Program-made: the position numbers and the translations under genes
NCBI GenBank assembly: GCA_038320555.1
Contig: JBBQEJ010000001.1
Location: forward strand, 17,222-81,221
Origin: Vicinamibacterales bacterium
Lineage (GTDB): Bacteria; Acidobacteriota; Vicinamibacteria; Vicinamibacterales; 2-12-FULL-66-21
Direction: 5' to 3'
DNA length: 64,000 nucleotides
In this document: one piece after another, positions 1 through 64,000 of the stretch
Numbering within the stretch: the first letter of the stretch is position 1
How the letters are laid out: every line of letters begins with the position of its first letter
Notes under the pieces: generated by a model
Databases searched by the model: none
Seen by the model: the letters and a program-made list of their open reading frames with translations, nothing else
What the model was told of the DNA's origin: nothing

Positions 1-843
1 TCCCAGGATGTTCCCGCCGGCGATGTCGCCGTCGGCGCGATCGGAGAAACCGTTCGTGCCACGATACGCATCCCCTTCCAGAATCCATGTGGCTGGCCCG
101 CCCTTTCCGGAGTCCAGGCGAAATCCGGTCTGTCCCAATTGCACCGCGTCCCCGGCGCTCTGTCCCGTTGACGTAAACACCTGCGCGCCACGCTGGCGGT
201 ACTTCCCATACACCCGGTAAGCGCCGTCGCCAACACGCCCGCCGTGACGCATCGACCCGTACACGTGCTCATCCGAGCCGGCCGCGACCGAGACGTAATC
301 GCCGATGGTCGAGGCTGCATCCTTGGTAATCACGTTGATGACACCGTTGACCGCGTTCGCACCCCAGACCGCGCCGCCTGGCCCGCGAACGATCTCGACG
401 CGGTCGACATCGGGGAGAAGCGTGTCCTGGGCATCCCAAAACGTGCCGGACGTCAGCGGCGAGTACAGGCTGCGGCCGTCCATCAAAACAAGGAGCTTAT
501 TGGCGGGATTCGTCGCGAACCCACGGAGGCTCGATGCCCATGTGCTGGAATTCACCCGGGCCACATCCACGCCATCACCGAGGCGGATCACCTCGGCAAG
601 CGACGTGATTCCGTTCCGGAAGATATCTTCAGAACTGATGACGCTGATGGCGGCCGCGGTTTCGGAGAGCTTCTCAGGCCGGCGCGAGGCGGAAGTCACG
701 TCAATCTGCGCCAGCTCTTCAATGCTCAGGCGCTTGAGATCCTGGGGAATGCTCCCGGCTGCTTGGGTCGTTTGCGCGGACACGGGAGGAGAGCACATGA
801 GAGTGCACACTACGATCAACGCGGTTGCGACCCTGCTGTTCAT
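1..843 (-). CDS. TonB-dependent receptor, N-terminal part (gene continues past the window start)
   Basis: Absent from the ORF track because it runs off the edge. My minus-strand translation from the ATG at 843 gives MNSRVATALIVVCTLMCSPPVSAQ (signal peptide). Plug-domain style motifs follow: LSIEELAQIDVTSASRRPEKLSETAAAISVISSEDI and VDRVEIVRGPGGAVWGANAVNGVINVITK. The frame stays open to position 1. Confidence 0.75.
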   Translation of the reverse strand, partial: MNSRVATALIVVCTLMCSPPVSAQTTQAAGSIPQDLKRLSIEELAQIDVTSASRRPEKLSETAAAISVISSEDIFRNGITSLAEVIRLGDGVDVARVNSSTWASSLRGFATNPANKLLVLMDGRSLYSPLTSGTFWDAQDTLLPDVDRVEIVRGPGGAVWGANAVNGVINVITKDAASTIGDYVSVAAGSDEHVYGSMRHGGRVGDGAYRVYGKYRQRGAQVFTSTGQSAGDAVQLGQTGFRLDSGKGGPATWILEGDAYRGTNGFSDRADGDIAGGNILG

Positions 844-936
844 GGCACTCTGGGGATTCTCGGTTTCCAGACGGACGCGCAGTATGCTCTGCGCAAACTC
901 GAGCGATTGATATGGCTGAGGTCGGGCCTATCACGG

Positions 937-1959
937 TCAGTGCAAACGGTCGGAGAGCAGCGCGACGCTGAGCGCGTAGGTATGCGCGCAGTTATACCCG
1001 AGGATCGAGTCGTAGTTTGGATACAGAAGAAAGCTGCGCGAGCCGGCCAGCACGAGGGAAGCCTGGACAGCGCTCGAAGGCACCGGAGCGCCGGTCATGG
1101 TGCGAAGACCCATCCGCTTCCATGCGCTCAGCGGGCGCGGATCCGTCATGGCCCGTTCCGCGCGGCACCCGGCTTCCCTGACTGGAATCGCCGCGGCGCT
1201 CGCGCGAACCTTTGCGGGCAATTTCACTTCCCGCCCCCAGCCGTCCCCTTTCGCCCACCCGTGTTGCTTGAGGAAATTCGCGACCGAGGCAAACACGTCG
1301 GCTTCCGAGCTCCAGATGTCACGCCGGCCGTCGCCGTCAAAGTCCTCGGCGTACTGCAGGTAACTCGAGGGCATGAATTGCGGCTGCCCGAGCGCTCCTG
1401 CCCAGGATCCTTTCAGCCGATCCAGCTCGATATCGCCACGGTTCAGAATCTCGAGCGCGCTGAAGAGCTCGTTGCGGAACATTGCCCCGCGCCGGTCGTC
1501 GTAGGCGAGGGTGGTGAGCGTGGGGATGGTCGGACGGACGCCCGCGAAACGTCCGAAATTCGATTCGAGCCCCCACACCGCCACCACGATACGCGGGCTG
1601 ACGCCGTACTGCTCCCCGATCCGCCTGAGCAGCGCACGATGATGCGAGTACATCTCCTGCGCGGTCTTGATGGTCTTTCGCGTGAGCCTTCGCTTCAGGT
1701 ATGTCGAGAGGTCGAGTGTGAACTCGGCCTGCGCCCGGTCGCGCTCGAGGATTTGCTCGACCGGCTCGACGCCGGCGAAGGCCTGTTCGAGAATCTCCGG
1801 CCGGATGCCCCGCGTCGCGGCTTCGGCGCGCAGGGCGCCCAGCCAGAGCTCAAAGGGAAGAGGTAGCGGCTCGACCGGCGCGAGAGACGGGGTTTGTTGC
1901 GCGGTCGACGGGACGGCGGCTATGTTGATCGCCAGCAGAACAGCAGCAATACGCCCCAT
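937..1959 (-). CDS. mltB: lytic murein transglycosylase (MltB family)
   Basis: 340 aa with a signal peptide. Motifs WGLESNFG, GALGQPQFMPSSY and DFDGDGRRDIW are typical of the MltB/SLT_2 family. Confidence 0.85.
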   Translation of the reverse strand: MGRIAAVLLAINIAAVPSTAQQTPSLAPVEPLPLPFELWLGALRAEAATRGIRPEILEQAFAGVEPVEQILERDRAQAEFTLDLSTYLKRRLTRKTIKTAQEMYSHHRALLRRIGEQYGVSPRIVVAVWGLESNFGRFAGVRPTIPTLTTLAYDDRRGAMFRNELFSALEILNRGDIELDRLKGSWAGALGQPQFMPSSYLQYAEDFDGDGRRDIWSSEADVFASVANFLKQHGWAKGDGWGREVKLPAKVRASAAAIPVREAGCRAERAMTDPRPLSAWKRMGLRTMTGAPVPSSAVQASLVLAGSRSFLLYPNYDSILGYNCAHTYALSVALLSDRLH

Positions 1960-2031
1960 GATTCATTGTAGCAGCCGCGTTGACCCGCGACGCTTCTATT
2001 GAAGCCACGGGCTTTCCTTGTCCCTTGTAAC

Positions 2032-3351
2032 CTATCTCCAGGGCACCAGTCTCTCGATCCACTGGATGCGCATCAGGTCGTTGTAAATCACCGTGACCAT
2101 CAGCATCAGGAGCAGCACGAAGCCGGCGAGCAGCATCTTCTCCTTCACCTTCATGCTGAAATCGCGGCGCGAGACACCTTCGAGCGCGAGGATCGCGATG
2201 TGGCCGCCGTCGAGCACTGGAATGGGCATCAGGTTCAGCATCCCGAGGTTCAGGCTGATCATCGCCATCAGGCTGAAGAGCTGCAGCCATCCCTGCTCGG
2301 CCGCGGTCCCCGAGAGATCCGCGATCGCCACCGGCCCCATCAGCTGCTTCACCGACGTCTCGTGCGTGAAGAGGCCGCCGAGCGTCTGTACAATGAGCTT
2401 CGCCCACGTCCAGTTCTGCTCGACGCTCATCTTGAGCGCTTCGAAGGGACCCGGCTCGACCGTCCGCAACTCGAACGCGTTGAGCTGCGCGCCGATCATC
2501 ACCGCATTGCCGAGCCGCCGGGGCGTGACCGTGATCTCCTGCTCGACGCCGTTCCGCTTGATCACCAGGGGAAGCGGCTTGCCCTCGTTCGCCTTGATCA
2601 ATTCCACGAGCCGCTTCTGCGTGACGTCGCGCTCACCCGCCGCCGCCATCACGATGTCGCCGGGTCGGAGGCCGGCTTCAAACCCCGGGGCCCCGTGCTG
2701 GAGGGACGTGATCTGCGGGTGCATCTCCGGCATCAGGCCCAGATCGCCGAGGGTGTATTTTCCGACCGCCGCCGGCACCGCTTTGATCTCGAGCGTGCGC
2801 CCGCCGCGATCGACCGTCAGGGAGATCTGCCGGTTCGCCTTCGGCATGACCTCCATGTAAAACTGCTCCCAGGTCTCGACGGGCCTCCCGTCGACGCTCA
2901 CGATCCGGTCGCCGGGTTGAATGCCCGCGGCCTTCCCGGCCGATTGGTCGGCGGTTCCACCGACGACAACGGGTTGCTGTTCGAACGCGGGGGCCGGCGC
3001 CCCCTGGTACAGGACGACCGCCATCACGATGACGGCCAGCGCCAGGTTCATGACGGGCCCCATGACGAGGACCTGGAACCGCTGCCATTTCGACTTCGAC
3101 AGGAATTCATCCGAGGCGCCGGTGAGCGGATCGTCCGGGTTCTCGCCGGCCATCTTCACGTAGCCGCCGAGCGGCACGGCGCTGATGCAGTATTCGGTGT
3201 CACCGCGCCGGAACCCGATCAGTTTCGGACCGAAGCCGAGCGAAAAGGTGAGCACCCGCACGCCGATGCGGCGCGCCATCATGAAGTGGCCGAGCTCGTG
3301 CACGAAGATCAGCACGCCGAGCACGAAAACAAACGCAAAAATGCTGTTCAC
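2032..3351 (-). CDS. rseP: RIP zinc metalloprotease RseP
   Basis: HELGHFMMAR zinc motif at the N-terminus, PDZ-like middle region, and C-terminal LNLMPIPVLDGG motif. It is the last gene of the uppS-cdsA-dxr-rseP cluster. Confidence 0.9.
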   Translation of the reverse strand: MNSIFAFVFVLGVLIFVHELGHFMMARRIGVRVLTFSLGFGPKLIGFRRGDTEYCISAVPLGGYVKMAGENPDDPLTGASDEFLSKSKWQRFQVLVMGPVMNLALAVIVMAVVLYQGAPAPAFEQQPVVVGGTADQSAGKAAGIQPGDRIVSVDGRPVETWEQFYMEVMPKANRQISLTVDRGGRTLEIKAVPAAVGKYTLGDLGLMPEMHPQITSLQHGAPGFEAGLRPGDIVMAAAGERDVTQKRLVELIKANEGKPLPLVIKRNGVEQEITVTPRRLGNAVMIGAQLNAFELRTVEPGPFEALKMSVEQNWTWAKLIVQTLGGLFTHETSVKQLMGPVAIADLSGTAAEQGWLQLFSLMAMISLNLGMLNLMPIPVLDGGHIAILALEGVSRRDFSMKVKEKMLLAGFVLLLMLMVTVIYNDLMRIQWIERLVPWR

Positions 3352-3362
3352 AAGTGGCCCCT

Positions 3363-3418
3363 GTTCGCGGCTCGCGGCTCCTGGTTCGCGGCTCGTGGTC
3401 CCCGCTCGCGGCTCGGCC
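3363..3418. repeat. phased heptamer array (GYTCGYG units) in the dxr-rseP spacer
   Basis: GTTCGCG GCTCGCG GCTCCTG GTTCGCG GCTCGTG read directly from the sequence, inside an operon. Confidence 0.8.
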
Positions 3419-3472
3419 CGTGGTGAAAGCCCGGCACCGCCCCGAATGCTGCCGGATCTTCACCACGGGCCG

Positions 3473-4660
3473 CTAAACCTTTGATTGTACCCCACCGGCC
3501 GCGGTTGACGCGAAATCCCGAGCCCAGTGGTCGATCGCCCGCACGTCGCCAAGCTCCCGCACGGGCTTCGGCCCGTCGTGCTCGTACGCGTCCATCGCCT
3601 GCCCAATCAGGGCGGCAATCGCCGGAAAGGCAATCCGGCGATCGAGAAAGGCGGATACCGCCACCTCGTTGACGGCGTTGAGCACGATCGGCAGCCCCGC
3701 GTCTCCCGCCAGGGCGCGAAACGCAAGCGCCAGACACGGAAACCGGGCAGTGTCGGGCGCCGCGAAATCGAGCCGGCCCGCGCGGACGAGATCGAGCGGC
3801 GGCGTGGGGGCGTTCCAGCGCGCCGGATATGAAAACGCGTACTGGATCGGCAGCCGCATGTCGGTCACGCCAAGCTGCGCGATGATCGATCCGTCCACGA
3901 GCTCCACCATCGAGTGGACGATCGACTGCGGGTGCACGAGGACGACGATGCGCTCCGGACCGACGTCGAACAGCCACCGCGCCTCGATCACCTCCAGCCC
4001 CTTGTTCATCAACGTCGCCGAATCAATTGTGATCTTCGGTCCCATCGTCCAGGTCGGGTGCCGCAGCGCTTCCTCGGGGGTGACCTTCTCGAGGTCCTCT
4101 TTGGACATGTCCCGGAAAGGTCCGCCCGAGGCAGTCAGGATCAGCCGCCGCACGTCGGCGGGCGATCGCCCGTGAAGGCACTGGTGGATGGCGTTGTGCT
4201 CGCTGTCCACCGGAAGGACCGCCACGCCCTTCCTGCGCGCCGCCTCCATGACGATCGCGCCCGCCATCACGAGGATTTCCTTGTTCGCGAGTGCAATCGT
4301 CTTGCCGGCCTCGATCGCCGCCAGCACGGCGTCGAGCGCCGCGGTACCGGACGAAGCGAAGAGCACGACGTCGGCATCCGGATGCGTGGCAACCGCGATC
4401 AGGCCGTCGGGACCGCTCACCGCGCGAGGCGCGGCGCCGAAACCCCGCTGCCGGAGCGCCGTGCAGGCATCCGACAGGGCCTGCGGCGTCGACATCGCAA
4501 TCGTGTCCGGCATGAAGAGGGCTACCTGCTCGATGAAACGCGCGGTGTTCTCCCCCGCCGCCAGGGCCACCACCTGAAGGCGATCGGGGTGCGCCGCCGC
4601 CACCGCCAGCGCGCTCTGTCCGATGGAACCGGTCGATCCGACGACGGCTATGCGGGTCAT
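3473..4660 (-). CDS. dxr: 1-deoxy-D-xylulose 5-phosphate reductoisomerase
   Basis: VVGSTGSIGQSAL NADPH-binding N-terminus and motifs LANKE and PVDSEHNAI. Length is 395 aa. Confidence 0.95.
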   Translation of the reverse strand: MTRIAVVGSTGSIGQSALAVAAAHPDRLQVVALAAGENTARFIEQVALFMPDTIAMSTPQALSDACTALRQRGFGAAPRAVSGPDGLIAVATHPDADVVLFASSGTAALDAVLAAIEAGKTIALANKEILVMAGAIVMEAARRKGVAVLPVDSEHNAIHQCLHGRSPADVRRLILTASGGPFRDMSKEDLEKVTPEEALRHPTWTMGPKITIDSATLMNKGLEVIEARWLFDVGPERIVVLVHPQSIVHSMVELVDGSIIAQLGVTDMRLPIQYAFSYPARWNAPTPPLDLVRAGRLDFAAPDTARFPCLALAFRALAGDAGLPIVLNAVNEVAVSAFLDRRIAFPAIAALIGQAMDAYEHDGPKPVRELGDVRAIDHWARDFASTAAGGVQSKV

Positions 4661-4679
4661 TCAGGGCCTGGGGTTGCGA

Positions 4680-5468
4680 TCAAAACTGCAAGTACCGCAC
4701 GAAAACGTAATACACGGGTGCGGCGAACAGCCAGCTGTCGATGCGGTCGAGCACGCCGCCATGGCCGGGGATGAGCGCCCCCGAATCCTTCATGCCGGCG
4801 CTGCGCTTCAGCAACGACTCGAACAGGTCGCCGACGATGCCGAGCGCGGCGACGCTGGCGCCGGTGAGCGCCGAGAGCGCGAGCGGACGATCGGGAAACA
4901 CCAGACGCGCGCCGACCACGAACGCGGCGGTACCGCACACGAGCCCGCCGATTGCCCCTTCGAGCGTTTTCTTCGGACTGATTGACGGCGCAAGCGGCCG
5001 GCGGCCGAGCGCGCGGCCGGTGTAATACTGCGCCGAGTCGCTGACGACAATGGCGACCACCATCAGGAGGAGGGCCCCCCGGCCGCCGGTCGCGCGGATC
5101 GCGGCGAGCGCGCCGAGAGGCAGTCCGATGTAGCCGATGGGAAAGACCGCGGCCGCCATGTCGCGGAGGATCGCGGGCCCCGGCCGGCCCGCTCCGACCG
5201 CCAACGCGCCGAGGGTGATGACGGCGGTCATCACCACGACGTCCACCGCCATCCATCCGCCGCCGAGCGCGCCGCAGGCCGCGACCACGGCGGTGCCGGC
5301 AACCGCGCGCGGCACGCGCGCACCGAGCGCCGCCGCGATATTCGCGTACTCGACAAACGCCAGTGCCGCCGCCAGCAACGACAAGATCAGCGTCGCAACG
5401 GGCGGAAGAAACCAGACGGCGCCGATGACGAGCGGCAGCAGCACGAGCGCGCTGAGAACGCGCGTCAT
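4680..5468 (-). CDS. cdsA: phosphatidate cytidylyltransferase
   Basis: Polytopic membrane protein with the C-terminal SLLKRSAGMKDSGALIPGHGGVLDRIDS signature. Confidence 0.85.
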   Translation of the reverse strand: MTRVLSALVLLPLVIGAVWFLPPVATLILSLLAAALAFVEYANIAAALGARVPRAVAGTAVVAACGALGGGWMAVDVVVMTAVITLGALAVGAGRPGPAILRDMAAAVFPIGYIGLPLGALAAIRATGGRGALLLMVVAIVVSDSAQYYTGRALGRRPLAPSISPKKTLEGAIGGLVCGTAAFVVGARLVFPDRPLALSALTGASVAALGIVGDLFESLLKRSAGMKDSGALIPGHGGVLDRIDSWLFAAPVYYVFVRYLQF

Positions 5469-5574
5469 GTAATCAGGGCTAGCGGGTGGCGGCTAGCGGC
5501 TTGCGACTGGCGGTTGGCGGCTAGCGGCTGGCAGTTAGCGGCTGGCAGTTGGCGGCTAGCGGCCAGGCGTGGCG
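5469..5574. repeat. intergenic repeat array with three copies of GGCGGCTAGCGGC plus CTGGCAGTT units
   Basis: The 13-mer sits at 5487, 5515 and 5550. Its reverse complement GCCGCTAGCCGCC recurs at 47856-47868 inside the BMC operon. Confidence 0.85.
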
Positions 5575-6360
5575 TCATCGTCCGGCCACCGCCGGCTGAT
5601 TGATGCCGCCGTACCGGCGATCGCGCTTCTGGTAGGCCAGGATGGCTTCGAGCAGGTGGCGCTTGCGGAAGTCGGGCCACAGCGTGTCTGTGACCCAGAT
5701 TTCGGCGTACGCGATCTGCCAGAGCAGGAAGTTGCTGACGCGCATCTCGCCGCTCGTGCGAATCAGCAGATCGGGATCGGGTTGTCCGGCGGTGTAGAGA
5801 AAATCGCTGAAGCGCTGCTCGTCGAGATCCGAGGCCGTGATGCCGGACGCGATCGCGCGGCGCGCCGCCTCGACGATCTCGGCGCGGCCGCCGTAGTTGA
5901 GCGCGATGTTGAACAACATCCCGGCGTTTCGCGCGGTCTGCTCCTCCGCCATTTTCAGCTCGCGCCGCACGTCGGGCGCGAGCTCCTCTTCCCGGCCGAT
6001 CACGGCGAAGCGGATGTCGTTGCGGAGAAGGGTGTTCAACTCGAGCCGCAGGTATCGCTTCAGCAGCGACATGAGCGTCGAGACTTCCGTGATCGGACGT
6101 TTCCAGTTCTCGACCGAGAAGGCGTAGAGCGTAAGGACCTTGATGCCCAGCCGCGCGGACGACTCCACGATGTCGCGGACCGAGTCGATCCCGGCGCGAT
6201 GCCCCTCCACGCGGGGCAGGTGGCGTTGTGCGGCCCAGCGCCCGTTGCCGTCCATGATCACGGCGACGTGGCGCGGCAACCGGTCGAAATTCACCTGCCG
6301 TGCCAGCGCCTCTTCGGGCGACCCGGCCGGCACGACGGAGAGAATGTCCTGGAGCGACAT
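5575..6360 (-). CDS. uppS: isoprenyl transferase (undecaprenyl diphosphate synthase)
   Basis: HVAVIMDGNGRWA, ENWKRP, RTSGEMRVSNFLLWQ and YAEI motifs. Confidence 0.95.
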   Translation of the reverse strand: MSLQDILSVVPAGSPEEALARQVNFDRLPRHVAVIMDGNGRWAAQRHLPRVEGHRAGIDSVRDIVESSARLGIKVLTLYAFSVENWKRPITEVSTLMSLLKRYLRLELNTLLRNDIRFAVIGREEELAPDVRRELKMAEEQTARNAGMLFNIALNYGGRAEIVEAARRAIASGITASDLDEQRFSDFLYTAGQPDPDLLIRTSGEMRVSNFLLWQIAYAEIWVTDTLWPDFRKRHLLEAILAYQKRDRRYGGINQPAVAGR

Positions 6361-6450
6361 GGCTGCTGGCCGAATTTAAACCTTGATGATACAGGGTGTT
6401 ACGGGCACCCGACAAGTGACGTTGTTTCGGGGGCCCGGCGCACGTGCCAA

Positions 6451-6467
6451 ACTTTGCTATGCAAAGT
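6451..6467. promoter_or_regulatory. perfect palindrome ACTTTGC-TAT-GCAAAGT upstream of the uppS operon
   Basis: 7-bp arms with a 3-bp spacer, in a relatively AT-rich patch about 90 bp upstream of the uppS start. A binding role is speculative. Confidence 0.25.
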
Positions 6468-6566
6468 GTATCACGCTCCTTCGCGGGTCGTGGAGTTCAG
6501 CTCGGGAGATGGGCACCTGTACGGTGATCGTATAGCCCCGACAGGACGAACCGCGAATCGCGAACG

Positions 6567-7310
6567 TCAGTAATTGACGTGCACGAGAAACAGGCCCTGG
6601 GGGGGCGCGGTGGGGCCGGCCTGCGTGCGATCGCGGGAGGCCAGGATATCGGCGACACGGGAAGGCGGCCAGCGGCCCGCCCCCACCTCGGCGAGCGTGC
6701 CGGCAATGTTGCGGACCATGTGCCGGAGGAAGCCTTGCGCTTCAATCCGCATCACGAGCGGACGATCGTACTCGCCTCCCTCTTGCCACTCGATAGCGCG
6801 AACGGTCCGCTCGGTCGAGGCGACCGCGGCGCCCCCGCCCTGGAAGGCGGCAAAATCGTGCGCACCGACGAGCAGCGTCGAGCCCTCGCGCATCGTGCCG
6901 AGATCGAGCGGCCGGGCGAGATGCCAGACGTAGCGATGGAGAAAGGACGAGACGATCGGCGCAGTCACTATCCGGTATTCGTAGACTTTCCCGACCGCGC
7001 TGAAGCGCGCGTGAAACTGCGGCTCGACTTCCTCGATGACGAGCACGCGCACGTCGGGCGGCAGGACGGCGTTCAACGCGCGGGTCAGGGCCGGCGGGTC
7101 AATGCCGGCTTCGAGGCGGATCGTCGCGATCTGCGCCAGCGCGTGCACGCCGGCATCCGTGCGGCCGGCGCCGTGGACGGTGATGGGGCTGCCCTCGATC
7201 CGCGTGAGGGCCTCTTCGAGCAATCCCTGGATCGACACCCCCGCGGCCTGACGCTGCCAGCCGACGTAGTTGGTCCCGTCGTACTGGAGCGTGATCTTCA
7301 GGTTCCGCAT
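6567..7310 (-). CDS. truA: tRNA pseudouridine(38-40) synthase
   Basis: LQYDGTNYVGWQRQ and HGAGRTDAGVHA catalytic-Asp motifs. Length is 247 aa. Confidence 0.9.
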   Translation of the reverse strand: MRNLKITLQYDGTNYVGWQRQAAGVSIQGLLEEALTRIEGSPITVHGAGRTDAGVHALAQIATIRLEAGIDPPALTRALNAVLPPDVRVLVIEEVEPQFHARFSAVGKVYEYRIVTAPIVSSFLHRYVWHLARPLDLGTMREGSTLLVGAHDFAAFQGGGAAVASTERTVRAIEWQEGGEYDRPLVMRIEAQGFLRHMVRNIAGTLAEVGAGRWPPSRVADILASRDRTQAGPTAPPQGLFLVHVNY

Positions 7311-7326
7311 CGGCGGTGCCGGCCGG

Positions 7327-7899
7327 CTACGATGCGCGCGATCCGGGCTTCACGACAGGAATGTCCTTCGCGCAGAGCGGGCAGGACTCGGGCTGGTAGG
7401 TGGGCACGTCCATCTGCACGAGGCTGAAGAGCGGCACGTTCACGCGGGCGGAATCCGTGCCGCGATCGATGATCGCCGCGGCGCCGAGCACGCGCGCACC
7501 GGCGGCCGCCGCCAGGTCGATCGTCTCGCGGGTCGATCCGCCGGTCGTGATCACGTCCTCGACGACGAGCACTCGATCCAGCGGGGTCGTCGAGAACCCG
7601 CGGCGCAGCGCAAGCCGGCCGTCCTGACGCTCGGCGAAGATCGCGCGGATGCCCAGGGCGCGCCCGACTTCCTGGCCGATCACGATGCCGCCAAGCGCGG
7701 GCGACAGCACCACCGTCGGCTGCAGGTGCCTCGTGCGTTCGGCAAGCGCTTCCCCCAGACGCGCGGCGAATTCGGGATGCTGCAGCACGAGCGCACTCTG
7801 CAGGTACCGGTCGCTGTGCAGGCCGGAGGTCAGGCGGAAGTGCCCTTCGAGAAGCGCACCCGACTGACGGAACATATCCAGGACGGCTGCGGATTCCAT
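7327..7899 (-). CDS. pyrE: orotate phosphoribosyltransferase
   Basis: GHFRLTSGLHSDRYLQ and the PRPP loop VLVVEDVITTGGS. I chose the ATG at 7899 (MESAAVLDMF...) because the longer track ORF to 8127 overlaps the divergent tolC-like gene. Confidence 0.85.
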   Translation of the reverse strand: MESAAVLDMFRQSGALLEGHFRLTSGLHSDRYLQSALVLQHPEFAARLGEALAERTRHLQPTVVLSPALGGIVIGQEVGRALGIRAIFAERQDGRLALRRGFSTTPLDRVLVVEDVITTGGSTRETIDLAAAAGARVLGAAAIIDRGTDSARVNVPLFSLVQMDVPTYQPESCPLCAKDIPVVKPGSRAS

Positions 7900-8077
7900 A
7901 TGGAGATCGGGAAAACCGGCGGATGGCGGCATACCGGCGGCGAGTAGTATACATTTTCGAAACTGTCGCGCCCCGCGCTCCGTCATACCCACAGCGGCCG
8001 AGACGCCGAGACGCGCCGTTTCTTGCTGTTCCTGACCCATCGGATTGTTGAATTTCCTGTATCTGGAGACACGTGCA

Positions 8078-9751
8078 ATGCGTTTCGAGCAACGAATATC
8101 GTCATATTTGAGATCAACGGCAGCCATCGGACTGGGGCTGTGTCTGTTCGCTTCCGGCCGTCCGGTGTTCGCATCCGAACAGGCCCCGGTAGCACAACCA
8201 CCAACTCCTGCGCCACGCGGGCAGCCGCAGACTCCGGTTCCGGTAGGTCAGTTGCCGACGACGGCTCAGCAGGGGCCCCTGGTCATCCCCGGGGCCCAGT
8301 TTCAAGTCAGCGCCGACGAAGCGGTCAGAATGGCGCTCGAGAACAATCTGGGGATCCGGGCCGAGCGGCTGAGCCCCCAGGTGCAGGCGCTCCTTAACGC
8401 GCAGACGCGGGCGAACTACGCGCCACTTCTGTTCTCGAACATGACGAAGAACAGCAACAGCAACCCCCCTCAGAATTTTCTGAGCGGCAACAACTTCGTC
8501 ACCAACGCAGGATTCCGATCCAACGCTGGCTTCGCGCAGGCGATCAAGTGGGGCGGCGGCAGCTACCAGGCGTCGCTCGATGGCTCGCGGAACACGACCA
8601 GCGATCCGACAGACCCGTTCAATCCCCGGCTCTCGTCCAACTTCAATTTCAATTTCACGCAGCCGCTGCTGAAGAACTTCTCGATCGATACGACGCGCCA
8701 GCAACTGCTGCTCGGCGAGAAGCAGCTGGAGATCGCGGATCTGCAGCTTCAGCAGCAGATCACGATGACCTCCCGCGCCGTGAAGAACGCGTACTACGAT
8801 CTCGTGGGAGCCATCGGGCAGCTCCAGGTCGCCCAGCAGTCGCTCGATCTGGCAAACGAGTCCCTGAAGAACAACCAGAGACGCGTGGAGGTCGGCACGA
8901 TTCCCCCCATCGACATCGTCGAAGCGCAGGCGGAGGTGTCGCGCAACGAGGAAGCGGTCATCATCAACGAAGCCCAGGTCAAGGCGCTCGAGGACGTGCT
9001 GCGTACGCTCATCATGAACCCGTCGCAGCCGGACTTCTGGACGGCGCACCTCGTGCCCTCTGAACAACCGGTGCTCACCCCCACGACGGTGGATGTCGAT
9101 ACCGCCGTCCGGAACGCGCTCGACAAGCGGACCGATCTCGCCCAGGCCCGCCGCCAGATGGATCAGACCGACATCAACTTGAAGTTCAACCGGAACCAGA
9201 AGCTGCCAACGGTCGACGCCGTTGTGAATTACGGTCTGGCGGGGGTTGCCGGCACTCGCACCATCTACGATACGTCGGGGGGATTCCCGGTTGCCATCGG
9301 CGCCGCGCAGCGCAGCTTCAGCGACGCCTTGCACGACATCTTCGGCAACGACTTCAAGACGTGGAGCGTGCAGTTGCAGGTGCGCTATCCCATCGGAACG
9401 AGCGCCGCCGACGCGGGGCTCGCCCAGGCCCGCGTGCAGCGCGAGCAGCAAGTGACGACGCTCCGCGCGCTCGAGCTGCAGGTCACGGCGCAGGTGCGCG
9501 ACGCGGGCCGTCAGGTCGAAACGACCCTGAAGCGGGTCGAGGCGACGCGCAAGGCGCGCGAATTCGGCGAGAAACGGTACGACGCGGAGCAGAAGCGCAT
9601 CAACGTCGGCCTGTCGACGACGTTCCAGTTGTTCCAGGCGCAGCGCGACCTGTCGAGCGCGAAGCTGGCAGAGCTGAACTCGATCATCGCCTACAACCGC
9701 GCGCTCGTGAACTTCGAGTCCGTGCAGGTGGTGCCAAGCTCCGGCCGGTAG
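8078..9751 (+). CDS. TolC-family outer membrane efflux protein
   Basis: Signal peptide MRFEQRISSYLRSTAAIGLGLCLFASGRPVFA, then two OEP-type repeats with the typical coiled-coil/beta-barrel pattern (e.g. AVRMALENNLGIRAERL). Start taken at the ATG at 8078. Confidence 0.8.
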   Translation: MRFEQRISSYLRSTAAIGLGLCLFASGRPVFASEQAPVAQPPTPAPRGQPQTPVPVGQLPTTAQQGPLVIPGAQFQVSADEAVRMALENNLGIRAERLSPQVQALLNAQTRANYAPLLFSNMTKNSNSNPPQNFLSGNNFVTNAGFRSNAGFAQAIKWGGGSYQASLDGSRNTTSDPTDPFNPRLSSNFNFNFTQPLLKNFSIDTTRQQLLLGEKQLEIADLQLQQQITMTSRAVKNAYYDLVGAIGQLQVAQQSLDLANESLKNNQRRVEVGTIPPIDIVEAQAEVSRNEEAVIINEAQVKALEDVLRTLIMNPSQPDFWTAHLVPSEQPVLTPTTVDVDTAVRNALDKRTDLAQARRQMDQTDINLKFNRNQKLPTVDAVVNYGLAGVAGTRTIYDTSGGFPVAIGAAQRSFSDALHDIFGNDFKTWSVQLQVRYPIGTSAADAGLAQARVQREQQVTTLRALELQVTAQVRDAGRQVETTLKRVEATRKAREFGEKRYDAEQKRINVGLSTTFQLFQAQRDLSSAKLAELNSIIAYNRALVNFESVQVVPSSGR

Positions 9752-9758
9752 GAGCAGT

Positions 9759-9835
9759 GCTCAGGGCTCAGGCAAGGTTCAAGGCCCGAACTCGAGCCCC
9801 GAGCCAGCCTTGAGCCTTTGCTCTGAGCCCTGCTG
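9759..9835. repeat. palindromic element built from duplicated heptamers
   Basis: GCTCAGG x2, CAAGGnn x2, GAGCCnn x2 and CCTTnnn x2, ending in CTGAGCC CTG. The left and right halves are reverse complements, giving a long imperfect hairpin. Confidence 0.8.
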
Positions 9836-9851
9836 ATATACACTTCCCCGC

Positions 9852-10613
9852 GTGAAATTGACCGTGACGGTGATCACGCGGGACGAGTCCACGCACATCG
9901 CCGCCGCCCTCGAGTCCGTCTCCTGGGCCGACGAGATCATCGTCATCGATTCGCGCAGCACCGACGAGACGGTCGCGATCGCCCGCAAGCACGCAACCCG
10001 CGTGGAGGTGCGCGACTGGCCGGGCTACGGCGCGCAGAAGAACTACGCGGCGGAGATCGCGTCGAACGACTGGATTCTGTCGCTCGACGCCGATGAGCGT
10101 GTCAGCCCGGCCCTCGCGAGCGAAATCAAGCAGACCCTCCAGACAGAGCCGGCGGCCCGTGGTTATCGCATCCCGCGGGTGACGTGGTATCTCGGGCGGT
10201 GGATCCGCTCCACGGATTGGTATCCCGATTATCAGCTTCGCTTGTACGATCGACGGGCCGGACGATGGAACGGCCGCCGCGTGCACGAGTCGGTCGATCT
10301 TCAGGACCCACCCGGCTTCCTGCGGCACGAGCTTCAGCATTACGCGTATCGCGACATCGCCCATCACCTCGCGACGATCGATCGCTACACGACGCTCGCG
10401 GCAGAACAGTGGCTGGCGGAGGGACGCCGGACGAACGGCCTCGAGATCCTCATCCACCCGCGGCTGGCCTTTCTTCGCAACTACCTGCTGCGCGGCGGCG
10501 TGAAGGACGGCGCCGCCGGCCTGATCGTCTCGAAGCTGAATGCCTATTACGTCTTTCTGAAATTCGCGAAGCTGTGGGAGCTGCAGCCGCGCGCCCCCGC
10601 TGACAAGCACTGA
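9852..10613 (+). CDS. glycosyltransferase family 2 (LPS-core type)
   Basis: VITRDES..., IIVIDSRSTDET and a LSLDADE DXD-like motif. GTG start. Confidence 0.8.
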   Translation: MKLTVTVITRDESTHIAAALESVSWADEIIVIDSRSTDETVAIARKHATRVEVRDWPGYGAQKNYAAEIASNDWILSLDADERVSPALASEIKQTLQTEPAARGYRIPRVTWYLGRWIRSTDWYPDYQLRLYDRRAGRWNGRRVHESVDLQDPPGFLRHELQHYAYRDIAHHLATIDRYTTLAAEQWLAEGRRTNGLEILIHPRLAFLRNYLLRGGVKDGAAGLIVSKLNAYYVFLKFAKLWELQPRAPADKH

Positions 10614-11719
10614 TGTTCTCGCTGCACATCGATACCGCGCGGACGTGGCGGGGTGGCCAGAGCCAGGTCCTGACGACGGTGATGGGGCTGCGCTCGCTCG
10701 GACATCGCACGCTGCTCGTGGCGCACTCCGAAGGGGAGCTTCGGCAGCGCGCGAAAGAAGGGCTCGATCTCCTGGCGCTCGCGCCCAAGACGGAGATGGA
10801 CCTGACGGCGGCGTGGCGCCTGTCGCGGATCCTCAAGCGGCTCAAGCCCGACATCGTCCACGCGCACGATCCGCACGGCGTCGCGATGGCGGGCCTCGCG
10901 CTGTCGATGAGCACCCAGCTCGCGAAGCCCCCGCTCGTCGCCGCGCGTCGCGTGGATTTCCATCTGCGCGGCAGCTCGCTCTCGCGCTGGAAGTACCGGC
11001 AGGTGGACTGCTTCCTCTGCGCATCCGACGCGATCCGGCAGATGCTCATCGGCGACGGCGTGCCCGCCGCCCGCGCCGTGACCGTCCACGAAGGCATCGA
11101 TCTCGAACGTGTCGAGGCTGCTCCGCCCGCGAACCTCCACGCGGAGCTCTGGCTGCCGCATCAGGCGCCCATCGTCGGCAACGTGGCCGCGCTCGTCGCG
11201 CACAAAGGACAGCGTCACCTGATCGAGGCGGCTCGCCTCGTGCTGCCACAGGTGCCGGATGCGCGCTTCGTCATCGCGGGTGAAGGGGAGCTGAGACCCG
11301 CGCTCGAACGCCAGATCAAGGACCATCACCTCGAAAAGCACGTGCTTCTCGCCGGCTTCAGACCCGACGTGCTCTCGGTTCACAAGGCGTTCGACATCTT
11401 CGTCATGAGCTCGGTGACGGAAGGGCTGGGCACCTCACTCCTCGATGCCATGGCCGCCGGAAAGCCGGTCGTCGCCACGACGGCGGGCGGCATACCGGAA
11501 GTGGTCGTCCACGGAGAGACCGGATTCCTCGTGCCGCCCCGCGATCACGACGCCATGGCGGGCGCGATCGTGACGCTGCTGAAGGATGATGCGCTGCGGC
11601 AGAGGATGGGGGAGGCGGGCCGCGCGCGGGTCCGCACGATCTTCAGCGCCGAGCGGATGGTGCAGGACACGCTCCGCGTGTACCAGCGCGTCGCAATGCA
11701 TCCGCATCAGGAAGACTGA
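10613..11719 (+). CDS. glycosyltransferase family 4 (GT-B, RfaG-like)
   Basis: C-terminal EGLGTSLLDAMAAGKPVVATTAGGIPEVV...GETGFLV motif. The start abuts the GT2 stop. Confidence 0.8.
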   Translation: MFSLHIDTARTWRGGQSQVLTTVMGLRSLGHRTLLVAHSEGELRQRAKEGLDLLALAPKTEMDLTAAWRLSRILKRLKPDIVHAHDPHGVAMAGLALSMSTQLAKPPLVAARRVDFHLRGSSLSRWKYRQVDCFLCASDAIRQMLIGDGVPAARAVTVHEGIDLERVEAAPPANLHAELWLPHQAPIVGNVAALVAHKGQRHLIEAARLVLPQVPDARFVIAGEGELRPALERQIKDHHLEKHVLLAGFRPDVLSVHKAFDIFVMSSVTEGLGTSLLDAMAAGKPVVATTAGGIPEVVVHGETGFLVPPRDHDAMAGAIVTLLKDDALRQRMGEAGRARVRTIFSAERMVQDTLRVYQRVAMHPHQED

Positions 11720-11765
11720 GGGGACCAGAGCTGAAAGATTAGGCGCTTTAGAACAGGAGGACTGC

Positions 11766-12254
11766 TTATCGAACCGCCGCCAACCCGGACTTGCACCCCG
11801 ATCGGCCGCGCGGGCAGTCGTCGAACGTCACCGCGGCGCCGTTCTGTGAAAATGTCACCCCGCGGACGATCCGCGACGATGGGGTGCCGTCCGGATCGAT
11901 GAGGTTCACCTGACCCACCTGCGTCCGGCTTCCGGCGTCGAAGATCCGAAGCTGGTACCCGTTGATGACCAACCCGACGCGGAAGCCGTCGCGCGCCCAT
12001 GCGATCTCGTCGCAATGCTCGGTTCCGGCACTCAGTGATGCGACCTGCCGGGCGTCTTCGTTCGTATTCCCCATCCAGATCGTCTCGCACCATCCACCGA
12101 TGCAGGGTTGCTTTCGCACGAAAGCTATCCGGCGGGCCTCGGCGGGACTGGCCGACAGCACGTCCTGCACGGCCCCGGCGCGCTTCCCCGCAAAGTACGC
12201 GGCCGCGACCGCCGCGACAACGGCCACGACGAGCGCCGCAACCTTCAGTCTCAT
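11766..12254 (-). CDS. hypothetical membrane-anchored Cys-containing protein
   Basis: Start chosen at MRLKVAALVVAVVAAVAAAYFAG (TM anchor). This makes an ATGA overlap with the stop of the upstream TIGR02757-like gene. No recognisable domain. Confidence 0.5.
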   Translation of the reverse strand: MRLKVAALVVAVVAAVAAAYFAGKRAGAVQDVLSASPAEARRIAFVRKQPCIGGWCETIWMGNTNEDARQVASLSAGTEHCDEIAWARDGFRVGLVINGYQLRIFDAGSRTQVGQVNLIDPDGTPSSRIVRGVTFSQNGAAVTFDDCPRGRSGCKSGLAAVR

Positions 12255-13126
12255 GTTTGCCGTACGCGAGGGTGGCACAGACCTTTGAGCGGACATTGCG
12301 AGTCTCCCTGCTTCCTGCCGAACCCGCACGCGTTCATCATGCCGACATGGCACAGTGAAAAGTCGAACCGCACCGGATCCTCAGGATTCAGCGCGCGCAG
12401 TGATGCGGTGATGTCGGCCGCCATGCGCCACCCCGGGCTTGTGTACTTCGTCAGGCGCAGGCAGCGGCCGAGCCGGATGACATGGGTGTCGAGCGGCACG
12501 ATTAGCTTCGACGCCGGCACGCCCTTCCACACGCCGAGGTCCACTTCGTCGGTTCGCGTCATCCATCGAAGAAACAGGTTCAACCGTTTGCACGCGCTGC
12601 CGGCCGATGGCCGCGGAAAGAAATAACAGACGCCGGCACGGCGTGGTTGACGTCCATAGGCACGGCGCATGTCGAGCGCGAGCGCGCGGGTCGAAAAGCT
12701 GTCGAGGGCCGGCCCGAAATCCTCGTGCTCGTTGCGGTACCCTTCCAGGAAGAACGCTTCGAGCGATCCCGACCGCTCCAGCATCTGGCGCAGGATCCAG
12801 AGCAGCGCAACAAGGTCCTCGCCGCGGATCCACCGGTGCACCATCGCCCGCATCGCGGCCGACGCCCGCTCGGGTTCGAAGCGGCGTACGAACTCCGCCG
12901 GCCGGGGCCCTACGATGGCAAACAGCGTGTCGATCGAATTGAGGACGCTCGCGACGCGCCCGAAGGCAAGCGCGCCCGCGCAGAATCCGGCGATCTCCCG
13001 ATCCGCCGGATCGGCGAAAGGCCTGACCTTATGGACGGGATCGCTGGCCGAGTCAATGCGGTTGTAGTCGTGGTAGAGCGTGTCCAGCCGAGTGGAGAGC
13101 TCCCTGTGGGTCCGTGCGCGCAGCAT
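12251..13126 (-). CDS. TIGR02757/DUF2400-family protein
   Basis: 291 aa. The pattern FCAGALAFGRV...CYFFPRPS...RLNLFLRWM...DTHV...CHVGMMNACGF recalls that conserved hypothetical family. This is from memory, not searched. Confidence 0.6.
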   Translation of the reverse strand: MLRARTHRELSTRLDTLYHDYNRIDSASDPVHKVRPFADPADREIAGFCAGALAFGRVASVLNSIDTLFAIVGPRPAEFVRRFEPERASAAMRAMVHRWIRGEDLVALLWILRQMLERSGSLEAFFLEGYRNEHEDFGPALDSFSTRALALDMRRAYGRQPRRAGVCYFFPRPSAGSACKRLNLFLRWMTRTDEVDLGVWKGVPASKLIVPLDTHVIRLGRCLRLTKYTSPGWRMAADITASLRALNPEDPVRFDFSLCHVGMMNACGFGRKQGDSQCPLKGLCHPRVRQT

Positions 13127-13261
13127 CGTGGCGCCACGATCATAGTCCGAGAGAGTGCCAAGAAGGGACGACGAACTCGCGCAGAGAACGCCGAGGAGAA
13201 GAGCCTGCGCGGTTGGCTTACGCCCGCGCTGCGCGCGGTGGAAGACGTGGGATCCGCAAAT

Positions 13262-13293
13262 ACAAACAACCGCGGGCTATCTGGGTTGTTTGT
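13262..13293 (-). terminator. hairpin ACAAACAACC-(12 nt)-GGTTGTTTGT followed by AUUU on the minus strand
   Basis: Perfect 10-bp stem about 140 nt downstream of the stop of the 1139-aa gene. The U-tract is weak. Confidence 0.4.
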
Positions 13294-13428
13294 GTCTGCA
13301 GATCCCACGCTCTTCCAACAGCCGGTCGCAGGCATTCTCTGAATCTGCTCAGCGCTGCCTGAACCTTGCATCAGAGCGTTCTTCTCTGCGCTCTCTGCGG
13401 ACTCTGCGCGAGATCCGCACGCGACGGG

Positions 13429-16400
13429 CTACGAACCCGGCGTGATCCTGAGCGCGCTCGCGCGCGTGTTGTTGGTCTCGGCGGTCTCCGTGACGACGTC
13501 GTCCGCGTCAGCCACGGCGATGATGTAGTACACGCCCGCGGCTGTCTGAGCGGGTATCGTCAGCGAAGTCGCCACGGCATTGGTCGCGCCGGGGTCGATC
13601 GCATTCACGGTCCGGCTGCCGATCAGCACATCCGCAGCATCGAACGAGAAATTGGCCGACAAGTAGAAGCGGGTCGTCGTCACCCCTGCCGTGCCGCCGC
13701 CGGCGTTCTTGATGGTATCGGTCACGGAAATCGCTGCGCCGGCAACCGCGGACGCCGGCAGGGTCAGCCCGGTCACGGCCAGGTCGGGGCCGACCCGTGT
13801 CGTCCCGTACGTCGTATTGTTGCCTTCCGCCGATTCCACGACGTCGTCGTTGGCATCCGACCGGACGATCACGTAATACGTGCCTGTCACCGTCCCGGCC
13901 GGGAGGACCAGCGAGGTCGACGCGGCGCTGGTGGCATTGGCTGCGAGCGGCGGAACGCCGCGGCTCCCGAGGAGCACGTCGTTGCCGTCGAGCGCGAAAT
14001 TCGTCGAGAGATAGAAAGAGGTCGTGGACGCGCCAGCCGCGCCGCTTCCCTGGTTTTTCACCGTGTCAGACACGATCAGCGCGAACCCGGCGCCCGCAGC
14101 CGCAGGCACGACGAAGGTCGATTCAATCAGATCCGGCCCGATCTTCGTCGCTGAGCCGAACTTCGTGTTGTTCAGTTCCTGCGTTTCGGTAACGACGCCG
14201 GTGCCATCCCCTTTCGCGATGATGTAATAGACACCAGTGGCCGTGCCGGCGGGTATCGTCAGCGTCGTCGAAATCGTGTCGCTGACACCGGCCGTGAGTG
14301 GCCCGGCGGGACGGCTGCCAAGAAGCGCGTCGGCGCTGTCGAGGAGCACGTTCGCCGACAGATAGAAGCTGGTCACGGAGGCCGACGCGCCGCCACCTCC
14401 CCGGTTCCTGGTCGTATCAGTGACGGTAACCGAACCGCCCGCGCCTCCGGAGGCCGGCACCGTCAGCGCCGCAACGACCAGATCCGGGCCGACCGCAACG
14501 GAGCCCGCTTTCACATTGTTCGTTTCATTCGATTCGGCGATGCCCAGGGCAACGTCCGCCTTTGCGAGCACATAGTAGCTGCCGACTGCTGTGCCCGATG
14601 GCACGGTCAACACCGTCGAAGCGGAGTCGGAAGCGCCCCCCGCAAGCAGCGGCACTGCACGGGATCCCAGGTTTACGTCCGCGGCATCGAGCGTCGTATT
14701 CGTCGACAGGTAGAAGCCCGTGACGGACGGTTGGGCAGGTCCTGCACCCTGGTTCTTCGTCGTGTCGTTCAGCGTGATCGGCGAGCCCGCACCTGCGTTT
14801 GCCGGGACCGTCACCGTCGTCACGACCAGATCCGGCGGCAGATCGTCGCTCACAATCGTGACGACCGCACCGCCCGAACGGAGGACATAGGTCGAAGCCG
14901 GTGTCAGGGAGACGATGACGCTTTCGTTCGATTCGAGGATCGGGTCGTCCACCGGAACCACCGGTATCACTGCCGCCGCGTCGCCGGCCGCAATCGTGAC
15001 ACTGCCGGGAAGAGCCGCGTAGTCCGCGCCAGGTGTCGCGGTGCCTCCCACGGTGTACAGAACGGTCAACGGAAGCGACGTGTCCCCGGTTCGTGTGACG
15101 GTAAACGCGCCGTTGACCTGACCGGCTTCGGCCGCTGTGGGGGTCGAGGCCGCGATGCTCACGGCCGGCAGGTCGGACGACGACGAAGACTGGCAGTTCG
15201 GGAATGAGAACGATCCAATCCGCGTCTGCCATCCGGCTTCGCTCGTGGCCGCGTAGTACTCCTGCGTATACCAGAACGTGCAATCGTCCACGGGATCGAC
15301 GACGAGCGAGCTGTAATCGCCCCATCGTCCCGAGGCGTGCAGCTGCGATCCGGATCCGACCATGAGATCCGCCTCGCCGAGAGTCATGACGTTGGGCGGA
15401 TCGGTTGCCAGACGGCCGGTGTAGCGGATCGAGGGGAACGTCAATGGACCGGCCACGCTGAATCCGAGCGCGATGTTCCCGGCGGAGTCCATCGCCGCGC
15501 TCCCCATCCAGCGATGATCGGAGTCCGGCGCATAGGTGCCCTGCTGATAAATCACCGGGAACGTTCCGGGGTTGCGGACCTCGTACCAGCGGATGCCAGC
15601 GTGATCGTTACCATCTGCATCGACGGTGTGGTTCACGACGAGCGACTCGTGCGTGCCGAAATTGCGGTATTGCAGCCTGTACATCAATCGATCGGACATC
15701 GCATCGACCTTTGCGGTCGTCCCGGGCTGCGGAATGCAGTTTCTCGAGTAGCCGCACAGGTTCGAGTCGAACGGGGCCGTCGGCAGAGCCGCCGCGCGCG
15801 TAAACGACGACTGCGCCGGGTTCGTCCAGTCCGTGTGGAACTTCCAGATCTGCAACTGATCAGGCTCAGCGCCCCACGCATCGTCGTCCACCTGCACGAA
15901 GTACGCGGGAGACCCGGCCGGAGGCGCCGGTCCATCGAGATCGGCCGGCAGCATGCCGCCCAGATTCATGTCGACCGACGCGAGATCGTAATAAATCGCG
16001 GAGGCGGGCAGCCCCGCCAGCATCCTGTCGCGATCGAACGCCACCACGCCTTGCCCCGCAAACTGCAGCGAGATGGCGGAGAACTGGTTCATCGTCATGT
16101 AATAGCCGTCCGACCAGACGCCCATCTTGGGATAGTCGTTCAGCTTGGTGAACGAGAACTGGTAGCGATAGTAGGCGCCGAGCGGATCGGGCGTCGCCGA
16201 GACGGCGATGCACTCGTAAAACGGACCGAAAAGAAGCCCGAGGAACGAGTTCGGCACGGCAAGCTGGCTCATCACCCAGCGATCGGCCATGTGGTCGTAG
16301 CGGACGATCGGATCGCCGTCGTTGCGGGTTTCGCACGGTCCGCCGAAGCCGCTCCACAGCGTGTTGGCGGGCGCAGGTCCGTAAAGAAGCGACGGAGGGG

Positions 16401-16848
16401 TCGTCGATGTTCCCTTGCTGTACACCGCAAACGACAGGTTCACCCACTGCACGAAATGATTGGGCCCGACGTCGCCGTTGGTGTCGGGTGGCAGCACGCC
16501 GTTGACGTTGCCAACGCCCTCAACGCTTTGCACGGGCGTGGGAATGAGCGACGGCGCGGGCGTGGTCTGGACGATCGAGTCGGCCAGAAGGCCGCTCGGG
16601 TGACGCGACACGCGGCGCCATCTCGGCTCCCGCTCTTTCACTTCCTCGCCGAGCGGCGGTCTGCCGAGTGCCACGTCGCGCAGCCGCGGCAGCCGGTCGT
16701 GACGGTCGGCCGCGATCACAACGGGCACGGCCGCGCCTCGAGCCGGCTGGGCGGGACGCTGGCCCGCCCGAACGTCGGTGAAGGAGACGACCGCGGCGAC
16801 GACGGCCACGACGAATAGGCGCTGTGTCATGGCCCTTCGGCGGCGCAA
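13429..16848 (-). CDS. large secreted protein: unknown N-terminal domain, one Calx-beta domain and four CARDB repeats
   Basis: Signal peptide MTQRLFVVAVVAAVVSF. A roughly 560-aa domain of unknown function follows. The Calx-beta-like segment is AEAGQVNGAFTVTRTGDTSLPLTVLYTVGGTATPGADY...ESNESVIVSL. Then come four 116-119-aa repeats starting PDL..., with TxKNQG and NN motifs typical of CARDB. Confidence 0.8.
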   Translation of the reverse strand: MRRRRAMTQRLFVVAVVAAVVSFTDVRAGQRPAQPARGAAVPVVIAADRHDRLPRLRDVALGRPPLGEEVKEREPRWRRVSRHPSGLLADSIVQTTPAPSLIPTPVQSVEGVGNVNGVLPPDTNGDVGPNHFVQWVNLSFAVYSKGTSTTPPSLLYGPAPANTLWSGFGGPCETRNDGDPIVRYDHMADRWVMSQLAVPNSFLGLLFGPFYECIAVSATPDPLGAYYRYQFSFTKLNDYPKMGVWSDGYYMTMNQFSAISLQFAGQGVVAFDRDRMLAGLPASAIYYDLASVDMNLGGMLPADLDGPAPPAGSPAYFVQVDDDAWGAEPDQLQIWKFHTDWTNPAQSSFTRAAALPTAPFDSNLCGYSRNCIPQPGTTAKVDAMSDRLMYRLQYRNFGTHESLVVNHTVDADGNDHAGIRWYEVRNPGTFPVIYQQGTYAPDSDHRWMGSAAMDSAGNIALGFSVAGPLTFPSIRYTGRLATDPPNVMTLGEADLMVGSGSQLHASGRWGDYSSLVVDPVDDCTFWYTQEYYAATSEAGWQTRIGSFSFPNCQSSSSSDLPAVSIAASTPTAAEAGQVNGAFTVTRTGDTSLPLTVLYTVGGTATPGADYAALPGSVTIAAGDAAAVIPVVPVDDPILESNESVIVSLTPASTYVLRSGGAVVTIVSDDLPPDLVVTTVTVPANAGAGSPITLNDTTKNQGAGPAQPSVTGFYLSTNTTLDAADVNLGSRAVPLLAGGASDSASTVLTVPSGTAVGSYYVLAKADVALGIAESNETNNVKAGSVAVGPDLVVAALTVPASGGAGGSVTVTDTTRNRGGGGASASVTSFYLSANVLLDSADALLGSRPAGPLTAGVSDTISTTLTIPAGTATGVYYIIAKGDGTGVVTETQELNNTKFGSATKIGPDLIESTFVVPAAAGAGFALIVSDTVKNQGSGAAGASTTSFYLSTNFALDGNDVLLGSRGVPPLAANATSAASTSLVLPAGTVTGTYYVIVRSDANDDVVESAEGNNTTYGTTRVGPDLAVTGLTLPASAVAGAAISVTDTIKNAGGGTAGVTTTRFYLSANFSFDAADVLIGSRTVNAIDPGATNAVATSLTIPAQTAAGVYYIIAVADADDVVTETAETNNTRASALRITPGS
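13432..14835 (-). repeat. four tandem coding repeats of about 350 nt (CARDB modules)
   Basis: Counted from the translation: repeats of 116, 117, 116 and 119 aa run to the C-terminus. Confidence 0.85.
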
Positions 16849-17020
16849 GGGTCATACCGACGAGTTGGGGGGAGCTATCTTTCCCTGGTCCTCGCAACCG
16901 TCAACAGGCACACGTGTTACGAGATTTCAAATGTGCCATCGGCACGACGGGTGCGGATCGGCTGACAAATGCGTCAGGCGAATGACAAAACGCGCCGATG
17001 CCGGGGAAGAGATCGCGCGA

Positions 17021-17671
17021 CTAAAACGTCGTGATCGGCATCCCTGCGCGGCACATCGGGCACTGTGACGCTTCGTAATTTTCCGGCGCCAGGTATTCCG
17101 CGAGCGCGTAATTCGGCACACCCAGGTCGACGATCGCTTCCATCCGATCGCAGATCTCGACGGTGCCAATCACGCGGCCGCCGGCCCCCGTCACGAGCTC
17201 GGCGCATTGCTGCAGCGTCTTCCCCGTGTTCCGCACATCGTCTGCAAGCAGCACGCGCTGGCCGGCCATCTGCCGCGCGTAGAAACGCCGGAGGATGAAC
17301 CCGTCGCCCGCGTTGGTGAAGGGAGCAAAGCTGCATGGCGGATGCGTGAGCGCGCGGCGGCCATCGAGCAGTCCGGCAAGCGTGTGCGCGAGCAGCGCGC
17401 CACCGGTTGCGGGTCCCGCGACGACGTCGGTCTCCGCGAGGAGCTCGCCCGGAATGACGTCGAGCAGATCCTGCGCGAGACGCCACATCGTCGATGGGTG
17501 CAGGAACAACTGGTGGGGATTCAGATACAAACGGCCGTGAAATCCGTTGCCGTAGTCGAAGTGCCCGTCGCGCATCAGGACCTCGAGCTCCTGCAGCGTG
17601 TTGAGGGCCTGGCGGCGAAGATCGTCCTGGCGTGTCACGTGGTATGGCCTCTTGTCAGACAGCAGCGGCAT
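17021..17671 (-). CDS. type I phosphoribosyltransferase, divergent PyrE-like paralog
   Basis: GHFDYGNGFHGRLYLN (compare GHFRLTSGLHSDRYLQ in pyrE), PRPP loop VLLADDVRNTGKT, and C-terminal CPMC (pyrE has CPLC). The ATG at 17671 overlaps the pyrC 3' end. Confidence 0.7.
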   Translation of the reverse strand: MPLLSDKRPYHVTRQDDLRRQALNTLQELEVLMRDGHFDYGNGFHGRLYLNPHQLFLHPSTMWRLAQDLLDVIPGELLAETDVVAGPATGGALLAHTLAGLLDGRRALTHPPCSFAPFTNAGDGFILRRFYARQMAGQRVLLADDVRNTGKTLQQCAELVTGAGGRVIGTVEICDRMEAIVDLGVPNYALAEYLAPENYEASQCPMCRAGMPITTF

Positions 17672-18956
17672 TGCGATACACGATCCTTCCTCCAACGATG
17701 GTTGCGACAACGCCGCCGGTGAACTGGCAACGATCGAACGGCGTGTTCTTCGATTTGGATACGAGCTTTGCGGCGTCGATCGTCGAGGCCACGTCCGGTC
17801 CGAGGATCGTGATGTCGGCCGGCGTCCCGTCGCCCAACGTTCCACCCGGCAGGTTCAGCAGGCGTGCCGGATTGAGTGAGAGGAGCTCGACCATCCGCTT
17901 GAGCGAAATCCGTCCGGTGTGCACGAGGCGATCGAAGACAATCGGCACGGCGGTTTCGAGGCCGATAATCCCGAAGGGGGCGAAATCGAACTCGACCATC
18001 TTTTCGTCGATGTGATGGGGCGCGTGGTCGGTGGCGATCACGTCCACGCTGCCGTCAGCGAGGCCTTCGAGCAGGGCGTCGCGATCCGCCGCCGCGCGCA
18101 GCGGCGGGTTCATCTTCAGGTTCGTGTCGTACTTGACCGGGCCGTCGAGCGAGTCGTCGGTGAGCGTGAAGTGATGCGGCGCGACTTCGCACGTGACGCG
18201 TACGCCGCGCGCCTTGCCGGCACGCACCGCGCGGAGCGACTGGCGCGCGCTCATATGCGCGATGTGCACGTGCGCACCGGCCAGCTCCGCGAGCGAGATG
18301 TCCCGCTCGACCATGATCGATTCCGCTTCACCCGGTATCCCGCGCAGCCCGAGGTGTGCGGCGACGTAGCCTTCGTGCGCGACGCCGTCCCCCTTGAGGG
18401 ACGGGTCCTCGCAATGATTGATGATCGGCACGCCGAGCATTCCGGCATATTCAAGCGCGCGGCGCATCAGCAGGGCCGTGGCGACGGGCCATCCGTCGTC
18501 GGTAAAGGCGACGCAGCCGGCGGCCTTCTGCTCGCCGAGCTCCGCGAGCTGCTCACCCTTCGAGCCAATCGAGACGGCGCCGATGGGGTAGACGCGCGCG
18601 CACCGGGCCTCGGCCGCCTTCTTGAGGATGAACTCGGTGATCCCGGCGTGGTCGTTCACGGGATCCGTGTTCGGCATGCAGGCCACCGCGGTGAATCCGC
18701 CCGCGACCGCGGCGGCGGCGCCGGTCGCGACCGTTTCCTTGTGCTCCTGGCCCGGCTCGCGCAGGTGCACGTGGATGTCGATGAGGCCCGGCGTCACGAT
18801 CCATCCCCGTTTGACTTCGAACACGTCCGCACGGCCGGGCGGCAGGTCCTTCCCGATCCGCGTGATCGTGCCGTCCTCGATCAGGACGTCGAACTCGCCG
18901 TCGCGCCCGTTGGCGGGGTCGATGACCCGGCCGCCCTTCAAGATCGTTTTCATCAA
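17655..18956 (-). CDS. pyrC: dihydroorotase
   Basis: GLIDIHVHLREPG and VATDHAPH motifs. Length is 433 aa. Confidence 0.9.
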   Translation of the reverse strand: MMKTILKGGRVIDPANGRDGEFDVLIEDGTITRIGKDLPPGRADVFEVKRGWIVTPGLIDIHVHLREPGQEHKETVATGAAAAVAGGFTAVACMPNTDPVNDHAGITEFILKKAAEARCARVYPIGAVSIGSKGEQLAELGEQKAAGCVAFTDDGWPVATALLMRRALEYAGMLGVPIINHCEDPSLKGDGVAHEGYVAAHLGLRGIPGEAESIMVERDISLAELAGAHVHIAHMSARQSLRAVRAGKARGVRVTCEVAPHHFTLTDDSLDGPVKYDTNLKMNPPLRAAADRDALLEGLADGSVDVIATDHAPHHIDEKMVEFDFAPFGIIGLETAVPIVFDRLVHTGRISLKRMVELLSLNPARLLNLPGGTLGDGTPADITILGPDVASTIDAAKLVSKSKNTPFDRCQFTGGVVATIVGGRIVYRNAAAV

Positions 18957-18959
18957 TGC

Positions 18960-19937
18960 TCAGTGCTCGTCGATGACGTCGTTCGCGTCGCGTCCGGACA
19001 GCAGATACAACACCGCCATCCGCACGGCGACGCCGTTGGACACCTGCTCGAGAATGACCGAGCAGGGGCCGTCCGCCACGGCTGAGTCGATTTCAACGCC
19101 GCGGTTCATCGGGCCCGGGTGCATGACGATCGCGTCGCTCGCGGCGCGGCGGAGGCGATCGGGGGTCAGACCGAACAGCGTGAAGTACTCGCGCACTGAC
19201 GGGATGTAATGGCCGTGCATCCGCTCGTGCTGAATGCGAAGCATCATCACGACGTCGGCGCCGTCGATCGCCTCGTCCACCGAGGTCGTCGGGCGCACAC
19301 CGAAGCGCTCGATGTGCGACGGCATCAGCGTCGCGGGGGCGCAGGCCCACACTTCGGCCCCCATCGTGTTGAGGAGCAGCACGTTCGATCGCAGCACGCG
19401 GCTGTGCACGAGGTCGCCGATGATCGCGACCTTGAGCCCCGCCAGGCGCCCTTTGTGCTCGCGGATCGTGAAGGCGTCGAGCAGCGCCTGCGTCGGGTGC
19501 TCGTGCATGCCGTCGCCGGCATTGATGATCGCGGACGTGCAGGTGCGGGCGAGCAGGTGCGGCGCGCCGGACGACGCATGGCGCATCACGATCATGTCGG
19601 GGGACATCGCCTCGAGGTTGTGCACCGTGTCGAGAAGGGACTCCCCTTTTGTCACGCTCGACGTGGCGGTCGCGATGCTGAGCGTATCGGCGCTCAGCCG
19701 CTTTTCGGCGATTTCGAACGACGTTCGTGTGCGCGTACTCGGCTCGAAGAACAGATTGACGACCGTGCGTCCCCGGAGCGTCGGCACTTTCTTGATGGCG
19801 CGGGCGCCGATCTCCTTCATCGCTTCAGCGGTGTCGAGAATGAGCCGGATTTCATCGGCCTCCAGCCCGGCGATTCCAAGCAGATGGCGCGACCTCAATG
19901 CCACGGCCGCGGAGGGTGTTTCAGCGCTCGTCGTCAT
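18960..19937 (-). CDS. pyrB: aspartate carbamoyltransferase catalytic subunit
   Basis: [17 protein letters not shown] and HPGPMNRG motifs. Confidence 0.95.
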
Positions 19938-20470
19938 GCTTCCCCCTCGATGACCACCTCGTCGGCGCCGTCGATCTCCTGGAGCCGTACCTGGACGCTC
20001 TGTTTCAACGACGTCGGAAGGTTCTTGCCGACATAGTCCGCCTTGATGGGCAACTCCCGATGGCCGCGGTCCACGAGCACGATGAGCTGAATGGCGCGTG
20101 GCCGGCCGAAGTCGATCAAGGCATCGAGCGCCGCGCGAATCGTCCGTCCGGTGTAGAGCACGTCGTCCACGAGCAGGATCTTGCGATCGTCGATCGAGAA
20201 CGGAATCTCCGTCCGGCGAACGACGGGCTGGGGCCCGACCGGGTGGCGCATCAAGTCGTCGCGGTACAGCGTGATATCAAGCGCGCCTGTCGGCACCTCG
20301 TCGCCGTTGATCTCGTGGAGCGTCTTCGCGATCCGCCGCGCGAGCGGAACGCCGCGCCGGCGGATGCCGACGAGCGCGATCTCGTCGAGGCCTCGGTTGC
20401 GCTCGAGAATCTCGTGCGACATGCGCGTGAGCGCGCGCGACATGCGGTCGGCGTCCATTACCTGGGGCAT
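19934..20470 (-). CDS. pyrR: bifunctional pyr operon regulator / uracil phosphoribosyltransferase PyrR
   Basis: 178 aa with the [22 protein letters not shown] loop. The 4-nt overlap with the pyrB start indicates an operon. Confidence 0.9.
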
Positions 20471-20571
20471 GGAGGCGTCCGGCCACGACGCGACACAGAT
20501 GCTGGGAAGAGAGGCCGCGGCAGTCGCCGCAGCAGAACCAGGACGGGGACGTTCACCTCATCACCTCTTGG

Positions 20572-20591
20572 CGGCCTCTCCGGGCCGCCGT
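20572..20591 (-). promoter_or_regulatory. PyrR-binding RNA hairpin in the pyrR leader
   Basis: The minus-strand RNA is GGCGGCC-CGGAGA-GGCCGCC followed by AAGAGG: a perfect 7-bp stem with a CGGAGA loop. Compare the B. subtilis PyrR site UCCAGAGAGGCU...AAGG. A downstream GCGGCCUCUCUU segment can pair alternatively with the 3' half. Confidence 0.6.
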
Positions 20592-20621
20592 TAAAGAGTT
20601 CGGTTGATGATATCACACCGT

Positions 20622-20730
20622 TGCCAGTGGCCAGTTGCCGGTTGCCAGTTCCCAGTTGCCAGTTGCCAGTTGCCAGTTGCCAGTTGGCAGTTCCGGACTG
20701 AAAACTGAAAACTGGAAACTGGAAACTGAT
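20622..20730. repeat. phased heptamer arrays: GCCAGTT/CCAGTTG units, then CTGAAAA x2 and CTGGAAA x2
   Basis: Five perfect CCAGTTG units at about 20654-20688, flanked by variants, directly upstream of the pyrR leader. Confidence 0.9.
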
Positions 20731-20732
20731 TC

Positions 20733-22493
20733 TCATCGGCTATAACTCGGTATGAACACAATGGGCCGCTCGCCGGTAAACGCGCGAGTGAAGAGATCGG
20801 CGCGGGCGAAACCATCCATGTCGCGCGCAACGGGGAGTCCGAGGAAATACAGCACCGTGGGGGCCACGTCCACGATCGATCCCCGCTGGCGGCGGCCGGG
20901 TTCGGCCGCTGCGCCGTACGCGATGAGAAATCCATCCGGCGCGCGTTCGTGCGTGCCGCTGAAGTCGGCATCGCCGAGCAGCCGGCCGATCGTCTCTTTG
21001 ACGGGATTCAGCGGCTCCATGCCGAACCCCGCCACGATCATGAGCAGATCCCCCGGTGTCATGGCATCAAGCGCGGCACCTACCTCACCGTCGATGAACG
21101 CGTAGTACCGATCGATCACCTGCGAGAACCGCCGGCGCTCCTCTTCCGGCACGTCGCGAAATGACCTCGGCTGCGTGTACCGCAGGTAGTAGTGGCCGAC
21201 GGTATCGAGCCCGTCGTAGCGAAGGGCCGTCAGGCGCGGTTTCATCTCGGCGGAGAGGTCGTGCATCGCGCGGCTGTACAGACGATCGCGCCGAAGCGCC
21301 TCGGCTTCCGGGCTCGTACCCGAGCCGGGATCCCCGCCTGGACCATTGCCCGCCGGCTGTGGCTCAACGTCGGACGTGGGCTCCGTAAACGCTGCTTCGA
21401 GCGCCGGCAGGACATCGAGGGGCGACGCGGCCCGATCGAATTCGCCGATCGTTCCCACGAGTTGATGAAAACGGTCGCTGACGATGAACCCGTCCACGTC
21501 TGCGGCAGGATACGTCAGCGGCCACCGCGCCACGCCCACGCGCACGCCGGCCTGCGATGCGATCGACCAGAGCGGCCGCGCGCGCCAGGTCGTTGCCGCG
21601 TTGGGCTCATCGCGGATGAATCCAAGATGCACGAGCGCGTGGGAGAAGCAGTGATCGGGCAGGAGATCGACCCCCCGGCTGTCGTTTCGCGCGTAGTACG
21701 ACGCCGCCGATCGCACGCCGTTCTTCGACGGATACATGCCGGTCGCCACAGCGGCCCAGACGGGATCGGGCTGCGTCGGACGAACGGTCGCGAGATCCAT
21801 CACCGCGGCCTTCTCGAGCAACCGCGCGAACGCGGGCAGCCTGCCCTCCGCCACCCGAGGAAGCACGTATTCGAACGACGCGCCGTCGAGCAACAGCATC
21901 ACGATGCGCGGCCCTTGAACTTCGTCGGGGCGTCCCGCCTGCGTCTCCGGCGCCGCGGATATCGGGGGCGGCAGTTCGACCGAGCGGCCCCGTGCGGCGA
22001 GCGGCAGCACCAGTGAAGCGATGACCGCGAGCGAAAAGAGCGTGGCGCCGACACGGCTCCCGCGCCGGCCGAACGAGTAGTGGGCCACCGCAATGCCAAG
22101 CAGCACCGCTGCTGACGCGGTCGTGGCGATCGCGCCGGCGGTCATCCGCCACGCGGCCTCCTCGGTCAGCGCGGCGTTGAACCCGCGCACGTTCAGCCAC
22201 ATCAACGTCGCCGCGCCCGCCGCCGCCGACGCCGCCATCCAGGCCAGCACACGCACGCTCGCCCACCCGGGCGACAGCATGCGCAGCGCAAAGAACTCGC
22301 GCATCACGATGACGACGTAGAAGATCACGGCGAGGTTGACACCGTAGAGAAGGCAGAGTGTCAGGAACCAGCGCCACGTCGTGTCCGACGCGAGCGGAAT
22401 CTGCGGATTCAACTGCAGCACGAGCACTGTCAGGTACGCCGCGCCCAGCGCACCCGCCAGCAGCGAGTTCGTGAGCATCCGCAGGAACCGCAT
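20733..22493 (-). CDS. membrane-anchored alkaline-phosphatase-superfamily protein (nucleotide pyrophosphatase/phosphodiesterase-like)
   Basis: About 170-aa N-terminal polytopic region, then LLLDGASFEY, TGMYPSKNG and GTHERAPDG motifs of the AlkP core. Confidence 0.65.
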   Translation of the reverse strand: MRFLRMLTNSLLAGALGAAYLTVLVLQLNPQIPLASDTTWRWFLTLCLLYGVNLAVIFYVVIVMREFFALRMLSPGWASVRVLAWMAASAAAGAATLMWLNVRGFNAALTEEAAWRMTAGAIATTASAAVLLGIAVAHYSFGRRGSRVGATLFSLAVIASLVLPLAARGRSVELPPPISAAPETQAGRPDEVQGPRIVMLLLDGASFEYVLPRVAEGRLPAFARLLEKAAVMDLATVRPTQPDPVWAAVATGMYPSKNGVRSAASYYARNDSRGVDLLPDHCFSHALVHLGFIRDEPNAATTWRARPLWSIASQAGVRVGVARWPLTYPAADVDGFIVSDRFHQLVGTIGEFDRAASPLDVLPALEAAFTEPTSDVEPQPAGNGPGGDPGSGTSPEAEALRRDRLYSRAMHDLSAEMKPRLTALRYDGLDTVGHYYLRYTQPRSFRDVPEEERRRFSQVIDRYYAFIDGEVGAALDAMTPGDLLMIVAGFGMEPLNPVKETIGRLLGDADFSGTHERAPDGFLIAYGAAAEPGRRQRGSIVDVAPTVLYFLGLPVARDMDGFARADLFTRAFTGERPIVFIPSYSR

Positions 22494-22535
22494 CGGGTTA
22501 GTGTAGCGCGGGGGTGTCGGGTATACTTTTTGGAA

Positions 22536-23360
22536 ATGCCCATCGATGTGGAGGCTGCCGTCATCTCGAACACGCGGCTGTCGGATGACTACAACGTCGT
22601 CGCCCTCGCGGCGCCCGAGGTCGCCCTGCTGGCGCGACCCGGGCAGTTCGTGATGATCAAGCCGTCGCGCGGCATCGATCCGCTGCTGCGCCGGCCGTTC
22701 TCGATTTTTGAGATTCTCCGCGATCCCGGCGGCGCGCCCACCGGCATCTCACTGCTCAACAAGCGCATCGGCGCCGGCACGGGACTTCTCTATGACGTCC
22801 CGTCCGGCGGACGCGTGGGATGTCTTGGACCACTCGGGCGGCCCTTCGAGCCGATCGAGTCGCCGGCGGAAGCCTGGATGGTTGCAGGCGGTGTCGGGCT
22901 TGCGCCGTTTGTCACGCTCGCCGAAGCGTTGAAGGCGCGAGGGACCAAAACGCGGCTCTTCTACGGCGCGCGCCGTGCCGCCGATCTCACATACGTCGAG
23001 CTGTTCGAGAGCATGGGTGTCGAACCGGTGCTCGCGACCGAAGACGGGAGCCGCGGCGCCCGCGGGTTCATTACCGCACCGCTCGACACCGCGCTCGCTG
23101 CTGTTCCCCGATCGCACGACCTGCGGCTCTATGCCTGCGGACCCACGCCGATGATGCGGGCTGTGGCGGAACTCGCCGCGTCGCACGGCCGCCGGTGCGA
23201 CGTGTCGCTCGAGCAGGTGATGGGGTGCGGCCTCGGCGGGTGCTACAGTTGCGTCGTGCTCACGCGCACGCCGGGTACCGCCCCGCATTTCGTGCGATCC
23301 TGCATCGGCGGACCGGTGTTCGATGCCACCCGGATCCTCTGGGACGCGCTCGCACATTGA
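22536..23360 (+). CDS. pyrK: dihydroorotate dehydrogenase electron-transfer subunit
   Basis: FAD/NAD-binding fold motifs (RPFSI, GGVGLAP) and the C-terminal 2Fe-2S cysteines CGLGGCYSC. ATG at 22536; the track ORF starts two codons earlier at a TTG. Confidence 0.85.
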   Translation: MPIDVEAAVISNTRLSDDYNVVALAAPEVALLARPGQFVMIKPSRGIDPLLRRPFSIFEILRDPGGAPTGISLLNKRIGAGTGLLYDVPSGGRVGCLGPLGRPFEPIESPAEAWMVAGGVGLAPFVTLAEALKARGTKTRLFYGARRAADLTYVELFESMGVEPVLATEDGSRGARGFITAPLDTALAAVPRSHDLRLYACGPTPMMRAVAELAASHGRRCDVSLEQVMGCGLGGCYSCVVLTRTPGTAPHFVRSCIGGPVFDATRILWDALAH

Positions 23361-23362
23361 TC

Positions 23363-24301
23363 ATGGATCTTTCCGTTGCAATCGGCTCGCTGACCCTCGC
23401 CAATCCGCTGATTGCCGCGAGCGGCTGCTTCGGCTACGGCGTGGAGTACGCGGACGTGGTGGATCTGTCGTTGCTCGGTGGCGTCGCGGTCAAGGGATTG
23501 TTTCTGAACGAACGCGAAGGCCATCCGCCCCCACGTATCGTCGAAACGCCGGCCGGCATGCTGAACGCCATCGGCCTCCAGGGCATCGGCGTGCATCGCT
23601 TCGTACGCGAGAAACTTCCCGAGCTGCGCGACAGGCGCGCCGTGGTGATCGTCAACATCTGCGGCACGACGATCGACGAATACTGTGAAATCGCCCGAAT
23701 CCTCTCCGACCATGCCGGCGTTGCGGCCATCGAGCTGAACATCTCGTGCCCGAACATCAAGGAAGGAGGCATCACGTTCGGATGCAGCCTCACGGGGACG
23801 CACGATGTGGTGAGCGCGGTGCGAAAAGTAACCCCGCTGCCGCTGATCCCAAAGCTGACCCCGAACGTGACGGACGTGGCGTCGTTCGCGCGCGCCGCGG
23901 AAGAGGCGGGCGCCGACGCCGTCTCGCTCGTCAACACGTTCCTCGCGATGGCGATCGACGTGCACACGCGGCGCCCGAAGCTCTCGAACATCGTCGGGGG
24001 CCTGAGCGGACCCGCGATTCGCCCCATTGCGGTTCGCATGGTGTACGAATGCCGACAGGCCGTGAAGCTTCCCATCCTCGGCATGGGAGGGATTGCGACC
24101 GCAGACGATGTGCTGGAGTTCATGATCGCGGGAGCAACCGCTGTCCAGATCGGGACCGCGAACTTCGTCGATCCGTTCCTTTGGAAGAAGCTCCTCGACG
24201 GCATCCGCGCGTACATGACGCGGCACGAGATTACGCGATTGACCGAGTTGACCGGCACGCTCGACACGGCCAAACGGGAGACGGCGTGGATCAGCTCCTG
24301 A
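23363..24301 (+). CDS. pyrD: dihydroorotate dehydrogenase catalytic subunit (class 1B)
   Basis: MDLSVAIGSLTLANPLIAASGCFGYG, NISCPN and GGIATADD motifs. The ATG lies 3 nt after the pyrK stop. Confidence 0.9.
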   Translation: MDLSVAIGSLTLANPLIAASGCFGYGVEYADVVDLSLLGGVAVKGLFLNEREGHPPPRIVETPAGMLNAIGLQGIGVHRFVREKLPELRDRRAVVIVNICGTTIDEYCEIARILSDHAGVAAIELNISCPNIKEGGITFGCSLTGTHDVVSAVRKVTPLPLIPKLTPNVTDVASFARAAEEAGADAVSLVNTFLAMAIDVHTRRPKLSNIVGGLSGPAIRPIAVRMVYECRQAVKLPILGMGGIATADDVLEFMIAGATAVQIGTANFVDPFLWKKLLDGIRAYMTRHEITRLTELTGTLDTAKRETAWISS

Positions 24302-25077
24302 TCGCGCTCGACGTCGAGCGCGCCGGGAAGGCGCTCGCGCTGGCGGATTCATTACGCGGAATCGCAGGAGGGTTCAAGATCGGCTCCCGCCTGTTCACGT
24401 CCGAAGGACCCTCCATCGTGCGGGCGCTGGTCGAACAAGGCGATCGCGTGTTCCTCGATCTCAAGTTCCACGACATCCCCAATACAGTCGCGCAAGCCGT
24501 GGCGGCCGCGACGGCGCTCGGCGTGTGGATGGTCAACGTCCACGCATCGGGGGGAACGAAGATGATGCAGGCGGCGCGCGACGCCGCGCGCGAGTCTGCT
24601 GCGCGTGCGGGCACGAGGCCCCCGCTCGTCATTGCCGTCACGGTGCTGACGAGCGTGACCGCCGAAACGCTCGCGGAAATCGGCTGCGGGGCGGGACCAG
24701 CGGCAGATGATCCGGAGTCCGGGATCCGGGAACGGGGATCCGGGGCCGGGGCGTCCGTCATTGATCGGGTCGTCCGCCTGGCGCAACTCGCTGAGGCGGC
24801 TGGCCTCGATGGCGTCGTGGCATCGCCGCTCGAAACCACCACCATCCGGGAACATTGTGGAGGGGATTTCGCGATCGTCACACCGGGGATTCGTGGGGGC
24901 GGCGCTGGCTCCGCCGGCGACGACGACCAGGCGCGCACGATGAGCGCCGGCGAGGCGATTGCCGCCGGCGCCAGCTACATCGTCGTCGGGCGGCCGATTA
25001 TCGCGGCCACAGACCCGCGGGCCGCCGCTGAAGCGATCGCTGAAGAGTCGCGAAGGGCGAAGCCTATTTTGCCGTGA
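24286..25077 (+). CDS. pyrF: orotidine 5'-phosphate decarboxylase
   Basis: VDQLLIALDV..., FLDLKFHDIPNT and IVVGRPI motifs. The GTG start overlaps the pyrD end. It contains an unusual insertion (see repeat 24708-24749). Confidence 0.8.
   Translation: MDQLLIALDVERAGKALALADSLRGIAGGFKIGSRLFTSEGPSIVRALVEQGDRVFLDLKFHDIPNTVAQAVAAATALGVWMVNVHASGGTKMMQAARDAARESAARAGTRPPLVIAVTVLTSVTAETLAEIGCGAGPAADDPESGIRERGSGAGASVIDRVVRLAQLAEAAGLDGVVASPLETTTIREHCGGDFAIVTPGIRGGGAGSAGDDDQARTMSAGEAIAAGASYIVVGRPIIAATDPRAAAEAIAEESRRAKPILP
24708..24749 (+). repeat. six phased heptamers inside the pyrF coding sequence
   Basis: GATCCGG AGTCCGG GATCCGG GAACGGG GATCCGG GGCCGGG is 42 nt, or 14 codons (DPESGIRERGSGAG). The units resemble the intergenic GATTCGG GACTCGG GATTCGA array at 47294-47314. 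Confidence 0.8.
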
Positions 25078-25639
25078 TGATGAAGTGGCCGCGCCGGTTC
25101 TGCTGCCAGCAGGCTTCGGTCTCTTCCGCGCAGAACGGCTGCTCTTCTCCCTTGCTGACAATCGTGATCCGCTCGGTTGGAACCCCCAGGCTGACCAGGT
25201 AGTCGCGGACGGCGTCCGCGCGTCGCTCGCCGAGCGCGAGGTTGTACTCGTTGGTGCCGCGCGAGTCGGCGTGCCCTTCGACCATCACCTTCGTGGTCGG
25301 CCACTTCTTCATCCAGTCCACGTCCTTCTGCAGCAGCGCCCGCGCGTCGTTGCTGAGATCGGTGGAGTCGTAACCGAAGAGGGCGTCGGCCAGCGGCTTT
25401 TCCGCGTTCAGCTGATCGAGCGTCTTGTTCTTGAAGATCTCGTCTTCGGTTGGCGGCGCCGACTGCGCCGGAGTGGGCGCGGGCGGCGGGGGCGGCGGCG
25501 TGGCAGGGTTCGTCGGCGGAGGTGCCGGCGCGGCTACCGGGGCCGGAGCGGGCGCCTGCGGCTTCTTATGGTGGCATGCCACCCCGCCCACGGCGGCGAT
25601 CAGGACAACGCCAGCACATACTGTGAATCTGCGAATCAT
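25064..25639 (-). CDS. OmpA-family peptidoglycan-associated lipoprotein (Pal-like)
   Basis: Lipobox AAVGGVAC, a Pro-rich linker, and an OmpA_C motif VEGHADSRGTNEYNLALGERRA. Start at MIRRFTV (ATG at 25639). Confidence 0.8.
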   Translation of the reverse strand: MIRRFTVCAGVVLIAAVGGVACHHKKPQAPAPAPVAAPAPPPTNPATPPPPPPAPTPAQSAPPTEDEIFKNKTLDQLNAEKPLADALFGYDSTDLSNDARALLQKDVDWMKKWPTTKVMVEGHADSRGTNEYNLALGERRADAVRDYLVSLGVPTERITIVSKGEEQPFCAEETEACWQQNRRGHFIITAK

Positions 25640-25744
25640 CGAGCTCTCCTCGTCCTGGCTCCACGAGCGGGGACGGACGGTCACGTAGAATTGGGGGGCC
25701 CGCCTTGGGGCCTTACTTATGCTATCAACCAGTGTATCGGCGTA

Positions 25745-26506
25745 ATGGACCGACTTCTTGAGGCCACCGCGCTGGCCGAACGCAATCATTTCTGGTTCCG
25801 TGGCTTCCGGCGCTTCATGGCTCCTCTTCTGGCCGAAGCCGTGCGGGATCGTGCCCGGCCGTCCATCCTTGATTGCGGCTGCGGCACCGGCCACAACCTC
25901 TTGATGTTACGGCAATACGGCCGCGCTGTCGGCATCGATCTCACCTGGACAGGACTTGCCTACGCCCGCGGGAAGGGGGAGGAGGCAATTGCACAGGCTA
26001 CGGCCACGTGCCTGCCGTTCGCCGACGGCTGCTTCGAGGTCGTGACGTCGTTCGACGTCATCTATGCGCTCAAAGACGATGCGGAGGCGGCGGCGTTGCG
26101 CGAGATGCTCCGCGTGCTCCGTCCGGGGGGGTATCTTGTGCTCAACGTGGCCGCCATGGACCTGCTCAGGGGGAATCATTCCGTGCTCGCCAACGAGGTC
26201 CGCCGCTACAGCCGGGCAGCGCTGACCGACAAGCTGACGCGCGCCGGATTCAAGGTGCGCCGCATGTCCTACACCAACGCCACCATCCTGCCCGTCGTCG
26301 CCGCCGTGCGCCTGCTGCAGCGGGTCTCGGGGCACGGGGAATCGCACCAGGAGATCTCGATCCCCCCCGCGCCGGTCAACGCCGCTCTCACCGCCGCGCT
26401 CAGGGTCGAGGCTGCTCTGGTGCGTGTCGTCAACATGCCGTTTGGCAGCTCGTTGATGGCCCTGGCGCAAAAACCCGAAGTCCTTCCGCCTAACCGCCTC
26501 CGCTAA
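25745..26506 (+). CDS. class I SAM-dependent methyltransferase
   Basis: ILDCGCGTGHN motif I and LRPGGYLVLN. The ATG at 25745 lies within the longer track ORF. The last codons (EVLPPNRLR) are encoded by a GTCCTTCCGCCTAA repeat unit. Confidence 0.75.
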   Translation: MDRLLEATALAERNHFWFRGFRRFMAPLLAEAVRDRARPSILDCGCGTGHNLLMLRQYGRAVGIDLTWTGLAYARGKGEEAIAQATATCLPFADGCFEVVTSFDVIYALKDDAEAAALREMLRVLRPGGYLVLNVAAMDLLRGNHSVLANEVRRYSRAALTDKLTRAGFKVRRMSYTNATILPVVAAVRLLQRVSGHGESHQEISIPPAPVNAALTAALRVEAALVRVVNMPFGSSLMALAQKPEVLPPNRLR

Positions 26507-26579
26507 AGCTGCGGCGGTCCTTCCGCCTGAAGCGGAAGCCACAAAGAGTGAAGGAGACGCGAACCGCGAACCGCGAGGT
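26480..26579. repeat. CTTCCGCC-family repeat element, copy 1
   Basis: Hairpin CTTCCGC-CTGAA-GCGGAAG at 26520-26538, then GCGGAAGCCACAAAG, then GAACCGC x2 at 26561-26574. It lies between convergent genes. Confidence 0.85.
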
Positions 26580-28865
26580 TTATTGCACCGAGTACGAGTA
26601 GATCCGCAGCGCGAGGTGGCGCTTGTCGGAGGAGCGCGCGCGCTCGGCGGGCACGAAGAATTTGTCGCTGGCAATCACGACGTGGCCATCCGCCGCGGCG
26701 AGCGCGCCGGCAGGCAGCACGATCTGCTGTGTGAAATCCGCTGACGGAGTGAACCGCGCGATCTCACGCCCGCCGACGCTGACGGTCACCGCGGGTGCGG
26801 AGTCGAAGTACCGCAGCGGCGATTCACCAGACAGCGTCAACGTCACGTCGCGGCCAACGGGACGCACCCATACCGTGGCCTTCTCCGCGGCCCATCTCCA
26901 GGACCGCGCGGTCCGCGGATCGTACTCAGGTTCCTGCCAGCCCTCCTCGAGACCGATCATCGGCGTACCGGGCGATTGCAGATTGAACTGCTCGAGATCG
27001 ACCGGGATGACCCGGTTCGAGCCGTCCGCCGCGTCCGATTTCACCTCGAGCGGAATGTATCCCGCGGCTGCGGCCAGCGATCCGGCAGGCAGCGCAACAA
27101 GACGGAAGAAGAAACCGGGCCGGACCTCGAATGTATCGAGCGGCGGACCGTTCAACGAAAGGCTGAGACGGACCGCGGTATCGTCTGGTGCGCCAAGCTG
27201 GCGTCCACCAATCATCAGCGTCGCCGGCTCAGGCCGCGCGCGGATCCATGCGACGGTGGGCTTCCGATGCGGGCCGAGGCCCTCTTTCGCCGTCGTGCCC
27301 GCGACCTCGGCGGTCAGCGCCCATCCGCGATCGAGCATCCAGCCCGGAGGCGCCAGGGCATAGAGATCCGAGTCGCCCGGCCTCGTCCCGCCCACAAAGG
27401 GAGGCTCGACGAAGCCCCATCGATAGGTCACCGGACCACGTCTCGACTCCGGATCGAAGAGCGCGAGGTCGGTACGCCTCGGATCCGCCACGAACGAAAT
27501 TCTCGACGCGGGATCGCTTCGCCACTGCTCCACCAGCGTGAGCCACTCGTAGCCGTGCGGCCCTTTCAGGACACGAACAGGCGGGGTCCCGTGAAAACCG
27601 GAGCCCAGCGGCGATTCGCGACCCACCTCCAGCCAATCGACGGCTCGACGCGCGACGGCGTGCAATCCGATCACGCGCGGCCCCTCGGGTGTCTGCCGAG
27701 CCTCCGCCCCGGCCGCGTCGTAAAGCGCGAGGAAGGCGGGGCTGCCGTGACGTCCATACCAGATCGTCGCCGGAACGGTCATCACAAGGAACCATATGAC
27801 GAATGCCGCGACCCCGGCAGCCGTCACCGCACTCCCGGCCCACTCGAGCGCGCACACCGCGAGATAGGCAACCGGCACGACAAGCGGCAGCGCGTACCGA
27901 ACGGTGATGGTCTCGTGGAAGAGAAGGTGAAAAAACGCATATGGCACGAACGCCACGAGGAGCACTGCCAGCGCGCGCGGCATCTTCCGCAGCATGCGAA
28001 CCGCTCCTATCGTTGCGGCTCCGATCACGAGGGCACCGGCGATCGGGTGACCCCAGGGCCAGAGAAACGAATACATGAGCGCGTCGAGCGCCACGCGCGG
28101 CCTCCGCGCGGTCCACAACATGACGACGCCGGAGAGGTCTTCGCCGGCCTGCGACCCGATCGCCGCGGCGTAGGAGGAGAGTCCGCCGGTTGCAACGATC
28201 AGCGGAATGCCCCAGACGAGGACACCAATCGATACGGCCGCGATGGCCGCGATGCGATCGCGCACGCGCAGGCCCAGGCCGGGGAGCACGAGCGCGACGC
28301 CGAGGAGCGGCAGCGTCAGCAGGAGCGTCTGCGACCTGGCGCCGATGGCGAACCCGGCCAGACACGCACCCCACGTCAGCAGGCGCGGCCTGGCCTTCCC
28401 GGTGATCACCGACACGATCAACGCCTGTGCCCCTACAGCGGCCGCAAGGCCGGTCGTATCGCTGAGCGGCCGCAGGGCTGTGAACCAGAAGAGCGGCGAG
28501 GTCACGGCGACCAGGGTCGCCCACCACGCCACGGCGGGAGCCTGGAGCACCTGGCCGACACTGCCGAGCGCGCTGAACAATCCGAACAGCAGACACACGA
28601 GCGCCGCACCGGAGATCGCACTCCAGATCGCCAGGCCGCGCGGTTCCGGCGACGGCACCCGCGCCACGCGGAGGAGGGACGTTGACACCTTTCCGAGCGC
28701 GATGAACACCGGATATCCCGGCGGATGGGGCTGATGCTTCGCCACGTCGAAGTCGGCGACGCCTAACGCGAAGTTGATGGAGTCGATGTCTTCGAGCGTC
28801 GGCGGCAGAAGGGGAACGTGGGCCGCAAGGAACACAAGCGAAAGCAGAGCAATCGCGTTGCGCAC
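26580..28865 (-). CDS. polytopic membrane protein with a large C-terminal extracytoplasmic domain (putative GT-C-type glycosyltransferase)
   Basis: 761 aa. The N-terminal 400 aa or so are strongly hydrophobic with many predicted TM segments, with EDIDSINFALGV...HQPHPPGYP in the first loop. The family assignment is tentative. Confidence 0.45.
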   Translation of the reverse strand: MRNAIALLSLVFLAAHVPLLPPTLEDIDSINFALGVADFDVAKHQPHPPGYPVFIALGKVSTSLLRVARVPSPEPRGLAIWSAISGAALVCLLFGLFSALGSVGQVLQAPAVAWWATLVAVTSPLFWFTALRPLSDTTGLAAAVGAQALIVSVITGKARPRLLTWGACLAGFAIGARSQTLLLTLPLLGVALVLPGLGLRVRDRIAAIAAVSIGVLVWGIPLIVATGGLSSYAAAIGSQAGEDLSGVVMLWTARRPRVALDALMYSFLWPWGHPIAGALVIGAATIGAVRMLRKMPRALAVLLVAFVPYAFFHLLFHETITVRYALPLVVPVAYLAVCALEWAGSAVTAAGVAAFVIWFLVMTVPATIWYGRHGSPAFLALYDAAGAEARQTPEGPRVIGLHAVARRAVDWLEVGRESPLGSGFHGTPPVRVLKGPHGYEWLTLVEQWRSDPASRISFVADPRRTDLALFDPESRRGPVTYRWGFVEPPFVGGTRPGDSDLYALAPPGWMLDRGWALTAEVAGTTAKEGLGPHRKPTVAWIRARPEPATLMIGGRQLGAPDDTAVRLSLSLNGPPLDTFEVRPGFFFRLVALPAGSLAAAAGYIPLEVKSDAADGSNRVIPVDLEQFNLQSPGTPMIGLEEGWQEPEYDPRTARSWRWAAEKATVWVRPVGRDVTLTLSGESPLRYFDSAPAVTVSVGGREIARFTPSADFTQQIVLPAGALAAADGHVVIASDKFFVPAERARSSDKRHLALRIYSYSVQ

Positions 28866-28879
28866 GAGAGGATGTGTAC

Positions 28880-29746
28880 TCAGATCTCGCGCAAGTGAAG
28901 CGCGTCGTTGAGACTCCCGAGCCGGTATCCGCGCAGGTCCACGGTCACATGAGCATACCCGATCGCCCGGAGCTCGCGGTCGATCGTCTCGGCGGTCGCG
29001 GGCTCCAGCGCCCGCGCGATCTCGTCGCGTCCGAGCTCGAGACGCGCAATCGTATCGTGGTGGCGGACGCGGCAGATGCGGAAGCCCAGGTCGCGCAGGA
29101 CATTTTCCGCACGCTCAATCATCCGGAGCTTCTCGTCTGTGACCTCGCTGAAATAGGGAATCCGCGACGACAGGCACGCCGACGCGGGCTCGTCCCAGGT
29201 CGGCAGCCCCGCGCGCCGCGAGAGCTCGCGGATGTCGTCCTTCGTCAGGCCTGCCTCGTCGAGCGGACTCTGCACGGCGAATTCGCGCGCGGCCTGCCGG
29301 CCCGGACGATAGTCGCCGCGATCGTCCGCGTTGCTGCCGTCGGCGATGACCGGGATGCCGCGATCGCGCGCGATTGTCGAGAGGTGGCTGTAGAGCTCGT
29401 GCTTGCAGTAGTAACACCGATTCGCCGGATTGGCGCGGTACTCGGGCCGCGTCATTTCGGCGGTCTGGATGACGAGGTGATTGAAGCCGAAGTCCCTGGC
29501 GAGACGAAGCGCGAGGGCGCGGTGGCGTTCGGGATAACTGGGGCTGTCGGCCGTGACCGACAGCGCGCCGGCGCCGAGCGCCCGGTGGGCCGCGTACGCC
29601 AGGTAGGCGCTGTCCACGCCGCCGCTGTACGCGACGACGAGCGATGGCAACCCGCGCAGCCCGGCGTCGAGCGCCGCCTCTTTGCTTTCGAGCGACACGG
29701 CGTCAGTCCGCGAATCGTCCTCGCCTGCGACCGGGGCGTGCGGCAC
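28880..29746 (-). CDS. larE: PP-loop ATP pyrophosphatase of the LarE / TIGR00268 type
   Basis: VAYSGGVDSAYLA PP-loop, CYYCKHELY, and the ACLSSRIPY cysteine loop followed by RVRHHDTIARLE. The GTG start overlaps the upstream stop by 1 nt (TAGTG). Confidence 0.8.
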   Translation of the reverse strand: MPHAPVAGEDDSRTDAVSLESKEAALDAGLRGLPSLVVAYSGGVDSAYLAYAAHRALGAGALSVTADSPSYPERHRALALRLARDFGFNHLVIQTAEMTRPEYRANPANRCYYCKHELYSHLSTIARDRGIPVIADGSNADDRGDYRPGRQAAREFAVQSPLDEAGLTKDDIRELSRRAGLPTWDEPASACLSSRIPYFSEVTDEKLRMIERAENVLRDLGFRICRVRHHDTIARLELGRDEIARALEPATAETIDRELRAIGYAHVTVDLRGYRLGSLNDALHLREI

Positions 29747-29997
29747 TAGTCGAGATCCTCCCCCGTCGTATCGTCCTCCTCGTCGGCCTCGTCGGCGTCG
29801 TCGAAGTCGTCTTCATCCTCGCTGTCGTCGTCTTCGTCGTCTTCCTCGTCCTCGTCGTCGACCGACTCGAGCTCGACGGGGGCGATGCTGGTTACTTCGA
29901 GATTCGATCCGCAGTCGGGGCAGCTGATTAGATCGCCCTTGTCGACATCGAACTCGTCGACTTCGATTTCGGCATCACATTCCGGACAGGTGGCCAT
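29746..29997 (-). CDS. LysW-like zinc-ribbon protein with a polyacidic C-terminal tail
   Basis: MATCPECDAEIEVDEFDVDKGDLISCPDCGSNLEV matches the CPEC...CxDCG...LEV layout of LysW carriers. The following 40 aa or so are almost entirely D/E, ending GEDLD rather than EDWGE. Confidence 0.6.
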   Translation of the reverse strand: MATCPECDAEIEVDEFDVDKGDLISCPDCGSNLEVTSIAPVELESVDDEDEEDDEDDDSEDEDDFDDADEADEEDDTTGEDLD

Positions 29998-30156
29998 ACA
30001 TGCTCCTGGCGGCGGTCGCTTCCTCCGCGCGGCTGGCGATCATGCGAGCACACCTCACGTGTGTCAAGATCGCGATAGTCTTCGGATTATAACGAGAACC
30101 TGATAAATTCTGCAACGAGCCTAACGCGCGGGATCGGCGCGGCCGATACGTCCCGC

Positions 30157-30879
30157 GTGACGGCGTCCACTGTGGCCACCACGAAAACTGTTATCGTCGC
30201 CGACGACACCGCCTTCGTGCGGGATCGATTCGCCACGGCCCTCCTGGGCGCGGGCCACAGCGCGGTCACCGTCAAAAGCGCCGCAGAGCTCCTCGTCCGC
30301 GTGCGCGCGGATCTGGCGCGCATCGACCTCATCGTCCTCGACCTCCGGCTCCCCCATGCGGGCGGCGTCGAGCTGGTGCGGTCGATCCGCAAGCTGGATC
30401 AGGGCCGGCTTCCCATCCTCGTGTTCAGCGGGACGATTGCGAGCGCCGAGGAGGTGCGCGAGCTCGCCGCGCTGGGGGTCGCGGGCTACGTGAACGAGTA
30501 CAGCGCCGTGCAGCATATCCTGCCGTCGCTGGCGCCGCACCTCTTTCCCGACAACTTCAACCGCCGCGGCAGCCCGCGGGTCGTGCTGGGCATTCCGGTC
30601 GCCTACCGGTTCGGCAACACGATCGCCGCCGCCCTGACGCTCAACCTGAGCAAAGGCGGCGTGGCGATTCGCACGATGAGCCCGCTGGAGGGCGGGGCGA
30701 AAGTCAAAGCGAGGTTCCGGCTTCCGGGATCCAAGCGCGACATCGAGGCGGAGTCGCGCATCGCGTGGAGCGATCGACGGGTCGGGATGGGACTCCAGTT
30801 CGAGAAGGTCGAGCCGGTGGACCAGGCGGCGATCGACGAGTTCGTCGATCAGCATTTCTTTTCGAATAGAAAAGCCTGA
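30157..30879 (+). CDS. response regulator receiver domain fused to a PilZ domain
   Basis: VIVADD...DLIVLDLRLP...VFSG receiver motifs, then a PilZ-like RGSPRV...LNLSKGGVAI segment. Confidence 0.8.
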   Translation: MTASTVATTKTVIVADDTAFVRDRFATALLGAGHSAVTVKSAAELLVRVRADLARIDLIVLDLRLPHAGGVELVRSIRKLDQGRLPILVFSGTIASAEEVRELAALGVAGYVNEYSAVQHILPSLAPHLFPDNFNRRGSPRVVLGIPVAYRFGNTIAAALTLNLSKGGVAIRTMSPLEGGAKVKARFRLPGSKRDIEAESRIAWSDRRVGMGLQFEKVEPVDQAAIDEFVDQHFFSNRKA

Positions 30880-30985
30880 GCCTTCCTGGTTTTAGGTTTT
30901 AGGGGTTTTCGGTTTAGGTCAGTTGGGTTCTGAAACCTAAAACCTAGACCCCCAACCTTCAAACCAAAAACTTACAACAGGTCAC
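30880..30985. repeat. GGTTTTA-type heptamer array folding into a long hairpin between convergent genes
   Basis: GGTTTTAGGTTTTAGGGG ... CCTAAAACCTAGACCCC are largely reverse complements. Probable bidirectional terminator. Confidence 0.75.
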
Positions 30986-33109
30986 CTACTCCTTCAATAG
31001 TCTGAGCGCATTCGCGATCACGATGAGCGACGCGCCCATGTCGGCGGCAACGGCCATCCACAGCGTGGCGGCGCCGGTGACGGCGAGGATCAGGAAGGCG
31101 CCCTTCAGGCCAATCGAGAAGGCGATGTTTCCGTGGATGTTGCGCGCGGTCGCGCGGCTCAGGCGCAGCGTGTAGGGAATCTTCGAGAGCTCATCGGCCA
31201 TGAGCGCCACGTCGGCGGTTTCGAGCGCCGCGTCGGTGCCGGCGACTCCCATCGCAATCCCCACATCGGCCGCGGCAAGGGCCGGCGCATCGTTCACGCC
31301 GTCGCCGACCATCGCGAGCGCGCCGTAGCGGGCGCGCAGCTCCTCGACAGCCGTGACTTTGTCTTCCGGTAACAACCCCGCGCGATGGCCGTCCAGATCC
31401 AGCGCCTCGGCCAGCGCCCGCGCCGGAGCTTCGTGATCCCCTGTCAGTAGGACCACGTGCTGAATGCCCTGCTTCCGGAGCAGGTCCACCGCATCGCGAG
31501 CGGCTTCGCGCGGTTCGTCGGCCACGCCAATCACGCCGACCGGCGTGCCTCCCGCCGCCACCATCACCGCGCTGGCTCCACGCGCCGCGAGCGTGTCGAG
31601 CGCGGCCTCCATCTCGGGCGAGCACAGCCCTCGCTCCTCGAACAACCGGTGACTGCCGACGACCAGGTTGTGTAATCCGAGTTGTGCCTCAGCGCCACGC
31701 CCCGGCAGCGCCTGGAACGCCTCGACCGCAACCGGCCGAATCCCGAGTGACGCCGCGTGCGAGACAATGGCGCGCCCGATCGGGTGTTCGGACCGCATTT
31801 CAAGCGATGCGGCAAACCGCAACACCTCTGCGGCCTCCACACCGGCGACGGGCAGCACGTCGATCACATGAAGCCGGCCGTGGGTGAGCGTCCCGGTCTT
31901 GTCGAACGCGACGCACCGGATCGTGGCCATCCTCTCGAGGTGCGCGCCGCCTTTGATGAGCACCCCTTTCCTCGCCGCGGCCGCGAGCGCCGACACGATC
32001 GACACGGGCGTCGAAATGACGAGGGCGCACGGACACGCGATCACGAGGAGCACGAGCGAGCGATAAAACCAGGTGGACCAGCTGGCATCGGTCAGGAGCG
32101 GGGCAGCCAGCGCGATGACGACTGCCAGCGCCAGCACGACCGGTGTGTAGATGCGCGCGAACCGATCGACGAACGCCTGGCTGGGCGCGCGCTGGGTCTG
32201 CGCGCGCTCCACGAGATGAATAATCCGCGCGAGCGTGGAATCGCGACGGAGCCGCGTGACAAGAACGTCGAGCGCGCCCCGGCCGTTGATGGTTCCGGCA
32301 AAGACTTCATCGCCCGGACCCTTCTCGATCGGCAGCGACTCGCCGGTCACGGGGGCCTGGTTCACGTAGCTGTCGCCCGCCGTCACGCGGCCGTCGAGCG
32401 GCAGCTTCTCGCCGGGACGCACGAGGATCGTGTCCCCGATCAGCACGTCGTCCACCGGGACGCGCGTGTCATGGCCATCGCGCCGGACGATCGCCTCGGA
32501 CGGCGCCAGATCCATGAGGGCGCTGATGGCGCCGCGCGCCCGATCCATCGCGCGCGCTTCCAGCAGCTGCGCGAGCGCAAACAGAAAGACGACCGACGCC
32601 GCCTCGGACCATTCACCGAGCAACATGGCGCCGCCGACGGCAATCACCATGAGCGCATTGATGTCGAGGATGCCGGAGCGGATCGAGACCAGCGCGCGGC
32701 GAGCGGTGAACACGCCGCCCAGGGTGATCGACAGCACGAAGGGAATCCAGGCGATCGAACCGGGCGCGCGCAGAAACGAACCGGCGAGGCCTGCCACAAA
32801 CGCCGCGCCCGACAGGACGAGCAGCCGCTGACGCGTGACGGCAGAGGCCGTGACCGGCGCGGGCTCCTCGTGCTCGAGCCATGCGCGCATCCCCGTTTGG
32901 GCGACCGCTTCCGCGATCGATCCCGCCGACAGCCTGGCTGCGTCGTACTTGATCCGAAGCCGCCGGCCAATAACGTCCGCATCGAGCGCTTCGAGCCCGG
33001 CCAGCCGGTTCAGGCGGTGCTCGAGGATCGCGACCTCCTCGTGACAGTCCATTCCCTCAATCTTGAAGGTTGATTCGGCGTGCAGCTCGCAGACCTGACA
33101 CGTGCTCAT
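30986..33109 (-). CDS. heavy-metal translocating P1B-type ATPase (Zn/Cd/Pb-like)
   Basis: N-terminal CQVC plus an HMA-like FKIEGMDCHEEV, CPC in TM6, DKTGTLT, GDGVNDAP, and ADMGAS (DxG) in the last TM. The ATG at 33109 makes an ATGA overlap with the arsR-like stop. Confidence 0.9.
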   Translation of the reverse strand: MSTCQVCELHAESTFKIEGMDCHEEVAILEHRLNRLAGLEALDADVIGRRLRIKYDAARLSAGSIAEAVAQTGMRAWLEHEEPAPVTASAVTRQRLLVLSGAAFVAGLAGSFLRAPGSIAWIPFVLSITLGGVFTARRALVSIRSGILDINALMVIAVGGAMLLGEWSEAASVVFLFALAQLLEARAMDRARGAISALMDLAPSEAIVRRDGHDTRVPVDDVLIGDTILVRPGEKLPLDGRVTAGDSYVNQAPVTGESLPIEKGPGDEVFAGTINGRGALDVLVTRLRRDSTLARIIHLVERAQTQRAPSQAFVDRFARIYTPVVLALAVVIALAAPLLTDASWSTWFYRSLVLLVIACPCALVISTPVSIVSALAAAARKGVLIKGGAHLERMATIRCVAFDKTGTLTHGRLHVIDVLPVAGVEAAEVLRFAASLEMRSEHPIGRAIVSHAASLGIRPVAVEAFQALPGRGAEAQLGLHNLVVGSHRLFEERGLCSPEMEAALDTLAARGASAVMVAAGGTPVGVIGVADEPREAARDAVDLLRKQGIQHVVLLTGDHEAPARALAEALDLDGHRAGLLPEDKVTAVEELRARYGALAMVGDGVNDAPALAAADVGIAMGVAGTDAALETADVALMADELSKIPYTLRLSRATARNIHGNIAFSIGLKGAFLILAVTGAATLWMAVAADMGASLIVIANALRLLKE

Positions 33110-33654
33110 CGCGGTTCGCGGTTCGCGATTCGCGGTTCGCGGTTCGTAGGTCCTGAATCGGGAGCTGACGCGTGTCGCGGTTCGCGATGTGCGGTTAGCC
33201 GCTCGCCCCTCGACGTTGCTCGGGGCGACCCTGAGCTTGTCGAAGGGTCGGGGACTGATGAGATGCGCGAATCGCCAATCGCGAATCGCGGCTCCTCCAC
33301 ATGGGTCAACGCCTGGTTGAGCAGCTCGAGAATGTGCTGATCGTCGACCGCGTAGTAGACCAGACGGCCCGCGCGGCGGGGGCGCACGAGACGCATGCCC
33401 CGCAGCAGCCGCAACTGGTGCGACGCCGCGGACTCGCTGATGCCGACGAGCGACGCGATGTCGCAGACGCAAAGCTCCCCTCCCGACAGCGCGTCGAGAA
33501 TCCGCACCCGTGTCGGATCTCCGAGGACGCGGAATGTCTCGGCAAGCGCTTCGACCGTACGCGCGCCCATCAGCAGGGGTTTTCGCGCCGCCGCCTGATG
33601 GGGACCCGCGCATTCGACGGTCGTGGTGGCGGGGCGTTCTTTGATTGTGGACAT
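33106..33654 (-). CDS. ArsR/SmtB-family metalloregulator with a repeat-encoded C-terminal tail
   Basis: LGDPTRVRILDAL...ELCVCDIASLVGISESAASHQLRLLR winged-helix core. There is no in-frame stop until 33106, so about 65 extra residues (ending NREPRIANREPR) are encoded by the repeat region. Confidence 0.75.
   Translation of the reverse strand: MSTIKERPATTTVECAGPHQAAARKPLLMGARTVEALAETFRVLGDPTRVRILDALSGGELCVCDIASLVGISESAASHQLRLLRGMRLVRPRRAGRLVYYAVDDQHILELLNQALTHVEEPRFAIGDSRISSVPDPSTSSGSPRATSRGERLTAHREPRHASAPDSGPTNREPRIANREPR
33110..33296. repeat. composite repeat region: GGTTCGC heptamers, an internal double hairpin, and inverted GAATCGC heptamers
   Basis: Heptamers run 33114-33162. Hairpins GCCCC(12)GGGGC and GACCCT(11)AGGGTC lie at 33205-33249. 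GAATCGC CAATCGC GAATCGC sits at 33269-33289, and CGCGATTCGCG (33124-33134) is the exact complement of 33280-33290. Confidence 0.85.
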
Positions 33655-33658
33655 ATGA

Positions 33659-33682
33659 ATATATGAGCAACTGCTCATATAT
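33659..33682. promoter_or_regulatory. 11-2-11 perfect inverted repeat, candidate ArsR-family operator
   Basis: ATATATGAGCA-AC-TGCTCATATAT lies immediately upstream of the arsR-like start (33654) in an AT-rich patch. ArsR/SmtB operators are typically imperfect 12-2-12 palindromes. Confidence 0.6.
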
Positions 33683-33897
33683 AATCTACTCCGATCGCCT
33701 CCCACAAAGCAAGGCGTAGCAGCCACTGCGCCCCACTGGGGCGCCTTGACACATTTTTCCCTGTGTCAGTACTATGCGGGATCGGACTGTAATTGGCCTT
33801 CCATCTATACCTTACGCAGTCAGGTCGGAAACGGCAAGGTTCGCGCTAGAGAAAGCTCCCCGCCTGTTCGACCGGGCGTACGGAACGGAGTACTTGT

Positions 33898-34899
33898 GTG
33901 ATCGAAGTCCAGCACATCACAAAACGCTACGGCAACGTGACGGCCGTGGACGATGTCAGTTTTCGCGTCGAGCGGGGCGAAATCCTCGGCTTTCTCGGCC
34001 CGAACGGCGCGGGAAAAACCACCACGATGCGAATCCTGACCGGCTACATGCCGCCGTCGGAGGGGCGCGCCATGGTGGCGGGCTATGACCTGTTCAACGA
34101 CGCGATTGCGGCGAAACGGCGCACCGGGTACCTGCCGGAAACGCCCCCGCTCTATCCCGACATGACCGCGCTCGAGTATCTCGACTTCGTCGCGCGGATC
34201 AAAGGGGTCCCGTCCCGCGATCGGAAGACCCGCGTCGCCGCCGTGATGGAGCGCACGCACATCACAGACGTCGCCCATCGGCACTGCGGCAAGCTGTCCA
34301 AGGGCTACCGGCAGCGCGTCGGTCTCGCGCAGGCGCTCATTCACAACCCCGACGTGCTGATCCTCGATGAGCCAACCGCCGGGCTCGATCCGAAGCAGAT
34401 CATCGAGACCCGCGAACTCATCAGAAGCCTGGCGGGGAATCACACGATCGTCCTCAGCACGCACATTCTTCCGGAAGTCGCCCAGACCTGCGACCGCGTC
34501 GTCATCATCAACAAGGGACGCGTCGTGGCGATCGATACACCCGACAACCTCACCGCGCGCCTCAAGGGTGCGGCGACCCTGTACGTGCAGGTCGATGCCC
34601 AGGGTGCGGATGCCGGCGCCGCGCTCGCGGCGGTCCCCGGCGTCACGCGAGTGTCGAGCGCGGAGCATCCACGCGGCGCGGCCGCGGCGGACGCCGACGC
34701 CGTACCGCCGCCGGCGGGCGTGCCGCAGGCCTTCGAAGTGGAAAGTGAACCGGAAGTCGATGTGCGTCGCGACCTCGCGCGCGCGGTGGTGACGCGCGGG
34801 TGGGGGCTGCTCGAGCTGCGGCCCGTCCGCATGAGCCTGGAGGACGTGTTCCTGCAAGTCACGACCGAGGAAGTTCCGGAGGAGGCGCCCCATGCGTAA
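33898..34899 (+). CDS. ABC transporter ATP-binding protein (GldA-like, ABC-2 type)
   Basis: Walker A GPNGAGKTT, signature LSKGYRQR and Walker B LILDEPTAGLD. GTG start with GGAG 7 nt upstream. Confidence 0.85.
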   Translation: MIEVQHITKRYGNVTAVDDVSFRVERGEILGFLGPNGAGKTTTMRILTGYMPPSEGRAMVAGYDLFNDAIAAKRRTGYLPETPPLYPDMTALEYLDFVARIKGVPSRDRKTRVAAVMERTHITDVAHRHCGKLSKGYRQRVGLAQALIHNPDVLILDEPTAGLDPKQIIETRELIRSLAGNHTIVLSTHILPEVAQTCDRVVIINKGRVVAIDTPDNLTARLKGAATLYVQVDAQGADAGAALAAVPGVTRVSSAEHPRGAAAADADAVPPPAGVPQAFEVESEPEVDVRRDLARAVVTRGWGLLELRPVRMSLEDVFLQVTTEEVPEEAPHA

Positions 34900-35662
34900 C
34901 ATCCTGGCGATTGCCGACAAGGAGCTCCGCTCCTACTTTGCGTCTCCGATCGCGTACATCATGATCGGTTTGTTCTCGCTGCTCTTCGGCGTGTTCTTCT
35001 ATCTGTTCCTGGTGGCGTTCGTACAGCAGAGCGAGCAGATGATGCAATTTGGCGGCGGCGGCGCGCCCAACATCAACCAGATGATGATTGGCGGCCTCTT
35101 CCAGAATACGGCGGTCGTGATCCTCTTCATGATGCCGATGATTACGATGCGGACGTATTCGGAAGAGAAACGGTCCGGCACGATCGAGCTCCTGCTGACG
35201 TCGCCACTGACCGACCTGGAGATCATCGTGGGCAAGTTCATCGGGGCGATGGGATTGTACGTGGCGATGCTGCTCGTCACGATGATCTACATCGGCATCC
35301 TGTTCATCTACGGCAACCCGGAGTGGCGTCCGATCGCCGCCGGGTACATCGGGCTGCTCCTGATGGGCGGCTCATTCATCTCGCTGGGACTCTTCATCTC
35401 GAGCGTCACCAAGAACCAGATCGTGGCGGGGTTCCTCACATTCGGAACGTTTCTGCTGTTGTGGGTCATTGGCTGGTTCGGAGACAACGGCGGCAGTACG
35501 CTGACGCAGAGCATCGTCAAGGGTCTCTCGATCACCGAGCACTTCAGCGATTTCGCCCGCGGCATCGTGGACAGCTACCACGTCGTCTACTACCTCAGTT
35601 TCATCACATTCGGCCTGTTCCTGACCGCCAAGTCAGTCGACATGGAACGCTGGCGCGGGTAA
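34892..35662 (+). CDS. ABC-2 type permease (GldF-like)
   Basis: 256-aa polytopic protein starting MRNILAIADKELRSYFASPIAYI. It overlaps the ATPase gene by 8 nt. Confidence 0.8.
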   Translation: MRNILAIADKELRSYFASPIAYIMIGLFSLLFGVFFYLFLVAFVQQSEQMMQFGGGGAPNINQMMIGGLFQNTAVVILFMMPMITMRTYSEEKRSGTIELLLTSPLTDLEIIVGKFIGAMGLYVAMLLVTMIYIGILFIYGNPEWRPIAAGYIGLLLMGGSFISLGLFISSVTKNQIVAGFLTFGTFLLLWVIGWFGDNGGSTLTQSIVKGLSITEHFSDFARGIVDSYHVVYYLSFITFGLFLTAKSVDMERWRG

Positions 35663-35669
35663 CGCAATC

Positions 35670-37286
35670 ATGCTCAAAAGAGTGCTGGGGCTCGTTGGTT
35701 GGCTTGGCGTGGCGCTCGTGGGCGCCGCGCTGGCGATTTCGCAGTTGAAGCCGGAGTGGCAGTGGTTCAGAACGCTCGCACTCGCCGGGCTCGCGTGTAC
35801 GCTTCTTTACATCCTCAGCCAGTGGCGCGATGTCGCGCGATCGTTTTCGGGCCGCAATGCCCGGCTCGGATCGCTCGCGGCCGCAAGCGTGGTCGTCGTC
35901 CTGGCCCTGCTCGTGGCTATCAACTACCTCGCCAAACGCCACAACAAACGTTGGGACTGGACGGCAGCGCACCAGTATTCTTTGTCCGACCAGACGAAGA
36001 AAGTGCTCCATGGACTGCAGAGGCCCATGCGCATTCGCGTCTACGCCAGGCCCGATGATTTCGGCCGCTTTCGCGAGAGGCTCGATGAGTACCAGTACGA
36101 GAGCAACCAGCTGAAAGTCGAGTACATCGATCCCGAACGGCGTCCGACGCTGGCGAACCAGGACAAGGTCGTGCAGATGAACACCGTCGTGATCGAGTAC
36201 GACGGCCGCACGGAGCGTGTGACAACTGACACGGAACAGGCGTTGACCAACGCCATCATCAAGGTCATTCAGGGGAAGCAGAACAAGCTGTACTTCGTCC
36301 AGGGGCACGGCGAACGGTCGACCGACGATTCGGAACGGACCGGCTACAGCACGATCGCGGGACTGCTGGCGTCGGAGAACTTCGCGACCGATAAGCTCGT
36401 GCTCGCACAGCAGCGGCAGGTGCCGGCCGATGCCAGCGTCGTGGTGATCGCCGGGCCCAAGGAAGACTTCTTCCCCGCCGAGATCGACGCCCTCAAGGCC
36501 TATCTGGCGAAGGGCGGAAAGGTGTTGTTCCTCCTCGATCCCCGCGAGCGCGCCGACTCGCCGCAATTGACCAACCTCATCGCATTGGTGAAGGACTGGG
36601 GCATCGAGGTGGGCGACAACGTCGTGATCAACGTGCCGGCGGATGTTCAGGTCAAAGACGGCGAGGCGATCGACGTCAGCGCGTTGGCGTCGCTGCCCAA
36701 CTCCGATGGCACGTTCGTGCTTGCCGCAAAGTACGCTCCGCATCCAATCGTGCAGGGCTTCCGAATCCTCACCGCGTACCGCCTCGTACGGTCGGTCTCG
36801 GCTGTCGCGTCCAGCAGCGACCGCCGTACCGCTCAGAACGTTGTCGAGACCACGGACACGAGCTGGGCCGAGACGGACATGAAGCGGCTGACGACGTCGG
36901 GACAGGTCGCGCGCGAACCAGCCAAGGGGGACAAGCCGGGGCCGATATCGATCGCCGCTGCGGTGTCGGCGCCGATCGCGGAGACCCCGGCAGCCGATCC
37001 GAAGGACCAGAAGGAGCGCCCTGAAACGCGTGTGGCCGTGTTCGGGGACTCGGATTTCGGCAGCAACGGGCTGCTGGGATTTCAGGGGAATCACAATCTG
37101 TTCATGAACACGGTGAGCTGGCTCGCGCAACAGGAGAACCTGATCTCCATTCGGCCGCGCGACCCGGAAGATCGCCGCGTGACGCTGACGGCCCGGCAGC
37201 AGAGCCTGATCCGCCTGCTTGCGATTTTCGTGATTCCCGGATTGATCCTCGCGGCGGGCGTCCAGACGTGGTGGCGGAGGCGATAG
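35670..37286 (+). CDS. GldG-like ABC transporter auxiliary component
   Basis: N- and C-terminal TM anchors around a large periplasmic domain. Its position after the gldA/gldF-like genes supports the call. Confidence 0.7.
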   Translation: MLKRVLGLVGWLGVALVGAALAISQLKPEWQWFRTLALAGLACTLLYILSQWRDVARSFSGRNARLGSLAAASVVVVLALLVAINYLAKRHNKRWDWTAAHQYSLSDQTKKVLHGLQRPMRIRVYARPDDFGRFRERLDEYQYESNQLKVEYIDPERRPTLANQDKVVQMNTVVIEYDGRTERVTTDTEQALTNAIIKVIQGKQNKLYFVQGHGERSTDDSERTGYSTIAGLLASENFATDKLVLAQQRQVPADASVVVIAGPKEDFFPAEIDALKAYLAKGGKVLFLLDPRERADSPQLTNLIALVKDWGIEVGDNVVINVPADVQVKDGEAIDVSALASLPNSDGTFVLAAKYAPHPIVQGFRILTAYRLVRSVSAVASSSDRRTAQNVVETTDTSWAETDMKRLTTSGQVAREPAKGDKPGPISIAAAVSAPIAETPAADPKDQKERPETRVAVFGDSDFGSNGLLGFQGNHNLFMNTVSWLAQQENLISIRPRDPEDRRVTLTARQQSLIRLLAIFVIPGLILAAGVQTWWRRR

Positions 37287-38612
37287 ATGCGCGGACTGCG
37301 CTTCATCATCCTGCTGCTCGTCGCAATTCCGCTCGGCTGGTATGCGTACCACGACTCGACGAAGGGACCGATTGACGACTCGCCGAAGCGGGACAAGGTC
37401 TTCGCGGTCGAGGCGGACAAGATCGACGAGCTCGAGATCAAGTCGGCGTCAGGCGATCGCACGACGCTCCGCCGCAAGGGCAGCGACTGGGAAATCGTGC
37501 AGCCGATCGCCGCGCCGGCTGATCAGGCGGCCGTTTCCGGAATTACGTCGAACCTCTCATCGGTCGAGATTCAGCGCGTCATCGACGAGAACGCGGCGGA
37601 CCTGAAGGAATTCGGGCTGGCCGAACCGCGTACCGAGGTCGCCTTCAAGTCCAACGGCCAGCAGCGCCGGCTGCAGTTGGGACAGAAGACGCCGTCGGGC
37701 ACCGATGTCTACGCAAAGCTTGCCGACGCCAGGAAGGTGTTCCTGGTCCCGTCCTTTCTCGACTCGACGTTCAATCGGGGCACCTTCGACCTGCGCGACA
37801 AGTCTGTGCTGAAGCTCGATCGCGAGAAGATCGACACGGTGGAAATGACAGCCGGCGGGCGAACCACCCGTGTCGAAAAGAAGAACGGCGAGTGGCAGAT
37901 TGCCGAACCGTCCCTGGGACGTGCCGAATTCGGCGCGGTTGACGGGCTGGTCTCCCGCATCGCTTCCGTGCAGATGAAAGCGATCGTGCCGGACTCGAGC
38001 GACTTGAAGAAATACGGGCTGGACAAGCCGGCCGTCACGGTGCGGCTCGGCTCCGGGTCGTCGCAGGCCACGTTCCTCATCGGCGGTCCTGCCGAGACGG
38101 GCAGTGTCTACGCGAAGGATTTCTCGCGTCCCACGGTCTTCACGATCGAGTCGACGCTCCTTGACGACCTGAAGAAGGATGCATCGGAATACCGCCAGAA
38201 AGATCTCTTCGACGCGCGATCGTTCAACACGACACGGCTCGAGATCGTCCGCAACGGCCAGCCGACCGTCTTCGAGAAGACCAAGGTCAAGGACAAGGAC
38301 GGCAAGGAACAGGAAAAGTGGCGCCAGACCGCGCCGGTTGCCCGGGACGTGGACGCCGCGAAAATCGAGGCACTCATCTCGGCCGCCACTGGCGCCCGCG
38401 CCACCGGCTTCGTGGACAGCGCCGCGATGACGGGACTGGACAAGCCCGAGCTGTCGCTGACCTTCAAGTATGACGAAGGCAAAGACGAGCGCGTGGCCTT
38501 CGCGCGAACGAAAGACGGAGCGTACGCGTCGCGTACGGGCAGTCCGGGTGCCGCCAAAGTCGACGCCACGGTCATCGACACCATCGTCAAAGCATTCGAG
38601 GACGTGAAATAG
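37287..38612 (+). CDS. DUF4340-like periplasmic protein
   Basis: N-terminal anchor and repeated beta-rich modules. It directly abuts the gldG-like stop, as the fourth gene of this conserved cluster. Confidence 0.6.
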   Translation: MRGLRFIILLLVAIPLGWYAYHDSTKGPIDDSPKRDKVFAVEADKIDELEIKSASGDRTTLRRKGSDWEIVQPIAAPADQAAVSGITSNLSSVEIQRVIDENAADLKEFGLAEPRTEVAFKSNGQQRRLQLGQKTPSGTDVYAKLADARKVFLVPSFLDSTFNRGTFDLRDKSVLKLDREKIDTVEMTAGGRTTRVEKKNGEWQIAEPSLGRAEFGAVDGLVSRIASVQMKAIVPDSSDLKKYGLDKPAVTVRLGSGSSQATFLIGGPAETGSVYAKDFSRPTVFTIESTLLDDLKKDASEYRQKDLFDARSFNTTRLEIVRNGQPTVFEKTKVKDKDGKEQEKWRQTAPVARDVDAAKIEALISAATGARATGFVDSAAMTGLDKPELSLTFKYDEGKDERVAFARTKDGAYASRTGSPGAAKVDATVIDTIVKAFEDVK

Positions 38613-38722
38613 CTGGACGTCTGGCGCTCTTCCGTGCCCTGCTGCTGGCCGTCGCGTCTGCGTCGGCCGGCTGCACGCCGCACCAGCCCCCCCGCACGAC
38701 GCCGTCCCAGGCATCGGCCGCC

Positions 38723-40114
38723 GTGCGCGAGCTTCGCTCGGATCTCGCGCAGGTATTCGGCGCGTCCATCAACGATCGCGGCGTCTGGGCTGTCGACATT
38801 CGCTCGATCGAGTCGGGCGAACATCTGTACGAGCTCAACGCCGGCAAGCTGATGATGCCGGCGTCGAACATGAAGATCCTGACGCTTGCGGCAACGGCCG
38901 ATGCGCTCGGATGGGATTACCGGTTCACCACGACGCTCGAAACGAACGGGACCGTTAACGGCGGAGTTCTGCACGGCGATCTGATCGTCCGCAGTAACGG
39001 CGATCCCTCGATCAACTCCCGGGAACACCGGGCTGACGCGGTCCTCAGCGAGTGGGCGAGCGCGTTGCAGGCGGCCGGCATCTCCTCAATCGACGGGCGG
39101 ATCGTCGGCGACGATCAGGCGTTCGACGATGAGGGCGTCGGTGCGGGCTGGGCGTGGGATTATCTGCAGTACGGATACGCCGCGCCGGTCGGGGCGCTCG
39201 AATTCAACGAGGACGTCGCCGCCCTGATGGTGTCGCCGGGTTCCAGCGCGGGCGCGACGCCCACGGTGACGCTTGCGGCAGGCGCCGGTCTGGAGCTGCT
39301 GAACCGTGCGACGACCGGAGCAGCCGAATCCGAGAACACAATCGATTACCGGCGGCACATCGATCGCCCCGTTCTCGAGGTGACCGGGTCGATCCCACTC
39401 GGCGCGCAGAGTGACGCGCGCACGGTCGCGGTGGTCAACCCCACGGTCTTCTTCGCGCAGTCGTTGAAGGATGGCCTCGTCGCGCACGGGATTGCTGTGA
39501 CCGGCCAGGCCGTCGATTTTGACGACATTGTCGGCGAAATGCCCAGCGGCGACCCCCGTGTGCTGGCGACGACTCCCTCTCCTCCGCTGAGTGCGATCGC
39601 GGCGGTGCTGATGAAGACCAGCCAGAACCTCTACGCGGAAACGCTGCTGAAGGCACTGGGCGCCGCGCGTAACGGGCTGGGGACGACAGAAGGAGGGCGC
39701 ATTGCGGTGCGTAGCACCCTCGCGAGGTGGAGCATTCCGCGCGACGCCTACATCATGTACGACGGCTCAGGGTTGTCGCGGTACAACTACGTGACGGCCT
39801 CCACGCTCACCGCCATCCTCGAACACATGTACAGGGATCCGCGGCATCACGATGCCTTCATTGCCACGCTGCCGATTGCCGGAAAGGACGGTACGATCGG
39901 ATCGCGCCTGCGCCGCACGCGCGCGGAGGGGAACGCGGTCGCGAAGACCGGATCGATCGCCAACGTCCGATCACTGTCCGGGTTTGTGAAGACCCGCGAC
40001 GGCGAGATGCTCGTGTTCTCCATCCTCGCGAACGACTTCGTTATTCCCGCAGCGACGATCAACTGGATCGCCGATCTCGGCGTCGAGATCCTGTCGAACT
40101 TCACACGAAGATAG
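38723..40114 (+). CDS. dacB: D-alanyl-D-alanine carboxypeptidase/endopeptidase (PBP4, S13 family)
   Basis: PASNMKILT active-site SxxK, plus YDGSGLSRYN and KTGS motifs. The track start (GTG at 38723) lacks a signal peptide; an in-frame lipoprotein-like leader lies upstream (see findings). Confidence 0.85.
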   Translation: MRELRSDLAQVFGASINDRGVWAVDIRSIESGEHLYELNAGKLMMPASNMKILTLAATADALGWDYRFTTTLETNGTVNGGVLHGDLIVRSNGDPSINSREHRADAVLSEWASALQAAGISSIDGRIVGDDQAFDDEGVGAGWAWDYLQYGYAAPVGALEFNEDVAALMVSPGSSAGATPTVTLAAGAGLELLNRATTGAAESENTIDYRRHIDRPVLEVTGSIPLGAQSDARTVAVVNPTVFFAQSLKDGLVAHGIAVTGQAVDFDDIVGEMPSGDPRVLATTPSPPLSAIAAVLMKTSQNLYAETLLKALGAARNGLGTTEGGRIAVRSTLARWSIPRDAYIMYDGSGLSRYNYVTASTLTAILEHMYRDPRHHDAFIATLPIAGKDGTIGSRLRRTRAEGNAVAKTGSIANVRSLSGFVKTRDGEMLVFSILANDFVIPAATINWIADLGVEILSNFTRR

Positions 40115-40200
40115 CTTGGCCTTCCGCCTGTAGCTGTCCTTCCGCCGGTGGCTTGTCCTTCCGCCTAAAGCTTGTCCTTCCGCCTTCAGGCGGAAGAAAA
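40115..40200. repeat. CTTCCGCC-family repeat element, copy 2 (four units at 18-19-nt spacing)
   Basis: CCTTCCGCC occurs at 40120, 40138, 40157 and 40176. The last unit forms the hairpin CTTCCGCC-TTCA-GGCGGAAG at 40177-40196. Confidence 0.9.
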
Positions 40201-40224
40201 TCCCATCACCACTACAATAGACAC

Positions 40225-41022
40225 GTGCCCCGCGCCGTCGTTTTCGTCGTCTGCCTTCTCGCGAGCGGCGTCGGCGCCTGGCTCTGGTACTACAACACCG
40301 GGCGCGCGCACCCGGTAGAGGTGGTGGCGCAGCCACCGGCGCCGGACGGGTGGCTCGATCAGCTCTACAGTTCGAATCCCGCTGACGCCGATGCCGCGGC
40401 GCATCAGGTCGAGGCGCTCGGCCCGGGCGCGCTTCCTCTGATCCACGACACATTCCAGGATCCGGGCGCGTCACACCAGCGGGTCAAGGCCGCGCTGAAA
40501 GCCTGCGCAATCCTCGGGCCGGCAGCCGCTCCGGCCATAGGAGAAGTCGCCGAGCAGTTGCCCGATCCGACGCTGACGGCCGACGCCGCCCTGGCGCTGA
40601 GTTTCATGGGGCGCGGCGCCTTCGGCCCGCTGCGTGACGCGCTCTCCAGCGAGGACCCCGTCGTCCGGCGCGAGGCGCTGCGATCGATCGGGAAGCTCAA
40701 AGAGCGGGCCTCGCTCGATGCCCGCGCGGTCGTGCCCTTGCTGATCGATCGGGCGGTCGATGCAGACCCCGGCGTACGGACCGTTGCCGCAACGTATCTC
40801 GGGATCATCCACGAGGGAGGCCTCGACGCCGTGAACGCGCTGATGGAGGGGTTGAAAGACTCGGAAGCGGATGTCCGGCGCGCCGCGGCAGCGGCGCTGG
40901 GATCATTCGCGGCGGACGCTGAGCCCGCACTGCCGGCACTGCGAAAAGCAGCCGCAGATGCCGATCCGGACGTGGCGCGCGAGGCGGGGGTAACGCTGGT
41001 CAAGCTGCAGCCCAAACGGTAA
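40225..41022 (+). CDS. HEAT-repeat protein with an N-terminal membrane anchor
   Basis: VPRAVVFVVCLLASGVGAWLWYY anchor, then repeated DPxVRxxAAxALG HEAT/PBS-lyase-like units. GTG at 40225 within the longer track ORF. Confidence 0.7.
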   Translation: MPRAVVFVVCLLASGVGAWLWYYNTGRAHPVEVVAQPPAPDGWLDQLYSSNPADADAAAHQVEALGPGALPLIHDTFQDPGASHQRVKAALKACAILGPAAAPAIGEVAEQLPDPTLTADAALALSFMGRGAFGPLRDALSSEDPVVRREALRSIGKLKERASLDARAVVPLLIDRAVDADPGVRTVAATYLGIIHEGGLDAVNALMEGLKDSEADVRRAAAAALGSFAADAEPALPALRKAAADADPDVAREAGVTLVKLQPKR

Positions 41023-41029
41023 CCCCCGA

Positions 41030-42232
41030 TCACGCCGGCTGTGAAGGCCCCGCCTGCAGCAGTCCGCGCGCATACGTGATGATGTCGTCGGCTGAGCCCT
41101 GCAGTCCGCCGCCTTGTGCAAGATCGGGGCGTCCTCCCCCTTTTCCGCCGAACCGCTCGATCAGCTTTTTGAGGACGGCTGCGCTGTCGATCGTCCCGTC
41201 TGCGGCGCGCGCGATCGCGACGGCTGACGGCTGCGGCACGCTGAAAACCACCGCAACATACCCGGATCGCGCGGCAATCGCGGACGCAACGGCCTTCAAT
41301 CCGTTCTGATCCCAGCCTTCCAGGGCCTCGATCACCACCTGGATGTTGCCATACCGCTCGGCACGATCTGCGAGCGCGGCCCCTTCGAACATCGCAAGCC
41401 GCATCTGCAGGTCTTTCAGGTGCCGCTTCGTTTCCTTCGCATCCGCCTGCAGCCGCTCGATTCCCGCAGGCAGTTCCATCGGCAGCACCGACACGAGCCT
41501 GACGCTCGCCGCCATCGCGTCACGCAGCAGCCGATAGCCTTTGAGAGCGCGGACGCCGCACAGAAACTCGACCCGGGTGCCTCCACGAAAGCGCTCGGAC
41601 GATTGAACGGCAATCGCACCGATAGCGCCCGTTCGCGCGACATGGGTGCCGCCGCAGGCGGAAATGTCGAAGTCCGCCACCTCTATCAGTCGAAGCCTTC
41701 CCGTGCGAGCCGGCTCCTTTCGCAGAGGCAGCCTCGCGGCTTCCCCAGCATCAGCGAAGCGAATACCGACGGGACGATCCTCCCAGACGACGCGGTTCGA
41801 GTCGTCTTCAGCACGTTCGATCTCATTGGGTGACAACGGCCGATTGAGATCGATCGTCGACGACGCCGATCCAAGGTGAAAGCTCTCCGTACGCGCGCTG
41901 AACAGCCGATCGAAGGCGGCCGACAACACGTGCTGCCCCGTGTGCTGTTGCATGTGTTCGAAGCGGCGATCCCAGTCGATAATCCCCCGGACCGGCCCGG
42001 GCTCGAGGGGAACGTCAACGACGTGCAGAATCAGGTCGTCGTCGCGATCCACGACCTCGATGACGGCGGCGGTGCCCAGCCGCCCCGTATCGAAGGGTTG
42101 TCCACCGGACGTCGGATAGAACGCGGTGCGGTCGAGCACTGCGGCGAGCCGTCCCTCGTATGGCTCGACACGCAACACGATGGCGTCGAACTCGGCCAGG
42201 TAGGGATCGGTGTAATAGAGACGTTCAGTCAC
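41030..42232 (-). CDS. alaX: alanyl-tRNA editing protein (AlaX-L type, with DHHA1 domain)
   Basis: [11 protein letters not shown] and CGGTHV zinc motifs, with C-terminal [14 protein letters not shown]. The GTG at 42232 makes a GTGA overlap with the queC stop. Confidence 0.8.
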
Positions 42233-42903
42233 GGCCGGGCCCCGGCTGGATCGACGACTCCGGCCTGCGCGAAACCGCGCGCTCGAATGCGGCAACTGTC
42301 GCAGCGGCCGCACGGGAATCCTGACGGCGCCGGATCGTAACAACTATGCGTGAGGCCGTAATCGAGGTCGAGAGGGAGGCCTTCGCGGATGATCTCGGCC
42401 TTTGAGAGGTGCAGGAGCGGCGCCTTGATCTCGATCGATCGTCCCTCAATGCCCGCGCGAGTCGCAAGGGTCGCGACGCGCTCGAATGCGGCGAGGTACT
42501 CCGGCCGGCAGTCCGGATAGCCTGAGTAATCGAGCGCGTTCACGCCGAGGAGGATGGCGTCGGCGCCGATGACTTCGGCCCATCCGAGCGCGAGCGATAG
42601 AAAGATCGTGTTGCGCGCCGGAACGTACGTGGACGGAATGCCGCCGGATTCGAGCTCGCGGTCCTTCGGGATTTCGCCGTCACCGACGAGGGCGGAGCCG
42701 CCAAAAGCCGCAAGGTTCACGTCGAGCTCGACGTGCTTCACCACGTGCAGATTCCTGGCGACATCACGCGCCGCCTCGATCTCGCGCGCATGCACCTGAC
42801 CGTATCGCACCGTCAGCGCGTAGAGCTCGTACCCATCCCGCCGCGCCATGGCGCCGGCCGTGTAGGAATCCAACCCGCCGCTGAGTAAGAGGACTGCTTT
42901 CAT
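42229..42903 (-). CDS. queC: 7-cyano-7-deazaguanine synthase
   Basis: [13 protein letters not shown]-loop and a C-terminal CGRCDSC zinc cluster. ATG at 42903. Confidence 0.9.
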
Positions 42904-42959
42904 AATTGATCTTCCGCCTGAAGGCGGAAGCCACAAAGGCGGAAGCCGCAAAGTCTGAG
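42904..42959. repeat. CTTCCGCC-family repeat element, copy 3 (inside the queE-queC operon)
   Basis: Hairpin CTTCCGCC-TGAA-GGCGGAAG at 42911-42930, then GGCGGAAGCCACAAA GGCGGAAGCCGCAAAG. It shares GCGGAAGCCACAAAG with copy 1. Confidence 0.9.
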
Positions 42960-43601
42960 CTAGACGCCCCTCACATCAGCGCCCCAGATGTACTTATGCG
43001 CCTGGAGCTGCAGCCTGACCGGAAGGCGATCTTCGAGAATCCACGCCGCGAGATCCCTGGACGGAAGGACGTTGTGTACTGGCGAAAACAACACCGCCGC
43101 CGTGCGCCCGACGAGCCCGTGCCGGGCGACAACATCCCGTGCGTACTCGTAGTCGGCACTGTCGCGAATCACGAACTTGACCTCGTCCTGGCGCGTCAGC
43201 AGCTCGAGGTTTTCCCAGTGGTTGTTCGCTGACTGGCCGCTGCCAGGGCACTTCACGTCCACGATGCGGATGACGGATGAGGGAACATCCTTGATGCTGA
43301 GGTGGCCTCCGGTTTCCACCATCACGATTCGTCCCAGGTCGAGAAGTTGTTGCATCAGCGGATACACGTCGCGCTGCAGGAGGGGCTCCCCGCCGGTGAT
43401 TTCCACGAGATCGCACTCGTACGCCTCGACGCGGGACACGACCTCCGCCACGGCCATCTTTGTCCCCTCGGTGAACGCGTATGGCGTGTCGCACCAGGAA
43501 CACCTGAGATCGCAGGCGGTCAGGCGCACGAACACGCACGGCCGGCCCGTGTGGGTCGATTCCCCCTGTATTGAATGGAAAATTTCGTTAATCGTGAGCA
43601 C
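42960..43601 (-). CDS. queE: 7-carboxy-7-deazaguanine synthase (radical SAM)
   Basis: [12 protein letters not shown] and the cluster motif [13 protein letters not shown] at 43601 (VLTINEIF). Confidence 0.85.
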
Positions 43602-43661
43602 TTTCTCTCTATTGTACTTGGGGCGGGGCTGCGGGTCGTCCGCGACGAGTAGAATACGGGG

Positions 43662-43997
43662 ATGCCAAAGACGACGTTTTACTGGAAGCCCACCTGAACA
43701 ACGTGCCGCAACGCCAGAAGTTTTCTGGAGCAGCGTAAAGTGGCGATCGAAGAGCACGATATCAATCAGGAGCCCCCGGCCCGCGCATTTCTCGAGAAAC
43801 ACATCGAGGCGGACCATTTCCTCGATTTCGTGAGCACTCGAAGCCCCGTCTTCAAGCAACGGCCCCTGCCTCGGTCGAAGAAAGAGGCCATCGACCTGAT
43901 GATGGAGCACCCGAACCTGATCAGGCGGCCGATTCTGATCCGCGGGTCCAGCGTCATATTCGGCTTCGATAAGGATGCGTATTCAAAGGCTGAGTAG
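43662..43997 (+). CDS. ArsC/Spx-family thioredoxin-fold protein with an in-frame TGA at the redox Cys position (candidate selenoprotein; alternatively a pseudogene)
   Basis: The ATG at 43662 is in frame with the track ORF 43740-43997. The translation is MPKTTFYWKPT-TGA-TTCRNARSFLEQRKVAIEEHDI..., matching the FYxKPxCxxCRKA N-terminus of this family. An in-frame TAG lies 3 codons upstream of the ATG. Confidence 0.6.
43707..43735 (+). other. SECIS-like stem-loop downstream of the TGA at 43695-43697
   Basis: Upper stem CCAGAA (43714-19) pairs with UUCUGG (43723-28), with loop GUU. A possible 3-bp lower stem is CGC/GCG. The apical loop begins 22 nt after the UGA. Confidence 0.4.
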
Positions 43998-44029
43998 AGC
44001 AGAGACCTCTTCCCTCCGCATAACCACGC

Positions 44030-44980
44030 ATGCCTGACATTCGCATCGGCACCTCCGGCTGGAGCTACCCCACGGGCAAGGGCACGTGGAACGGGATCTT
44101 CTATCCGGTGCCGCCCGGCCGCCGGTCGGGCCGTGGCGGTGCGTTCGACGACCTTCGATACTACGCCGAGCATTTTGACACCGTCGAGATCAACTCGACG
44201 TTCTACGGTGTGCCCGCTCCGGCCACAGCGCGGGGCTGGGTCGAGCGGACGCCGCCGGGCTTCGAGTTCTCGCTCAAGCTCTTTCAGAAATTCACCCATC
44301 CGGGGATGTTCCTCAAGGCCACCGGGAAGGATCCGTGGAATCTCGGGCAGGAAGATGTGGACGAGTTCCGGGCGGCGATCGATCCGCTGGCGTCGGCCGG
44401 CAAGCTCGGCGCGCTGCTGGCGCAGTTCCCGGCCAGCTTCAAGAACGAACCGGACTCCCGCGCGTATCTCGCGTGGCTGCTGGAGCGATTTCAGGATTAC
44501 CCCGTCGCGCTGGAGCTGCGCCACCGGAGCTGGAGCGATCAACCCGTCGAAACGCTGCAGCTCCTCGCGGCCTTCGGCGCCGCGTGGGCGCAGATCGACG
44601 AGCCGAAGTTCCGGCTTTCAATCCGGCAGAACCTGCTGCCGAACGTGCGGACCTTTTACTATCTGCGCCTTCACGGACGAAACGCCGCGCAGTGGTGGGG
44701 CCACGACAAGTCAGAGGATCGCTACAACTACCTGTACTCCGCCGAGGAGCTCCACCCGTTTGCCGAGGCCGCCAGGGAAGCCTCGCGCGAAGTGAAGAAG
44801 GCCTACCTTTACGCGAACAATCATTTCTCGGCGAAGTCCGTGGCGAATGCCGCGATCCTGAAGCACGATCTCGGACAGCCGCTTCCCGGCGAGTACCCGC
44901 AGGAATTCGTGGATCGCTATCCCGACCTGAAAGGGCTCGTCAAGGTGTTGCCGGACCCTCTTTTACGTACGCCTTCTTGA
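44030..44980 (+). CDS. DUF72-family protein
   Basis: IRIGTSGWSYP N-terminus and YLRLHGRN motif. Confidence 0.8.
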   Translation: MPDIRIGTSGWSYPTGKGTWNGIFYPVPPGRRSGRGGAFDDLRYYAEHFDTVEINSTFYGVPAPATARGWVERTPPGFEFSLKLFQKFTHPGMFLKATGKDPWNLGQEDVDEFRAAIDPLASAGKLGALLAQFPASFKNEPDSRAYLAWLLERFQDYPVALELRHRSWSDQPVETLQLLAAFGAAWAQIDEPKFRLSIRQNLLPNVRTFYYLRLHGRNAAQWWGHDKSEDRYNYLYSAEELHPFAEAAREASREVKKAYLYANNHFSAKSVANAAILKHDLGQPLPGEYPQEFVDRYPDLKGLVKVLPDPLLRTPS

Positions 44981-45497
44981 GGATATCGGCGATCTGAATC
45001 TTGTCGACGATGTCCATGCCCTTGATCACGCGGCCGAACACCGTGTACTTCGTGTCCCACTCGGGATGCGGCTTCGTATTGATGAAGAACTGGCTGTCGG
45101 CCAGCCTGGGATCTGTGCCGGGATACGCCATCGCCACTGCCCCGCGTACGTGCCGCCGCTTTTTCGTGATCTCCGCCACGCCGATCGGCTTCCCGCTGCC
45201 GGAGCGGCCCCACCACTCGCGCAGGGTGACGTTGCGTGACTGCGGATCGCCGATCTGGACGAGCCCGAATCCCGTGTCACCGGCGCGATGAAAGCGCTGG
45301 CCGGTGTAGAAATTTCGTTTCACGAGGCCCACGATCTGCGCAACCGTCTTGGGCGCTTCCTCGGGGTATGTCTCGAACTCGATATTCCCCTTCACGGTCT
45401 CCAGCACGATCACGGGTCCTGCGCCCGGCGACGTCTGGCGCGCCGGCAGCGTGCCGGCCATCACGAGCAAGGCGCACAGGGCCAACCCGGTTCTCAT
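44940..45497 (-). CDS. cyclophilin-type peptidyl-prolyl isomerase (secreted)
   Basis: Signal peptide MRTGLALCALLVMAGTLPA, plus FHR..., SQFFI and VFGRVIKGMDVVDKI-like motifs. Confidence 0.85.
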   Translation of the reverse strand: MRTGLALCALLVMAGTLPARQTSPGAGPVIVLETVKGNIEFETYPEEAPKTVAQIVGLVKRNFYTGQRFHRAGDTGFGLVQIGDPQSRNVTLREWWGRSGSGKPIGVAEITKKRRHVRGAVAMAYPGTDPRLADSQFFINTKPHPEWDTKYTVFGRVIKGMDIVDKIQIADILKKAYVKEGPATP

Positions 45498-45528
45498 CTG
45501 CTCCCTTCCTTTCCCTGCTTGGGCGGCG

Positions 45529-46293
45529 CTACAGTGCCGCGTTACGGGCGCTCTTTTCAACCGCCACGTCAGCGGCGCTCTTTCCCACCCCCGCGCCACG
45601 AACGATCTTTCCCACCTTCGTGACGCCGATTCTCGGACAAACATCGGCGAGGACGCAAATTCCGCATAACGGGTACACCGGGCGGCACACGTTCTGTCCC
45701 CACGTCACGAGGTACAGATTGACGAGCGGCCACCATTTGCGGTGGACGGCCGCATACAGCGCGTGCTCGGTTTCATCGGGCGTGCGGGTCGCGACCCAGT
45801 CGAGGCGGTTGGAAATGCGGTGCACGTGCGTGTCGACGCAGATGTTATCCGCGCTGCGGTGCGCGAGAATCAGGACGAGGTTGGCGGTCTTGCGTCCGAC
45901 GCCAGGCAGCGTCAGCAGCTCCTCCATGGTCGCCGGCACGACGCCGCTGTAGCGCGACAGGATCTGCTCGCACGTGCGTTTCACGTGCACGGCTTTGTTC
46001 CGGTAGAAACTCACCGGATAGATCAGGCGCTCGATTGCTTTCACCCGCAGCGCCGCCATCGTGCGCGGCGTGCGTGCCACACGAAACAGCCGCGTAGATG
46101 CCGCGTGGGTGACAGCGTCCTTGGTCTGCGCCGACAGCATCGTCGCAATGAGGACCAGAAAGGGATCTTCCTGTTGATCCTCTGCGATTTTCTCGATCGC
46201 AGGTTCATCGAGCCCGTCGATCGCCTGCGCCAGCCGGCGCATCACCGCACGAATCCGTCCACGGGGAACGACCGGTTGCGGCGGGAGCGTCAT
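45529..46293 (-). CDS. nth: endonuclease III
   Basis: HhH motif LPGVGRKTANLVL, DTHVHRISNRL, and the Fe-S cluster CRPVYPLCGICVLADVC. ATGA overlap with the upstream dehydrogenase. Confidence 0.9.
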   Translation of the reverse strand: MTLPPQPVVPRGRIRAVMRRLAQAIDGLDEPAIEKIAEDQQEDPFLVLIATMLSAQTKDAVTHAASTRLFRVARTPRTMAALRVKAIERLIYPVSFYRNKAVHVKRTCEQILSRYSGVVPATMEELLTLPGVGRKTANLVLILAHRSADNICVDTHVHRISNRLDWVATRTPDETEHALYAAVHRKWWPLVNLYLVTWGQNVCRPVYPLCGICVLADVCPRIGVTKVGKIVRGAGVGKSAADVAVEKSARNAAL

Positions 46294-47210
46294 ACCGGGG
46301 TCAGCGGTGCCCTGCCCGACAGCACCTCAAGCACGTTTCTGACCGCAAGATCGGCCATCGCGGTCCGTGTTTCGCGTGTGGCGCTGCCGAGGTGCGGCGC
46401 AAGCACGACGTTGTCGAGCGTAAGGAGTCCTTGAGGGACGAACGGTTCCTTGTCGAAGACGTCGAGCGCGGCGCCCGCGATCATGTGCTCTTTCAGTGCC
46501 CAGACGAGCGCGTCTTCGTCGACGATCGAGCCCCGCGCGGTGTTCACGAGGAGCGCGGATCGTTTCATCCGCGCAAGCGTGCGGCGGCCGATCAGATGCC
46601 GGGTCTCCGGCGTGGCGGGCGTATGGATGGAAATCACGTCGGAGCTGACGAGCAGCTCGTCGAGCGACATGTCGTGCTTCGCAAAGACTGCCGTCATCCC
46701 GAACGCCGGCGCCTTTGCCGCCACCGCGCGACCGATCCGCCCCCGTCCGACAATACCCAGCTGCTTGCCACGAAGCTCCATCCCCAGCATGAAATCGAGC
46801 GCCCAACCCGTCCATCCGCCGCGGCGAATCAACCGATCGCCTTCCGCAATCCGCCTGGCGAGCGTGAGAATCAAGCCCCAGGTCAGCTCGGCCGTCGCCT
46901 CGGTCAGGACGTTGGGCGTGTTGGTCACCACTACGCCGCGCGTCTTGACGGCCGGCACGTCGATGTTGTCGTAGCCCACGGCAATGTTCGCGACGATCTT
47001 GAGCCCCGGCAGGCCCGCGTCCACCACAGCGCTGTCGATCCGATCCGTCAGGAGACAGATCAGTCCTTCCTTCCCCGCGATCCGTTCTTTCAGTTCCTCG
47101 ACCGAGAGCGGAGTCGGACCGTCGTGCAGATCGACATCGCAGGCCGATTCGAGGCGTGCAAATGCAGCGGACGGGATTCGGCGGGTCAGAAGAACGGAGG
47201 GTTTTTTCAC
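46290..47210 (-). CDS. D-isomer-specific 2-hydroxyacid dehydrogenase (glyoxylate/hydroxypyruvate reductase-like)
   Basis: GIVGRGRIGRAVA NAD motif, NTARGSIVDE and APHLGSAT. Confidence 0.85.
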   Translation of the reverse strand: MKKPSVLLTRRIPSAAFARLESACDVDLHDGPTPLSVEELKERIAGKEGLICLLTDRIDSAVVDAGLPGLKIVANIAVGYDNIDVPAVKTRGVVVTNTPNVLTEATAELTWGLILTLARRIAEGDRLIRRGGWTGWALDFMLGMELRGKQLGIVGRGRIGRAVAAKAPAFGMTAVFAKHDMSLDELLVSSDVISIHTPATPETRHLIGRRTLARMKRSALLVNTARGSIVDEDALVWALKEHMIAGAALDVFDKEPFVPQGLLTLDNVVLAPHLGSATRETRTAMADLAVRNVLEVLSGRAPLTPV

Positions 47211-47216
47211 AGCCTT

Positions 47217-47331
<115 letters not shown>

Positions 47332-47335
<4 letters not shown>

Positions 47336-47538
47336 TGTCCGTGCGATTCGCAGTAGCCGCAGTGATTGCACAGCACGTTGGGCTCGATCACGCAGGGACC
47401 GCCCGACGGCGGCAGCGCGTAGCGATAGTGGCTGGCGTGCTGCACGAGCACGGCAGGAACCTCGACCGTTTCCTCGCTTCCTGCCAGACGCCTGGCCACG
47501 GCCTCCCGTACCATCTGGCGCAGCATCTCCTCGTTCAT
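47332..47538 (-). CDS. 68-aa Cys-rich protein with an encapsulation-peptide-like N-terminus (BMC-associated)
   Basis: MNEEMLRQMVREAVARRLAG is an amphipathic helix. The C-terminus is C-x7-C-x2-C-x2-C-ESHGH. ATGA overlap with the upstream BMC-P gene. Confidence 0.55.
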
Positions 47539-47813
47539 ACGTCGTCCTTGTAATCGACCACGTCGACAATGCCGATCACCGCCGCGTCCACCGCCGCCGC
47601 CTTGCGTCCGAGCGCGTCGCCGGCTGCCTTCCCTTCGATGACGACCAGCACGCGCTCATCAACACCGGCTCCCACGGAGTCGATCGCGATCAACGCCACG
47701 CCGCGCGGCGTGCCCTCGAGCGTCAGCGGCTGCACGAGGAGCAGCTTCGCACCTTCGAGCTTCCGGTTCTTCTGTGTCGACACGACCGTGCCCACGACGC
47801 GACAAATCTGCAT
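47535..47813 (-). CDS. BMC vertex protein (BMC-P, EutN/CcmL family), paralog 3
   Basis: MQICRVVGTVVSTQK...AIDSVGAGVDERVLV...DAAVIGIVD is the canonical EutN pattern. Confidence 0.85.
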   Translation of the reverse strand: MQICRVVGTVVSTQKNRKLEGAKLLLVQPLTLEGTPRGVALIAIDSVGAGVDERVLVVIEGKAAGDALGRKAAAVDAAVIGIVDVVDYKDDV

Positions 47814-47887
47814 GCTTCAGTTGCCAGGTTCCAGTTACCGGTTTCCAGTTTTCCAGCCGCTAGCCGCCAGCCGCCAGCCGCTTTAGA
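47814..47887. repeat. CCAGTT-type units plus GCCGCTAGCCGCC in a BMC intra-operon spacer
   Basis: TTGCCAGGTTCCAGTTACCGGTTTCCAGTTTTCCAGCCGCTAGCCGCCAGCCGCCAGCCGC combines the motif families seen at 20622-20696 and 5487-5562. Confidence 0.85.
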
Positions 47888-48184
47888 TCAGCGACGGATT
47901 GGAAAATCGAGATCTGACCCCGCCAGATTCCAGTGATCGACGATCCCGACGATCGCGGCGTCGACTGGAGGCTCGGCGGGATAGAACGGAAACGCAGCCT
48001 CGCGGCCGCGAACGAAGAACACATGCTCGCCGGCGCCGGCGCCGACCGAGTCGACCGCCACGAGCGTGCGCCCTGCGCGCTCGCCGGTCGCGGCAATCGG
48101 CTGAAGCACGAGCAGCTTGGTGCTGACAAGGTTCACGTCCTTCACGCTCGCGACTACCTCGCCAATTACCCGGGCCAGCTGCAT
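47888..48184 (-). CDS. BMC vertex protein (BMC-P, EutN/CcmL family), paralog 2
   Basis: MQLARVIGEVVASVK...AVDSVGAGAGEHVF...DAAIVGIVD. Confidence 0.85.
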   Translation of the reverse strand: MQLARVIGEVVASVKDVNLVSTKLLVLQPIAATGERAGRTLVAVDSVGAGAGEHVFFVRGREAAFPFYPAEPPVDAAIVGIVDHWNLAGSDLDFPIRR

Positions 48185-48185
48185 G

Positions 48186-48464
48186 TCAGGAGTCGCCTTC
48201 CTTCACCTGGATCGTATCGACGATGCCGACGATGGCCGCATCGACCGGGCAGTCTTTCATGCCCGCCGCCATGCGGGCCGAGCTGCCGCTCACGATGAGC
48301 ACCGTCTCCCCGAAGCCGGCGTCCACCGTATCGACCGCGACCAGGTACGTCCCCTCCGGCTTGCCGTAGGGATCGACCGGACGCGCGATGAGCAGCTTGT
48401 TGCTGACGAGCCGCTCGTCCTTTCGCGTCGCGACGACAGTCCCCACGATCTTGGCGACGATCAT
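48186..48464 (-). CDS. BMC vertex protein (BMC-P, EutN/CcmL family), paralog 1
   Basis: [15 protein letters not shown]...[15 protein letters not shown]...DAAIVGIVD. Confidence 0.85.
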
Positions 48465-48754
48465 TTCGTGGTGGCGTTCGCCTTACCGATCGGGAGCGCG
48501 TCTTCGAGGTTGGCGTGCGGGCGCGGAATCACGTGCACCGACACCAGCTCGCCCACACGCCGTGCGGCGGCCGCCCCGGCGTCGGTCGCGGCCTTCACCG
48601 CGGCCACGTCGCCGCGCACGATCGCCGTCACGTACCCGGCGCCAATTTTTTCCCAGCCAACCAGCGTGACCTTCGCGGCCTTGACCATCGCGTCGGCCGC
48701 CTCGATCATCGCGACGAGACCCTTAGTCTCGACCATGCCGAGCGCCTCACCCAT
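48461..48754 (-). CDS. BMC shell hexamer protein (BMC-H, PduA/EutM-like)
   Basis: [27 protein letters not shown]...[11 protein letters not shown]...VHVIPRPH. Confidence 0.9.
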
Positions 48755-48831
48755 GCGTTGCCTCCTGCGCTTTCAGCTACCAGCTACCAGCCGCGAGCCG
48801 CCAGGGCTCTCTGCTAGCCGACAGCCGCTGA
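48755..48831. repeat. CAGCTAC/CAGCCGC-type repeat units in the aldolase to BMC-H spacer
   Basis: CAGCTACCAGCTACCAGCCGCGAGCCGCCAGGGCTCTCTGCTAGCCGACAGCCGCTG. Confidence 0.7.
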
Positions 48832-49686
48832 CTATTTCAGATGTTTGACCGCTTCCTCTATTAATGCCGTGAGCTCGCGGTATGTTAGCCGAATTTCGTC
48901 ATCCGCACCTATGGGACTCATCCGCCCGGGAACGAGGCGCTCGCCGCCGGCGGAAGGAGGCGCGAACAGGACCTGACAGTCCTCCGACGCACTCTCGGAC
49001 GCCGCAACGGGATCGGAGCAGATCGGCGCCGGCGCGGCGATGCCGTACCGGCCCCTGAGTCCCTGCAGGCGCATGACTTCGTCGCGTGAGAGCAACCGCT
49101 CGCCACCGAGCATCCGGGCGACAAAGCTGATGTTCGCGAAGTGCTCGATCGTCTCCATCTTGTAATACGCGGAGAACAAATCGGCGCCGAGCGTCAGCGC
49201 GCCGTGATTCGCGAGCAGCATGCCGTCGTGCGCCTTGACGTATTTGCGCACGGCCTCGGGCAGCTCCTTCGTTGACGGCGTGGCGTACTCCGCGATCGGC
49301 ACGCTCCCGAGCGTGGTCACGACTTCGGCAAGCACGGCACGATCGAGCGGGATTCCGGCAACCGCGAAGGCCGTCGCTACGGGCGGATGGGCGTGAACCA
49401 CCGCCTGAATCTCCGGGCGCTGTCGGTACACCTCGAGATGCATCTGCATCTCCGACGACGGGTTCCGCTCGCCGGCGAGCTTCCTGCCCTCGAGATCGGT
49501 AATGACCATCATCTGCTCGTTCATGAACCCTTTGCAGACGTTTGTGGGGGTCATGAGGAGCCGCTCGGCATCGAGCCGGACGCTGATATTGCCGTCGTTC
49601 GATGCCGTGTACCCGCGTGCGTACAGACGTCGGCCGACTTCGACGATATCGGTCCGGAGCTGGGATTCGAGGGGTGCCATCGCCAT
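48832..49686 (-). CDS. class II aldolase (fuculose/rhamnulose-phosphate aldolase-like) with a C-terminal extension
   Basis: SNDGNISVR, VVHAHPPVATAF and LANHGALTLG motifs. A low-complexity linker of about 60 aa ends in the amphipathic helix LTYRELTALIEEAVKHLK. Confidence 0.85.
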   Translation of the reverse strand: MAMAPLESQLRTDIVEVGRRLYARGYTASNDGNISVRLDAERLLMTPTNVCKGFMNEQMMVITDLEGRKLAGERNPSSEMQMHLEVYRQRPEIQAVVHAHPPVATAFAVAGIPLDRAVLAEVVTTLGSVPIAEYATPSTKELPEAVRKYVKAHDGMLLANHGALTLGADLFSAYYKMETIEHFANISFVARMLGGERLLSRDEVMRLQGLRGRYGIAAPAPICSDPVAASESASEDCQVLFAPPSAGGERLVPGRMSPIGADDEIRLTYRELTALIEEAVKHLK

Positions 49687-49828
49687 GTCTATGGAGAGAC
49701 GAAGATAACGGTTTTAACAACGAAGCAACGAAGTAATGGAGAAAAAACAAGATTGCTTTGGTTTTCTTCGTTCTTTCTCCGTTTACTTCGTTCCTTCGTT
49801 GTGAACCTCGTTCCCTTCGTCCCCTCCG
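49687..49828. repeat. CTTCGTT-family inverted-repeat element, copy A
   Basis: AACAACGAAGCAACGAAGTAATGGAGAAA ... TTTCTCCGTTTACTTCGTTCCTTCGTTGTGAAC are near-complementary arms of about 30 nt. CTTCGTTGTGAAC sits at 49794-49806. Confidence 0.85.
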
Positions 49829-50077
49829 TTATTTCCCGGACCATTCTCTCCTGCACTTCTCGGAACAAAAATGACGGGTCGCCGAACCCGTTCCGCTTGT
49901 CAGCGCCTGGCCGGGCACGACGAAGACCCCGCACACAGGATCGCGGACCAGGCCGACGCTGCGCTGGACCGATGGGTCGCGCGTGTAGCCCGCCCCCTCG
50001 ATCACACCACGCAGCAGCCGCGCCAGCGATCGCGCGAACAGAACAATCAGGACGGCCCAGAGGATCAGCTTCGCCAT
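49829..50077 (-). CDS. small membrane-anchored protein with a Cys-rich zinc-ribbon-like C-terminus
   Basis: MAKLILWAVLIVLFARSL anchor, then DPVCGVFVVPGQAL...HFCSEKCRREW. The family name (PP0621-like) is from memory only. Confidence 0.5.
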   Translation of the reverse strand: MAKLILWAVLIVLFARSLARLLRGVIEGAGYTRDPSVQRSVGLVRDPVCGVFVVPGQALTSGTGSATRHFCSEKCRREWSGK

Positions 50078-50087
50078 GCGACTCAGG

Positions 50088-50702
50088 CTAGCCCGGGGAT
50101 TTCGGTGTTTCGGCCGCGCCACCCCTGCCGTGGCCCGCACGAAGGCCGTCGAGCCCCTTCTTTGCGACCGCCGCTTCCGGACTGTCCGGCGCCACGTCGA
50201 GGACGCGCTGCCACGCCTGCTCCGCTCCGTCCAGATCCTGCTTCGCGAATGCCCGGACGATGCCGATGTTGAGGAGCGTCTTCGAATGCTTCGGATCGAT
50301 CGAAAGCGATTTGTCGAATTGCGCAAGTGCGCGATCGGGTTGATTCGAATAGTAGTACGCAATGCCGAGATCGGTGCTGGCGTTGACGTTCCTGGGATCG
50401 ACCTTCAGCGCTTCTTCGTACCAGTGCCTCGCGTCGTCGTATCGCTCCGCGTCGAAGTACAGGTTTCCAAGCTGCACCCGAGTCTCCGTGTCGGACGGAT
50501 TGCGCTCGGCGGAGGCCTTCAACGCGGTCGCGCGCGACTGATCGAAGGGTGGTTGCGCCTGTGCCGAGGGGACAGCGGCAGCCGGCGCGGATGCAGCCGG
50601 CGGCGGCGCGACCCCGGTCGCCTGCTGGCTGCCAATGATCCAACCGACCAGCACGCCGAAGAAAATGCCGGCGACGCCGAACACAACAGAGTCTCTTCGC
50701 AT
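50088..50702 (-). CDS. membrane-anchored TPR-repeat protein
   Basis: N-terminal TM segment, a Pro/Ala linker, then TPR units (LGNLYFDAERYDDARHWYEEALKVDP...). Confidence 0.75.
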   Translation of the reverse strand: MRRDSVVFGVAGIFFGVLVGWIIGSQQATGVAPPPAASAPAAAVPSAQAQPPFDQSRATALKASAERNPSDTETRVQLGNLYFDAERYDDARHWYEEALKVDPRNVNASTDLGIAYYYSNQPDRALAQFDKSLSIDPKHSKTLLNIGIVRAFAKQDLDGAEQAWQRVLDVAPDSPEAAVAKKGLDGLRAGHGRGGAAETPKSPG

Positions 50703-50807
50703 TGATAGGGCTTCGAGCTCAGGGCTTGAGGCTAAACTTCGAGTCGTGACTCCGGCCTTGGCCCTAAGACCAACCCTGGACCTGAGCCGTGCAACCTGAG
50801 CCCTGGA
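50703..50807. repeat. GAGCTCAGGGCTTGAGG ... CCTGAGCCCTGG repeat element
   Basis: Shares CAGGGCT/GAGCCCTG units with the 9759-9835 element. Confidence 0.6.
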
Positions 50808-51587
50808 TCATAACAACGTCCGATGGAACCAGTCCACCAGGGTGCGTGCGAGATCCGGATCGTGCCCGAGCATGACCGTGCCATGACCGGCGCGGTTCAT
50901 CACGAGGACTTCGCGGGCGCCGCCGCCGGCTTTCTGAAGATTCCTGGCCGAGCGCAGGGCGTAAGGATCGTCGTCGCTCGCGATGATCAGCGCCGGGTGC
51001 GGGCCGTACTTTTTCATGGCGGCTTCGATGCGCAGGCCGCGGTAGTCGAGCGACGGCGACAGCAGGGCCAGGCTGGCGACGCCGGGATCGCCGGCCGCTT
51101 CGAGCACGGCGAGGTTCGCACCGATCGAAGCGCCCGCAATTCCCACGCGCGATTGCTGCACGTCGCCCCGCGACGCCAGGTATCGCCGGGCGGCGGCGAC
51201 GTCGCGGACGAGCGCGGAGTAATCGGGCGCTTCACCTTCCTGAAGACCACCTGACGATTCGCCGTGCCCGCGCAGATCGATCGCCAGCGCGCCAATGCCC
51301 TCGGCCGCGAGCCGGGTGGCCACGGAGTCCCAGTCGCGCCTGGACTTGTGGAGCATGTGCACGAGGATGACGGCCGGCGCGGATCGAGGCCCTGGTTCGT
51401 ACCACGTGGCAGCCAGCGAAATCCCGTCGTCGGTGCGAATGGTGACGCGCTGTGTCCCGGCGGCGGCCCCGGCAGCGGGAAGAATGGCGAACAACGTCAG
51501 CGCCACGGCGAGCGCACGGAGCGAATGGATCGGGTCGGCGTGCCGCCTGCGCGCGCATCGCGTTGTCGGGCCGGGCCCTACTTCCAT
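50808..51587 (-). CDS. secreted alpha/beta hydrolase
   Basis: VILVHMLHKSRRDW, DLRGHGES and the nucleophile elbow GASIGAN. Confidence 0.75.
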   Translation of the reverse strand: MEVGPGPTTRCARRRHADPIHSLRALAVALTLFAILPAAGAAAGTQRVTIRTDDGISLAATWYEPGPRSAPAVILVHMLHKSRRDWDSVATRLAAEGIGALAIDLRGHGESSGGLQEGEAPDYSALVRDVAAARRYLASRGDVQQSRVGIAGASIGANLAVLEAAGDPGVASLALLSPSLDYRGLRIEAAMKKYGPHPALIIASDDDPYALRSARNLQKAGGGAREVLVMNRAGHGTVMLGHDPDLARTLVDWFHRTLL

Positions 51588-52309
51588 AGCAAGACGACCA
51601 TATCCCGTACCGCGCGATCCATGCCGACCAGCGCGGCGCGCGCCACGATGCTGTGGCCGATGTTGAGCTCGACGATTTCGGTGATCGTGACAATGGGAAT
51701 CACGTTCGTGTAGTTCAGGCCATGACCGGCGAGAACCTCGAGGTCGTGGCGGGCAGCGAGGCGGGCGGCTTCAGCAAGTCGCACGAGCTCCGCATGACGG
51801 GCATCAGCCGGGGCGTCCGCGTATCGGCCTGTGTTGATCTCGACGGCATCGGCGCCCACCGCCTTGGCCTTGCGCACCTGATCCGCATCGGCGTCGAGGA
51901 AAATGCTGACGCGCACGGCAGCCTCGTGCATCTGACGGATGAAGTCCTTGACGGCGGCGGCCTGCAGCACCACGTCGAGCCCCCCTTCGGTCGTCAATTC
52001 CTGGGGGCGCTCCGGCACGAGCGTGACCTGATCCGGACGGATCTGCAGCGCCACGCGCGCCATGTCGGCGGTCACCGCCATCTCGACGTTCAGCTTCGTG
52101 GCGATCGTCTTTCGAAGAAGCTCGAGGTCGCGGTCCTTGATGTGACGGCGATCACTTCTCAGGTGGACGGTGATCCCCTGCGCGCCGGCCATTTCCGCGG
52201 CAATCGCGGCAGCCACCGGCTCGGGCTCGCGCGCCTTACGTGCTTCCCGCAGGGTGGCGATGTGATCGATGTTGACCGCTAAGCGCATCGGCTGACTTCT
52301 CTTCGACAT
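51578..52309 (-). CDS. pdxJ: pyridoxine 5'-phosphate synthase
   Basis: LAVNIDHIATLR, EPDPV-like, HLRSDRRHI and LNIGHSIV motifs. Confidence 0.9.
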   Translation of the reverse strand: MSKRSQPMRLAVNIDHIATLREARKAREPEPVAAAIAAEMAGAQGITVHLRSDRRHIKDRDLELLRKTIATKLNVEMAVTADMARVALQIRPDQVTLVPERPQELTTEGGLDVVLQAAAVKDFIRQMHEAAVRVSIFLDADADQVRKAKAVGADAVEINTGRYADAPADARHAELVRLAEAARLAARHDLEVLAGHGLNYTNVIPIVTITEIVELNIGHSIVARAALVGMDRAVRDMVVLLWK

Positions 52310-52327
52310 TCCCGTAAGGGAACCGCT

Positions 52328-53677
52328 TCATCCCAGGTGTTCGCGTACGGCGCCGGCAATTTCGGCCGCCCACGCCTGAATCTGCTGTTGATCCTTCCCC
52401 TCGATCATCACGCGCAGCAGCGGTTCGGTGCCGGAATAGCGGACGAGCAGGCGGCCCTCGCCTGCGAGGCGGCTTTCCACGCGCGCCATTGCGTCCGCGA
52501 TCGACGGCACGGCCGCCAGCTCCTGCTTTTCGCGGACGCGCACGTTCACGAGCACCTGCGGATACGTCACGAGCTCGGAGGCGAGATCCGCCAGCTCGCG
52601 CCCGCTTTCAACCATCACGCGCAGGACGCTGAGGGCCGTCACGATGCCATCCCCCGTGAACAGGTGCTCGGAGAAGATGATATGCCCCGATTGCTCGCCG
52701 CCGATCGAGAGGTCGCGCTTGATCATCTCCTCCATGACGTACTTGTCGCCGACCGCGCATCGAACGAGATCGATGCGGCTGTCGCGAAGGGCAATCTCGA
52801 GGCCGATGTTGCTCATGACGGTGGCGACGACGGCATTTCCCTTCAGCCGGCCGCCCTGCTTCCAATGGCGGGCGCACATGAGCAGGACCGCGTCGCCGTC
52901 GACCACGCCGCCGTCGGCGTCGACAAAAATCGCCCTGTCGCCGTCGCCATCGAAAGCCACCCCCATGCGGCAGCTCAGAGCACGAACCGCCCTGGCGATC
53001 TGTTCCGGGTGCGTGGACCCGGAGTCGAGGTTGATGTTGCGGCCGTCGGGCGTCGCGCTCAGCACGTGAAGATCGCATCCCAGCTCGCGAAACAGCCGCG
53101 GCGCGACAGTCGTGGTGGCGCCGTTGGCCGTGTCGATCGCGAGCCTGAACGGGCCGAGCCGCCCGGCGTCCGGCAGCGCCAGCCGCGCGTGCGCGATGTA
53201 CGCGTCGATGACGTCGGTCCGATCGACCGGCACGTCGGAGGCGCCGCCCACCGACCAGGTCCGGTCGGCGATGATCGTTTCCACCTCGCGCTCGAGCGTT
53301 TCCGTGAACTTCTCCCCCTTCCCCGAGAAGACCTTGATGCCGTTGTCCTCGTATGGATTGTGCGAGGCCGAGATCACCAGGCCGGCATCGAAGCCCATTG
53401 CGCGCGTCACATAAGCGATTGCCGGCGTCGGGATGACCCCGGCACTCGTGATCTCCGCGCCGGCTGAGTGCACACCGCGCGCGAGCTCGCGCTCGATCCA
53501 TTCGCCCGATTCGCGCGTGTCGCGCCCGACCACAAATCGCAGCGGCCGACCCGGGGTGGTCGACCCGCCCATCGCGCGTACCAGCGCGCCGCCGAGGCGC
53601 GCCACCGTCTCGTGGTCGAGCGGATAGTCTCCCGCCTTTCCGCGGACGCCGTCGGTGCCAAACAGTCGATGGGCCAT
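52328..53677 (-). CDS. glmM: phosphoglucosamine mutase
   Basis: LFGTDGVRG, ISASHNPYEDNGIK and GDGDR motifs. Confidence 0.95.
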   Translation of the reverse strand: MAHRLFGTDGVRGKAGDYPLDHETVARLGGALVRAMGGSTTPGRPLRFVVGRDTRESGEWIERELARGVHSAGAEITSAGVIPTPAIAYVTRAMGFDAGLVISASHNPYEDNGIKVFSGKGEKFTETLEREVETIIADRTWSVGGASDVPVDRTDVIDAYIAHARLALPDAGRLGPFRLAIDTANGATTTVAPRLFRELGCDLHVLSATPDGRNINLDSGSTHPEQIARAVRALSCRMGVAFDGDGDRAIFVDADGGVVDGDAVLLMCARHWKQGGRLKGNAVVATVMSNIGLEIALRDSRIDLVRCAVGDKYVMEEMIKRDLSIGGEQSGHIIFSEHLFTGDGIVTALSVLRVMVESGRELADLASELVTYPQVLVNVRVREKQELAAVPSIADAMARVESRLAGEGRLLVRYSGTEPLLRVMIEGKDQQQIQAWAAEIAGAVREHLG

Positions 53678-53705
53678 ATGAAGGAGCTGGGAACGACGCG
53701 GGAAT

Positions 53706-54617
53706 CTACTTGATCGTCACGTCGACGACGGCGGGATCGATGGCGCTGACGCCGAAGGCTTGCGACGGGTCCACCTGGACGCGAAGATTGTATCGGCCGG
53801 GACCGAGGCCGGCAAGGTCCACGAACGCGTCAATGGCCCCCGCGCGGAGATCGGCTAACGCCTCCCGACGGCCGCGCACGGTCACGCGGGTCAGCGTGGG
53901 GCGGATCTGCGCGCTCAGCCCGGCGCCAAGACCGCGCCAGCGCACCGGCACGCCGGAGAGATCGCGCTCGACGGGCGCGGGAAGAACCTCGACCGTGATC
54001 GTCGCGTTCTGAGCCTGGACCAGCCGCACCGCGGAATCGGTGATCCCGACCGTGACCACGTCGTGCACGCGGGCACGCGTGCCCGTCACCTCAACCGGCT
54101 CCGTCGTCGCGCCCGTCAGTTGCCTCAAGCGGCTCTCGGGGCCCGCGACGTCGACCGTCGGCGGATCGGACGTGACACGGCCGATCACAAAGCCCGGCGC
54201 CGGCTCGCCGTCGAGCGCCGGAACGATCGGGACCGTGCGCCTCCCGGACTTCTCAAGATCGAGCGCGAGCGTGCCGGGCACGACCTGCGCGACGTCGACG
54301 CCGTACGGCGCGCGGACTTCGTCACTGCGCAGATGGAACATGCGCGAACCCGGGCGCGCGCTGCCGAGGTCCAGTACCGCGACGATGTCACGGGGCTCGA
54401 GGCGTCCCAGAAGCGCCGACGACCCGCGCAGCCGCACATCAACCGCGGTCGGCGGATCGCCGACGATCTCGAGCGACGGCGGGATGTTCCGGAACTCGAG
54501 CGGCACGCGCATGCTCCGCTCCACGAGGTGGTCCCCCGCGACGATCAGCCAGACCAGCGTCGCCAGCGCGAACGCCATCAGCTTGAGCCCGATATGACGG
54601 AATGGGTGATAGCGCAT
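53706..54617 (-). CDS. cdaR: YbbR-domain protein (CdaR-like regulator of the diadenylate cyclase)
   Basis: N-terminal anchor plus repeated YbbR-like beta modules. Its position between cdaA and glmM supports the call. Confidence 0.75.
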   Translation of the reverse strand: MRYHPFRHIGLKLMAFALATLVWLIVAGDHLVERSMRVPLEFRNIPPSLEIVGDPPTAVDVRLRGSSALLGRLEPRDIVAVLDLGSARPGSRMFHLRSDEVRAPYGVDVAQVVPGTLALDLEKSGRRTVPIVPALDGEPAPGFVIGRVTSDPPTVDVAGPESRLRQLTGATTEPVEVTGTRARVHDVVTVGITDSAVRLVQAQNATITVEVLPAPVERDLSGVPVRWRGLGAGLSAQIRPTLTRVTVRGRREALADLRAGAIDAFVDLAGLGPGRYNLRVQVDPSQAFGVSAIDPAVVDVTIK

Positions 54618-54618
54618 C

Positions 54619-54653
54619 CAATCCCTATTCCCTAATCGAATCGCGAATCGCTA
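54619..54653. repeat. five phased heptamers in the cdaA-cdaR spacer
   Basis: CAATCCC TATTCCC TAATCGA ATCGCGA ATCGCTA is the reverse-complement flavour of the GATTCG/TTAGGGA units at 47294-47328. Confidence 0.75.
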
Positions 54654-55466
54654 CACATCGTAGGCCCTCGACCCGATGCGCCTGCTCGCCTTGCGCGTTG
54701 TGACGAGGGACCGCAAGCGGCTGCGGAGATCGTCGGGGCTCAAGCCCCGCTCGATGCGGCCGTCGATCGCCAGCGAGATCTGCCCGGTCTCCTCGGACAC
54801 GATGACCGCGACGGCGTCCCCCTCCTCCGTCAGGCCGATGGCGGCGCGATGCCGCGTGCCGAGCTCGCGGCTCACGCGCGGGTTCACGGTCAGCGGAAGG
54901 AAGCAGGCCGCCGCCGCGACCCGGTTCTCCTGCAGGATCACCGCACCGTCGTGCAGCGCCGATCCCCGGTGAAAGATCGTGACGAGCAGATCGTAAGTCA
55001 GCGTCGCATCGAGCGGAATCCCACTCTCGATGTAATTGCGCAGGCCAATCTCCCGCTCGACCGCCACAATCGCTCCCACCTTGTGCGCGGACAGCATCGT
55101 GGCGGCCACGACGATCTCTTCGATGGTTTCGTCGGCCGCTTCCTGCCTGTAGAAATAGCGGAAAAATGGCGCCTGGCCGAAATGCGCGAGGGCGCGACGG
55201 ATGTCCGACTGGAAGATCACGATTGCGGCAAACGCAACGTAGACAAGCATGTTGCGGATCAGCCAGTTCACGGTCTGCAGCGGAGCGAGCCGCGACACGT
55301 AGAACAGCGCGACGATGATGAGGGAACCGACGCCCATCTGGACAGCGCGCGTGCCCCTGATGAGCAGCAGGAACTCATAGATCAGGAAGGCGACGATCGC
55401 GATGTCGAGCAGATCCCACCAGCCCACCGGCGGCCGGCGCAGGACGCTGGCAAGATAGTCCATCAT
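54651..55466 (-). CDS. cdaA: diadenylate cyclase (membrane-bound, CdaA type)
   Basis: Three N-terminal TM segments, with HDGAVIL, LGTRHRAA and VSEETG DAC-domain motifs. Confidence 0.9.
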   Translation of the reverse strand: MMDYLASVLRRPPVGWWDLLDIAIVAFLIYEFLLLIRGTRAVQMGVGSLIIVALFYVSRLAPLQTVNWLIRNMLVYVAFAAIVIFQSDIRRALAHFGQAPFFRYFYRQEAADETIEEIVVAATMLSAHKVGAIVAVEREIGLRNYIESGIPLDATLTYDLLVTIFHRGSALHDGAVILQENRVAAAACFLPLTVNPRVSRELGTRHRAAIGLTEEGDAVAVIVSEETGQISLAIDGRIERGLSPDDLRSRLRSLVTTRKASRRIGSRAYDV

Positions 55467-55801
55467 GCAGGGATAGCTTATCTGATGGCAGCCTCAAAAG
55501 GCGGCGCGACAGAAAGGCCGGCGGCGGCGCTCTGAACGGCAGCTGACGTAGGGAAAACAAGTCCTGCGAGGACGCGTGGCGTGATAGGAAGCCGGAATAG
55601 GCCAACCGGGGGGAAACGGCGGATGCGGTACCACGTGATCCGGCCAGATCAAGAGCGACTGCTGAACCGTCAGGCCGGTGAGCTTGGCTGATTCATGTAC
55701 TCAGCCGCGGTCACGGCGACGGCTTTTGAGACACCGGCATCATAGGGACTGGTGTGCGACGCGCCTGGTGGGGAAACTGTTGCTACAGGCTGTGAACCCC
55801 G

Positions 55802-56674
55802 CTACATAACCCGTGGAGAAAACTCCTGCCTGATGCGATCGGCAACTCTGGCGACATCCACCATCTCAGCTACACGGTGGACCCGGACGATATGTGCGCC
55901 GAGCAGCACGCTGGCGGCTACCGCGGCAGCCGTCCCCCATTCCCGCCCGGCCGGCGGCCGGTCGCCAATCGCCGCACTGAGGAACGACTTGCGCGAGGGC
56001 CCGGCAAGGATCGGCCGATCGAGATGCGCAAGATCGCCGAGGTGTGCCAGTGCGGCGTACGAATGCGCCGCACGCTTCGCGAACCCGAGGCCCGGATCGA
56101 CGATGATCGCTTCCCGAGCAACACCCGCGGCGATCGCACGCGTGAGGGCGGCCCCCAGTTCCTCGGAAATCTCGGCGACAAGGTCGGAGTAGGCGGCTTC
56201 GCGGTACATCTCGCGCGAGCGCCCGCGGTTATGCATCAGCACGACCGCGGCCCCCGACTCCGCGACGACCGAACCCAAACCTGGATCGAACTGCAGGCCG
56301 CTGACGTCGTTGACGATGACGGCGCCGGCGGCCATCGCCTCGCGCGCCACGATCGCCTTGTAGGTATCGACGGACACGGGTACGCCGCTCGTGGCCAGTC
56401 GCTCGATGACCGGCAGGACGCGGCGGAGTTCTTCGTCCGCGGGCAACGGCTCGGCGCCCGGCCGCGTCGATTCTCCCCCGACGTCGAGGATGTCAGCCCC
56501 TTCCTCGACCATCCGCAGGCCATCCTCAATCGCACGGCCGGGATCGAGCCGCACGGCCCCGTCCGAGAAGGAGTCCGGCGTGATGTTGAGAATTCCCATG
56601 ACGAGGGTACGCTCGCCCAGCACAAGTGCCGCGCGATTCCTTAGCGGTACTTCGTAACGGGCTCGCGGGGTCAA
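55802..56674 (-). CDS. folP: dihydropteroate synthase
   Basis: VMGILNITPDSFSDG, DVGGESTRPG and VSVDT motifs. Confidence 0.9.
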   Translation of the reverse strand: MTPRARYEVPLRNRAALVLGERTLVMGILNITPDSFSDGAVRLDPGRAIEDGLRMVEEGADILDVGGESTRPGAEPLPADEELRRVLPVIERLATSGVPVSVDTYKAIVAREAMAAGAVIVNDVSGLQFDPGLGSVVAESGAAVVLMHNRGRSREMYREAAYSDLVAEISEELGAALTRAIAAGVAREAIIVDPGLGFAKRAAHSYAALAHLGDLAHLDRPILAGPSRKSFLSAAIGDRPPAGREWGTAAAVAASVLLGAHIVRVHRVAEMVDVARVADRIRQEFSPRVM

Positions 56675-56747
56675 GGAAAAAAGAGGAAAGGGAAAGGGAA
56701 AAGGGAAAAGGGCCTTCTTGCCTTGTCCCTTTGCCCTTTTGCCTTGC
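56675..56747. repeat. GGAAAG/GGAAAAG array with a complementary CCCTTT/CCTTTTG half (hairpin)
   Basis: GAGGAAAGGGAAAGGGAAAAGGGAAAAGGGCC ... GCCTTGTCCCTTTGCCCTTTTGCC lies between ftsH and folP. Confidence 0.8.
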
Positions 56748-58657
<1,910 letters not shown>

Positions 58658-58661
<4 letters not shown>

Positions 58662-60073
58662 CCTAGGCCTCCTAACCGCCTTGCTTTCAAGAATATCACG
58701 CCTCGCGAGGGCTCCGTGACCCGAAAATCCTCGGCCACCGACTCCCCCACGACCCACACGATCCGGTCCTGGCCATCGACCACCAGGGGAAGCGAATCCC
58801 TGATTTCTCTAGGGATTTTGCGATCCACCAGGAAGTCCTGGAGCTTTTTCCGATGCCCCAGCCCGAGGGGACGGAAGCGATCGCCGCGCCGCCGCAATCG
58901 AATTGCCAGCGGCAACGTCAGCGGATCGGCCGCGACGGCGACCTCTGCCGCCCTTGCGGGTCCCGCCCCTGCAGGTCCGAGCGAATCGACCCGCTCGGCC
59001 GACACCGCCCATCCCTGATTATCGAGCGTCACCTCACCAGGAATAGACAACGGAAACCGAAAAGAGTTCTCGAGGCCGGAATCGCGCCGGCGAGGAGCCG
59101 GTGGTCCGAGCACGATCACCCGTCCGCTGCGCACGGCCCGCTGGCCCGGCAGATCGACCGCCTCCCCATCCGTCGCGTCCGCAAGCTGCAGCAACCTGTG
59201 GACGAGGTCGAATCCGATGAAACGTCCGGCCGCCAGCATCGAGAGAGCGTGCCGCGCGACACGCGTCGCAAGCGCCGGATGGAGCGACCTCAGCGCGGAA
59301 GCGTCAACCTCGATTTTTCCGCCTGTAGTTAAGACGATCGTACGGGAGAAATCGATTGCTTCCTGCTGCAAACGATTTTCGTCGTCGCGTGCCATCGCCG
59401 CTTCCCGGGCCAGCACACGGCTGATTCCAGGCGAAAACTCGCGCTCGAGATACGGGATGAGCTCGTGGCGCACCCGATTCCTCGGGATCGAGAGATCGGC
59501 GTTGCTGCCGTCGGTGCGAAACGTCAGAGCTCGATCCGCCGCATACTGCCGAAGATCCGCGCGTGAAATATCGAGGAGCGGGCGGATCACGCGCCCGGCA
59601 CGGGGCAGAATCCCCGCGAGGCCGCGCGCACCCGAGCCGCGGACCAGACGCAAAAGAAAGGTCTCGGCCTGATCGTCCAGGCTATGGCCGACGGCAATCG
59701 CGTCGGCGCCGACACGATCGGCCGCCTGCTCGAAAAACGCGTAGCGAAGCTCGCGCGCCACGTCCTCAACCGAACGCCGTGTATTGCGCGCGGCGGTGCG
59801 CACGTCCGCACGCCCCACTTCGATCGGCAGGCCGAGCCCCGACGCCATCGCGCGGCAGAACGCTTCATCCTCGTCGGCGGAGGGACCTCGAAGCTGGTGA
59901 TTGAAGTGCGCAAGCCCGGCAACCGTCAGCTCCCCCGCTGTCTGGAGCTCGAACAGCAGATGGGCGAGCGCAACCGAGTCGGGCCCGCCCGACAACGCCA
60001 CGAGCGCGCGCCCGCCGGGCGCCAGAAGCGCATGCCGCCGAATCGTACGGACGACCCGCTGCGACAGATTCAA
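58658..60073 (-). CDS. tilS: tRNA(Ile)-lysidine synthase
   Basis: [14 protein letters not shown]-loop, HFNHQLRG, and a C-terminal TilS substrate-binding-domain pattern. Confidence 0.9.
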
Positions 60074-60104
60074 TTGCGCGTACCTTGTCAGCGAAGAAAA
60101 GAAA

Positions 60105-60181
60105 TGGTGGCGGTGCAGGGACTTGAACCCCGGACAACGCGGATATGAGCCGCGTGCTCTAACCAGCTGAGCTACACCGCC
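60105..60181 (-). tRNA. tRNA with CAU anticodon (elongator Met or Ile2; not initiator-like)
   Basis: Hand-folded 77-nt cloverleaf. Acceptor GGCGGUG/CACCGCC, D arm GCUC/GAGC, anticodon stem CGCGG/CCGCG with loop CUCAUAU, T arm CGGGG-UUCAAGU-CCCUG, and an encoded CCA. Confidence 0.85.
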
Positions 60182-60313
60182 AGAATCCCTGATTGTACAT
60201 CAGGGCAGGTAACGAAGCAGGCTTTGGAGAGAGCGGAGTTCACAACGAAGTACTTCGTTTTGTCGTCGTTCACTTCGTTGCTTCGTTGTGAACCCGGTGC
60301 CCCCTCCCCTCCA
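60182..60313. repeat. CTTCGTT-family inverted-repeat element, copy B
   Basis: Perfect 13-bp inverted pair: GTTCACAACGAAG (60238-60250) and CTTCGTTGTGAAC (60281-60293). The same 13-mer occurs in copy A. Confidence 0.9.
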
Positions 60314-61261
60314 CTACTCCTCCACGAGCGCAGCCGCGAGAAGCGGGATCATGATCTCGTGGTGGCCCACGAGCGAATAGCCCTTGCCCACCCCGGCAAC
60401 CGGCCGCGACACGACGTTGGTCTGCGGCCGGTAAAGCCGGGTGAAGTCCATATTAACGGTCGTGAGCTGGTCGAGCGATGCCCCCTGGTTACGCGCGATG
60501 GCGACCGCCTTGAGGAACACTTCCGGCAGCACCACGGCGGAACCGCAGTTCAAGTACACGCCGCCTTTCAGCCTCGCGACGTTGGAGACGAAATACCGGA
60601 AGTCCCGCAGGCTGCCTTCGCCAAGCGCGGCACCCGACGCTCGTGGATGCATGTGAATGATGTCGGTGCCGATCGCCACGTGCACGGTCACCGGAATCTG
60701 CAGCCGCGTGGCCGCCGCCACGACGCTCAGCGCTTCGTGCGCGGGCTTCATCTCGCGCAGCCGGCGCCCGACCGCCTGGCCCAACCCGAGTCCGTTCTTC
60801 ACACCGTCGTTGATGGCCGCGTTCAGCAGCTCGCCGGTCTCTTCCGCCATGCCGAAGCGTCCGGGCCCGAGCGCTTCGTCCACGTCCTCCGACGTGCCGC
60901 CCGAGAGCGCCAGCTCGAAGTCGTGAATGATCCCGGCGCCGTTTGTCGCCAGCGCGGAGACAAAGCCTCGCTCCATCAGGTCGATCAGGATCGGTCCCAG
61001 CCCGGTCTTGATGACGTGGGCTCCAAAGCCCCAGATGATGCCCCGATCCCCCGTACGCGCCGCCCGGATCGCCGCGACGACGGCCTTGAAATCCGCCGCC
61101 GCGAGAATGGCTGGAAACGACGCAAGGAGCGACGCCATTCCGCCTCCGGCGCGATACGGCTTCGCGAAATCGGCCGCGTTCGCCTTGCTCGTCCGCGACC
61201 CCAGCGGATACGTACGGACGCCGGAGAGATCGTAGTCTTCGTAGGGGAATTTCACGCGCAT
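60314..61261 (-). CDS. deoxyhypusine-synthase-like family protein
   Basis: WGFGAHVIKTGL and ATNGAGIIHDFE patterns recall the DHS-like NAD-binding fold. ATG at 61261 (a TTG alternative lies at 61276). Confidence 0.6.
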   Translation of the reverse strand: MRVKFPYEDYDLSGVRTYPLGSRTSKANAADFAKPYRAGGGMASLLASFPAILAAADFKAVVAAIRAARTGDRGIIWGFGAHVIKTGLGPILIDLMERGFVSALATNGAGIIHDFELALSGGTSEDVDEALGPGRFGMAEETGELLNAAINDGVKNGLGLGQAVGRRLREMKPAHEALSVVAAATRLQIPVTVHVAIGTDIIHMHPRASGAALGEGSLRDFRYFVSNVARLKGGVYLNCGSAVVLPEVFLKAVAIARNQGASLDQLTTVNMDFTRLYRPQTNVVSRPVAGVGKGYSLVGHHEIMIPLLAAALVEE

Positions 61262-61381
61262 GAGGATAGCGCACAACCGGCTTCGTGGGTTCGCGGGTCG
61301 CGGGCCGCGACTGGCGCCTCGCGGCTGGCGACTCGCGGCGCGCGATTGCAGGATTCGAGGATCAGTGATGAGTGATTGGAT

Positions 61382-62473
61382 TCACATGATGAGCATCGCG
61401 TCGCCGTAGCTGTAAAAACGATACCGGTGCTCGATGGCTTCGCGGTAGGCTGCGAGGACCCTCTCTTTCCCGGCGAACGCGGCAACAAGCATCAGCAGCG
61501 ACGACCCCGGAAGATGGAAGTTGGTCAGCAAGGCGTCAACCGCCCGGAACCGATGGCCGGGGTAGATGAAGATCGCGGCTGTCCCGGCCCCCGGCGTCAC
61601 GCGTCCGCCACCCCGCATGGCCGCATCCTCGAGCGCGCGCGTCGTCGTGGTGCCGACGGCGACAATCCGCCGCCCGTCGGTCCGCGCACGCGTGATCGCG
61701 TCGGCTGTCTCGCCAGCAATGTTGTAGTGCTCAGGATCGACGACGTGATCTTCAACGCGTTCGACCCGGACTGGCTTGAAGGTTCCATATCCGACCTGCA
61801 ATGTGATCTCGGTGCGCTCGATGCCTGCCTTCTCGAGCGCAGTCAGAAGCTCGGGCGTGAAATGCAGGCCCGCGGTCGGCGCGGCGACCGAGCCGCGCAC
61901 GCGCGCGAAGACCGTCTGATATCGCTCACGATCCGCCATCGTATCTGGCCGATTGATGTACGGCGGCAGCGGAATATGGCCGAGCGCATCGATGAGCGTG
62001 TCAACGTCGCCGCCCGACTCCGGCCACAACCGAATCGTCCGCCGTCCCTGAAAGCGACGCGCGATCACTTCCGCCATCAGCATACCGGCCCGCCCTTCGA
62101 AGCGGACGAGCGCTCCAGGCTTCAGCTTCTGTCCCGGATGCATGAGCGCTTCGGCGGTGCGCACGTCGCGATCGGGGATCCGGGCTTCGGATTCCGAATC
62201 CAGGGTCATCGAGCTCGTCGGCCCGAGCAGGAGGCACTCCACGGCGCCACCGCTCGGAACGCGATGGCCGAGCAGCCGAGCGGCGAAGACGCGCGTGTTG
62301 TTGACGGCGAGCAGATCCCCGGCGCGAAGGATTGACGGGAGATCCGCCACCGAGCCATGACGGACGGCCCCGGTGGTACGGTCGAGCACGAGCAACCGCG
62401 ACGTGCCGCGCGGCGCCGCATCCTGCGCAATCAGCTCGTCGGGAAGCTCGAAATCGAAGTCGGAAACGTTCAT
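61382..62473 (-). CDS. queA: S-adenosylmethionine:tRNA ribosyltransferase-isomerase
   Basis: FDFELPDELIAQ, PLPPYI, TAGLHFT, VGTTTTRALE and LLTNFHLP motifs. ATG at 62473. Confidence 0.9.
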   Translation of the reverse strand: MNVSDFDFELPDELIAQDAAPRGTSRLLVLDRTTGAVRHGSVADLPSILRAGDLLAVNNTRVFAARLLGHRVPSGGAVECLLLGPTSSMTLDSESEARIPDRDVRTAEALMHPGQKLKPGALVRFEGRAGMLMAEVIARRFQGRRTIRLWPESGGDVDTLIDALGHIPLPPYINRPDTMADRERYQTVFARVRGSVAAPTAGLHFTPELLTALEKAGIERTEITLQVGYGTFKPVRVERVEDHVVDPEHYNIAGETADAITRARTDGRRIVAVGTTTTRALEDAAMRGGGRVTPGAGTAAIFIYPGHRFRAVDALLTNFHLPGSSLLMLVAAFAGKERVLAAYREAIEHRYRFYSYGDAMLIM

Positions 62474-62525
62474 GCCGCGGACCAGCGGCCAATGTACTGC
62501 GGTACAATCGCTGCGTCGAATCTTG

Positions 62526-63773
62526 ATGAGCGAAGACCCACTAGAACAGGAAGACGAACGCAAGCACGTCCTGCCCGCGAAGCGATCAGCCGAAGTCCTC
62601 CTGGTCGCCCCCGAACCCGACGCCGAGCGTCCCGCACCGGCTCCGAGCGGAAGCGCAATCGTCGACGTGAGGAATGTGGCGATGACCGTGCTCGCCGTGA
62701 TAGCGGCCGTGCTGGTCCTGCAGTACGCGCAGTCCGTGCTCGTGCCGATTGTCGTCGGCATTCTCATCAGCTACGGGCTTGCGCCATTCGTCGGAGCTCT
62801 CCAGCGAGTACGCGTGCCGCGCTCAATCGGTGCGGCCGTCGCGGTGACGACGGTGGTCGGCGCAATCGGCATAGGGATGTACACGCTGACCGACCAGGCG
62901 ATGGCCATTGTGTCCGACGTGCCGCAGGCGGCCCAGCGGATCCGCGAGCGCGTGCGTGACCATCGGCTCAGCCCGGGCGGTGCCATGCAGAAGGTGCAGG
63001 AAGCCGCGAAAGAGATCGACAGGGCGGCGCAGGAAGCATCCGCACCCACCAACGCCGAGCGGAGGGCCTCCGAGCAGCTGCAGGCGGCGACCGGTGTCCA
63101 GAAGGTGGAAATCGTGGCTCCGCCCTTCAGGGCTTCGGACTACCTGTGGTCGGGCGGACTGAACCTCGCGGGCTTCGCGGCGCAATTCGTCCTCGTTCTG
63201 TTTCTCGTGTACTTCTTTCTGGTGACGGGGGATCTCTACAAGCGGAAAATCGTCAAGATCGCGGGGCGCACGCTGTCAGAGAAGAAGATCACCGTGCAGA
63301 TCCTCGACGAGATCAACGTGCAGATTGAAAGCTTCATGCGGGTCCAGGTGTTCACGAGCGTTCTCGTCGCCGTCGCGACCGCCCTCGCGCTCTGGTGGTT
63401 CGGCGTGGACCACCCGATCGTCTGGGGCATCCTCGCCGGCGTGTTCAACTCCATTCCGTATCTCGGTCCCCTTCTCGTAACGGGCGGGCTCGGCGTTGTC
63501 TCGTTCATGCAGTTCAACGACCTGCTGCAAACCTCTTACGTCTGCGCGGTCGCGTTCGCCATTACCAGCCTCGAGGGCTTCCTGCTCACCCCCATGCTCA
63601 TGAGCCGCGCCGCGCAGATGAACCCCGTGGCGATCTTCGTCGGCCTGCTGTTCTGGAGCTGGATCTGGGGCCTCTGGGGCACCGTGCTCGCGGTCCCGAT
63701 GCTGATGATGCTGAAGGCCGTCTGTGACCACGTTGAGGACCTGCAGCCGGTCGGCGAATTGCTGGGCGAGTAG
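62526..63773 (+). CDS. AI-2E family transporter (PerM-like)
   Basis: Polytopic protein with GIPYLGP-like NSIPYLGPLL and a C-terminal WGLWGTVLAVPM. ATG at 62526. Confidence 0.8.
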   Translation: MSEDPLEQEDERKHVLPAKRSAEVLLVAPEPDAERPAPAPSGSAIVDVRNVAMTVLAVIAAVLVLQYAQSVLVPIVVGILISYGLAPFVGALQRVRVPRSIGAAVAVTTVVGAIGIGMYTLTDQAMAIVSDVPQAAQRIRERVRDHRLSPGGAMQKVQEAAKEIDRAAQEASAPTNAERRASEQLQAATGVQKVEIVAPPFRASDYLWSGGLNLAGFAAQFVLVLFLVYFFLVTGDLYKRKIVKIAGRTLSEKKITVQILDEINVQIESFMRVQVFTSVLVAVATALALWWFGVDHPIVWGILAGVFNSIPYLGPLLVTGGLGVVSFMQFNDLLQTSYVCAVAFAITSLEGFLLTPMLMSRAAQMNPVAIFVGLLFWSWIWGLWGTVLAVPMLMMLKAVCDHVEDLQPVGELLGE

Positions 63774-63814
63774 AGATCTAAACTTCTAAACTTCTAAAGT
63801 TCTTTAGAACTTTA
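63774..63814. repeat. CTAAACTT x2 / CTAAAGTT units ending in the hairpin TAAAGTTC-TTTA-GAACTTTA
   Basis: AT-rich element between convergent genes. The hairpin at 63795-63814 overlaps the stop codon of the partial downstream CDS. Probable bidirectional terminator. Confidence 0.7.
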
Positions 63815-64000
63815 AAACAACCTGAATCGCGACAGGAGCCACGCGGTGACGAGGAGCGGGATCATCGCGACGGCAAAAAGAACGGCAATGACCCCGAGCA
63901 CGAACAGCCAGTCCCCGCGGCTTGCCTTGGTGCCCGGGCGCGCGTAGCGCTCCAGGAGCGCCAGGTTTCTGACGTTCGCCTTCCAGCCGAAATCAAACGC
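63812..64000 (-). CDS. C-terminal fragment of an unidentified membrane protein (gene starts beyond the window end)
   Basis: My minus-strand translation is open from 64000: AFDFGWKANVRNLALLERYARPGTKASRGDWLFVLGVIAVLFAVAMIPLLVTAWLLSRFRLF, then a stop. It has a C-terminal TM helix and no family call. Confidence 0.4.
   Translation of the reverse strand, partial: AFDFGWKANVRNLALLERYARPGTKASRGDWLFVLGVIAVLFAVAMIPLLVTAWLLSRFRLF

Follow-up and report, generated by a model that had tools for sequence, protein, structure and literature searches.

Genes and heptamer arrays in the window

The 64-kb stretch of DNA analyzed here (the window) belongs to a soil acidobacterium (Acidobacteriota, subdivision 6 / Vicinamibacteria-like). 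The gene identities rseP/dxr/cdsA/uppS, cdaA/YbbR, ftsH/folP, and two EutN genes with a BMC gene were borne out by Pfam. An earlier sequence-only reading had described spacers built from 7-nt units; every array that it listed is there, and the period-7 calls of TRF are given in brackets below. Heptamer arrays fill about half of the intergenic gaps.

In the uppS-cdsA-dxr-rseP operon (minus strand), a direct array of ~7 units (mRNA sense CGCGARC; 3359..3418; TRF 3365-3415, 7.4 copies; lag-7 segment) lies in the dxr-rseP spacer and ends 8 nt short of the start codon of rseP, whose product matched Pfam Peptidase_M50. Directly after the dxr stop, a strong hairpin with a 15-bp outer stem (3419..3472, minus strand; MFE structure of 3352-3472, z = -3.4) is not made of heptamers and is the source of the folding signal in this spacer. 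The uppS-cdsA spacer, between genes assigned to Pfam Prenyltransf and CTP_transf_1, is filled by an unstructured direct array of ~13 units (GGCTRGC on the plus strand; 5476..5566, minus; TRF 5477-5563, 12.4 copies; z = -1.0), and a short CGAACCG array of 2.7 units found by TRF (6547..6565, minus) lies at the upstream end of the spacer that precedes uppS.

Inverted heptamer arrays, (GCTCAGG)2(CAAGGYY)2 followed by their complement, form a ~30-bp hairpin (9759..9835, plus strand; MFE -49.3 vs -32.1 shuffled) 3' of an outer-membrane efflux gene (Pfam OEP). Beginning at the stop of a phosphodiesterase gene, an inverted pair (mRNA sense (CAGTTTY)4, then (AACTGGC)10; 20616..20733, minus; TRF 20620-20692 and 20697-20729) makes a long imperfect hairpin. 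One array lies within a gene: a GATCCGG-like run of ~5.5 units (24709..24747, plus; TRF and translation) is in frame in pyrF and encodes DPESGIRERGSGA; Pfam OMPdecase covers 249 residues of the product compared to 220 profile positions. A convergent spacer carries (CGCGAAC)2.7 (26558..26576, unstranded; TRF, 100% matches) adjoining a CTTCCGCC/GGCGGAAG hairpin. Convergent genes for a PilZ response regulator and a P-type ATPase are separated by a GGTTTTA / TAAAACC inverted pair that forms a hairpin (30887..30957, unstranded; lag-7 segments 30887-30916 and 30930-30957; TRF 30888-30903; z = -3.0 and -2.7 on the two strands). A nested-hairpin element is flanked by two inverted arrays (33102..33297, minus; plus-strand (GTTCGCG)n, 33102-33156, and (CGCGAAT)n, 33259-33297; TRF 33109-33146 and 33266-33290), with ORF read-through, in the spacer separating an ArsR-like gene from an ATPase start.

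An unstructured direct array fills the spacer that separates a 68-aa gene from the gene for a 2-hydroxyacid dehydrogenase; in mRNA sense it consists of GGGAYTN-type reverse-complement units followed by (CGAACCN)11 (47210..47331, minus; TRF 47217-47292, 10.9 copies, 92% matches, and 47313-47330; z = -0.3). In the microcompartment operon, a direct array (mRNA sense (GCGGCTG)4(GRAAACY)5; 47818..47886, minus; TRF 47818-47856 and 47853-47881; z = 0.05) separates two EutN paralogues, and another (CAGCTAC/CAGCCGC; 48764..48806, minus; TRF 48774-48791; lag-7 segment) lies between the genes for the aldolase and BMC-H and is followed by a conserved AGGAGG ribosome-binding site. A weaker heptamer-phased spacer (GGGCTTG/GAGCTCA ... 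CCTGAGC; 50700..50805, minus; best lag 7 at 0.40) may have an inverted arrangement, which is not significant (z = -0.5). The 33-nt cdaA-cdaR spacer (54618..54650, minus; Pfam DAC and YbbR) consists of two CGATTCG and two ATTAGGG-like units (lag-7 identity 0.65; TRF 54637-54651). After ftsH lies a terminator-like hairpin (56676..56746, minus; TRF 56679-56712), in mRNA sense a purine-rich arm (CAAAGGG-type) and a pyrimidine arm (CCCTTTT)n, then TCTTTTTT. Finally, a direct drifting array (plus-strand GGYTCGC / GRCTGGC; 61288..61345, minus; TRF 61278-61345 with periods 7, 8 and 14, period 7 at 61291-61309; lag-7 segment; z = -1.7) lies between queA and the gene next to it.

Period 7 is in excess in intergenic DNA

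We scanned the window for self-matches at a threshold of at least 15 matches in 21 comparisons. The 6.0 kb of intergenic DNA contained 13 lag-7 segments (745 nt in total), compared to a mean of 0.14 +/- 0.37 (maximum 2) in 200 dinucleotide-preserving shuffles and to only 0-3 segments for each of lags 2-6 and 8-13. The 58 kb of coding DNA, in contrast, had just 2 lag-7 segments; its repeat lags were 3, 6, 9, 12 and 15. The enrichment of period 7 over other periods, shuffled sequence and coding DNA expected from the sequence-only reading was thus observed in the window. Lag 7 was the best lag in 15 of the 35 spacers of at least 30 nt and lag 14 in 3 more, and TRF also gave periods 14 and 21 for several arrays. 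The 7-nt phase, claimed earlier to persist as the unit sequence drifts, was mostly preserved, with occasional 6- or 8-nt units as exceptions; at 63777-63803 the repeat period is 8 instead of 7.

Isolated two-copy duplications were observed 7 times for 7 nt (2.5 expected), 5 times for 8 nt (0.74) and 4 times for 10 nt (0.13). In perfect runs of three or more copies, 7 nt was the commonest unit, with 12 runs; each of the other periods between 4 and 12 had 1-3, and one count per period may be artefactual. Period 7 seems to be favored mainly at the expansion stage of the repeats.

In 25 related loci, 48 intergenic lag-7 segments and 37 lag-14 segments were found; lags other than multiples of 7 gave 0-17 segments each. 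Similar arrays occurred in most sampled relatives, not all, and lag-7 segments were rarer in Blastocatellia loci and most other phyla.

Arrays avoid divergent spacers

Lag-7 segments made up 13.8% of spacer bases between convergent genes and 13.1% between co-directional genes, the two settings named in the earlier reading, and 1.7% between divergent genes (Fisher p = 0.012 per spacer). The arrays thus shun divergent, promoter-only spacers. Their median start was 1 nt past a stop codon and their median end 7 nt ahead of a start codon.

A subset of arrays folds into hairpins

The spacers that folded better than shuffles were 9752-9851 (z = -5.2), 30880-30985 (z about -3), 56624-56747 (z = -3.0), 20560-20732 (z = -5.9) and 33110-33300 (z = -4.0). 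The first three are those for which an A A B B ... B' B' A' A' arrangement had been proposed. Systematic folding of spacers into hairpins had been claimed as well; this held for the inverted pairs (5 of ~15 window arrays) and failed for the direct-only arrays at 5469-5574, 47211-47334, 47814-47887 and 48755-48831, which lack hairpin folding because their z-scores were only between -1 and +0.2. Sense strands folded weakly better than antisense strands, without significance (15/26, p = 0.07).

The suggestion that the arrays are RNA structural elements or terminators likewise applied to a subset only, namely the inverted pairs that fold, among them the ftsH hairpin with its T-run. Directly after ftsH, the hairpin followed by TCTTTTTT resembles an intrinsic (Rho-independent) terminator. 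However, array stems are far longer than those of intrinsic terminators, imperfect and built of repeats; this hairpin is the only one in the window with a clear T-run, most other array hairpins having none, and a generic terminator scan missed the array hairpins. At the ftsH-folP junction of many relatives, a purine-arm/pyrimidine-arm hairpin with a T-rich tail was kept with changed unit sequence (L098, L100, L104, L106, L111, L118, L130, L131 and L135), and in other relatives this position is taken by a classical GC hairpin with a T-run.

Array length changes in 7-nt steps among relatives

Four metagenome contigs (L081, L085, L087 and L088) encode an identical EutN protein and share 460 nt of adjacent coding DNA at 100% identity, and their EutN-EutN spacers measure 116, 109, 123 and 123 nt, differing solely in whole GRCTRGC units. 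These lengths are exact 7-nt steps, and the arrays are therefore hypermutable simple-sequence repeats, in line with the slippage origin proposed earlier. Across relatives, the alleles of this spacer are 8, 37, 47, 74, 109, 116 and 123 nt, the 8-nt allele belonging to L094, the closest relative at the BMC locus (96.9% nucleotide identity). Orthologous arrays at the aldolase/BMC-H junction span 37-137 nt. Where the BMC gene is 88-97% identical to that of the window, the BMC-operon junctions vary from 8 to 137 nt with the unit family kept; arrays persist at three of these junctions down to 88% identity, which could reflect maintenance by selection.

The comparison of orthologous spacers suggested by the sequence-only reading revealed turnover of unit sequence as well as of unit number. 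At the spacer orthologous to 47210..47331, most close strains have 39 nt and L086 has 109 nt. At the site of 20616..20733, L090, whose 178-aa downstream protein is identical, has only a direct (CTTCCAG)7 array, as opposed to (CAGTTTY)4 plus the inverted arm in the window; this is a concerted change of all units. In the uppS-cdsA-dxr-rseP operon, genes overlap or abut in many relatives, and others carry arrays of unrelated units.

Relation to known heptamer repeats

The STRR of heterocystous cyanobacteria fall into a few fixed unit families, e.g., CCCCAGT, TTGGTCA and CAACAGT. Some window units are loosely similar (AACTGGC/AACTGGG vs ACTGGGG, the complement of CCCCAGT). STRR are tandem 7-bp units at many intergenic loci in Calothrix and Anabaena/Nostoc, including hupS/hupL, with possible hairpins and a proposed role in transcript stability or translational coupling (PMC2670836). 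The window arrays share the unit length, the many intergenic loci including co-operonic spacers, and the capacity for hairpins. However, they belong to another phylum, and their 64 kb contain many unit types, which drift inside single arrays.

Rehm et al. (2015) described GGGAATC repeats in Xanthomonas and GGGGA(C/T)T repeats in Nostoc with a strong non-coding bias; these lie near ORF ends, include inverted pairs and are under-represented where ORFs diverge. Close relatives differ extensively in the length and sequence of these repeats, which form one G-tract family capable of G-quadruplexes, with four units preferred (PMC4692102). The window arrays are likewise strongly biased to non-coding DNA, with inverted pairs, closeness to ORF ends, scarcity at divergent ORFs and variability in close relatives. 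Only a few, however, have four G3 tracts (47299-47328 and 56690-56712), and most cannot form a G-quadruplex. The Xanthomonas genome is also high-GC.

The novelty claimed in the sequence-only reading was not supported by this comparison, as cyanobacterial STRR and the Xanthomonas/Nostoc heptamers have the same properties: they are intergenic, found between co-operonic genes, hairpin-capable, variable in close relatives and depleted between divergent genes (PMC2670836, PMC4692102). We found no description of such arrays in Acidobacteriota, and the window is a real, dense example of known heptamer repeats in a new lineage.

As summarized in later papers, a 2007 survey of 5-11-nt units (Mrazek, Guo and Shah) ranked heptamers as the most abundant class of long simple-sequence repeats, and these summaries make no mention of Vicinamibacteria or subdivision-6 Acidobacteriota (PMC4692102, PMC4679880). 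That class, as summarized there, shares with the window the excess of period 7 over neighboring periods, the non-coding location and slippage as the proposed origin, but is a general statistical class. MacGregor (2015) reported TAACTGA direct repeats in 2-6 copies in marine Beggiatoaceae, some cyanobacteria and Bacteroidetes (PMC4679880). These too are intergenic heptamers, often just upstream of start codons, and the window unit AAACTGA/AAACTGG (20697-20729) is one base off TAACTGA; unlike that one specific heptamer, the window has a variety of units, in as many as 13 copies and often as inverted pairs. The REP/BIME elements of proteobacteria form hairpins in spacers between co-directional or convergent genes and are proposed to act in termination and mRNA stabilization; the window arrays share this location and hairpin formation. 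REPs are 20-40-nt palindromes of conserved sequence with GTAG/CGTC heads and associated RAYT transposases (PMC3733652), whereas the arrays lack a conserved sequence and change length by 7-nt steps.

Origin and possible roles of the arrays

The arrays are neither artefacts nor conserved motifs, and are probably hypermutable heptanucleotide simple-sequence repeats functionally like cyanobacterial STRR. Each would start from a 7-nt tandem duplication in the short non-coding stretch that separates two genes. Strand slippage in replication or repair, the putative enzymatic mechanism, would add or remove whole units far faster than point mutation, and re-duplication of point-mutated units would give A A B B runs and drift with the phase kept. 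Arrays would accumulate where added length is tolerated, past stop codons and in co-directional and convergent spacers, and would be removed from spacers with divergent promoters and, unless in frame, from coding DNA. Some would gain an inverted copy, most simply via intramolecular template switching, giving long imperfect hairpins; where transcription units end, these may be retained as intrinsic-terminator or 3'-end hairpins, and direct arrays within operons would be unstructured linkers. Purely neutral slippage leaves two observations unexplained: the strong preference for 7 over 6 or 8, and the likeness of units within this genome, which exceeded composition-matched shuffles (1 of 500 reached the observed value). 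Arrays of CGCGAAC type occur at about 8 loci in the 64 kb.

The non-randomness of units also fits a reading in which all arrays, direct ones included, would be selected cis-acting RNA elements, with slippage just the means of tuning them. They might act as mRNA stabilizers, as sites for RNase III or other processing, or as tunable intercistronic spacers, the number of units determining how strongly neighboring genes are expressed relative to each other. The persistence of one unit family at the same BMC junctions, the near absence of arrays from divergent spacers, the ftsH 3' hairpin kept despite sequence turnover and the weak trend toward better sense-strand folding fit this reading. We nevertheless regard it as unlikely: the folding trend is not significant, direct arrays lack both structure and strand bias, the closest relative at the BMC locus has lost all but 8 nt of the EutN-EutN spacer, array-bearing junctions are overlapping genes in many relatives, and a function sought for the Xanthomonas/Nostoc heptamers was not found (PMC4692102).

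A repeat-recognizing protein had also been proposed. Such a platform for a protein with a 7-nt nucleic-acid footprint would suit the strict 7-nt periodicity and the TRF periods of 14 and 21; candidates would be a cold-shock-domain protein coating single-stranded RNA, one per heptamer, as CspB binds heptamer repeats (PMC4679880), or a DNA-binding protein that makes contact every 7 bp (two helical turns being 21 bp). However, units differ by locus and are very diverse in the window (GTTCGCG, GGCTAGC, CCAGTTG, GGTTTTA, AAAAGGG, GATTAGG). Between genomes they were no more alike than composition-matched shuffles, the arrays showed no G/C strand bias and random orientation to transcription, and no candidate protein was identified, which makes protein binding very improbable.

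Even less credible is derivation from a small mobile element of REP/BIME or MITE type that inserts 3' of genes, with the arrays as its copies or remnants. The same unit types do recur at several window loci, and the nested-hairpin element inside arrays (33190-33245) is dispersed, occurring also in L081, L094 and L005. Yet that element is a separate entity found within just one window array, and the arrays have no conserved ends or consensus, vary in 7-nt steps, and expand and contract gradually at orthologous sites rather than showing presence or absence of one fixed element. Chance matches or assembly artefacts, for which no support was found, are effectively refuted by a ~90-fold excess over shuffles, by array lengths of 30-120 nt (below typical read length) and by arrays of the same kind in independent JGI, ENA and GenBank assemblies, including contigs of 0.4-2.7 Mb.

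Heptanucleotide arrays in the intergenic spacers

Genes were predicted with a codon-usage model that had been trained on the window and was then adjusted to each locus, and we searched for stretches matching themselves at a fixed offset (lag), requiring at least 15 matches in windows of 21 comparisons. Pfam searches confirmed rseP, cdsA, uppS, pyrF and the genes for a phosphodiesterase, a PilZ response regulator, a P-type ATPase, a 2-hydroxyacid dehydrogenase, an OEP protein, two EutN proteins, BMC-H, a class II aldolase, YbbR/CdaR, CdaA, FolP, FtsH and QueA. At lag 7, 13 segments covering 745 nt were found in ~6.0 to 6.2 kb of intergenic DNA, compared to 0 to 3 segments at each of lags 2 to 6 and 8 to 13 (one at lag 6, three at lag 8) and 0.14 ± 0.37 (maximum 2) in 200 dinucleotide-preserving shuffles of the spacers. 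The seven segments at lag 14 were the same arrays. The best lag was 7 in 15 of the 35 spacers of at least 30 nt, and 14 in three more. Coding DNA (58 kb) was dominated by lags 3, 6, 9, 12 and 15, and contained only two lag-7 segments. The comparisons with shuffles, other lags and coding DNA indicate genuine intergenic arrays with a specific period of 7, as the sequence-only reading had proposed. Tandem Repeats Finder (TRF) returned a period-7 array at every site named in that reading, and further arrays at 5477-5563, 48774-48791, 61291-61309 and, inside a gene, 24709-24744; the largest array had 12.4 copies. TRF and the lag scan together gave ~15 to 18 array loci within 64 kb, and heptamer repeats made up ~12% of the intergenic bases. 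The units included GTTCGCG, GGCTRGC, CCAGTTG, ACTGRAA, GATTAGG, GGTTTTA, AAAAGGG, GCTCAGG and others.

Distribution among related genomes

The closest matches to dxr were in Acidobacteriota metagenome-assembled genomes (MAGs) with 81%, 72% and 69% identity, followed by gp6 and Vicinamibacterales MAGs at ~65%. The comparison set comprised 80 loci of 21 kb (numbered with the prefix L, as are the other contigs compared), and the 25 loci of Acidobacteriota MAGs closest in dxr were grouped as Vicinamibacteria-like; several of these MAGs bear the label gp6 or Vicinamibacterales. Most of these 25 loci showed the lag-7 signal. Pyrinomonadaceae/Blastocatellia gave a weaker one, and Terriglobia, Firmicutes and the remaining loci had essentially none, with two outliers, L059 and L064. 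According to the gene calls, the Vicinamibacteria-like loci had 48 intergenic lag-7 segments in 59 kb, compared to 8 at lag 6 and 12 at lag 8. Blastocatellia loci had 7 in 23 kb, and 23 were counted in the 125 kb of all other loci. The distribution is patchy: L009, L012 and L013 contained no lag-7 segments.

An array followed by an inverted array was also found in L003, L006, L008, L019, L020, L021, L023 and L075, and outside the Vicinamibacteria-like group in L025 (6168-6245), L028 (7790-7959), L040 (2681-3044) and L059 (3463-8480). The occurrence of this architecture outside the high-GC group indicates that it is tied neither to high GC content nor to one class. An unclassified 52%-GC MAG carried three copies of (CAGACCA)n ... 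(TGGTCTG)n in a 5-kb stretch.

Folding of the spacers and the ftsH-folP junction

For each spacer, the RNA strand matching the direction of the flanking genes was folded and set against 100 dinucleotide shuffles. The spacers split into two classes. Inverted pairs, in which an array is joined by a complementary arm, were far more stable than their shuffles: 9752-9851 (z = -5.2), 20560-20732 (z = -5.9, where an ACTGAAA/ACTGGAA array is the imperfect complement of a CCAGTTG array), 30880-30985 (z = -3.0 and -2.7, one per strand), 33110-33300 (z = -4.0) and 56624-56747 (z = -3.0, followed by TCTTTTTT). In contrast, direct arrays, with units in a single orientation, showed no folding at 5469-5574 (z = -1.0), 47211-47334 (z = -0.3), 47814-47887 (z = 0.05), 48755-48831 (z = 0.2) and 61277-61381 (z = -1.7). 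The statement that several spacers form hairpins thus holds for the five inverted pairs (z from -2.7 to -5.9), whereas its generalization to the spacers as a whole does not extend to the direct arrays (z from -1.7 to 0.2). The folding signal at 3352-3472 (z = -3.4) came from a separate, non-heptamer hairpin beside the array. This strong hairpin (3419-3472, - strand) has a perfect 15-bp outer stem and no T-run, lies directly 3' of the dxr stop codon and adjoins the array within the dxr-rseP operon. To separate selection on the hairpins as RNA from selection as DNA, sense and antisense folding energies were compared: the sense strand was more stable than the antisense strand in 15 of 26 cases, versus 11 for the reverse, a difference short of significance (Wilcoxon p = 0.07).

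The ftsH-folP junction was compared across 39 relatives from metagenomes, whose FolP proteins were 61 to 89% identical. In many of them, a purine-rich heptamer arm directly 3' of the ftsH stop codon pairs with a pyrimidine-rich arm bearing a T-rich tail, and the units vary by relative (AAAAGGG/CCCTTTT, AAAAGTT/AACTTTT, AGAAGGT/ACCTTCT, CTCAGAA/TTCTGAG). In other relatives the junction holds a GC hairpin of the classical kind and a T-run, and in some neither type occurs. The heptamer hairpins with differing units indicate that the structure is kept while the sequence turns over, a pattern expected of a predicted terminator or 3'-end hairpin built from repeats. In the window, the hairpin at 56676-56746, downstream of ftsH, is followed by TCTTTTTT, and many orthologous ftsH-folP spacers also have the T-tract. 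No clear T-run accompanied the remaining array hairpins of the window. A generic promoter and terminator scan of 44001-64000, whose output was mostly intragenic, listed no array hairpin. Rfam returned only tRNA-Met across the entire window at gathering thresholds, and under permissive settings 56560-56780 gave nothing but sub-threshold microRNA-precursor-like matches, as for a generic hairpin.

A second, conserved hairpin (CTACGAAGTRCCGC ... GCGGCRCTT) was observed just upstream of folP at 56624-56670 (- strand). Many relatives share it, placed between the variable heptamer hairpin and the start of folP. Of its seven predicted pairs, one carries a compensatory change from CG to GC in 3 of 10 sequences. 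It had no Rfam match and could be a putative regulatory element for folP.

Position of the arrays relative to genes

For the window and 25 related loci combined, lag-7 segments occupied 13.8% of the spacer bases between convergent genes and 13.1% between co-directional genes, but only 1.7% between divergent genes. Counted by spacer, arrays were present in 7 of 28 convergent, 32 of 159 co-directional and 3 of 50 divergent spacers (Fisher p = 0.012, divergent versus the rest). Arrays between co-directional genes started a median of 1 nt past the upstream stop codon and ended 7 nt before the downstream start codon, and in effect constitute the whole spacer. We considered whether they lie nearer the stop than the start; the difference was not significant (p = 0.10), and the arrays simply fill the spacer. 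The sign of the G/C skew was positive in 17 cases and negative in 22, indicating no strand bias with respect to transcription.

In the window, direct arrays separate genes with linked functions (uppS/cdsA, EutN/EutN, aldolase/BMC, cdaA/cdaR), and most inverted arrays separate genes that are unrelated or convergent. This placement, based on small numbers, fits a selection that would remove hairpins from operon interiors.

Turnover of arrays among strains and relatives

The microcompartment locus at 47535-49686 (- strand), also present in L081 to L097, consists of genes for a class II aldolase, BMC-H and three EutN-type pentamers, a 68-aa gene without a Pfam match and a 2-hydroxyacid dehydrogenase gene. 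Its 97-aa BMC-H protein is identical in 172 blocks of the metagenome collection, indicating that the lineage is widespread in the sampled soils.

The 92-aa EutN protein (47535-47813) was identical on 15 metagenome contigs. Four of them, L081, L085, L087 and L088, were mutually 100% identical across 460 nt of adjoining coding DNA, and their EutN-EutN spacers were 116, 109, 123 and 123 nt long, respectively, the only difference being how many whole GRCTRGC units they contain. The window was 96.5% identical over the same 460 nt, with a spacer of 74 nt. Between the 68-aa gene and the dehydrogenase gene, most of the EutN-identical strains had a spacer of 39 nt, L086 one of 109 nt and the window one of 121 nt; all of these spacers closed with CGCGAAC-family units ahead of the start codon. 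Next to the phosphodiesterase gene, a contig encoding an identical 178-aa phosphoribosyltransferase had a direct (CTTCCAG)7 array, and the window had (CAGTTTY)4 and an inverted (AACTGGC)10 arm at the corresponding place; the flanking non-repeat part, including a GC hairpin, was conserved between the two. This spacer is a case of concerted unit evolution together with the gain or loss of an entire arm. The orthologous spacers thus bear out the turnover of both unit number (alleles of 109, 116 and 123 nt) and unit sequence (CTTCCAG versus CAGTTTY).

In relatives with the identical BMC-H protein, the BMC gene was 88 to 97% identical in nucleotides to that of the window. The same three junctions of their microcompartment operon carried arrays of the same unit families (8 to 137 nt), and the two overlapping or abutting junctions never did. 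L094, the closest relative at the BMC gene (96.9%), had only TCTGAAGC between the EutN genes. In the uppS-cdsA-dxr-rseP operon, the genes overlap or lie 0 to 10 nt apart in many relatives, and in others arrays of unrelated units occur at one or another junction. As for the hairpin-type spacers, searches for exact copies of the proteins encoded at 30157-30879, 9852-10613 and 55802-56623 had no match and so yielded no strain variants.

We also considered a recognition motif common to the lineage, using the nearest-neighbour distance between array consensus units and composition-matched shuffles. The units of different genomes were no closer than shuffled ones (103 of 300 shuffles reached the observed value), and the lineage-wide motif was therefore dropped. 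Within the window, units were more alike than expected (1 of 500 shuffles reached the observed value), and CGCGAAC-type arrays occur at about eight loci.

Isolated two-copy duplications exceeded the expectation at 7 nt (7 observed, 2.5 expected), 8 nt (5 and 0.74) and 10 nt (4 and 0.13). Perfect runs of at least three copies were commonest at 7 nt (12, versus 1 to 3 at each other period from 4 to 12, where one count per period may be an artefact). These small numbers suggest that the preference for 7 nt acts at expansion and not at seeding.

Comparison with known repeats and likely origin

The window arrays show every feature that we compared of the heptanucleotide long simple-sequence repeat class (Mrazek-type LSSR). 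Tandem units within the 5-11-nt range exceed the expectation from composition (13 lag-7 segments versus 0.14, up to 12.4 copies), period 7 predominates and the location is non-coding (13 versus 1 and 3 in the window, 48 versus 8 and 12 in the related loci), and unit number is polymorphic among close genomes (109, 116 and 123 nt beside 100% identical coding DNA). The STRR sequences are likewise tandem heptanucleotides at many intergenic loci, as at the ~15 to 18 loci in 64 kb here. However, the STRR families CCCCAGT, TTGGTCA and CAACAGT are not those of the window, and their hosts are heterocystous cyanobacteria, whereas the window belongs to the Acidobacteriota as judged by its dxr matches. 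Cyanobacterial STRR, as a rule made of 7-bp repeats and capable of forming hairpins, are found between hupS and hupL among other places and are described as of unknown function, with transcript stability or translational coupling as possibilities (PMC2670836).

GGGAATC in Xanthomonas and GGGGAYT in Nostoc are intergenic, sometimes inverted and under-represented between divergent ORFs; they vary in length and sequence among close relatives, and no function was found (PMC4692102). The window arrays resemble them in their scarcity between divergent ORFs (1.7% versus 13-14% of spacer bases, Fisher p = 0.012) and in their variability among relatives. They differ in that the Xanthomonas and Nostoc units each contain a G3-4 tract, so that at least four units can form a G-quadruplex; in the window arrays, four G3 tracts occur only at 47299-47328 and 56690-56712, and the large arrays (GTTCGCG, GGCTAGC, CCAGTTG) have none. 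TAACTGA heptamers were reported in Beggiatoaceae, cyanobacteria and Bacteroidetes, and "a range of repeating heptamers" in Microcystis (PMC4679880), and (GATAGRA)n was reported in Chloroflexus (PMC6749651). According to PMC4692102, an excess of heptamers among long simple-sequence repeats came to light in a 2007 survey, which put forward the polymerase footprint as an explanation; by that account, the heptamer excess has been known in many bacteria since then. The suggestion that the window holds an undescribed version of such repeats was not supported by this comparison, since each measured property is matched in STRR, the Xanthomonas and Nostoc repeats or the other heptamer reports. The differences are of degree: many unit families per genome, a very high density and frequent inverted pairs. 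We found no description of heptamer arrays in Acidobacteriota in the searchable literature. The arrays are real and visually striking, and they add a new lineage to a kind of repeat that is known but as yet unexplained.

The arrays probably expand and contract through slippage by 7-nt units, in spacers that hold no promoter. With less confidence, we propose that inverted pairs are retained as predicted terminator-like hairpins at the ends of transcription units. An intrinsic terminator has a stem-loop and a U-tract 3' of a gene, as seen at 56676-56746, whereas the other array hairpins are without a clear T-run. A wider reading, which we consider improbable, is that some feature of replication or repair inherently works in 7-nt steps and drives the arrays into the main intergenic building material of a soil lineage, and that the cell co-opts inverted pairs as self-renewing, register-tolerant terminators and direct operon arrays as fast-mutating "rheostats". 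If so, changes in unit number would retune the expression ratio of neighbours such as the microcompartment shell-protein genes, and the contingency-locus principle would extend beyond surface antigens to housekeeping operons. REP/BIME sequences, by comparison, have a conserved 20-40-nt imperfect palindrome with a GTAG/CGTC head, genome-wide, and go with a RAYT (IS200/IS605-like) transposase, whereas the window arrays have no consensus and the direct ones are non-palindromic. Binding arrays for a repeat-recognising protein found no support, as units are shuffle-like between genomes and there is no strand bias.

Neither a rationale for 7 nt nor a function had been established for the heptamer repeats of cyanobacteria, Xanthomonas, Beggiatoaceae and others. 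With the window, subdivision 6 of the Acidobacteriota joins these groups, as a distant soil lineage that is abundant and seldom studied and whose arrays are very dense, of many units and often in inverted pairs. Soil metagenomes hold many near-identical strains that differ in unit number, and related genomes range from array-rich to array-free. The lineage therefore lends itself to asking, in nature, with which genes of replication or repair heptamer proliferation correlates, and whether expression depends on unit number. The finding is of value as a tractable natural system for the question of the 7-base unit.

Arrays in coding DNA and other repeats

A GATCCGG-like array of ~5.5 units (24709-24747, + strand) lies in frame within pyrF (24286-25077, orotidine-5'-phosphate decarboxylase) and encodes DPESGIRERGSGA. 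The Pfam match spans 249 protein residues versus 220 profile positions, and the array thus looks like an insertion. This suggests that heptamer arrays may invade coding DNA when their total length preserves the frame. The ArsR-like ORF at 33106-33726 (- strand) has no stop codon past its conserved domain and crosses both arrays and a hairpin element, gaining ~70 extra residues (...EPRFAIGDSRISS...REPRIANREPR) and an ATGA overlap with the P-type ATPase start. CGCGAAC-type arrays are stop-free in all frames of this strand and can therefore silently lengthen upstream ORFs. In practice, arrays are hotspots for mis-assembly and miscalled gene ends, as in this ORF crossing two arrays.

The hairpin element is a dispersed, nested hairpin of ~50 nt, CCCTTCGAC-N3-GCTCAGGG-N-CG-N-CCCGAGCAACGTCGAGGG, found within heptamer arrays at non-orthologous loci: 33190-33245 (- strand) in the window, 375-425 in L081, 1368-1418 in L094 and 7380-7430 in L005. 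It may be a small REP- or MITE-like element separate from the arrays.

A second repeat family (26520-26550, 40112-40200 and 42910-42955) consists of the hairpin CTTCCGCC-TGAA-GGCGGAAG followed by CCACAAAG. A related 19-nt unit (TAGCTTGTCCTTCCGCCTG) forms 3.9 tandem copies at 40112-40185 before a closing hairpin, and a 15-nt unit forms 2.2 copies at 42921-42953. Inverted 8-nt repeats (CAACGAAG / CTTCGTTG) occur at 49718-49830 and at 60230-60300, the latter directly downstream of tRNA-Met (60105-60181, - strand), and the two loci have in common an exact 13-mer, TTCGTTGTGAACC, at 49795 and 60282. The AT-rich convergent spacer at 63774-63811 (26% GC) contains 3.4 copies of TCTAAACT, with a period of 8 and not 7, and terminates in a small palindrome (AGTTCTTTAGAACT).

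Follow-up and report, generated by a model that had tools for sequence, protein, structure and literature searches.

A short ORF on the forward strand of a 64-kb stretch of DNA from a Vicinamibacterales bacterium (64,000 nucleotides, hereafter the window) poses a simple question. Is it a complete gene, or only the back part of a longer one whose in-frame UGA is read as an amino acid? The ORF is annotated from a GTG and gives an 85-aa product of the ArsC/Spx type. The public 90% cluster has 39 members; every one is likewise cut short to 85 aa and carries the name 'arsenate reductase(-like glutaredoxin family protein)'. The first-pass annotation had held that these 85 aa are only the C-terminal part, and this is borne out: the full frame opens at ATG 43662, reads MPKTTFYWKPT up to the TGA (43695-97) and continues as TTCRNARSFLEQRK to the GTG at 43740, ending at the TAG at 43995-97. 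It had also placed an in-frame TAG three codons ahead of the ATG. That stop is present in the sequence, and because the codons between it and the ATG are AAT, ACG and GGG (N, T, G), none of them a start codon, ATG 43662 is the sole possible start before the TGA. Comparison with relatives makes it highly probable that the gene encodes a UxxC selenoprotein (U12-T-T-C15) of the ArsC/Spx/MgsR superfamily, its UGA being recoded by way of a short SECIS-like hairpin. The features discussed are collected in Table 1.

Table 1. Positions in the window of the candidate selenoprotein gene, its elements and its neighbours
Feature	Position	Strand	Remarks
Full-length ArsC/Spx-family CDS	43662..43997	+	111 codons plus TAG stop; in-frame UGA is codon 12
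In-frame TGA, proposed Sec12 codon	43695..43697	+	Zero entropy in 83/83 Sec-form sequences
TGC, Cys15, resolving cysteine of the putative UxxC	43704..43706	+	Cys invariant (TGC 78, TGT 5; n=83)
In-frame TAG closing the frame upstream of the ATG	43650..43652	+	Read as *NTGM
GTG, start of the publicly annotated 85-aa ORF	43740..43742	+	Val27 of the full protein
SECIS-like hairpin	43714..43728	+	5' arm CCAGAA 43714-43719; loop GUU 43720-43722; 3' arm UUCUGG 43723-43728
DUF72/YecE gene	44030..44980	+	Pfam DUF72 4e-58; 32 nt downstream, co-oriented
Radical-SAM gene (QueE-like)	42960..43600 (start provisional)	-	Divergent from the selenoprotein gene; Pfam
queC	42229-42951		Conserved upstream neighbourhood, next after the QueE-like gene; Pfam
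AlaX-like gene	41030-42343		Conserved upstream neighbourhood, after queC; Pfam

How widely is the TGA shared? Among the 80 best-matching species-representative Vicinamibacterales/Acidobacteriota genomes, 76 have TGA at the identical codon (four of the fetched loci have TGC), as do six of six close metagenome relatives (contigs, 92-94% amino acid identity). Chromosome OZ252293.1 and megabase contigs such as CAVUDT010000008.1 are among the carriers of the TGA form. The TGA was found at the same codon across 83 independent assemblies, which have in common the architecture M-x-K...KPT-TGA-TTC and whose Sec-form sequences are 64-100% identical at the nucleotide level outside the hairpin (mean 75%). 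As possible grounds against its own reading, the first-pass annotation had named a TGA confined to a single strain with an unconserved hairpin; what we find is a TGA in 83 assemblies and a hairpin in 83 of 83. In the K-P-T and T-T-C that flank the TGA the amino acids are invariant and the third positions vary, with entropies of 0.85-1.49 bits (0.33 for the Cys; n=83). As judged from this alignment, the reading frame is under purifying selection both 5' and 3' of the TGA.

The Cys homologues have an invariant WKP[TS]CTTCR, and their first Cys aligns with the TGA codon. The same position aligns with Cys10 of Spx and Cys12 of E. coli ArsC, and Cys15 aligns with Cys13 of Spx. The earlier proposal that the TGA takes the place of the first Cys of a CxxC pair is thus upheld. 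The Cys-form set used here comprises 19 sequences, four of them the TGC loci from genomes and 15 of them Cys orthologues from metagenomes. On a neighbour-joining tree these are scattered among the Sec forms, and parsimony on this noisy tree gives at least nine switches.

Assembly or sequencing error as the source of the TGA was rejected because 83 independent assemblies agree. Genome-wide reassignment of UGA was also ruled out: of the 43 confidently called genes in the window 23 end normally in TGA, more than in either other stop codon, so the recoding is local. A scan of the window for other in-frame TGA candidates gave only a gene junction at 18960; this is a weak negative, as the thresholds also missed the arsC-like gene itself.

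The first-pass annotation had described a hairpin, CCAGAA-GUU-UUCUGG, 16 nt after the UGA, and it lies exactly there, at +17 to +31, with 22 nt between the UGA and the loop. It spans the codons for Ala18-Arg19-Ser20-Phe21-Leu22-Glu23. In the Sec forms these codons follow a near-frozen pattern, GCC-AGR-AGT-TTT-CTG, with GCC, AGA/AGG and CTG each in 83/83 sequences and AGT in 76/83. AGA and AGT are the rarest or near-rarest of their synonyms: in the window AGA makes up 2.5% of Arg codons, and 3.8% of the Ser codons are AGT. For the same residues the Cys forms have CGN, AAR, AGC, GCC and CTC codons, and most of them are independently without the rare-codon hairpin. Stems of 5 bp or more are found in 83/83 UGA forms versus 3/19 Cys forms (Fisher p=5e-16, without phylogenetic correction and inflated by phylogeny, since the TGA forms are mostly close relatives).

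Pairing holds in 96.8% of the cells of the hairpin alignment, and the G of the loop never varies. Pair 24-30 is AU in 69 sequences, GC in eight, GU in two and broken in none. The passage from AU to GC at this pair takes two synonymous changes, AGA>AGG and TTT>TTC, with the GU forms as intermediates, and its history amounts to about four parsimony steps (two clusters of the tree with GC, and the two GU forms). Pair 25-29 changed from AU to GC once, separately. As four of the six pairs never vary, the covariation comes down to two pairs and a small number of independent events. The additional CGC/GCG lower stem suggested in the first pass did not hold up; it is paired in 44% of cells across 79 relatives and is absent from the RNAalifold consensus. 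Elsewhere in 1.13 Mb of related loci the hairpin motif has one match, in locus L042, which is probably due to chance. Taken across the relatives, these patterns indicate that the hairpin is conserved beyond protein-coding needs and is linked to the UGA.

Its geometry also fits that of bacterial SECIS elements: the 22 nt from UGA to apical loop fall within the range that we take bSECISearch to use (16-37 nt), and a G at the first loop position is presumably part of the same model. The paradigm of bacterial SelB-binding elements is the E. coli fdhF SECIS, in which a short upper stem suffices if it is correctly spaced. Both that element and the present one are in-ORF stem-loops that follow the UGA directly on its 3' side and have a G in their apical loop. 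The present candidate SelB site is smaller, its stem having 5-6 bp and its loop 3-5 nt; it has a spacer of 16 nt rather than about 11 nt and, unlike the fdhF SECIS, is without a bulged U and a conserved lower helix.

Would the hairpin stand out in the window sequence by itself? It would not. Its single-sequence stability is not beyond chance against dinucleotide shuffles (MFE z-score -0.59), and the MFE observed, -14.7, is that of the average synonymous recoding (-14.66 +/- 3.4; n=5000). Thermodynamic significance of the hairpin by itself was rejected on these two grounds, and its significance, as we read the sequences, derives from comparison with relatives and not from the window alone. Rfam searches of the window at the gathering threshold, and of 43600-43800 at E<=10, gave no match except tRNA-Met; to our knowledge Rfam is without a bacterial SECIS model, so this negative carries little weight. 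The reading of the UGA as Sec put forward in the first pass is supported by the conserved TGA, by purifying selection on both sides of it and by a UGA-linked hairpin with compensatory changes.

Three other explanations must be set against this reading. One is that the gene is a Cys-to-stop pseudogene, or that the functional product is only the 85-aa ORF from the GTG. One substitution suffices to turn TGC or TGT into TGA, the 85-aa product is what every public gene call gives and the hairpin of a single sequence is statistically unremarkable; but the TGA is fixed in all 83 assemblies despite their divergence, and the codons before it and from it to the GTG keep invariant amino acids with variable third positions. 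Nor is the annotated start conserved, for the relatives have GTG (29), ATC (21), GTC (16) and others at this codon. The 85-aa fragment would, moreover, be without beta-1 and the CxxC helix, whereas the fold aligns with Spx structures from residue 4-5. The comparative data thus lead us to reject the pseudogene, and we give the whole explanation next to no chance. The hairpin might, alternatively, be unrelated to UGA decoding, for instance a protein-binding or mRNA-stability element or the product of a constrained peptide or codon context, and co-occur with the TGA through shared ancestry only. The close relationship of most TGA forms and the three Cys forms that keep the hairpin speak for this. 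It is nonetheless very improbable in our view, as the Cys forms are interspersed among the Sec forms on the tree and most have lost the hairpin independently, the distance and loop G are those expected for a bacterial SECIS, and the motif is otherwise nearly absent from the related sequence.

There remains the identity of the inserted residue, for the sequence evidence proves recoding and a linked RNA signal but not which amino acid is added. The UGA could be read through other than as Sec, with the hairpin as recoding signal, either by a suppressor inserting Cys or Ser (for example a tRNA-Sec-like tRNA(Cys) working with a SelB paralogue, or an allo-tRNA whose anticodon is UCA) or by near-cognate tRNA(Trp/Cys). 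Acidobacteria have allo-tRNAs proposed as missense/nonsense suppressors, and in deltaproteobacteria a selC* tRNA(Cys) together with SelB* has been proposed to decode UGA as Cys (PMC5389517). However, the selC* tRNAs were reported in Firmicutes, Thermodesulfobacteria, Nitrospirae and Proteobacteria, not in Acidobacteria, and the selC* genomes had a complete Sec apparatus as well (PMC5389517). The site in question is, besides, the nucleophilic Cys of a thioredoxin-fold CxxC, a classic Sec/Cys site of many UxxC families, and Cys insertion by way of a UGA and a hairpin would be hard to keep in some 80 species with TGC one mutation away. We consider such read-through quite improbable and prefer insertion of Sec.

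Sec at residue 12, binding of SelB to the hairpin and the biochemical role of the protein are what we infer from these comparisons. The UGA at 43695 would be recoded by the standard bacterial route, in which SelB-GTP-Sec-tRNA(Sec) would bind the coding-region stem-loop that begins 16 nt further on and has 5-6 bp and an apical loop starting with the invariant G. This complex would deliver Sec to the UGA, and translation would then run on to the TAG at 43995. Acting as a reductase or a redox sensor, the protein would alternate between a selenol/thiol and a selenenylsulfide form, and it is probably co-expressed with the downstream DUF72 gene. Are the genes for Sec insertion nearby? No selA, selB or selD was found among the 50 Pfam-annotated ORFs of the 64-kb window, E. 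coli SelA, SelB and SelD gave no tblastn match in the window and all loci (1.13 Mb), and ARAGORN found no tRNA-Sec in the window and 60 loci. As the loci are syntenic copies of one neighbourhood, these negatives say nothing on the rest of the genome.

For family placement, profile searches were run with the 111-aa product carrying Cys at the TGA codon. Pfam ArsC (PF03960) matches residues 7-109 with 52.7 bits against a cut-off of 24, and Glutaredoxin is matched too. The best NCBIfam match is the Spx/MgsR family TIGR01617, where the 75.1 bits obtained with Cys for Sec lie right at the cut-off (75.05); the scores for the Spx equivalogs NF002459, NF009210 and NF009885 are far under their cut-offs, and the YffB-type NF008107 gives 40.3 bits against a cut-off of 121. 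Among solved structures the best matches are Spx/MgsR proteins (Bacillus subtilis Spx 1Z3E and Streptococcus Spx 3L78; E 1.8e-14 to 1e-12 over about 103 residues), with 3l78 at E=1.8e-14 for residues 5-106; there are PDB matches to YffB (1rw1, E=7.8e-10) and ArsC as well. Because the sequence matches solved Spx structures, the fold is fixed.

Identity as an arsenate reductase was rejected on several counts. The scores are far below the cut-offs of TIGR00014 (39.1 against 106.05) and NF007456 (21.9 against 242), and the motif reads CxxC instead of CGTS. Of the Arg60/Arg94/Arg107 triad the third Arg, which lies in an ArsC-specific insertion, is missing, and the neighbours are queE/queC and DUF72, not arsR/arsB.

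Is the protein then an Spx-type redox sensor, binding RNA polymerase or another partner, in which a U12-C15 selenenylsulfide switch replaces the disulfide? This is suggested by the best structural and family matches, which are to Spx, and by the alignment of the UxxC with the Spx switch: the C10/C13 pair of Spx corresponds to U12/C15 here, and both proteins have the STRS and LxRRPI motifs. Spx, however, is a Firmicutes regulator with Cys, not Sec, and is 131 aa long as against 111 aa here, its C-terminal tail (residues ~115-131) being missing from the window protein. The column of Spx Gly52, a residue that we assume to be needed for binding the RNA polymerase alpha-CTD, has His in the window protein and Arg or His in relatives. 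The absent tail and the replaced Gly52 argue against the canonical Spx mode of action, and we think a sensor of this type unlikely. If there were one it would, as far as we know, be the first selenocysteine-containing transcription regulator, and its conservation among the closest relatives would imply that these members of an abundant and mostly aerobic order of soil bacteria need selenium for their stress response.

Selenoproteins of the ArsC-like type are already on record, a Spx-like class with UxxC (cd03032) among them, as the first-pass annotation had correctly stated for metagenomes: Zhang and Gladyshev described ArsC-like or 'Arsenate reductase 2' proteins (cd03032 ArsC_Spx, UxxC) in bacterial genomes and in the Global Ocean Sampling metagenome, and the phyla known to have selenoproteins include Acidobacteria (PMC1794560, PMC2398784, PMC9312934). 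The present protein has in common with them the ArsC/Spx fold (COG1393), the predicted Sec in place of the first Cys of an N-terminal CxxC, abundant Cys homologues and a putative coding-region SECIS just past the UGA. The published members come from marine metagenomes and deltaproteobacteria (Desulfotalea, Desulfuromonas), whereas the present clade belongs to soil Vicinamibacterales (Acidobacteriota). By comparison with the published examples as described, it has its own motifs, PPxRxFLExH and RSPVFKxRPLPxSK, and a conserved DUF72 partner. The curated NCBIfam family NF041106 ('ArsC_rel_Se_1, ArsC family (seleno)protein') likewise expects Sec/Cys at the active site, but the window protein scores 28.4 bits against its cut-off of 85 and so lies outside that subfamily, which is presumably why annotation pipelines miss the UGA.

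The gene is therefore an unannotated addition to selenoproteins of a described kind and brings no new mechanism. What does change is the annotation. The public 85-aa 'arsenate reductase-like' label misleads, as the predicted product is full-length and its motifs are not those of an arsenate reductase, and the corrected annotation would give dozens of Vicinamibacterales genomes one more selenoprotein. Vicinamibacterales (Acidobacteria subgroup 6) rank with the most abundant bacteria in soil. Retention of the putative selenoprotein in 76 of the 80 nearest species-level genomes suggests that the Sec trait is widespread in the lineage, and with it a demand for selenium; our literature search found no report of this in Vicinamibacterales, and searches on Vicinamibacter or Luteitalea with selenocysteine, and on Spx with UxxC, found nothing relevant. 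The 83 Sec and 19 Cys forms also make up a natural data set for one small gene, in which a minimal SECIS appears to be upheld by rare codons and to decay once Sec is replaced by Cys. Such a set should be useful to train predictors of bacterial SECIS elements and selenoproteins.

The neighbourhood of the gene is conserved on both sides. No terminator-like site was found between it and the DUF72 gene, and one follows DUF72 at 45050-45071; the two genes are probably co-transcribed. In 76 of the 80 genome loci DUF72 follows downstream on the same strand, and QueC and AlaX keep their offset and strand in 72-76 of the 80.

The in-frame TAG, ATG, TGA and GTG codons of the ArsC/Spx-family gene lie where the first-pass annotation put them, as does the hairpin CCAGAA-GUU-UUCUGG that it saw beginning 16 nt 3' of the UGA (see table). 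The annotated GTG start is a gene-calling artefact, because among 83 orthologues with the TGA (TGA forms) that codon is GTG in only 29, being ATC in 21 and GTC in 16. The public 90% cluster has 39 members, every one of them the 85-aa fragment under the name 'arsenate reductase' or 'arsenate reductase-like glutaredoxin family protein'; mis-annotation of this putative selenoprotein gene in public records is systematic.

Features of the window discussed in the text
Feature	Position	Strand	Remark
In-frame TAG	43650-52	+	upstream of ORF; followed by non-start codons AAT ACG GGG, then ATG
Start ATG	43662	+	opens MPKTTFYWKPT
In-frame TGA	43695-97	+	after MPKTTFYWKPT, before TTCRNARSFLEQRK
Hairpin	CCAGAA 43714-19, UUCUGG 43723-28	+	loop GUU; starts 16 nt after UGA
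GTG	43740	+	after TTCRNARSFLEQRK; start of mechanically listed 85-aa ORF
Stop TAG	43995-97	+	end of 85-aa ORF
DUF72/YecE	44030-44980	+	32 nt downstream of putative selenoprotein gene
1139-aa protein	13429-16848	-	four CARDB repeats, Calx-beta domain
ABC ATPase, ABC-2 permease, ABC_transp_aux/DUF7088, DUF4340	33898-38612	+	four-gene set
Small ORFs, 86 and 113 aa	40186-40446, 40471-40812	-	coding-like GC3
2-Hydroxyacid dehydrogenase	46290-47210		adjoins shell cluster 47535-49686
Three consecutive EutN/CcmL pentamer genes	47535-47813, 47888-48184, 48186-48464	-	microcompartment shell cluster 47535-49686
BMC-H gene	48461-48754	-	same shell cluster
Class II aldolase	48832-49686	-	same shell cluster
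glmM, ybbR-like, cdaA (c-di-AMP cyclase), folP, ftsH, tilS, tRNA-Met	52328-60181	-	housekeeping run
tRNA-Met	60105-60181	-	in housekeeping run

Is the TGA a lesion or a codon in use? The protein search gave thousands of homologues. The full-length ones (~110 aa, 64-79% identity) all have an invariant WKP[TS]CTTCR, and the closest (92-94% identity) are without exception 85-aa truncations. The DNA of the closest homologues has TGA at the same codon in 6/6 contigs from several samples, with the N-terminal peptide intact and in frame. Scanning GTDB with each species represented by one genome gave 136 relatives, and the best 80 of these, all Vicinamibacterales/Acidobacteriota MAGs, have TGA in 76 cases and TGC in four (loci L013, L030, L048 and L086); 76/80 should not be read as an unbiased frequency in the order, the query being a Sec form and the 80 its closest relatives. 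Outside the hairpin region the TGA forms share 64-100% nucleotide identity (mean 75%). At the three codons before the TGA (K, P, T) and the three after it (T, T, C) the amino acids are invariant or nearly so, with third-position entropy of 0.85-1.49 bits (0.33 for the Cys), so the frame is translated upstream and downstream of the TGA alike. Recoding is confined to this site, for among the 43 confidently called genes of the window TGA serves more often than any other codon as the ordinary stop (23 genes). The comparative data exclude the Cys-to-stop pseudogene that the first-pass annotation had kept as its alternative, and likewise a genuine 85-aa product and an assembly error. One MAG, GS_HAYS_MAG_00036, has two different Sec-form copies on separate contigs (JBKPNQ010000163.1 and JBKPNQ010000124.1), for which the locus could be duplicated, the strains heterogeneous or the bin mixed.

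Judged from the single sequence, the hairpin does not stand out. Dinucleotide shuffles of the 66-nt stretch fold about as well (z = -0.59), and its folding energy equals that of synonymous recodings of the same peptide with codons sampled at the window's frequencies (-14.7 observed vs -14.66 +/- 3.4 kcal/mol); about a quarter of these recodings contain a perfect hairpin of 6 bp or more. The five stem-loop codons are essentially frozen among the 83 TGA forms: +6 (Ala) is always GCC, +7 (Arg) AGA in 73 and AGG in 10 but never CGN, +8 (Ser) AGT in 76, +9 (Phe) TTT in 57, TAT in 15 and TTC in 7, and +10 (Leu) always CTG. In the window's genes AGA makes up 2.5% of Arg codons, AGT 3.8% of Ser and TTT 20% of Phe, and the rest of this gene shows free variation in its Arg, Ala and Leu codons. 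In an alignment of 79 distinct sequences the six stem pairs are 96.8% paired, four of them without any variation, and every sequence has G as its first loop base. At pair 24-30, 69 sequences have A-U, eight G-C and two G-U, and none has it broken; the G-C state requires two synonymous changes (AGA>AGG and TTT>TTC). Pair 25-29 is A-U in 62, G-C in one, G-U in one and unpaired in 15, the last being A-A through Phe>Tyr, with the loop simply growing from GUU to AGUUA. In a neighbour-joining tree the sequences with G-C at pair 24-30 fall in two clusters (about four parsimony steps for the pair, G-U forms included). The covariation is real, though few events lie behind it. In 1.13 Mb of related sequence, both strands counted, the degenerate hairpin motif has just one further occurrence. 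We infer that the hairpin is selected as RNA and tied to the UGA. The possible lower CGC/GCG stem of the first-pass annotation did not hold up: among relatives just 44% of its cells pair, and it is absent from the RNAalifold prediction.

Orthologues with a Cys codon (Cys forms) provide a stronger control than covariation. A degenerate-pattern metagenome scan for the TGY version found 15 further orthologues with the signature PPxRxFL[ED]xH, bringing the Cys forms to 19. In these the hairpin Arg has the codon CGG, CGA, CGC, AGA or AGG, or else gives way to Lys, and Leu is CTC as frequently as CTG. Stems of 5 bp or more are present in 3/19 Cys forms vs 83/83 TGA forms (Fisher p = 5e-16, a value inflated by shared ancestry), and the hairpin is kept with the TGA among relatives. 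On a noisy 100-codon tree the Cys forms are scattered among the Sec forms, with at least nine switches, a pattern that suggests repeated Sec/Cys exchange followed by hairpin decay. The gene offers an unusually clean natural contrast between putative Sec forms with a minimal SECIS and Cys forms that have lost it. The three stem-retaining Cys forms are L030 (6034-6090), which has the exact GCCAGAAGTTATCTGG of Sec forms, L086 (6034-6090) and L121; they are consistent with recent Sec-to-Cys conversion, hairpin decay being yet to come. The same scan also picked up another CTTC-containing ArsC/Spx-like family, distinct from this one (...LQKPSCTTCRNARAYMEKCGFDLRLRD...NMKENPPSR...) at metagenome loci L088, L094, L101, L106, L110, L122 and L123, all copies seen being Cys forms.

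If the stop is replaced by Cys, the product has 111 aa and matches Pfam ArsC PF03960 (52.7 bits vs cut-off 24, residues 7-109) and also Glutaredoxin. Its top NCBIfam match, TIGR01617 (Spx/MgsR family), is exactly at cut-off (75.1 vs 75.05), and YffB NF008107 (40 vs 121), NF041106 'ArsC family (seleno)protein' (28 vs 85) and, by a wide margin, the arsenate reductase models TIGR00014 (39 vs 106) and NF007456 (22 vs 242) are below theirs; by these scores the protein is a distinct subfamily. The nearest solved structures are Spx (3l78, E 1.8e-14; 1z3e and 6ghb, ~1e-12; ~103 residues aligned). U12 falls on Spx C10 and C15 on Spx C13, in agreement with the earlier proposal that the TGA replaces the first Cys of the CxxC pair seen in Cys homologues. 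The UGA also aligns with Cys12 of E. coli ArsC, but that enzyme has CGTS in place of a CxxC-type motif, and its third catalytic Arg lies within an insertion missing here. These differences and the low model scores rule out an arsenate reductase. Unlike Spx, this family has His or Arg in the Gly52 column and lacks the C-terminal tail, two features that matter for RNA-polymerase binding and proteolytic control of Spx; canonical Spx is rejected too. The product is therefore predicted to be an ArsC/Spx-superfamily UxxC redox protein.

The kind is already described, since ArsC-like selenoproteins are known from Desulfotalea and Desulfuromonas (PMC1794560), the GOS survey lists 'Arsenate reductase 1' (pfam03960, UxxS) and 'Arsenate reductase 2' (cd03032, Spx-like class, UxxC) (PMC2398784), bearing out the earlier mention of metagenomic examples, and a 2022 review includes both kinds (PMC9312934). 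The window gene is a new, unannotated member, notable in part because nearly all of the nearest Vicinamibacterales species conserve it; our literature search found no paper tying Vicinamibacterales or Spx-type proteins to selenocysteine.

The gene combines the usual marks of a bacterial selenoprotein (a conserved in-frame UGA, Sec/Cys pairs at the redox Cys and a downstream stem-loop; prediction strategies are described in PMC9312934), and very probably it is decoded with Sec. SelB-GTP-Sec-tRNA(Sec) would bind the minimal stem-loop, whose stem lies 16 nt and loop 22 nt after the UGA, standard bacterial Sec insertion would follow, and the protein would cycle between selenol/thiol and selenenylsulfide. 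Readthrough of the UGA without Sec is a minority reading: allo-tRNA suppressors are known in Acidobacteria, and a tRNA-Sec-like tRNA(Cys) with a SelB paralogue in other phyla (PMC5389517). No selA, selB, selD or tRNA-Sec was found within the 64-kb window or in the flanks of related loci, an absence that in the flanks means little because these are copies of one neighbourhood. Acidobacteria are among the phyla with selenoproteins (three families, four proteins in 2006; PMC1794560). Standard Sec insertion is the most economical reading.

No terminator-like site separates the gene from the co-oriented DUF72/YecE gene, which is directly downstream on the same strand in 76/80 related genomes (among loci L007-L086); the two may be a functional pair. 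The order alaX-like, queC, queE-like (-) / arsC-like, DUF72 (+) / PPIase, nth (-) recurs in 72-77 of 80 genome loci. Between a PBP4-like carboxypeptidase and the AlaX-like gene are the two small ORFs, which have no Pfam match. Elsewhere in the window, the shell cluster looks like a sugar- or aldehyde-processing bacterial microcompartment locus in an acidobacterium, the four-gene ABC set resembles gliding-motility-type (Gld-like) ABC transporter clusters, and the CARDB/Calx-beta protein is probably cell-surface or adhesin-like. The housekeeping run confirms that the window belongs to the chromosomal core.

Follow-up and report, generated by a model that had tools for sequence, protein, structure and literature searches.

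The bacterial microcompartments (BMCs) closest to the locus studied here are described in the catalogue of Sutter, Melnicki, Schulz, Woyke and Kerfeld (2021, Nat Commun 12:3809; PMC8217296). One of the types of protein-shelled organelle listed there, ACI, comprises 125 loci found only in Acidobacteria, mainly in subdivisions 4 and 6 (PMC8217296, text and Supplementary Data 2). Its main locus specifies an aldolase of family PF00596 bearing a C-terminal encapsulation peptide (EP) and a dehydrogenase (PF00389/PF02826), together with a BMC-H protein, an adjacent triplet of BMC-P proteins and a short Cys protein whose N-terminus bears an EP (PMC8217296). Three unknown proteins are also mentioned, among which one has three conserved His residues (PMC8217296). 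The ACI aldehyde dehydrogenase (AldDh), which bears an EP, is consistently encoded on a satellite locus, this satellite AldDh being present in 'most' genomes (PMC8217296). The ACI aldolase is nearer to the aldolases of the HO and MIC3 types than to that of the PVM type, and the ACI AldDh is most similar to the MIC3 AldDh (PMC8217296). No functional study of ACI published after 2021 was found in the literature.

The DNA analysed, hereafter the window, is a 64-kb stretch (64,000 nucleotides) of a Vicinamibacterales genome. Six close-packed genes occupy positions 47332-49686 of its minus strand, all present as intact ORFs. Their products are four shell proteins (one BMC-H and three BMC-P paralogs), a class II aldolase that ends in a putative targeting helix, and a Cys/His-rich protein of 68 aa; the ORFs and their Pfam matches agreed with the identities that an initial annotation had given to these six genes. 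When this gene content was set against the catalogue's description, the locus could be assigned with good confidence as the main locus of an ACI-type BMC in a genome of the Vicinamibacterales (Acidobacteriota subdivision 6). It resembles ACI in its acidobacterial host, EP aldolase, dehydrogenase, three adjacent BMC-P, single BMC-H with a PRPH motif and EP-bearing Cys protein, and also in having a main locus devoid of AldDh and phosphotransacylase (PTAC). The initial annotation had regarded the locus as aldolase-only, and as either the satellite of a main locus elsewhere or a minimal organelle. Any novelty fails because the gene content is already listed as the ACI type (PMC8217296); ACI, a compartment of soil Acidobacteria, has been a known type since it was catalogued in 2021, and the window reveals no new kind of organelle. 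The choice offered was itself misframed, since the catalogue treats these genes as the main locus, with the AldDh as the part that lies on a satellite. Neither is the locus aldolase-only, as the adjacent 2-hydroxyacid dehydrogenase is a listed ACI component.

The signature enzyme is the aldolase (48832-49686, minus strand), a 284-aa class II protein, FucA-like and Zn-dependent (PF00596, E = 3e-50). Among solved structures it comes closest to L-fuculose-phosphate aldolases (4c24, 5e-28), the alignment spanning residues 8-209. Since the structural match covers this region, the catalytic core can be placed at approximately residues 8-209, leaving an extension of ∼75 aa in which two Cys residues are conserved; the extension noted earlier is present and does end in an amphipathic helix, but it is longer than the ∼60 aa initially proposed. 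All NCBIfam matches of the aldolase fell below their cut-offs (148 bits for the OtnC-like model, 129 bits for FucA); the model for 3-oxo-tetronate-4-phosphate decarboxylase scored slightly above FucA, the equivalog scores being far under the cut-offs. The motifs for Zn binding and catalysis (PSSE, HAHP and NHG) are intact in the window and were invariant among relatives. Residues 264-284 (48835-48897, minus strand), with the sequence EIRLTYRELTALIEEAVKHLK, form a putative EP that follows a variable linker. This peptide was nearly invariant across 75 relatives, and the linker preceding it varied in both length and sequence; the terminal helix follows the invariant pattern EIRLTYxELxALIExAxxxLK. 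The highest helical hydrophobic moment of the aldolase (0.63) corresponded to this same C-terminal peptide. AF2 predicted, with low confidence, a terminal helix at residues 269-281 preceded by coil; the model was poor (mean pLDDT 59) and was used solely for this coil-then-helix pattern. The PF00596 aldolase with a C-terminal EP that is listed for ACI is present in the window.

The BMC-H hexamer shell protein (97 aa; 48461-48754, minus strand; PF00936, E = 3e-30) exceeded the cut-off of the EutM NCBIfam model (144 vs 133 bits). It contains the motif VIPRPH, as expected for ACI, which has one PF00936 protein with PRPH, and its mean identity over 78 relatives was 97%. Its lysine motif reads KAAK instead of the KAAN of ACI, and this was invariant in 79 sequences. 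The three BMC-P pentamer proteins, all PF03319 and on the minus strand, are paralog 1 (92 aa; 48186-48464; E = 2e-31), paralog 2 (98 aa; 47888-48184; E = 7e-27) and paralog 3 (92 aa; 47535-47813; E = 2e-28). These EutN/CcmL paralogs are adjacent and distinct (pairwise identity 43-47%); the gene for paralog 1 overlaps that for BMC-H by 4 nt and was present in 78 of the 80 related loci examined.

The likeness to the shell and cargo of the PVM BMC (the fucose/rhamnose metabolosome), to which the initial annotation had drawn attention, is real. Both have a class II aldolase as the signature enzyme and a BMC-P triplet, and both would follow the same proposed logic, in which a ketose-1-phosphate yields DHAP and an aldehyde and the aldehyde is sequestered. 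This shared signature of aldolase plus BMC-P triplet would be expected if a complete PVM-like locus lay elsewhere in the genome and the present locus were its satellite fragment, but such an origin is extremely improbable given that the four structural shell genes for a closed shell are all in the window, and that the host is an acidobacterium rather than a member of the Planctomycetes or Verrucomicrobia, the best 80 relatives all being Acidobacteriota as well. The PVM main locus, moreover, adds an AldDh (PvmJ), a PTAC (PvmB) and an acetate kinase (PvmG), whereas no AldDh, PduL-type PTAC or acetate kinase lies beside the shell genes in the window. The two types also differ in host phyla, and PVM has neither a hydroxyacid dehydrogenase nor a Cys miniprotein. 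A BMC-P triplet occurs in the HO type too, and in HO type I a satellite combines an aldolase with BMC-P; as described, however, HO and MIC3 are set apart by an AldDh in the main locus, by BMC-T proteins and by their presence in other phyla (Myxobacteria and others).

The absence of the remaining metabolosome core from the 64-kb window, claimed in the initial annotation, was corroborated by three kinds of check: Pfam scans of the predicted ORFs with 150 aa or more (other than the end-truncated ORF at positions 1-843), phmmer searches of the window, translated in six frames, for matches to the shell proteins, and tblastn with a EutE probe (confirmed as PF00171). None of them revealed an AldDh, PduL, acetate kinase, BMC-T or further BMC-H or BMC-P within the window. 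Similarly, no AldDh was found in the flanks (up to 10 kb per side) of any of the 80 related loci. These absences, and the fact that the catalogue gives a satellite AldDh for 'most' genomes and not for all (PMC8217296), are what one would expect of a self-sufficient minimal organelle in which the aldolase, with the miniprotein, is the sole cargo, the lineage lacks a dedicated AldDh and the aldehyde is passed to non-canonical partners such as the dehydrogenase. We consider this very unlikely, as the dehydrogenase bears no targeting extension and is missing in six relatives. In the preferred reading, that of an ACI main locus, the AldDh would be encoded on a satellite.

The dehydrogenase gene (46290-47210, minus strand) encodes a 306-aa D-2-hydroxyacid dehydrogenase of the glyoxylate/hydroxypyruvate reductase type (PF02826 and PF00389), corresponding to the PF00389/PF02826 dehydrogenase of the ACI main locus. 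The protein matches 2CUK (glycerate dehydrogenase/glyoxylate reductase) end to end (2e-78), with no terminal extension, and its match to the NCBIfam glyoxylate reductase model (325 bits) was under the cut-off. It had initially been taken for an unrelated neighbour; it is, however, a listed ACI component, co-directional with the six genes and retained in most relatives (present in 64 related loci, absent from 6). The gene lies 121 nt downstream of the 68-aa gene, on the same strand. In one relative (L081) these two genes overlap by 4 nt, and genes called independently on the contig of a relative delineated the same operon, with 4-nt overlaps running from the 68-aa gene through those for the dehydrogenase, nth and a PPIase.

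The 68-aa protein (47332-47538, minus strand) has an EP-like helix, MNEEMLRQMVREAVARRL, at its N-terminus, which a variable linker joins to a Cys/His-rich module at the C-terminus (C-x7-C-x2-C-x2-C and His-rich; PCxIEPxVxCNHCGYCxSHGH). Its gene is coupled to that of BMC-P paralog 3 through an ATGA overlap, as initially reported, and was present in 70 related loci. No Pfam or NCBIfam match was obtained for the protein; its 170 homologues are all unannotated or hypothetical, the sole one with a taxon label being from Acidobacteriota. In 46 sequences, residues C49, C57, C60, C63, H37, H59, H66 and H68 were invariant. AF2 predicted a helix at residues 3-18 with a pLDDT of ∼90, the C-terminal part being of low confidence. 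The N-terminal helix resembles the C-terminal helix of the aldolase in its pattern (LxxM/LV/IxEAV), and the protein fits the short, EP-bearing Cys protein of the ACI catalogue, although it has four invariant Cys in this lineage rather than the 'three conserved' of the catalogue. A separate candidate gene for the three-His protein is not evident here; the 68-aa protein itself contains the invariant H37, H59, H66 and H68. It is conceivable, if unlikely, that this protein is an encapsulated Fe-S or metal carrier, perhaps acting with the two Cys of the aldolase extension, and that ACI is a redox- or metal-dependent compartment with a non-canonical chemistry that operates, in some lineages, with no dedicated AldDh.

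A second small protein, of 82 aa, is encoded at 49829-50077 (minus strand) and is a possible member of the locus. A hydrophobic helix at its N-terminus is followed by a C-terminal domain in which exactly three Cys are conserved (RDPVCG...YFCSxxCR); its similarities to the PP0621 family, YHS and DUF7576 were weak and below threshold. It was kept in 77 of the 80 loci, and in most relatives its gene abuts that of the aldolase. In length and number of Cys it also fits the '∼80 aa, three conserved cysteines' protein of the catalogue, as an alternative or additional match; the assignment of the two small proteins to the catalogue's descriptions is ambiguous. The small unknown proteins found here (68 aa and 82 aa) are two, as opposed to three in the catalogue. 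For both the dehydrogenase and the 82-aa protein, adjacency should be read as weak evidence of a functional link, since housekeeping genes flanking the locus on either side (glmM, pdxJ, nth) are syntenic too.

A search with the aldolase confirmed 431 relatives among species-representative genomes. The best 80 of these 431, all Acidobacteriota/Vicinamibacterales metagenome-assembled genomes with aldolase identities of 73-91%, shared the same gene order. In the aldolase protein search, the matches listed were all at least 78% identical. Thousands of aldolase clusters were found in metagenomes, a count that includes class II aldolases not belonging to ACI. The window contains no rRNA marker; the acidobacterial host expected for ACI was recognised indirectly, through the 80 best relatives and the conserved flanking synteny. 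Identity to the relatives was 83-98% at codon positions 1 and 2 and 50-63% at position 3; the genes of the locus are under strong purifying selection.

Two intergenic gaps are filled with repeats, another difference from catalogued ACI. Upstream of the start codon of the aldolase gene, the gap (49687-49828, minus strand) is occupied by a long, stable hairpin in which arrays of an AACGAAG-like heptamer are inverted, with inverted arms of 39 nt and an MFE of −67.3 kcal/mol (z = −9.8). In relatives it is missing or replaced by other repeats, so that it is probably a variable repeat element rather than a conserved regulator. A riboswitch was considered and rejected for the same lack of conservation. 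Rfam searches upstream of and within the operon identified no family, giving only sub-threshold matches to plant miRNA hairpins, which are explained by the long hairpin. The gap between the 68-aa and dehydrogenase genes (47217-47330, no strand assigned) contains heptanucleotide tandem arrays, GTTCGCG ∼11 times and then GATTAGG; relatives show arrays with other units at this place, or no gap. Insertion of repeat elements into intergenic gaps, together with the incomplete metabolosome core and the disruption of the 68-aa gene in one relative (L019), could point to a decaying or non-functional microcompartment remnant. Such decay has a close to negligible probability, however, because the ORFs are all intact, conservation at codon positions 1 and 2 far exceeds that at position 3 (98% vs 63% identity for BMC-H) and the gene order is kept in ∼70-80 species-level genomes. 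Overall, the differences between this locus and catalogued ACI are not substantive.

As an ACI main locus, these genes would work as follows. One BMC-H and three BMC-P paralogs would build the shell, and the aldolase and the 68-aa miniprotein would enter the lumen by means of their helices, judging from the protein families and the catalogue. On the same grounds, the aldolase would split a ketose-1-phosphate, similar to fuculose- or rhamnulose-1-phosphate, into DHAP and a reactive aldehyde. An EP-bearing AldDh, whose presence on a satellite elsewhere in the genome is assumed from the catalogue, would consume this aldehyde inside the shell. The dehydrogenase, which has no targeting extension, probably either has a hydroxy- or oxo-acid product as its substrate or serves to recycle NAD(P)H, and the Cys/His miniprotein may bind a metal or an Fe-S centre.

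The window provides one more clean example of ACI and adds detail to the type: both targeting helices are conserved, the miniprotein has a four-Cys motif, the dehydrogenase is optional and the operon can contain repeat hairpins. ACI compartments apparently belong to the stable core genome of the Vicinamibacterales, which are abundant soil bacteria.

The six consecutive minus-strand ORFs described in the initial annotation were confirmed: a class II aldolase of 284 aa (48832-49686; PF00596, E = 3e-50), a BMC-H shell protein (48461-48754; PF00936, scoring over the EutM cut-off of NCBIfam), three EutN/CcmL pentamer proteins matching PF03319 (BMC-P1, 48186-48464; BMC-P2, 47888-48184; BMC-P3, 47535-47813) and a 68-aa ORF (47332-47538) for which no family was matched in Pfam or NCBIfam. 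The pentamer genes, already regarded as distinct, are true paralogs with pairwise identities of 43-47%. Overlaps of 4 nt join BMC-H to BMC-P1 and BMC-P3 to the 68-aa gene. The inter-hexamer lysine motif of BMC-H is KAAK rather than the usual KAAN, and is invariant in 79 sequences. The 68-aa ORF is immediately followed, in the same orientation, by a 2-hydroxyacid dehydrogenase gene (46290-47210; PF00389/PF02826), whose stop codon is overlapped by nth (4 nt, ATGA; 45529-47210 in the window).

This dehydrogenase had been dismissed as an unrelated neighbour, and the locus had been read as either a satellite of a main locus elsewhere or a minimal organelle with the aldolase as its only enzyme cargo. 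The dehydrogenase is, however, a catalogued component of ACI, a bacterial microcompartment (BMC) type described by Sutter et al. 2021 (PMC8217296), and once it is counted in, the window reproduces the main-locus content catalogued for that type. The locus is thus the main locus of an already described BMC type, and is neither a satellite, nor aldolase-only, nor new; a match to a BMC type already on record was one of the outcomes that the initial annotation had named as refuting its reading. ACI comprises 125 loci, found exclusively in Acidobacteria, chiefly subdivisions 4 and 6 (PMC8217296). According to Supplementary Data 2 of that catalogue, its BMC-P genes are adjacent and drawn from three clades, its aldehyde dehydrogenase (AldDh) bears an encapsulation peptide (EP) near the C-terminus, PduS/PduT satellites accompany it occasionally, and it is always the sole BMC type in its genome. 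The same source lists a very short protein (∼80 aa) that bears an EP at its N-terminus and has conserved cysteines, and a second protein, of unknown kind, with three conserved histidines.

The claim that the usual metabolosome core is missing from the 64-kb window was borne out by three approaches. From codon-position GC, 52 genes were predicted; a Pfam scan of those of at least 150 aa (excluding an end-truncated ORF at 1-843) returned housekeeping functions (cdaA-ybbR-glmM, pdxJ, folP, ftsH, pyrB/C, dxr, uppS, nth, cyclophilin and others), with no match to PF00171, PF06130 or PF00871 and no PF00936 or PF03319 gene beyond the known shell genes. When the shell proteins were used in phmmer searches of all six-frame ORFs of the window, only the four known genes were recovered. 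A tblastn search of the window with a EutE probe (confirmed as PF00171 at 113 bits) gave no match. Nor was AldDh present within flanks of up to 10 kb on each side in any of 80 related loci, in agreement with the catalogue.

These loci are the best 80 of 431 relatives confirmed when the aldolase was searched against a single genome for each GTDB species; all belong to Acidobacteriota/Vicinamibacterales MAGs, with aldolase identities of 73-91%. Searches by tblastn with the window proteins revealed a single gene order throughout: glmM, pdxJ, hydrolase, TPR protein, 82-aa gene, aldolase, BMC-H, P1, P2, P3, 68-aa gene, dehydrogenase, nth, cyclophilin. The aldolase and BMC-H were each found in 80/80 loci, the BMC-P genes in 77-78, the 68-aa gene in 70 and the dehydrogenase in 64; missing genes mostly reflected truncated contigs. 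In six loci (L015, L022, L023, L024, L025 and L067) the dehydrogenase is lacking and nth comes straight after the 68-aa gene, so that not every Vicinamibacterales locus requires the dehydrogenase. Gene prediction carried out independently on a related contig of 172 kb recovered the same operon, in which successive genes from the 68-aa gene through the dehydrogenase and nth to cyclophilin share 4 nt. In every gene, codon positions 1+2 were much more conserved than position 3 (98% versus 63% for BMC-H; 92% versus 56% for the aldolase). Since synteny extends equally to the housekeeping flanks, adjacency by itself is little evidence of functional linkage within the Vicinamibacterales, and the better argument for membership of the dehydrogenase is the catalogue's wider sample. 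The overlap of nth with the dehydrogenase gene in the window, together with the 4-nt couplings that run from the 68-aa gene through the dehydrogenase and nth to cyclophilin in related locus L081, suggests co-transcription of this DNA-repair gene with the microcompartment operon. Upstream, on the same strand, runs a conserved cdaA (c-di-AMP cyclase), ybbR/cdaR, glmM string (53706-55466 and 52328-53677), and a tRNA gene lies at 60108-60181.

Residues 8-209 of the aldolase align with solved L-fuculose-phosphate aldolases, and the zinc and catalytic motifs (PSSE, HAHP, NHG) are intact. The extension ends in the helix noted in the initial annotation, although it spans ∼75 aa rather than the ∼60 aa given there. 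Across 75 aldolases it is tripartite, with a conserved stretch (LRGxYGIxxPAPIC ... CQxVxAP) in which C223 and C237 do not vary, a linker variable in length and sequence, and a terminal helix that is almost invariant (EIRLTYxELxALIExAxxxLK); no other 15-mer of the protein is as amphipathic. The NCBIfam model for 3-oxo-tetronate-4-phosphate decarboxylase scored slightly above that for FucA (148 versus 129 bits), with every NCBIfam score of the aldolase far below its cut-off. The 68-aa family has 170 database homologues, none annotated. Its members begin with a helix (MNEExLRxMVREAVARRL; pLDDT ∼90 in the prediction), which is followed by a variable linker and an invariant C-terminal module (PCxIEPxVxCNHCGYCxSHGH, i.e. 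C-x7-C-x2-C-x2-C plus His). In related locus L019 this module is lost by an apparent frameshift (12161-12325), which may be an assembly error or mark a pseudogene. The pattern LxxM/L-V/I-xEAV is common to the N-terminal helix and the aldolase terminal helix, which would fit binding to the same shell partner. C223 (PAPIC) and C237 (DCQ) of the aldolase extension are retained by all of 30 homologues; taken together with the four invariant cysteines of the 68-aa protein, they hint that the cargo may involve metal or disulfide chemistry. The catalogued protein of ∼80 aa with three cysteines might be either the 68-aa protein or the product of the 82-aa gene upstream of the aldolase (49829-50077), which also fits in length and cysteine count. 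The N-terminal helix of the 82-aa protein is hydrophobic, and its conserved cysteines number exactly three (RDPVCG...YFCSxxCR). Its family matches (PP0621, YHS, DUF7576) were all sub-threshold, and its gene directly abuts that of the aldolase in most relatives. Over its full length the dehydrogenase matches 2CUK, the glycerate dehydrogenase/glyoxylate reductase of Thermus (2e-78); as it has no extension, no targeting signal is visible.

Heptanucleotide tandem arrays, each of a different unit (TCGCGGC, GGCTGGC, GTTGCCA, GTTCGCG and others), fill many intergenic gaps of the window (3354-3415, 5477-5563, 20620-20729, 47217-47330 and 47818-47881); that at 33109-33146 lies within a P-type ATPase ORF. 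The direct array at 47217-47330 separates the 68-aa gene from the dehydrogenase inside the operon. Also within the operon, just upstream of the aldolase, inverted AACGAAG-like heptamer arrays form a 140-nt minus-strand hairpin (49687-49828; -67.3 kcal/mol, z = -9.8) that ends 6 nt before the ATG; no Shine-Dalgarno sequence is evident. Relatives show no conservation of the hairpin, and in them the 82-aa gene usually adjoins the aldolase gene. Homologous gaps in related Vicinamibacterales carry arrays of other units, often as hairpin-capable inverted pairs, or are absent, which suggests a fast-evolving, lineage-wide class of elements. The arrays resemble the STRR heptamer repeats of cyanobacteria.

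By analogy with the PVM (Planctomycetes/Verrucomicrobia) and GRM5 compartments, and from the catalogue, the aldolase would act within the shell, where its cleavage of a ketose-1-phosphate would give DHAP and an aldehyde, and the aldehyde would be consumed by an EP-bearing AldDh encoded elsewhere (the satellite AldDh being taken from PMC8217296). The GRHPR-type dehydrogenase of the gene string might then handle the hydroxy- or oxo-acid product, or recycle cofactor, while the 68-aa Cys/His miniprotein would be a putative binder of a metal or Fe-S centre. No functional study of ACI later than 2021 was found in the literature; the remaining interest of the locus lies in the biochemistry of ACI compartments generally and, above all, in the EP-tagged Cys/His miniprotein.
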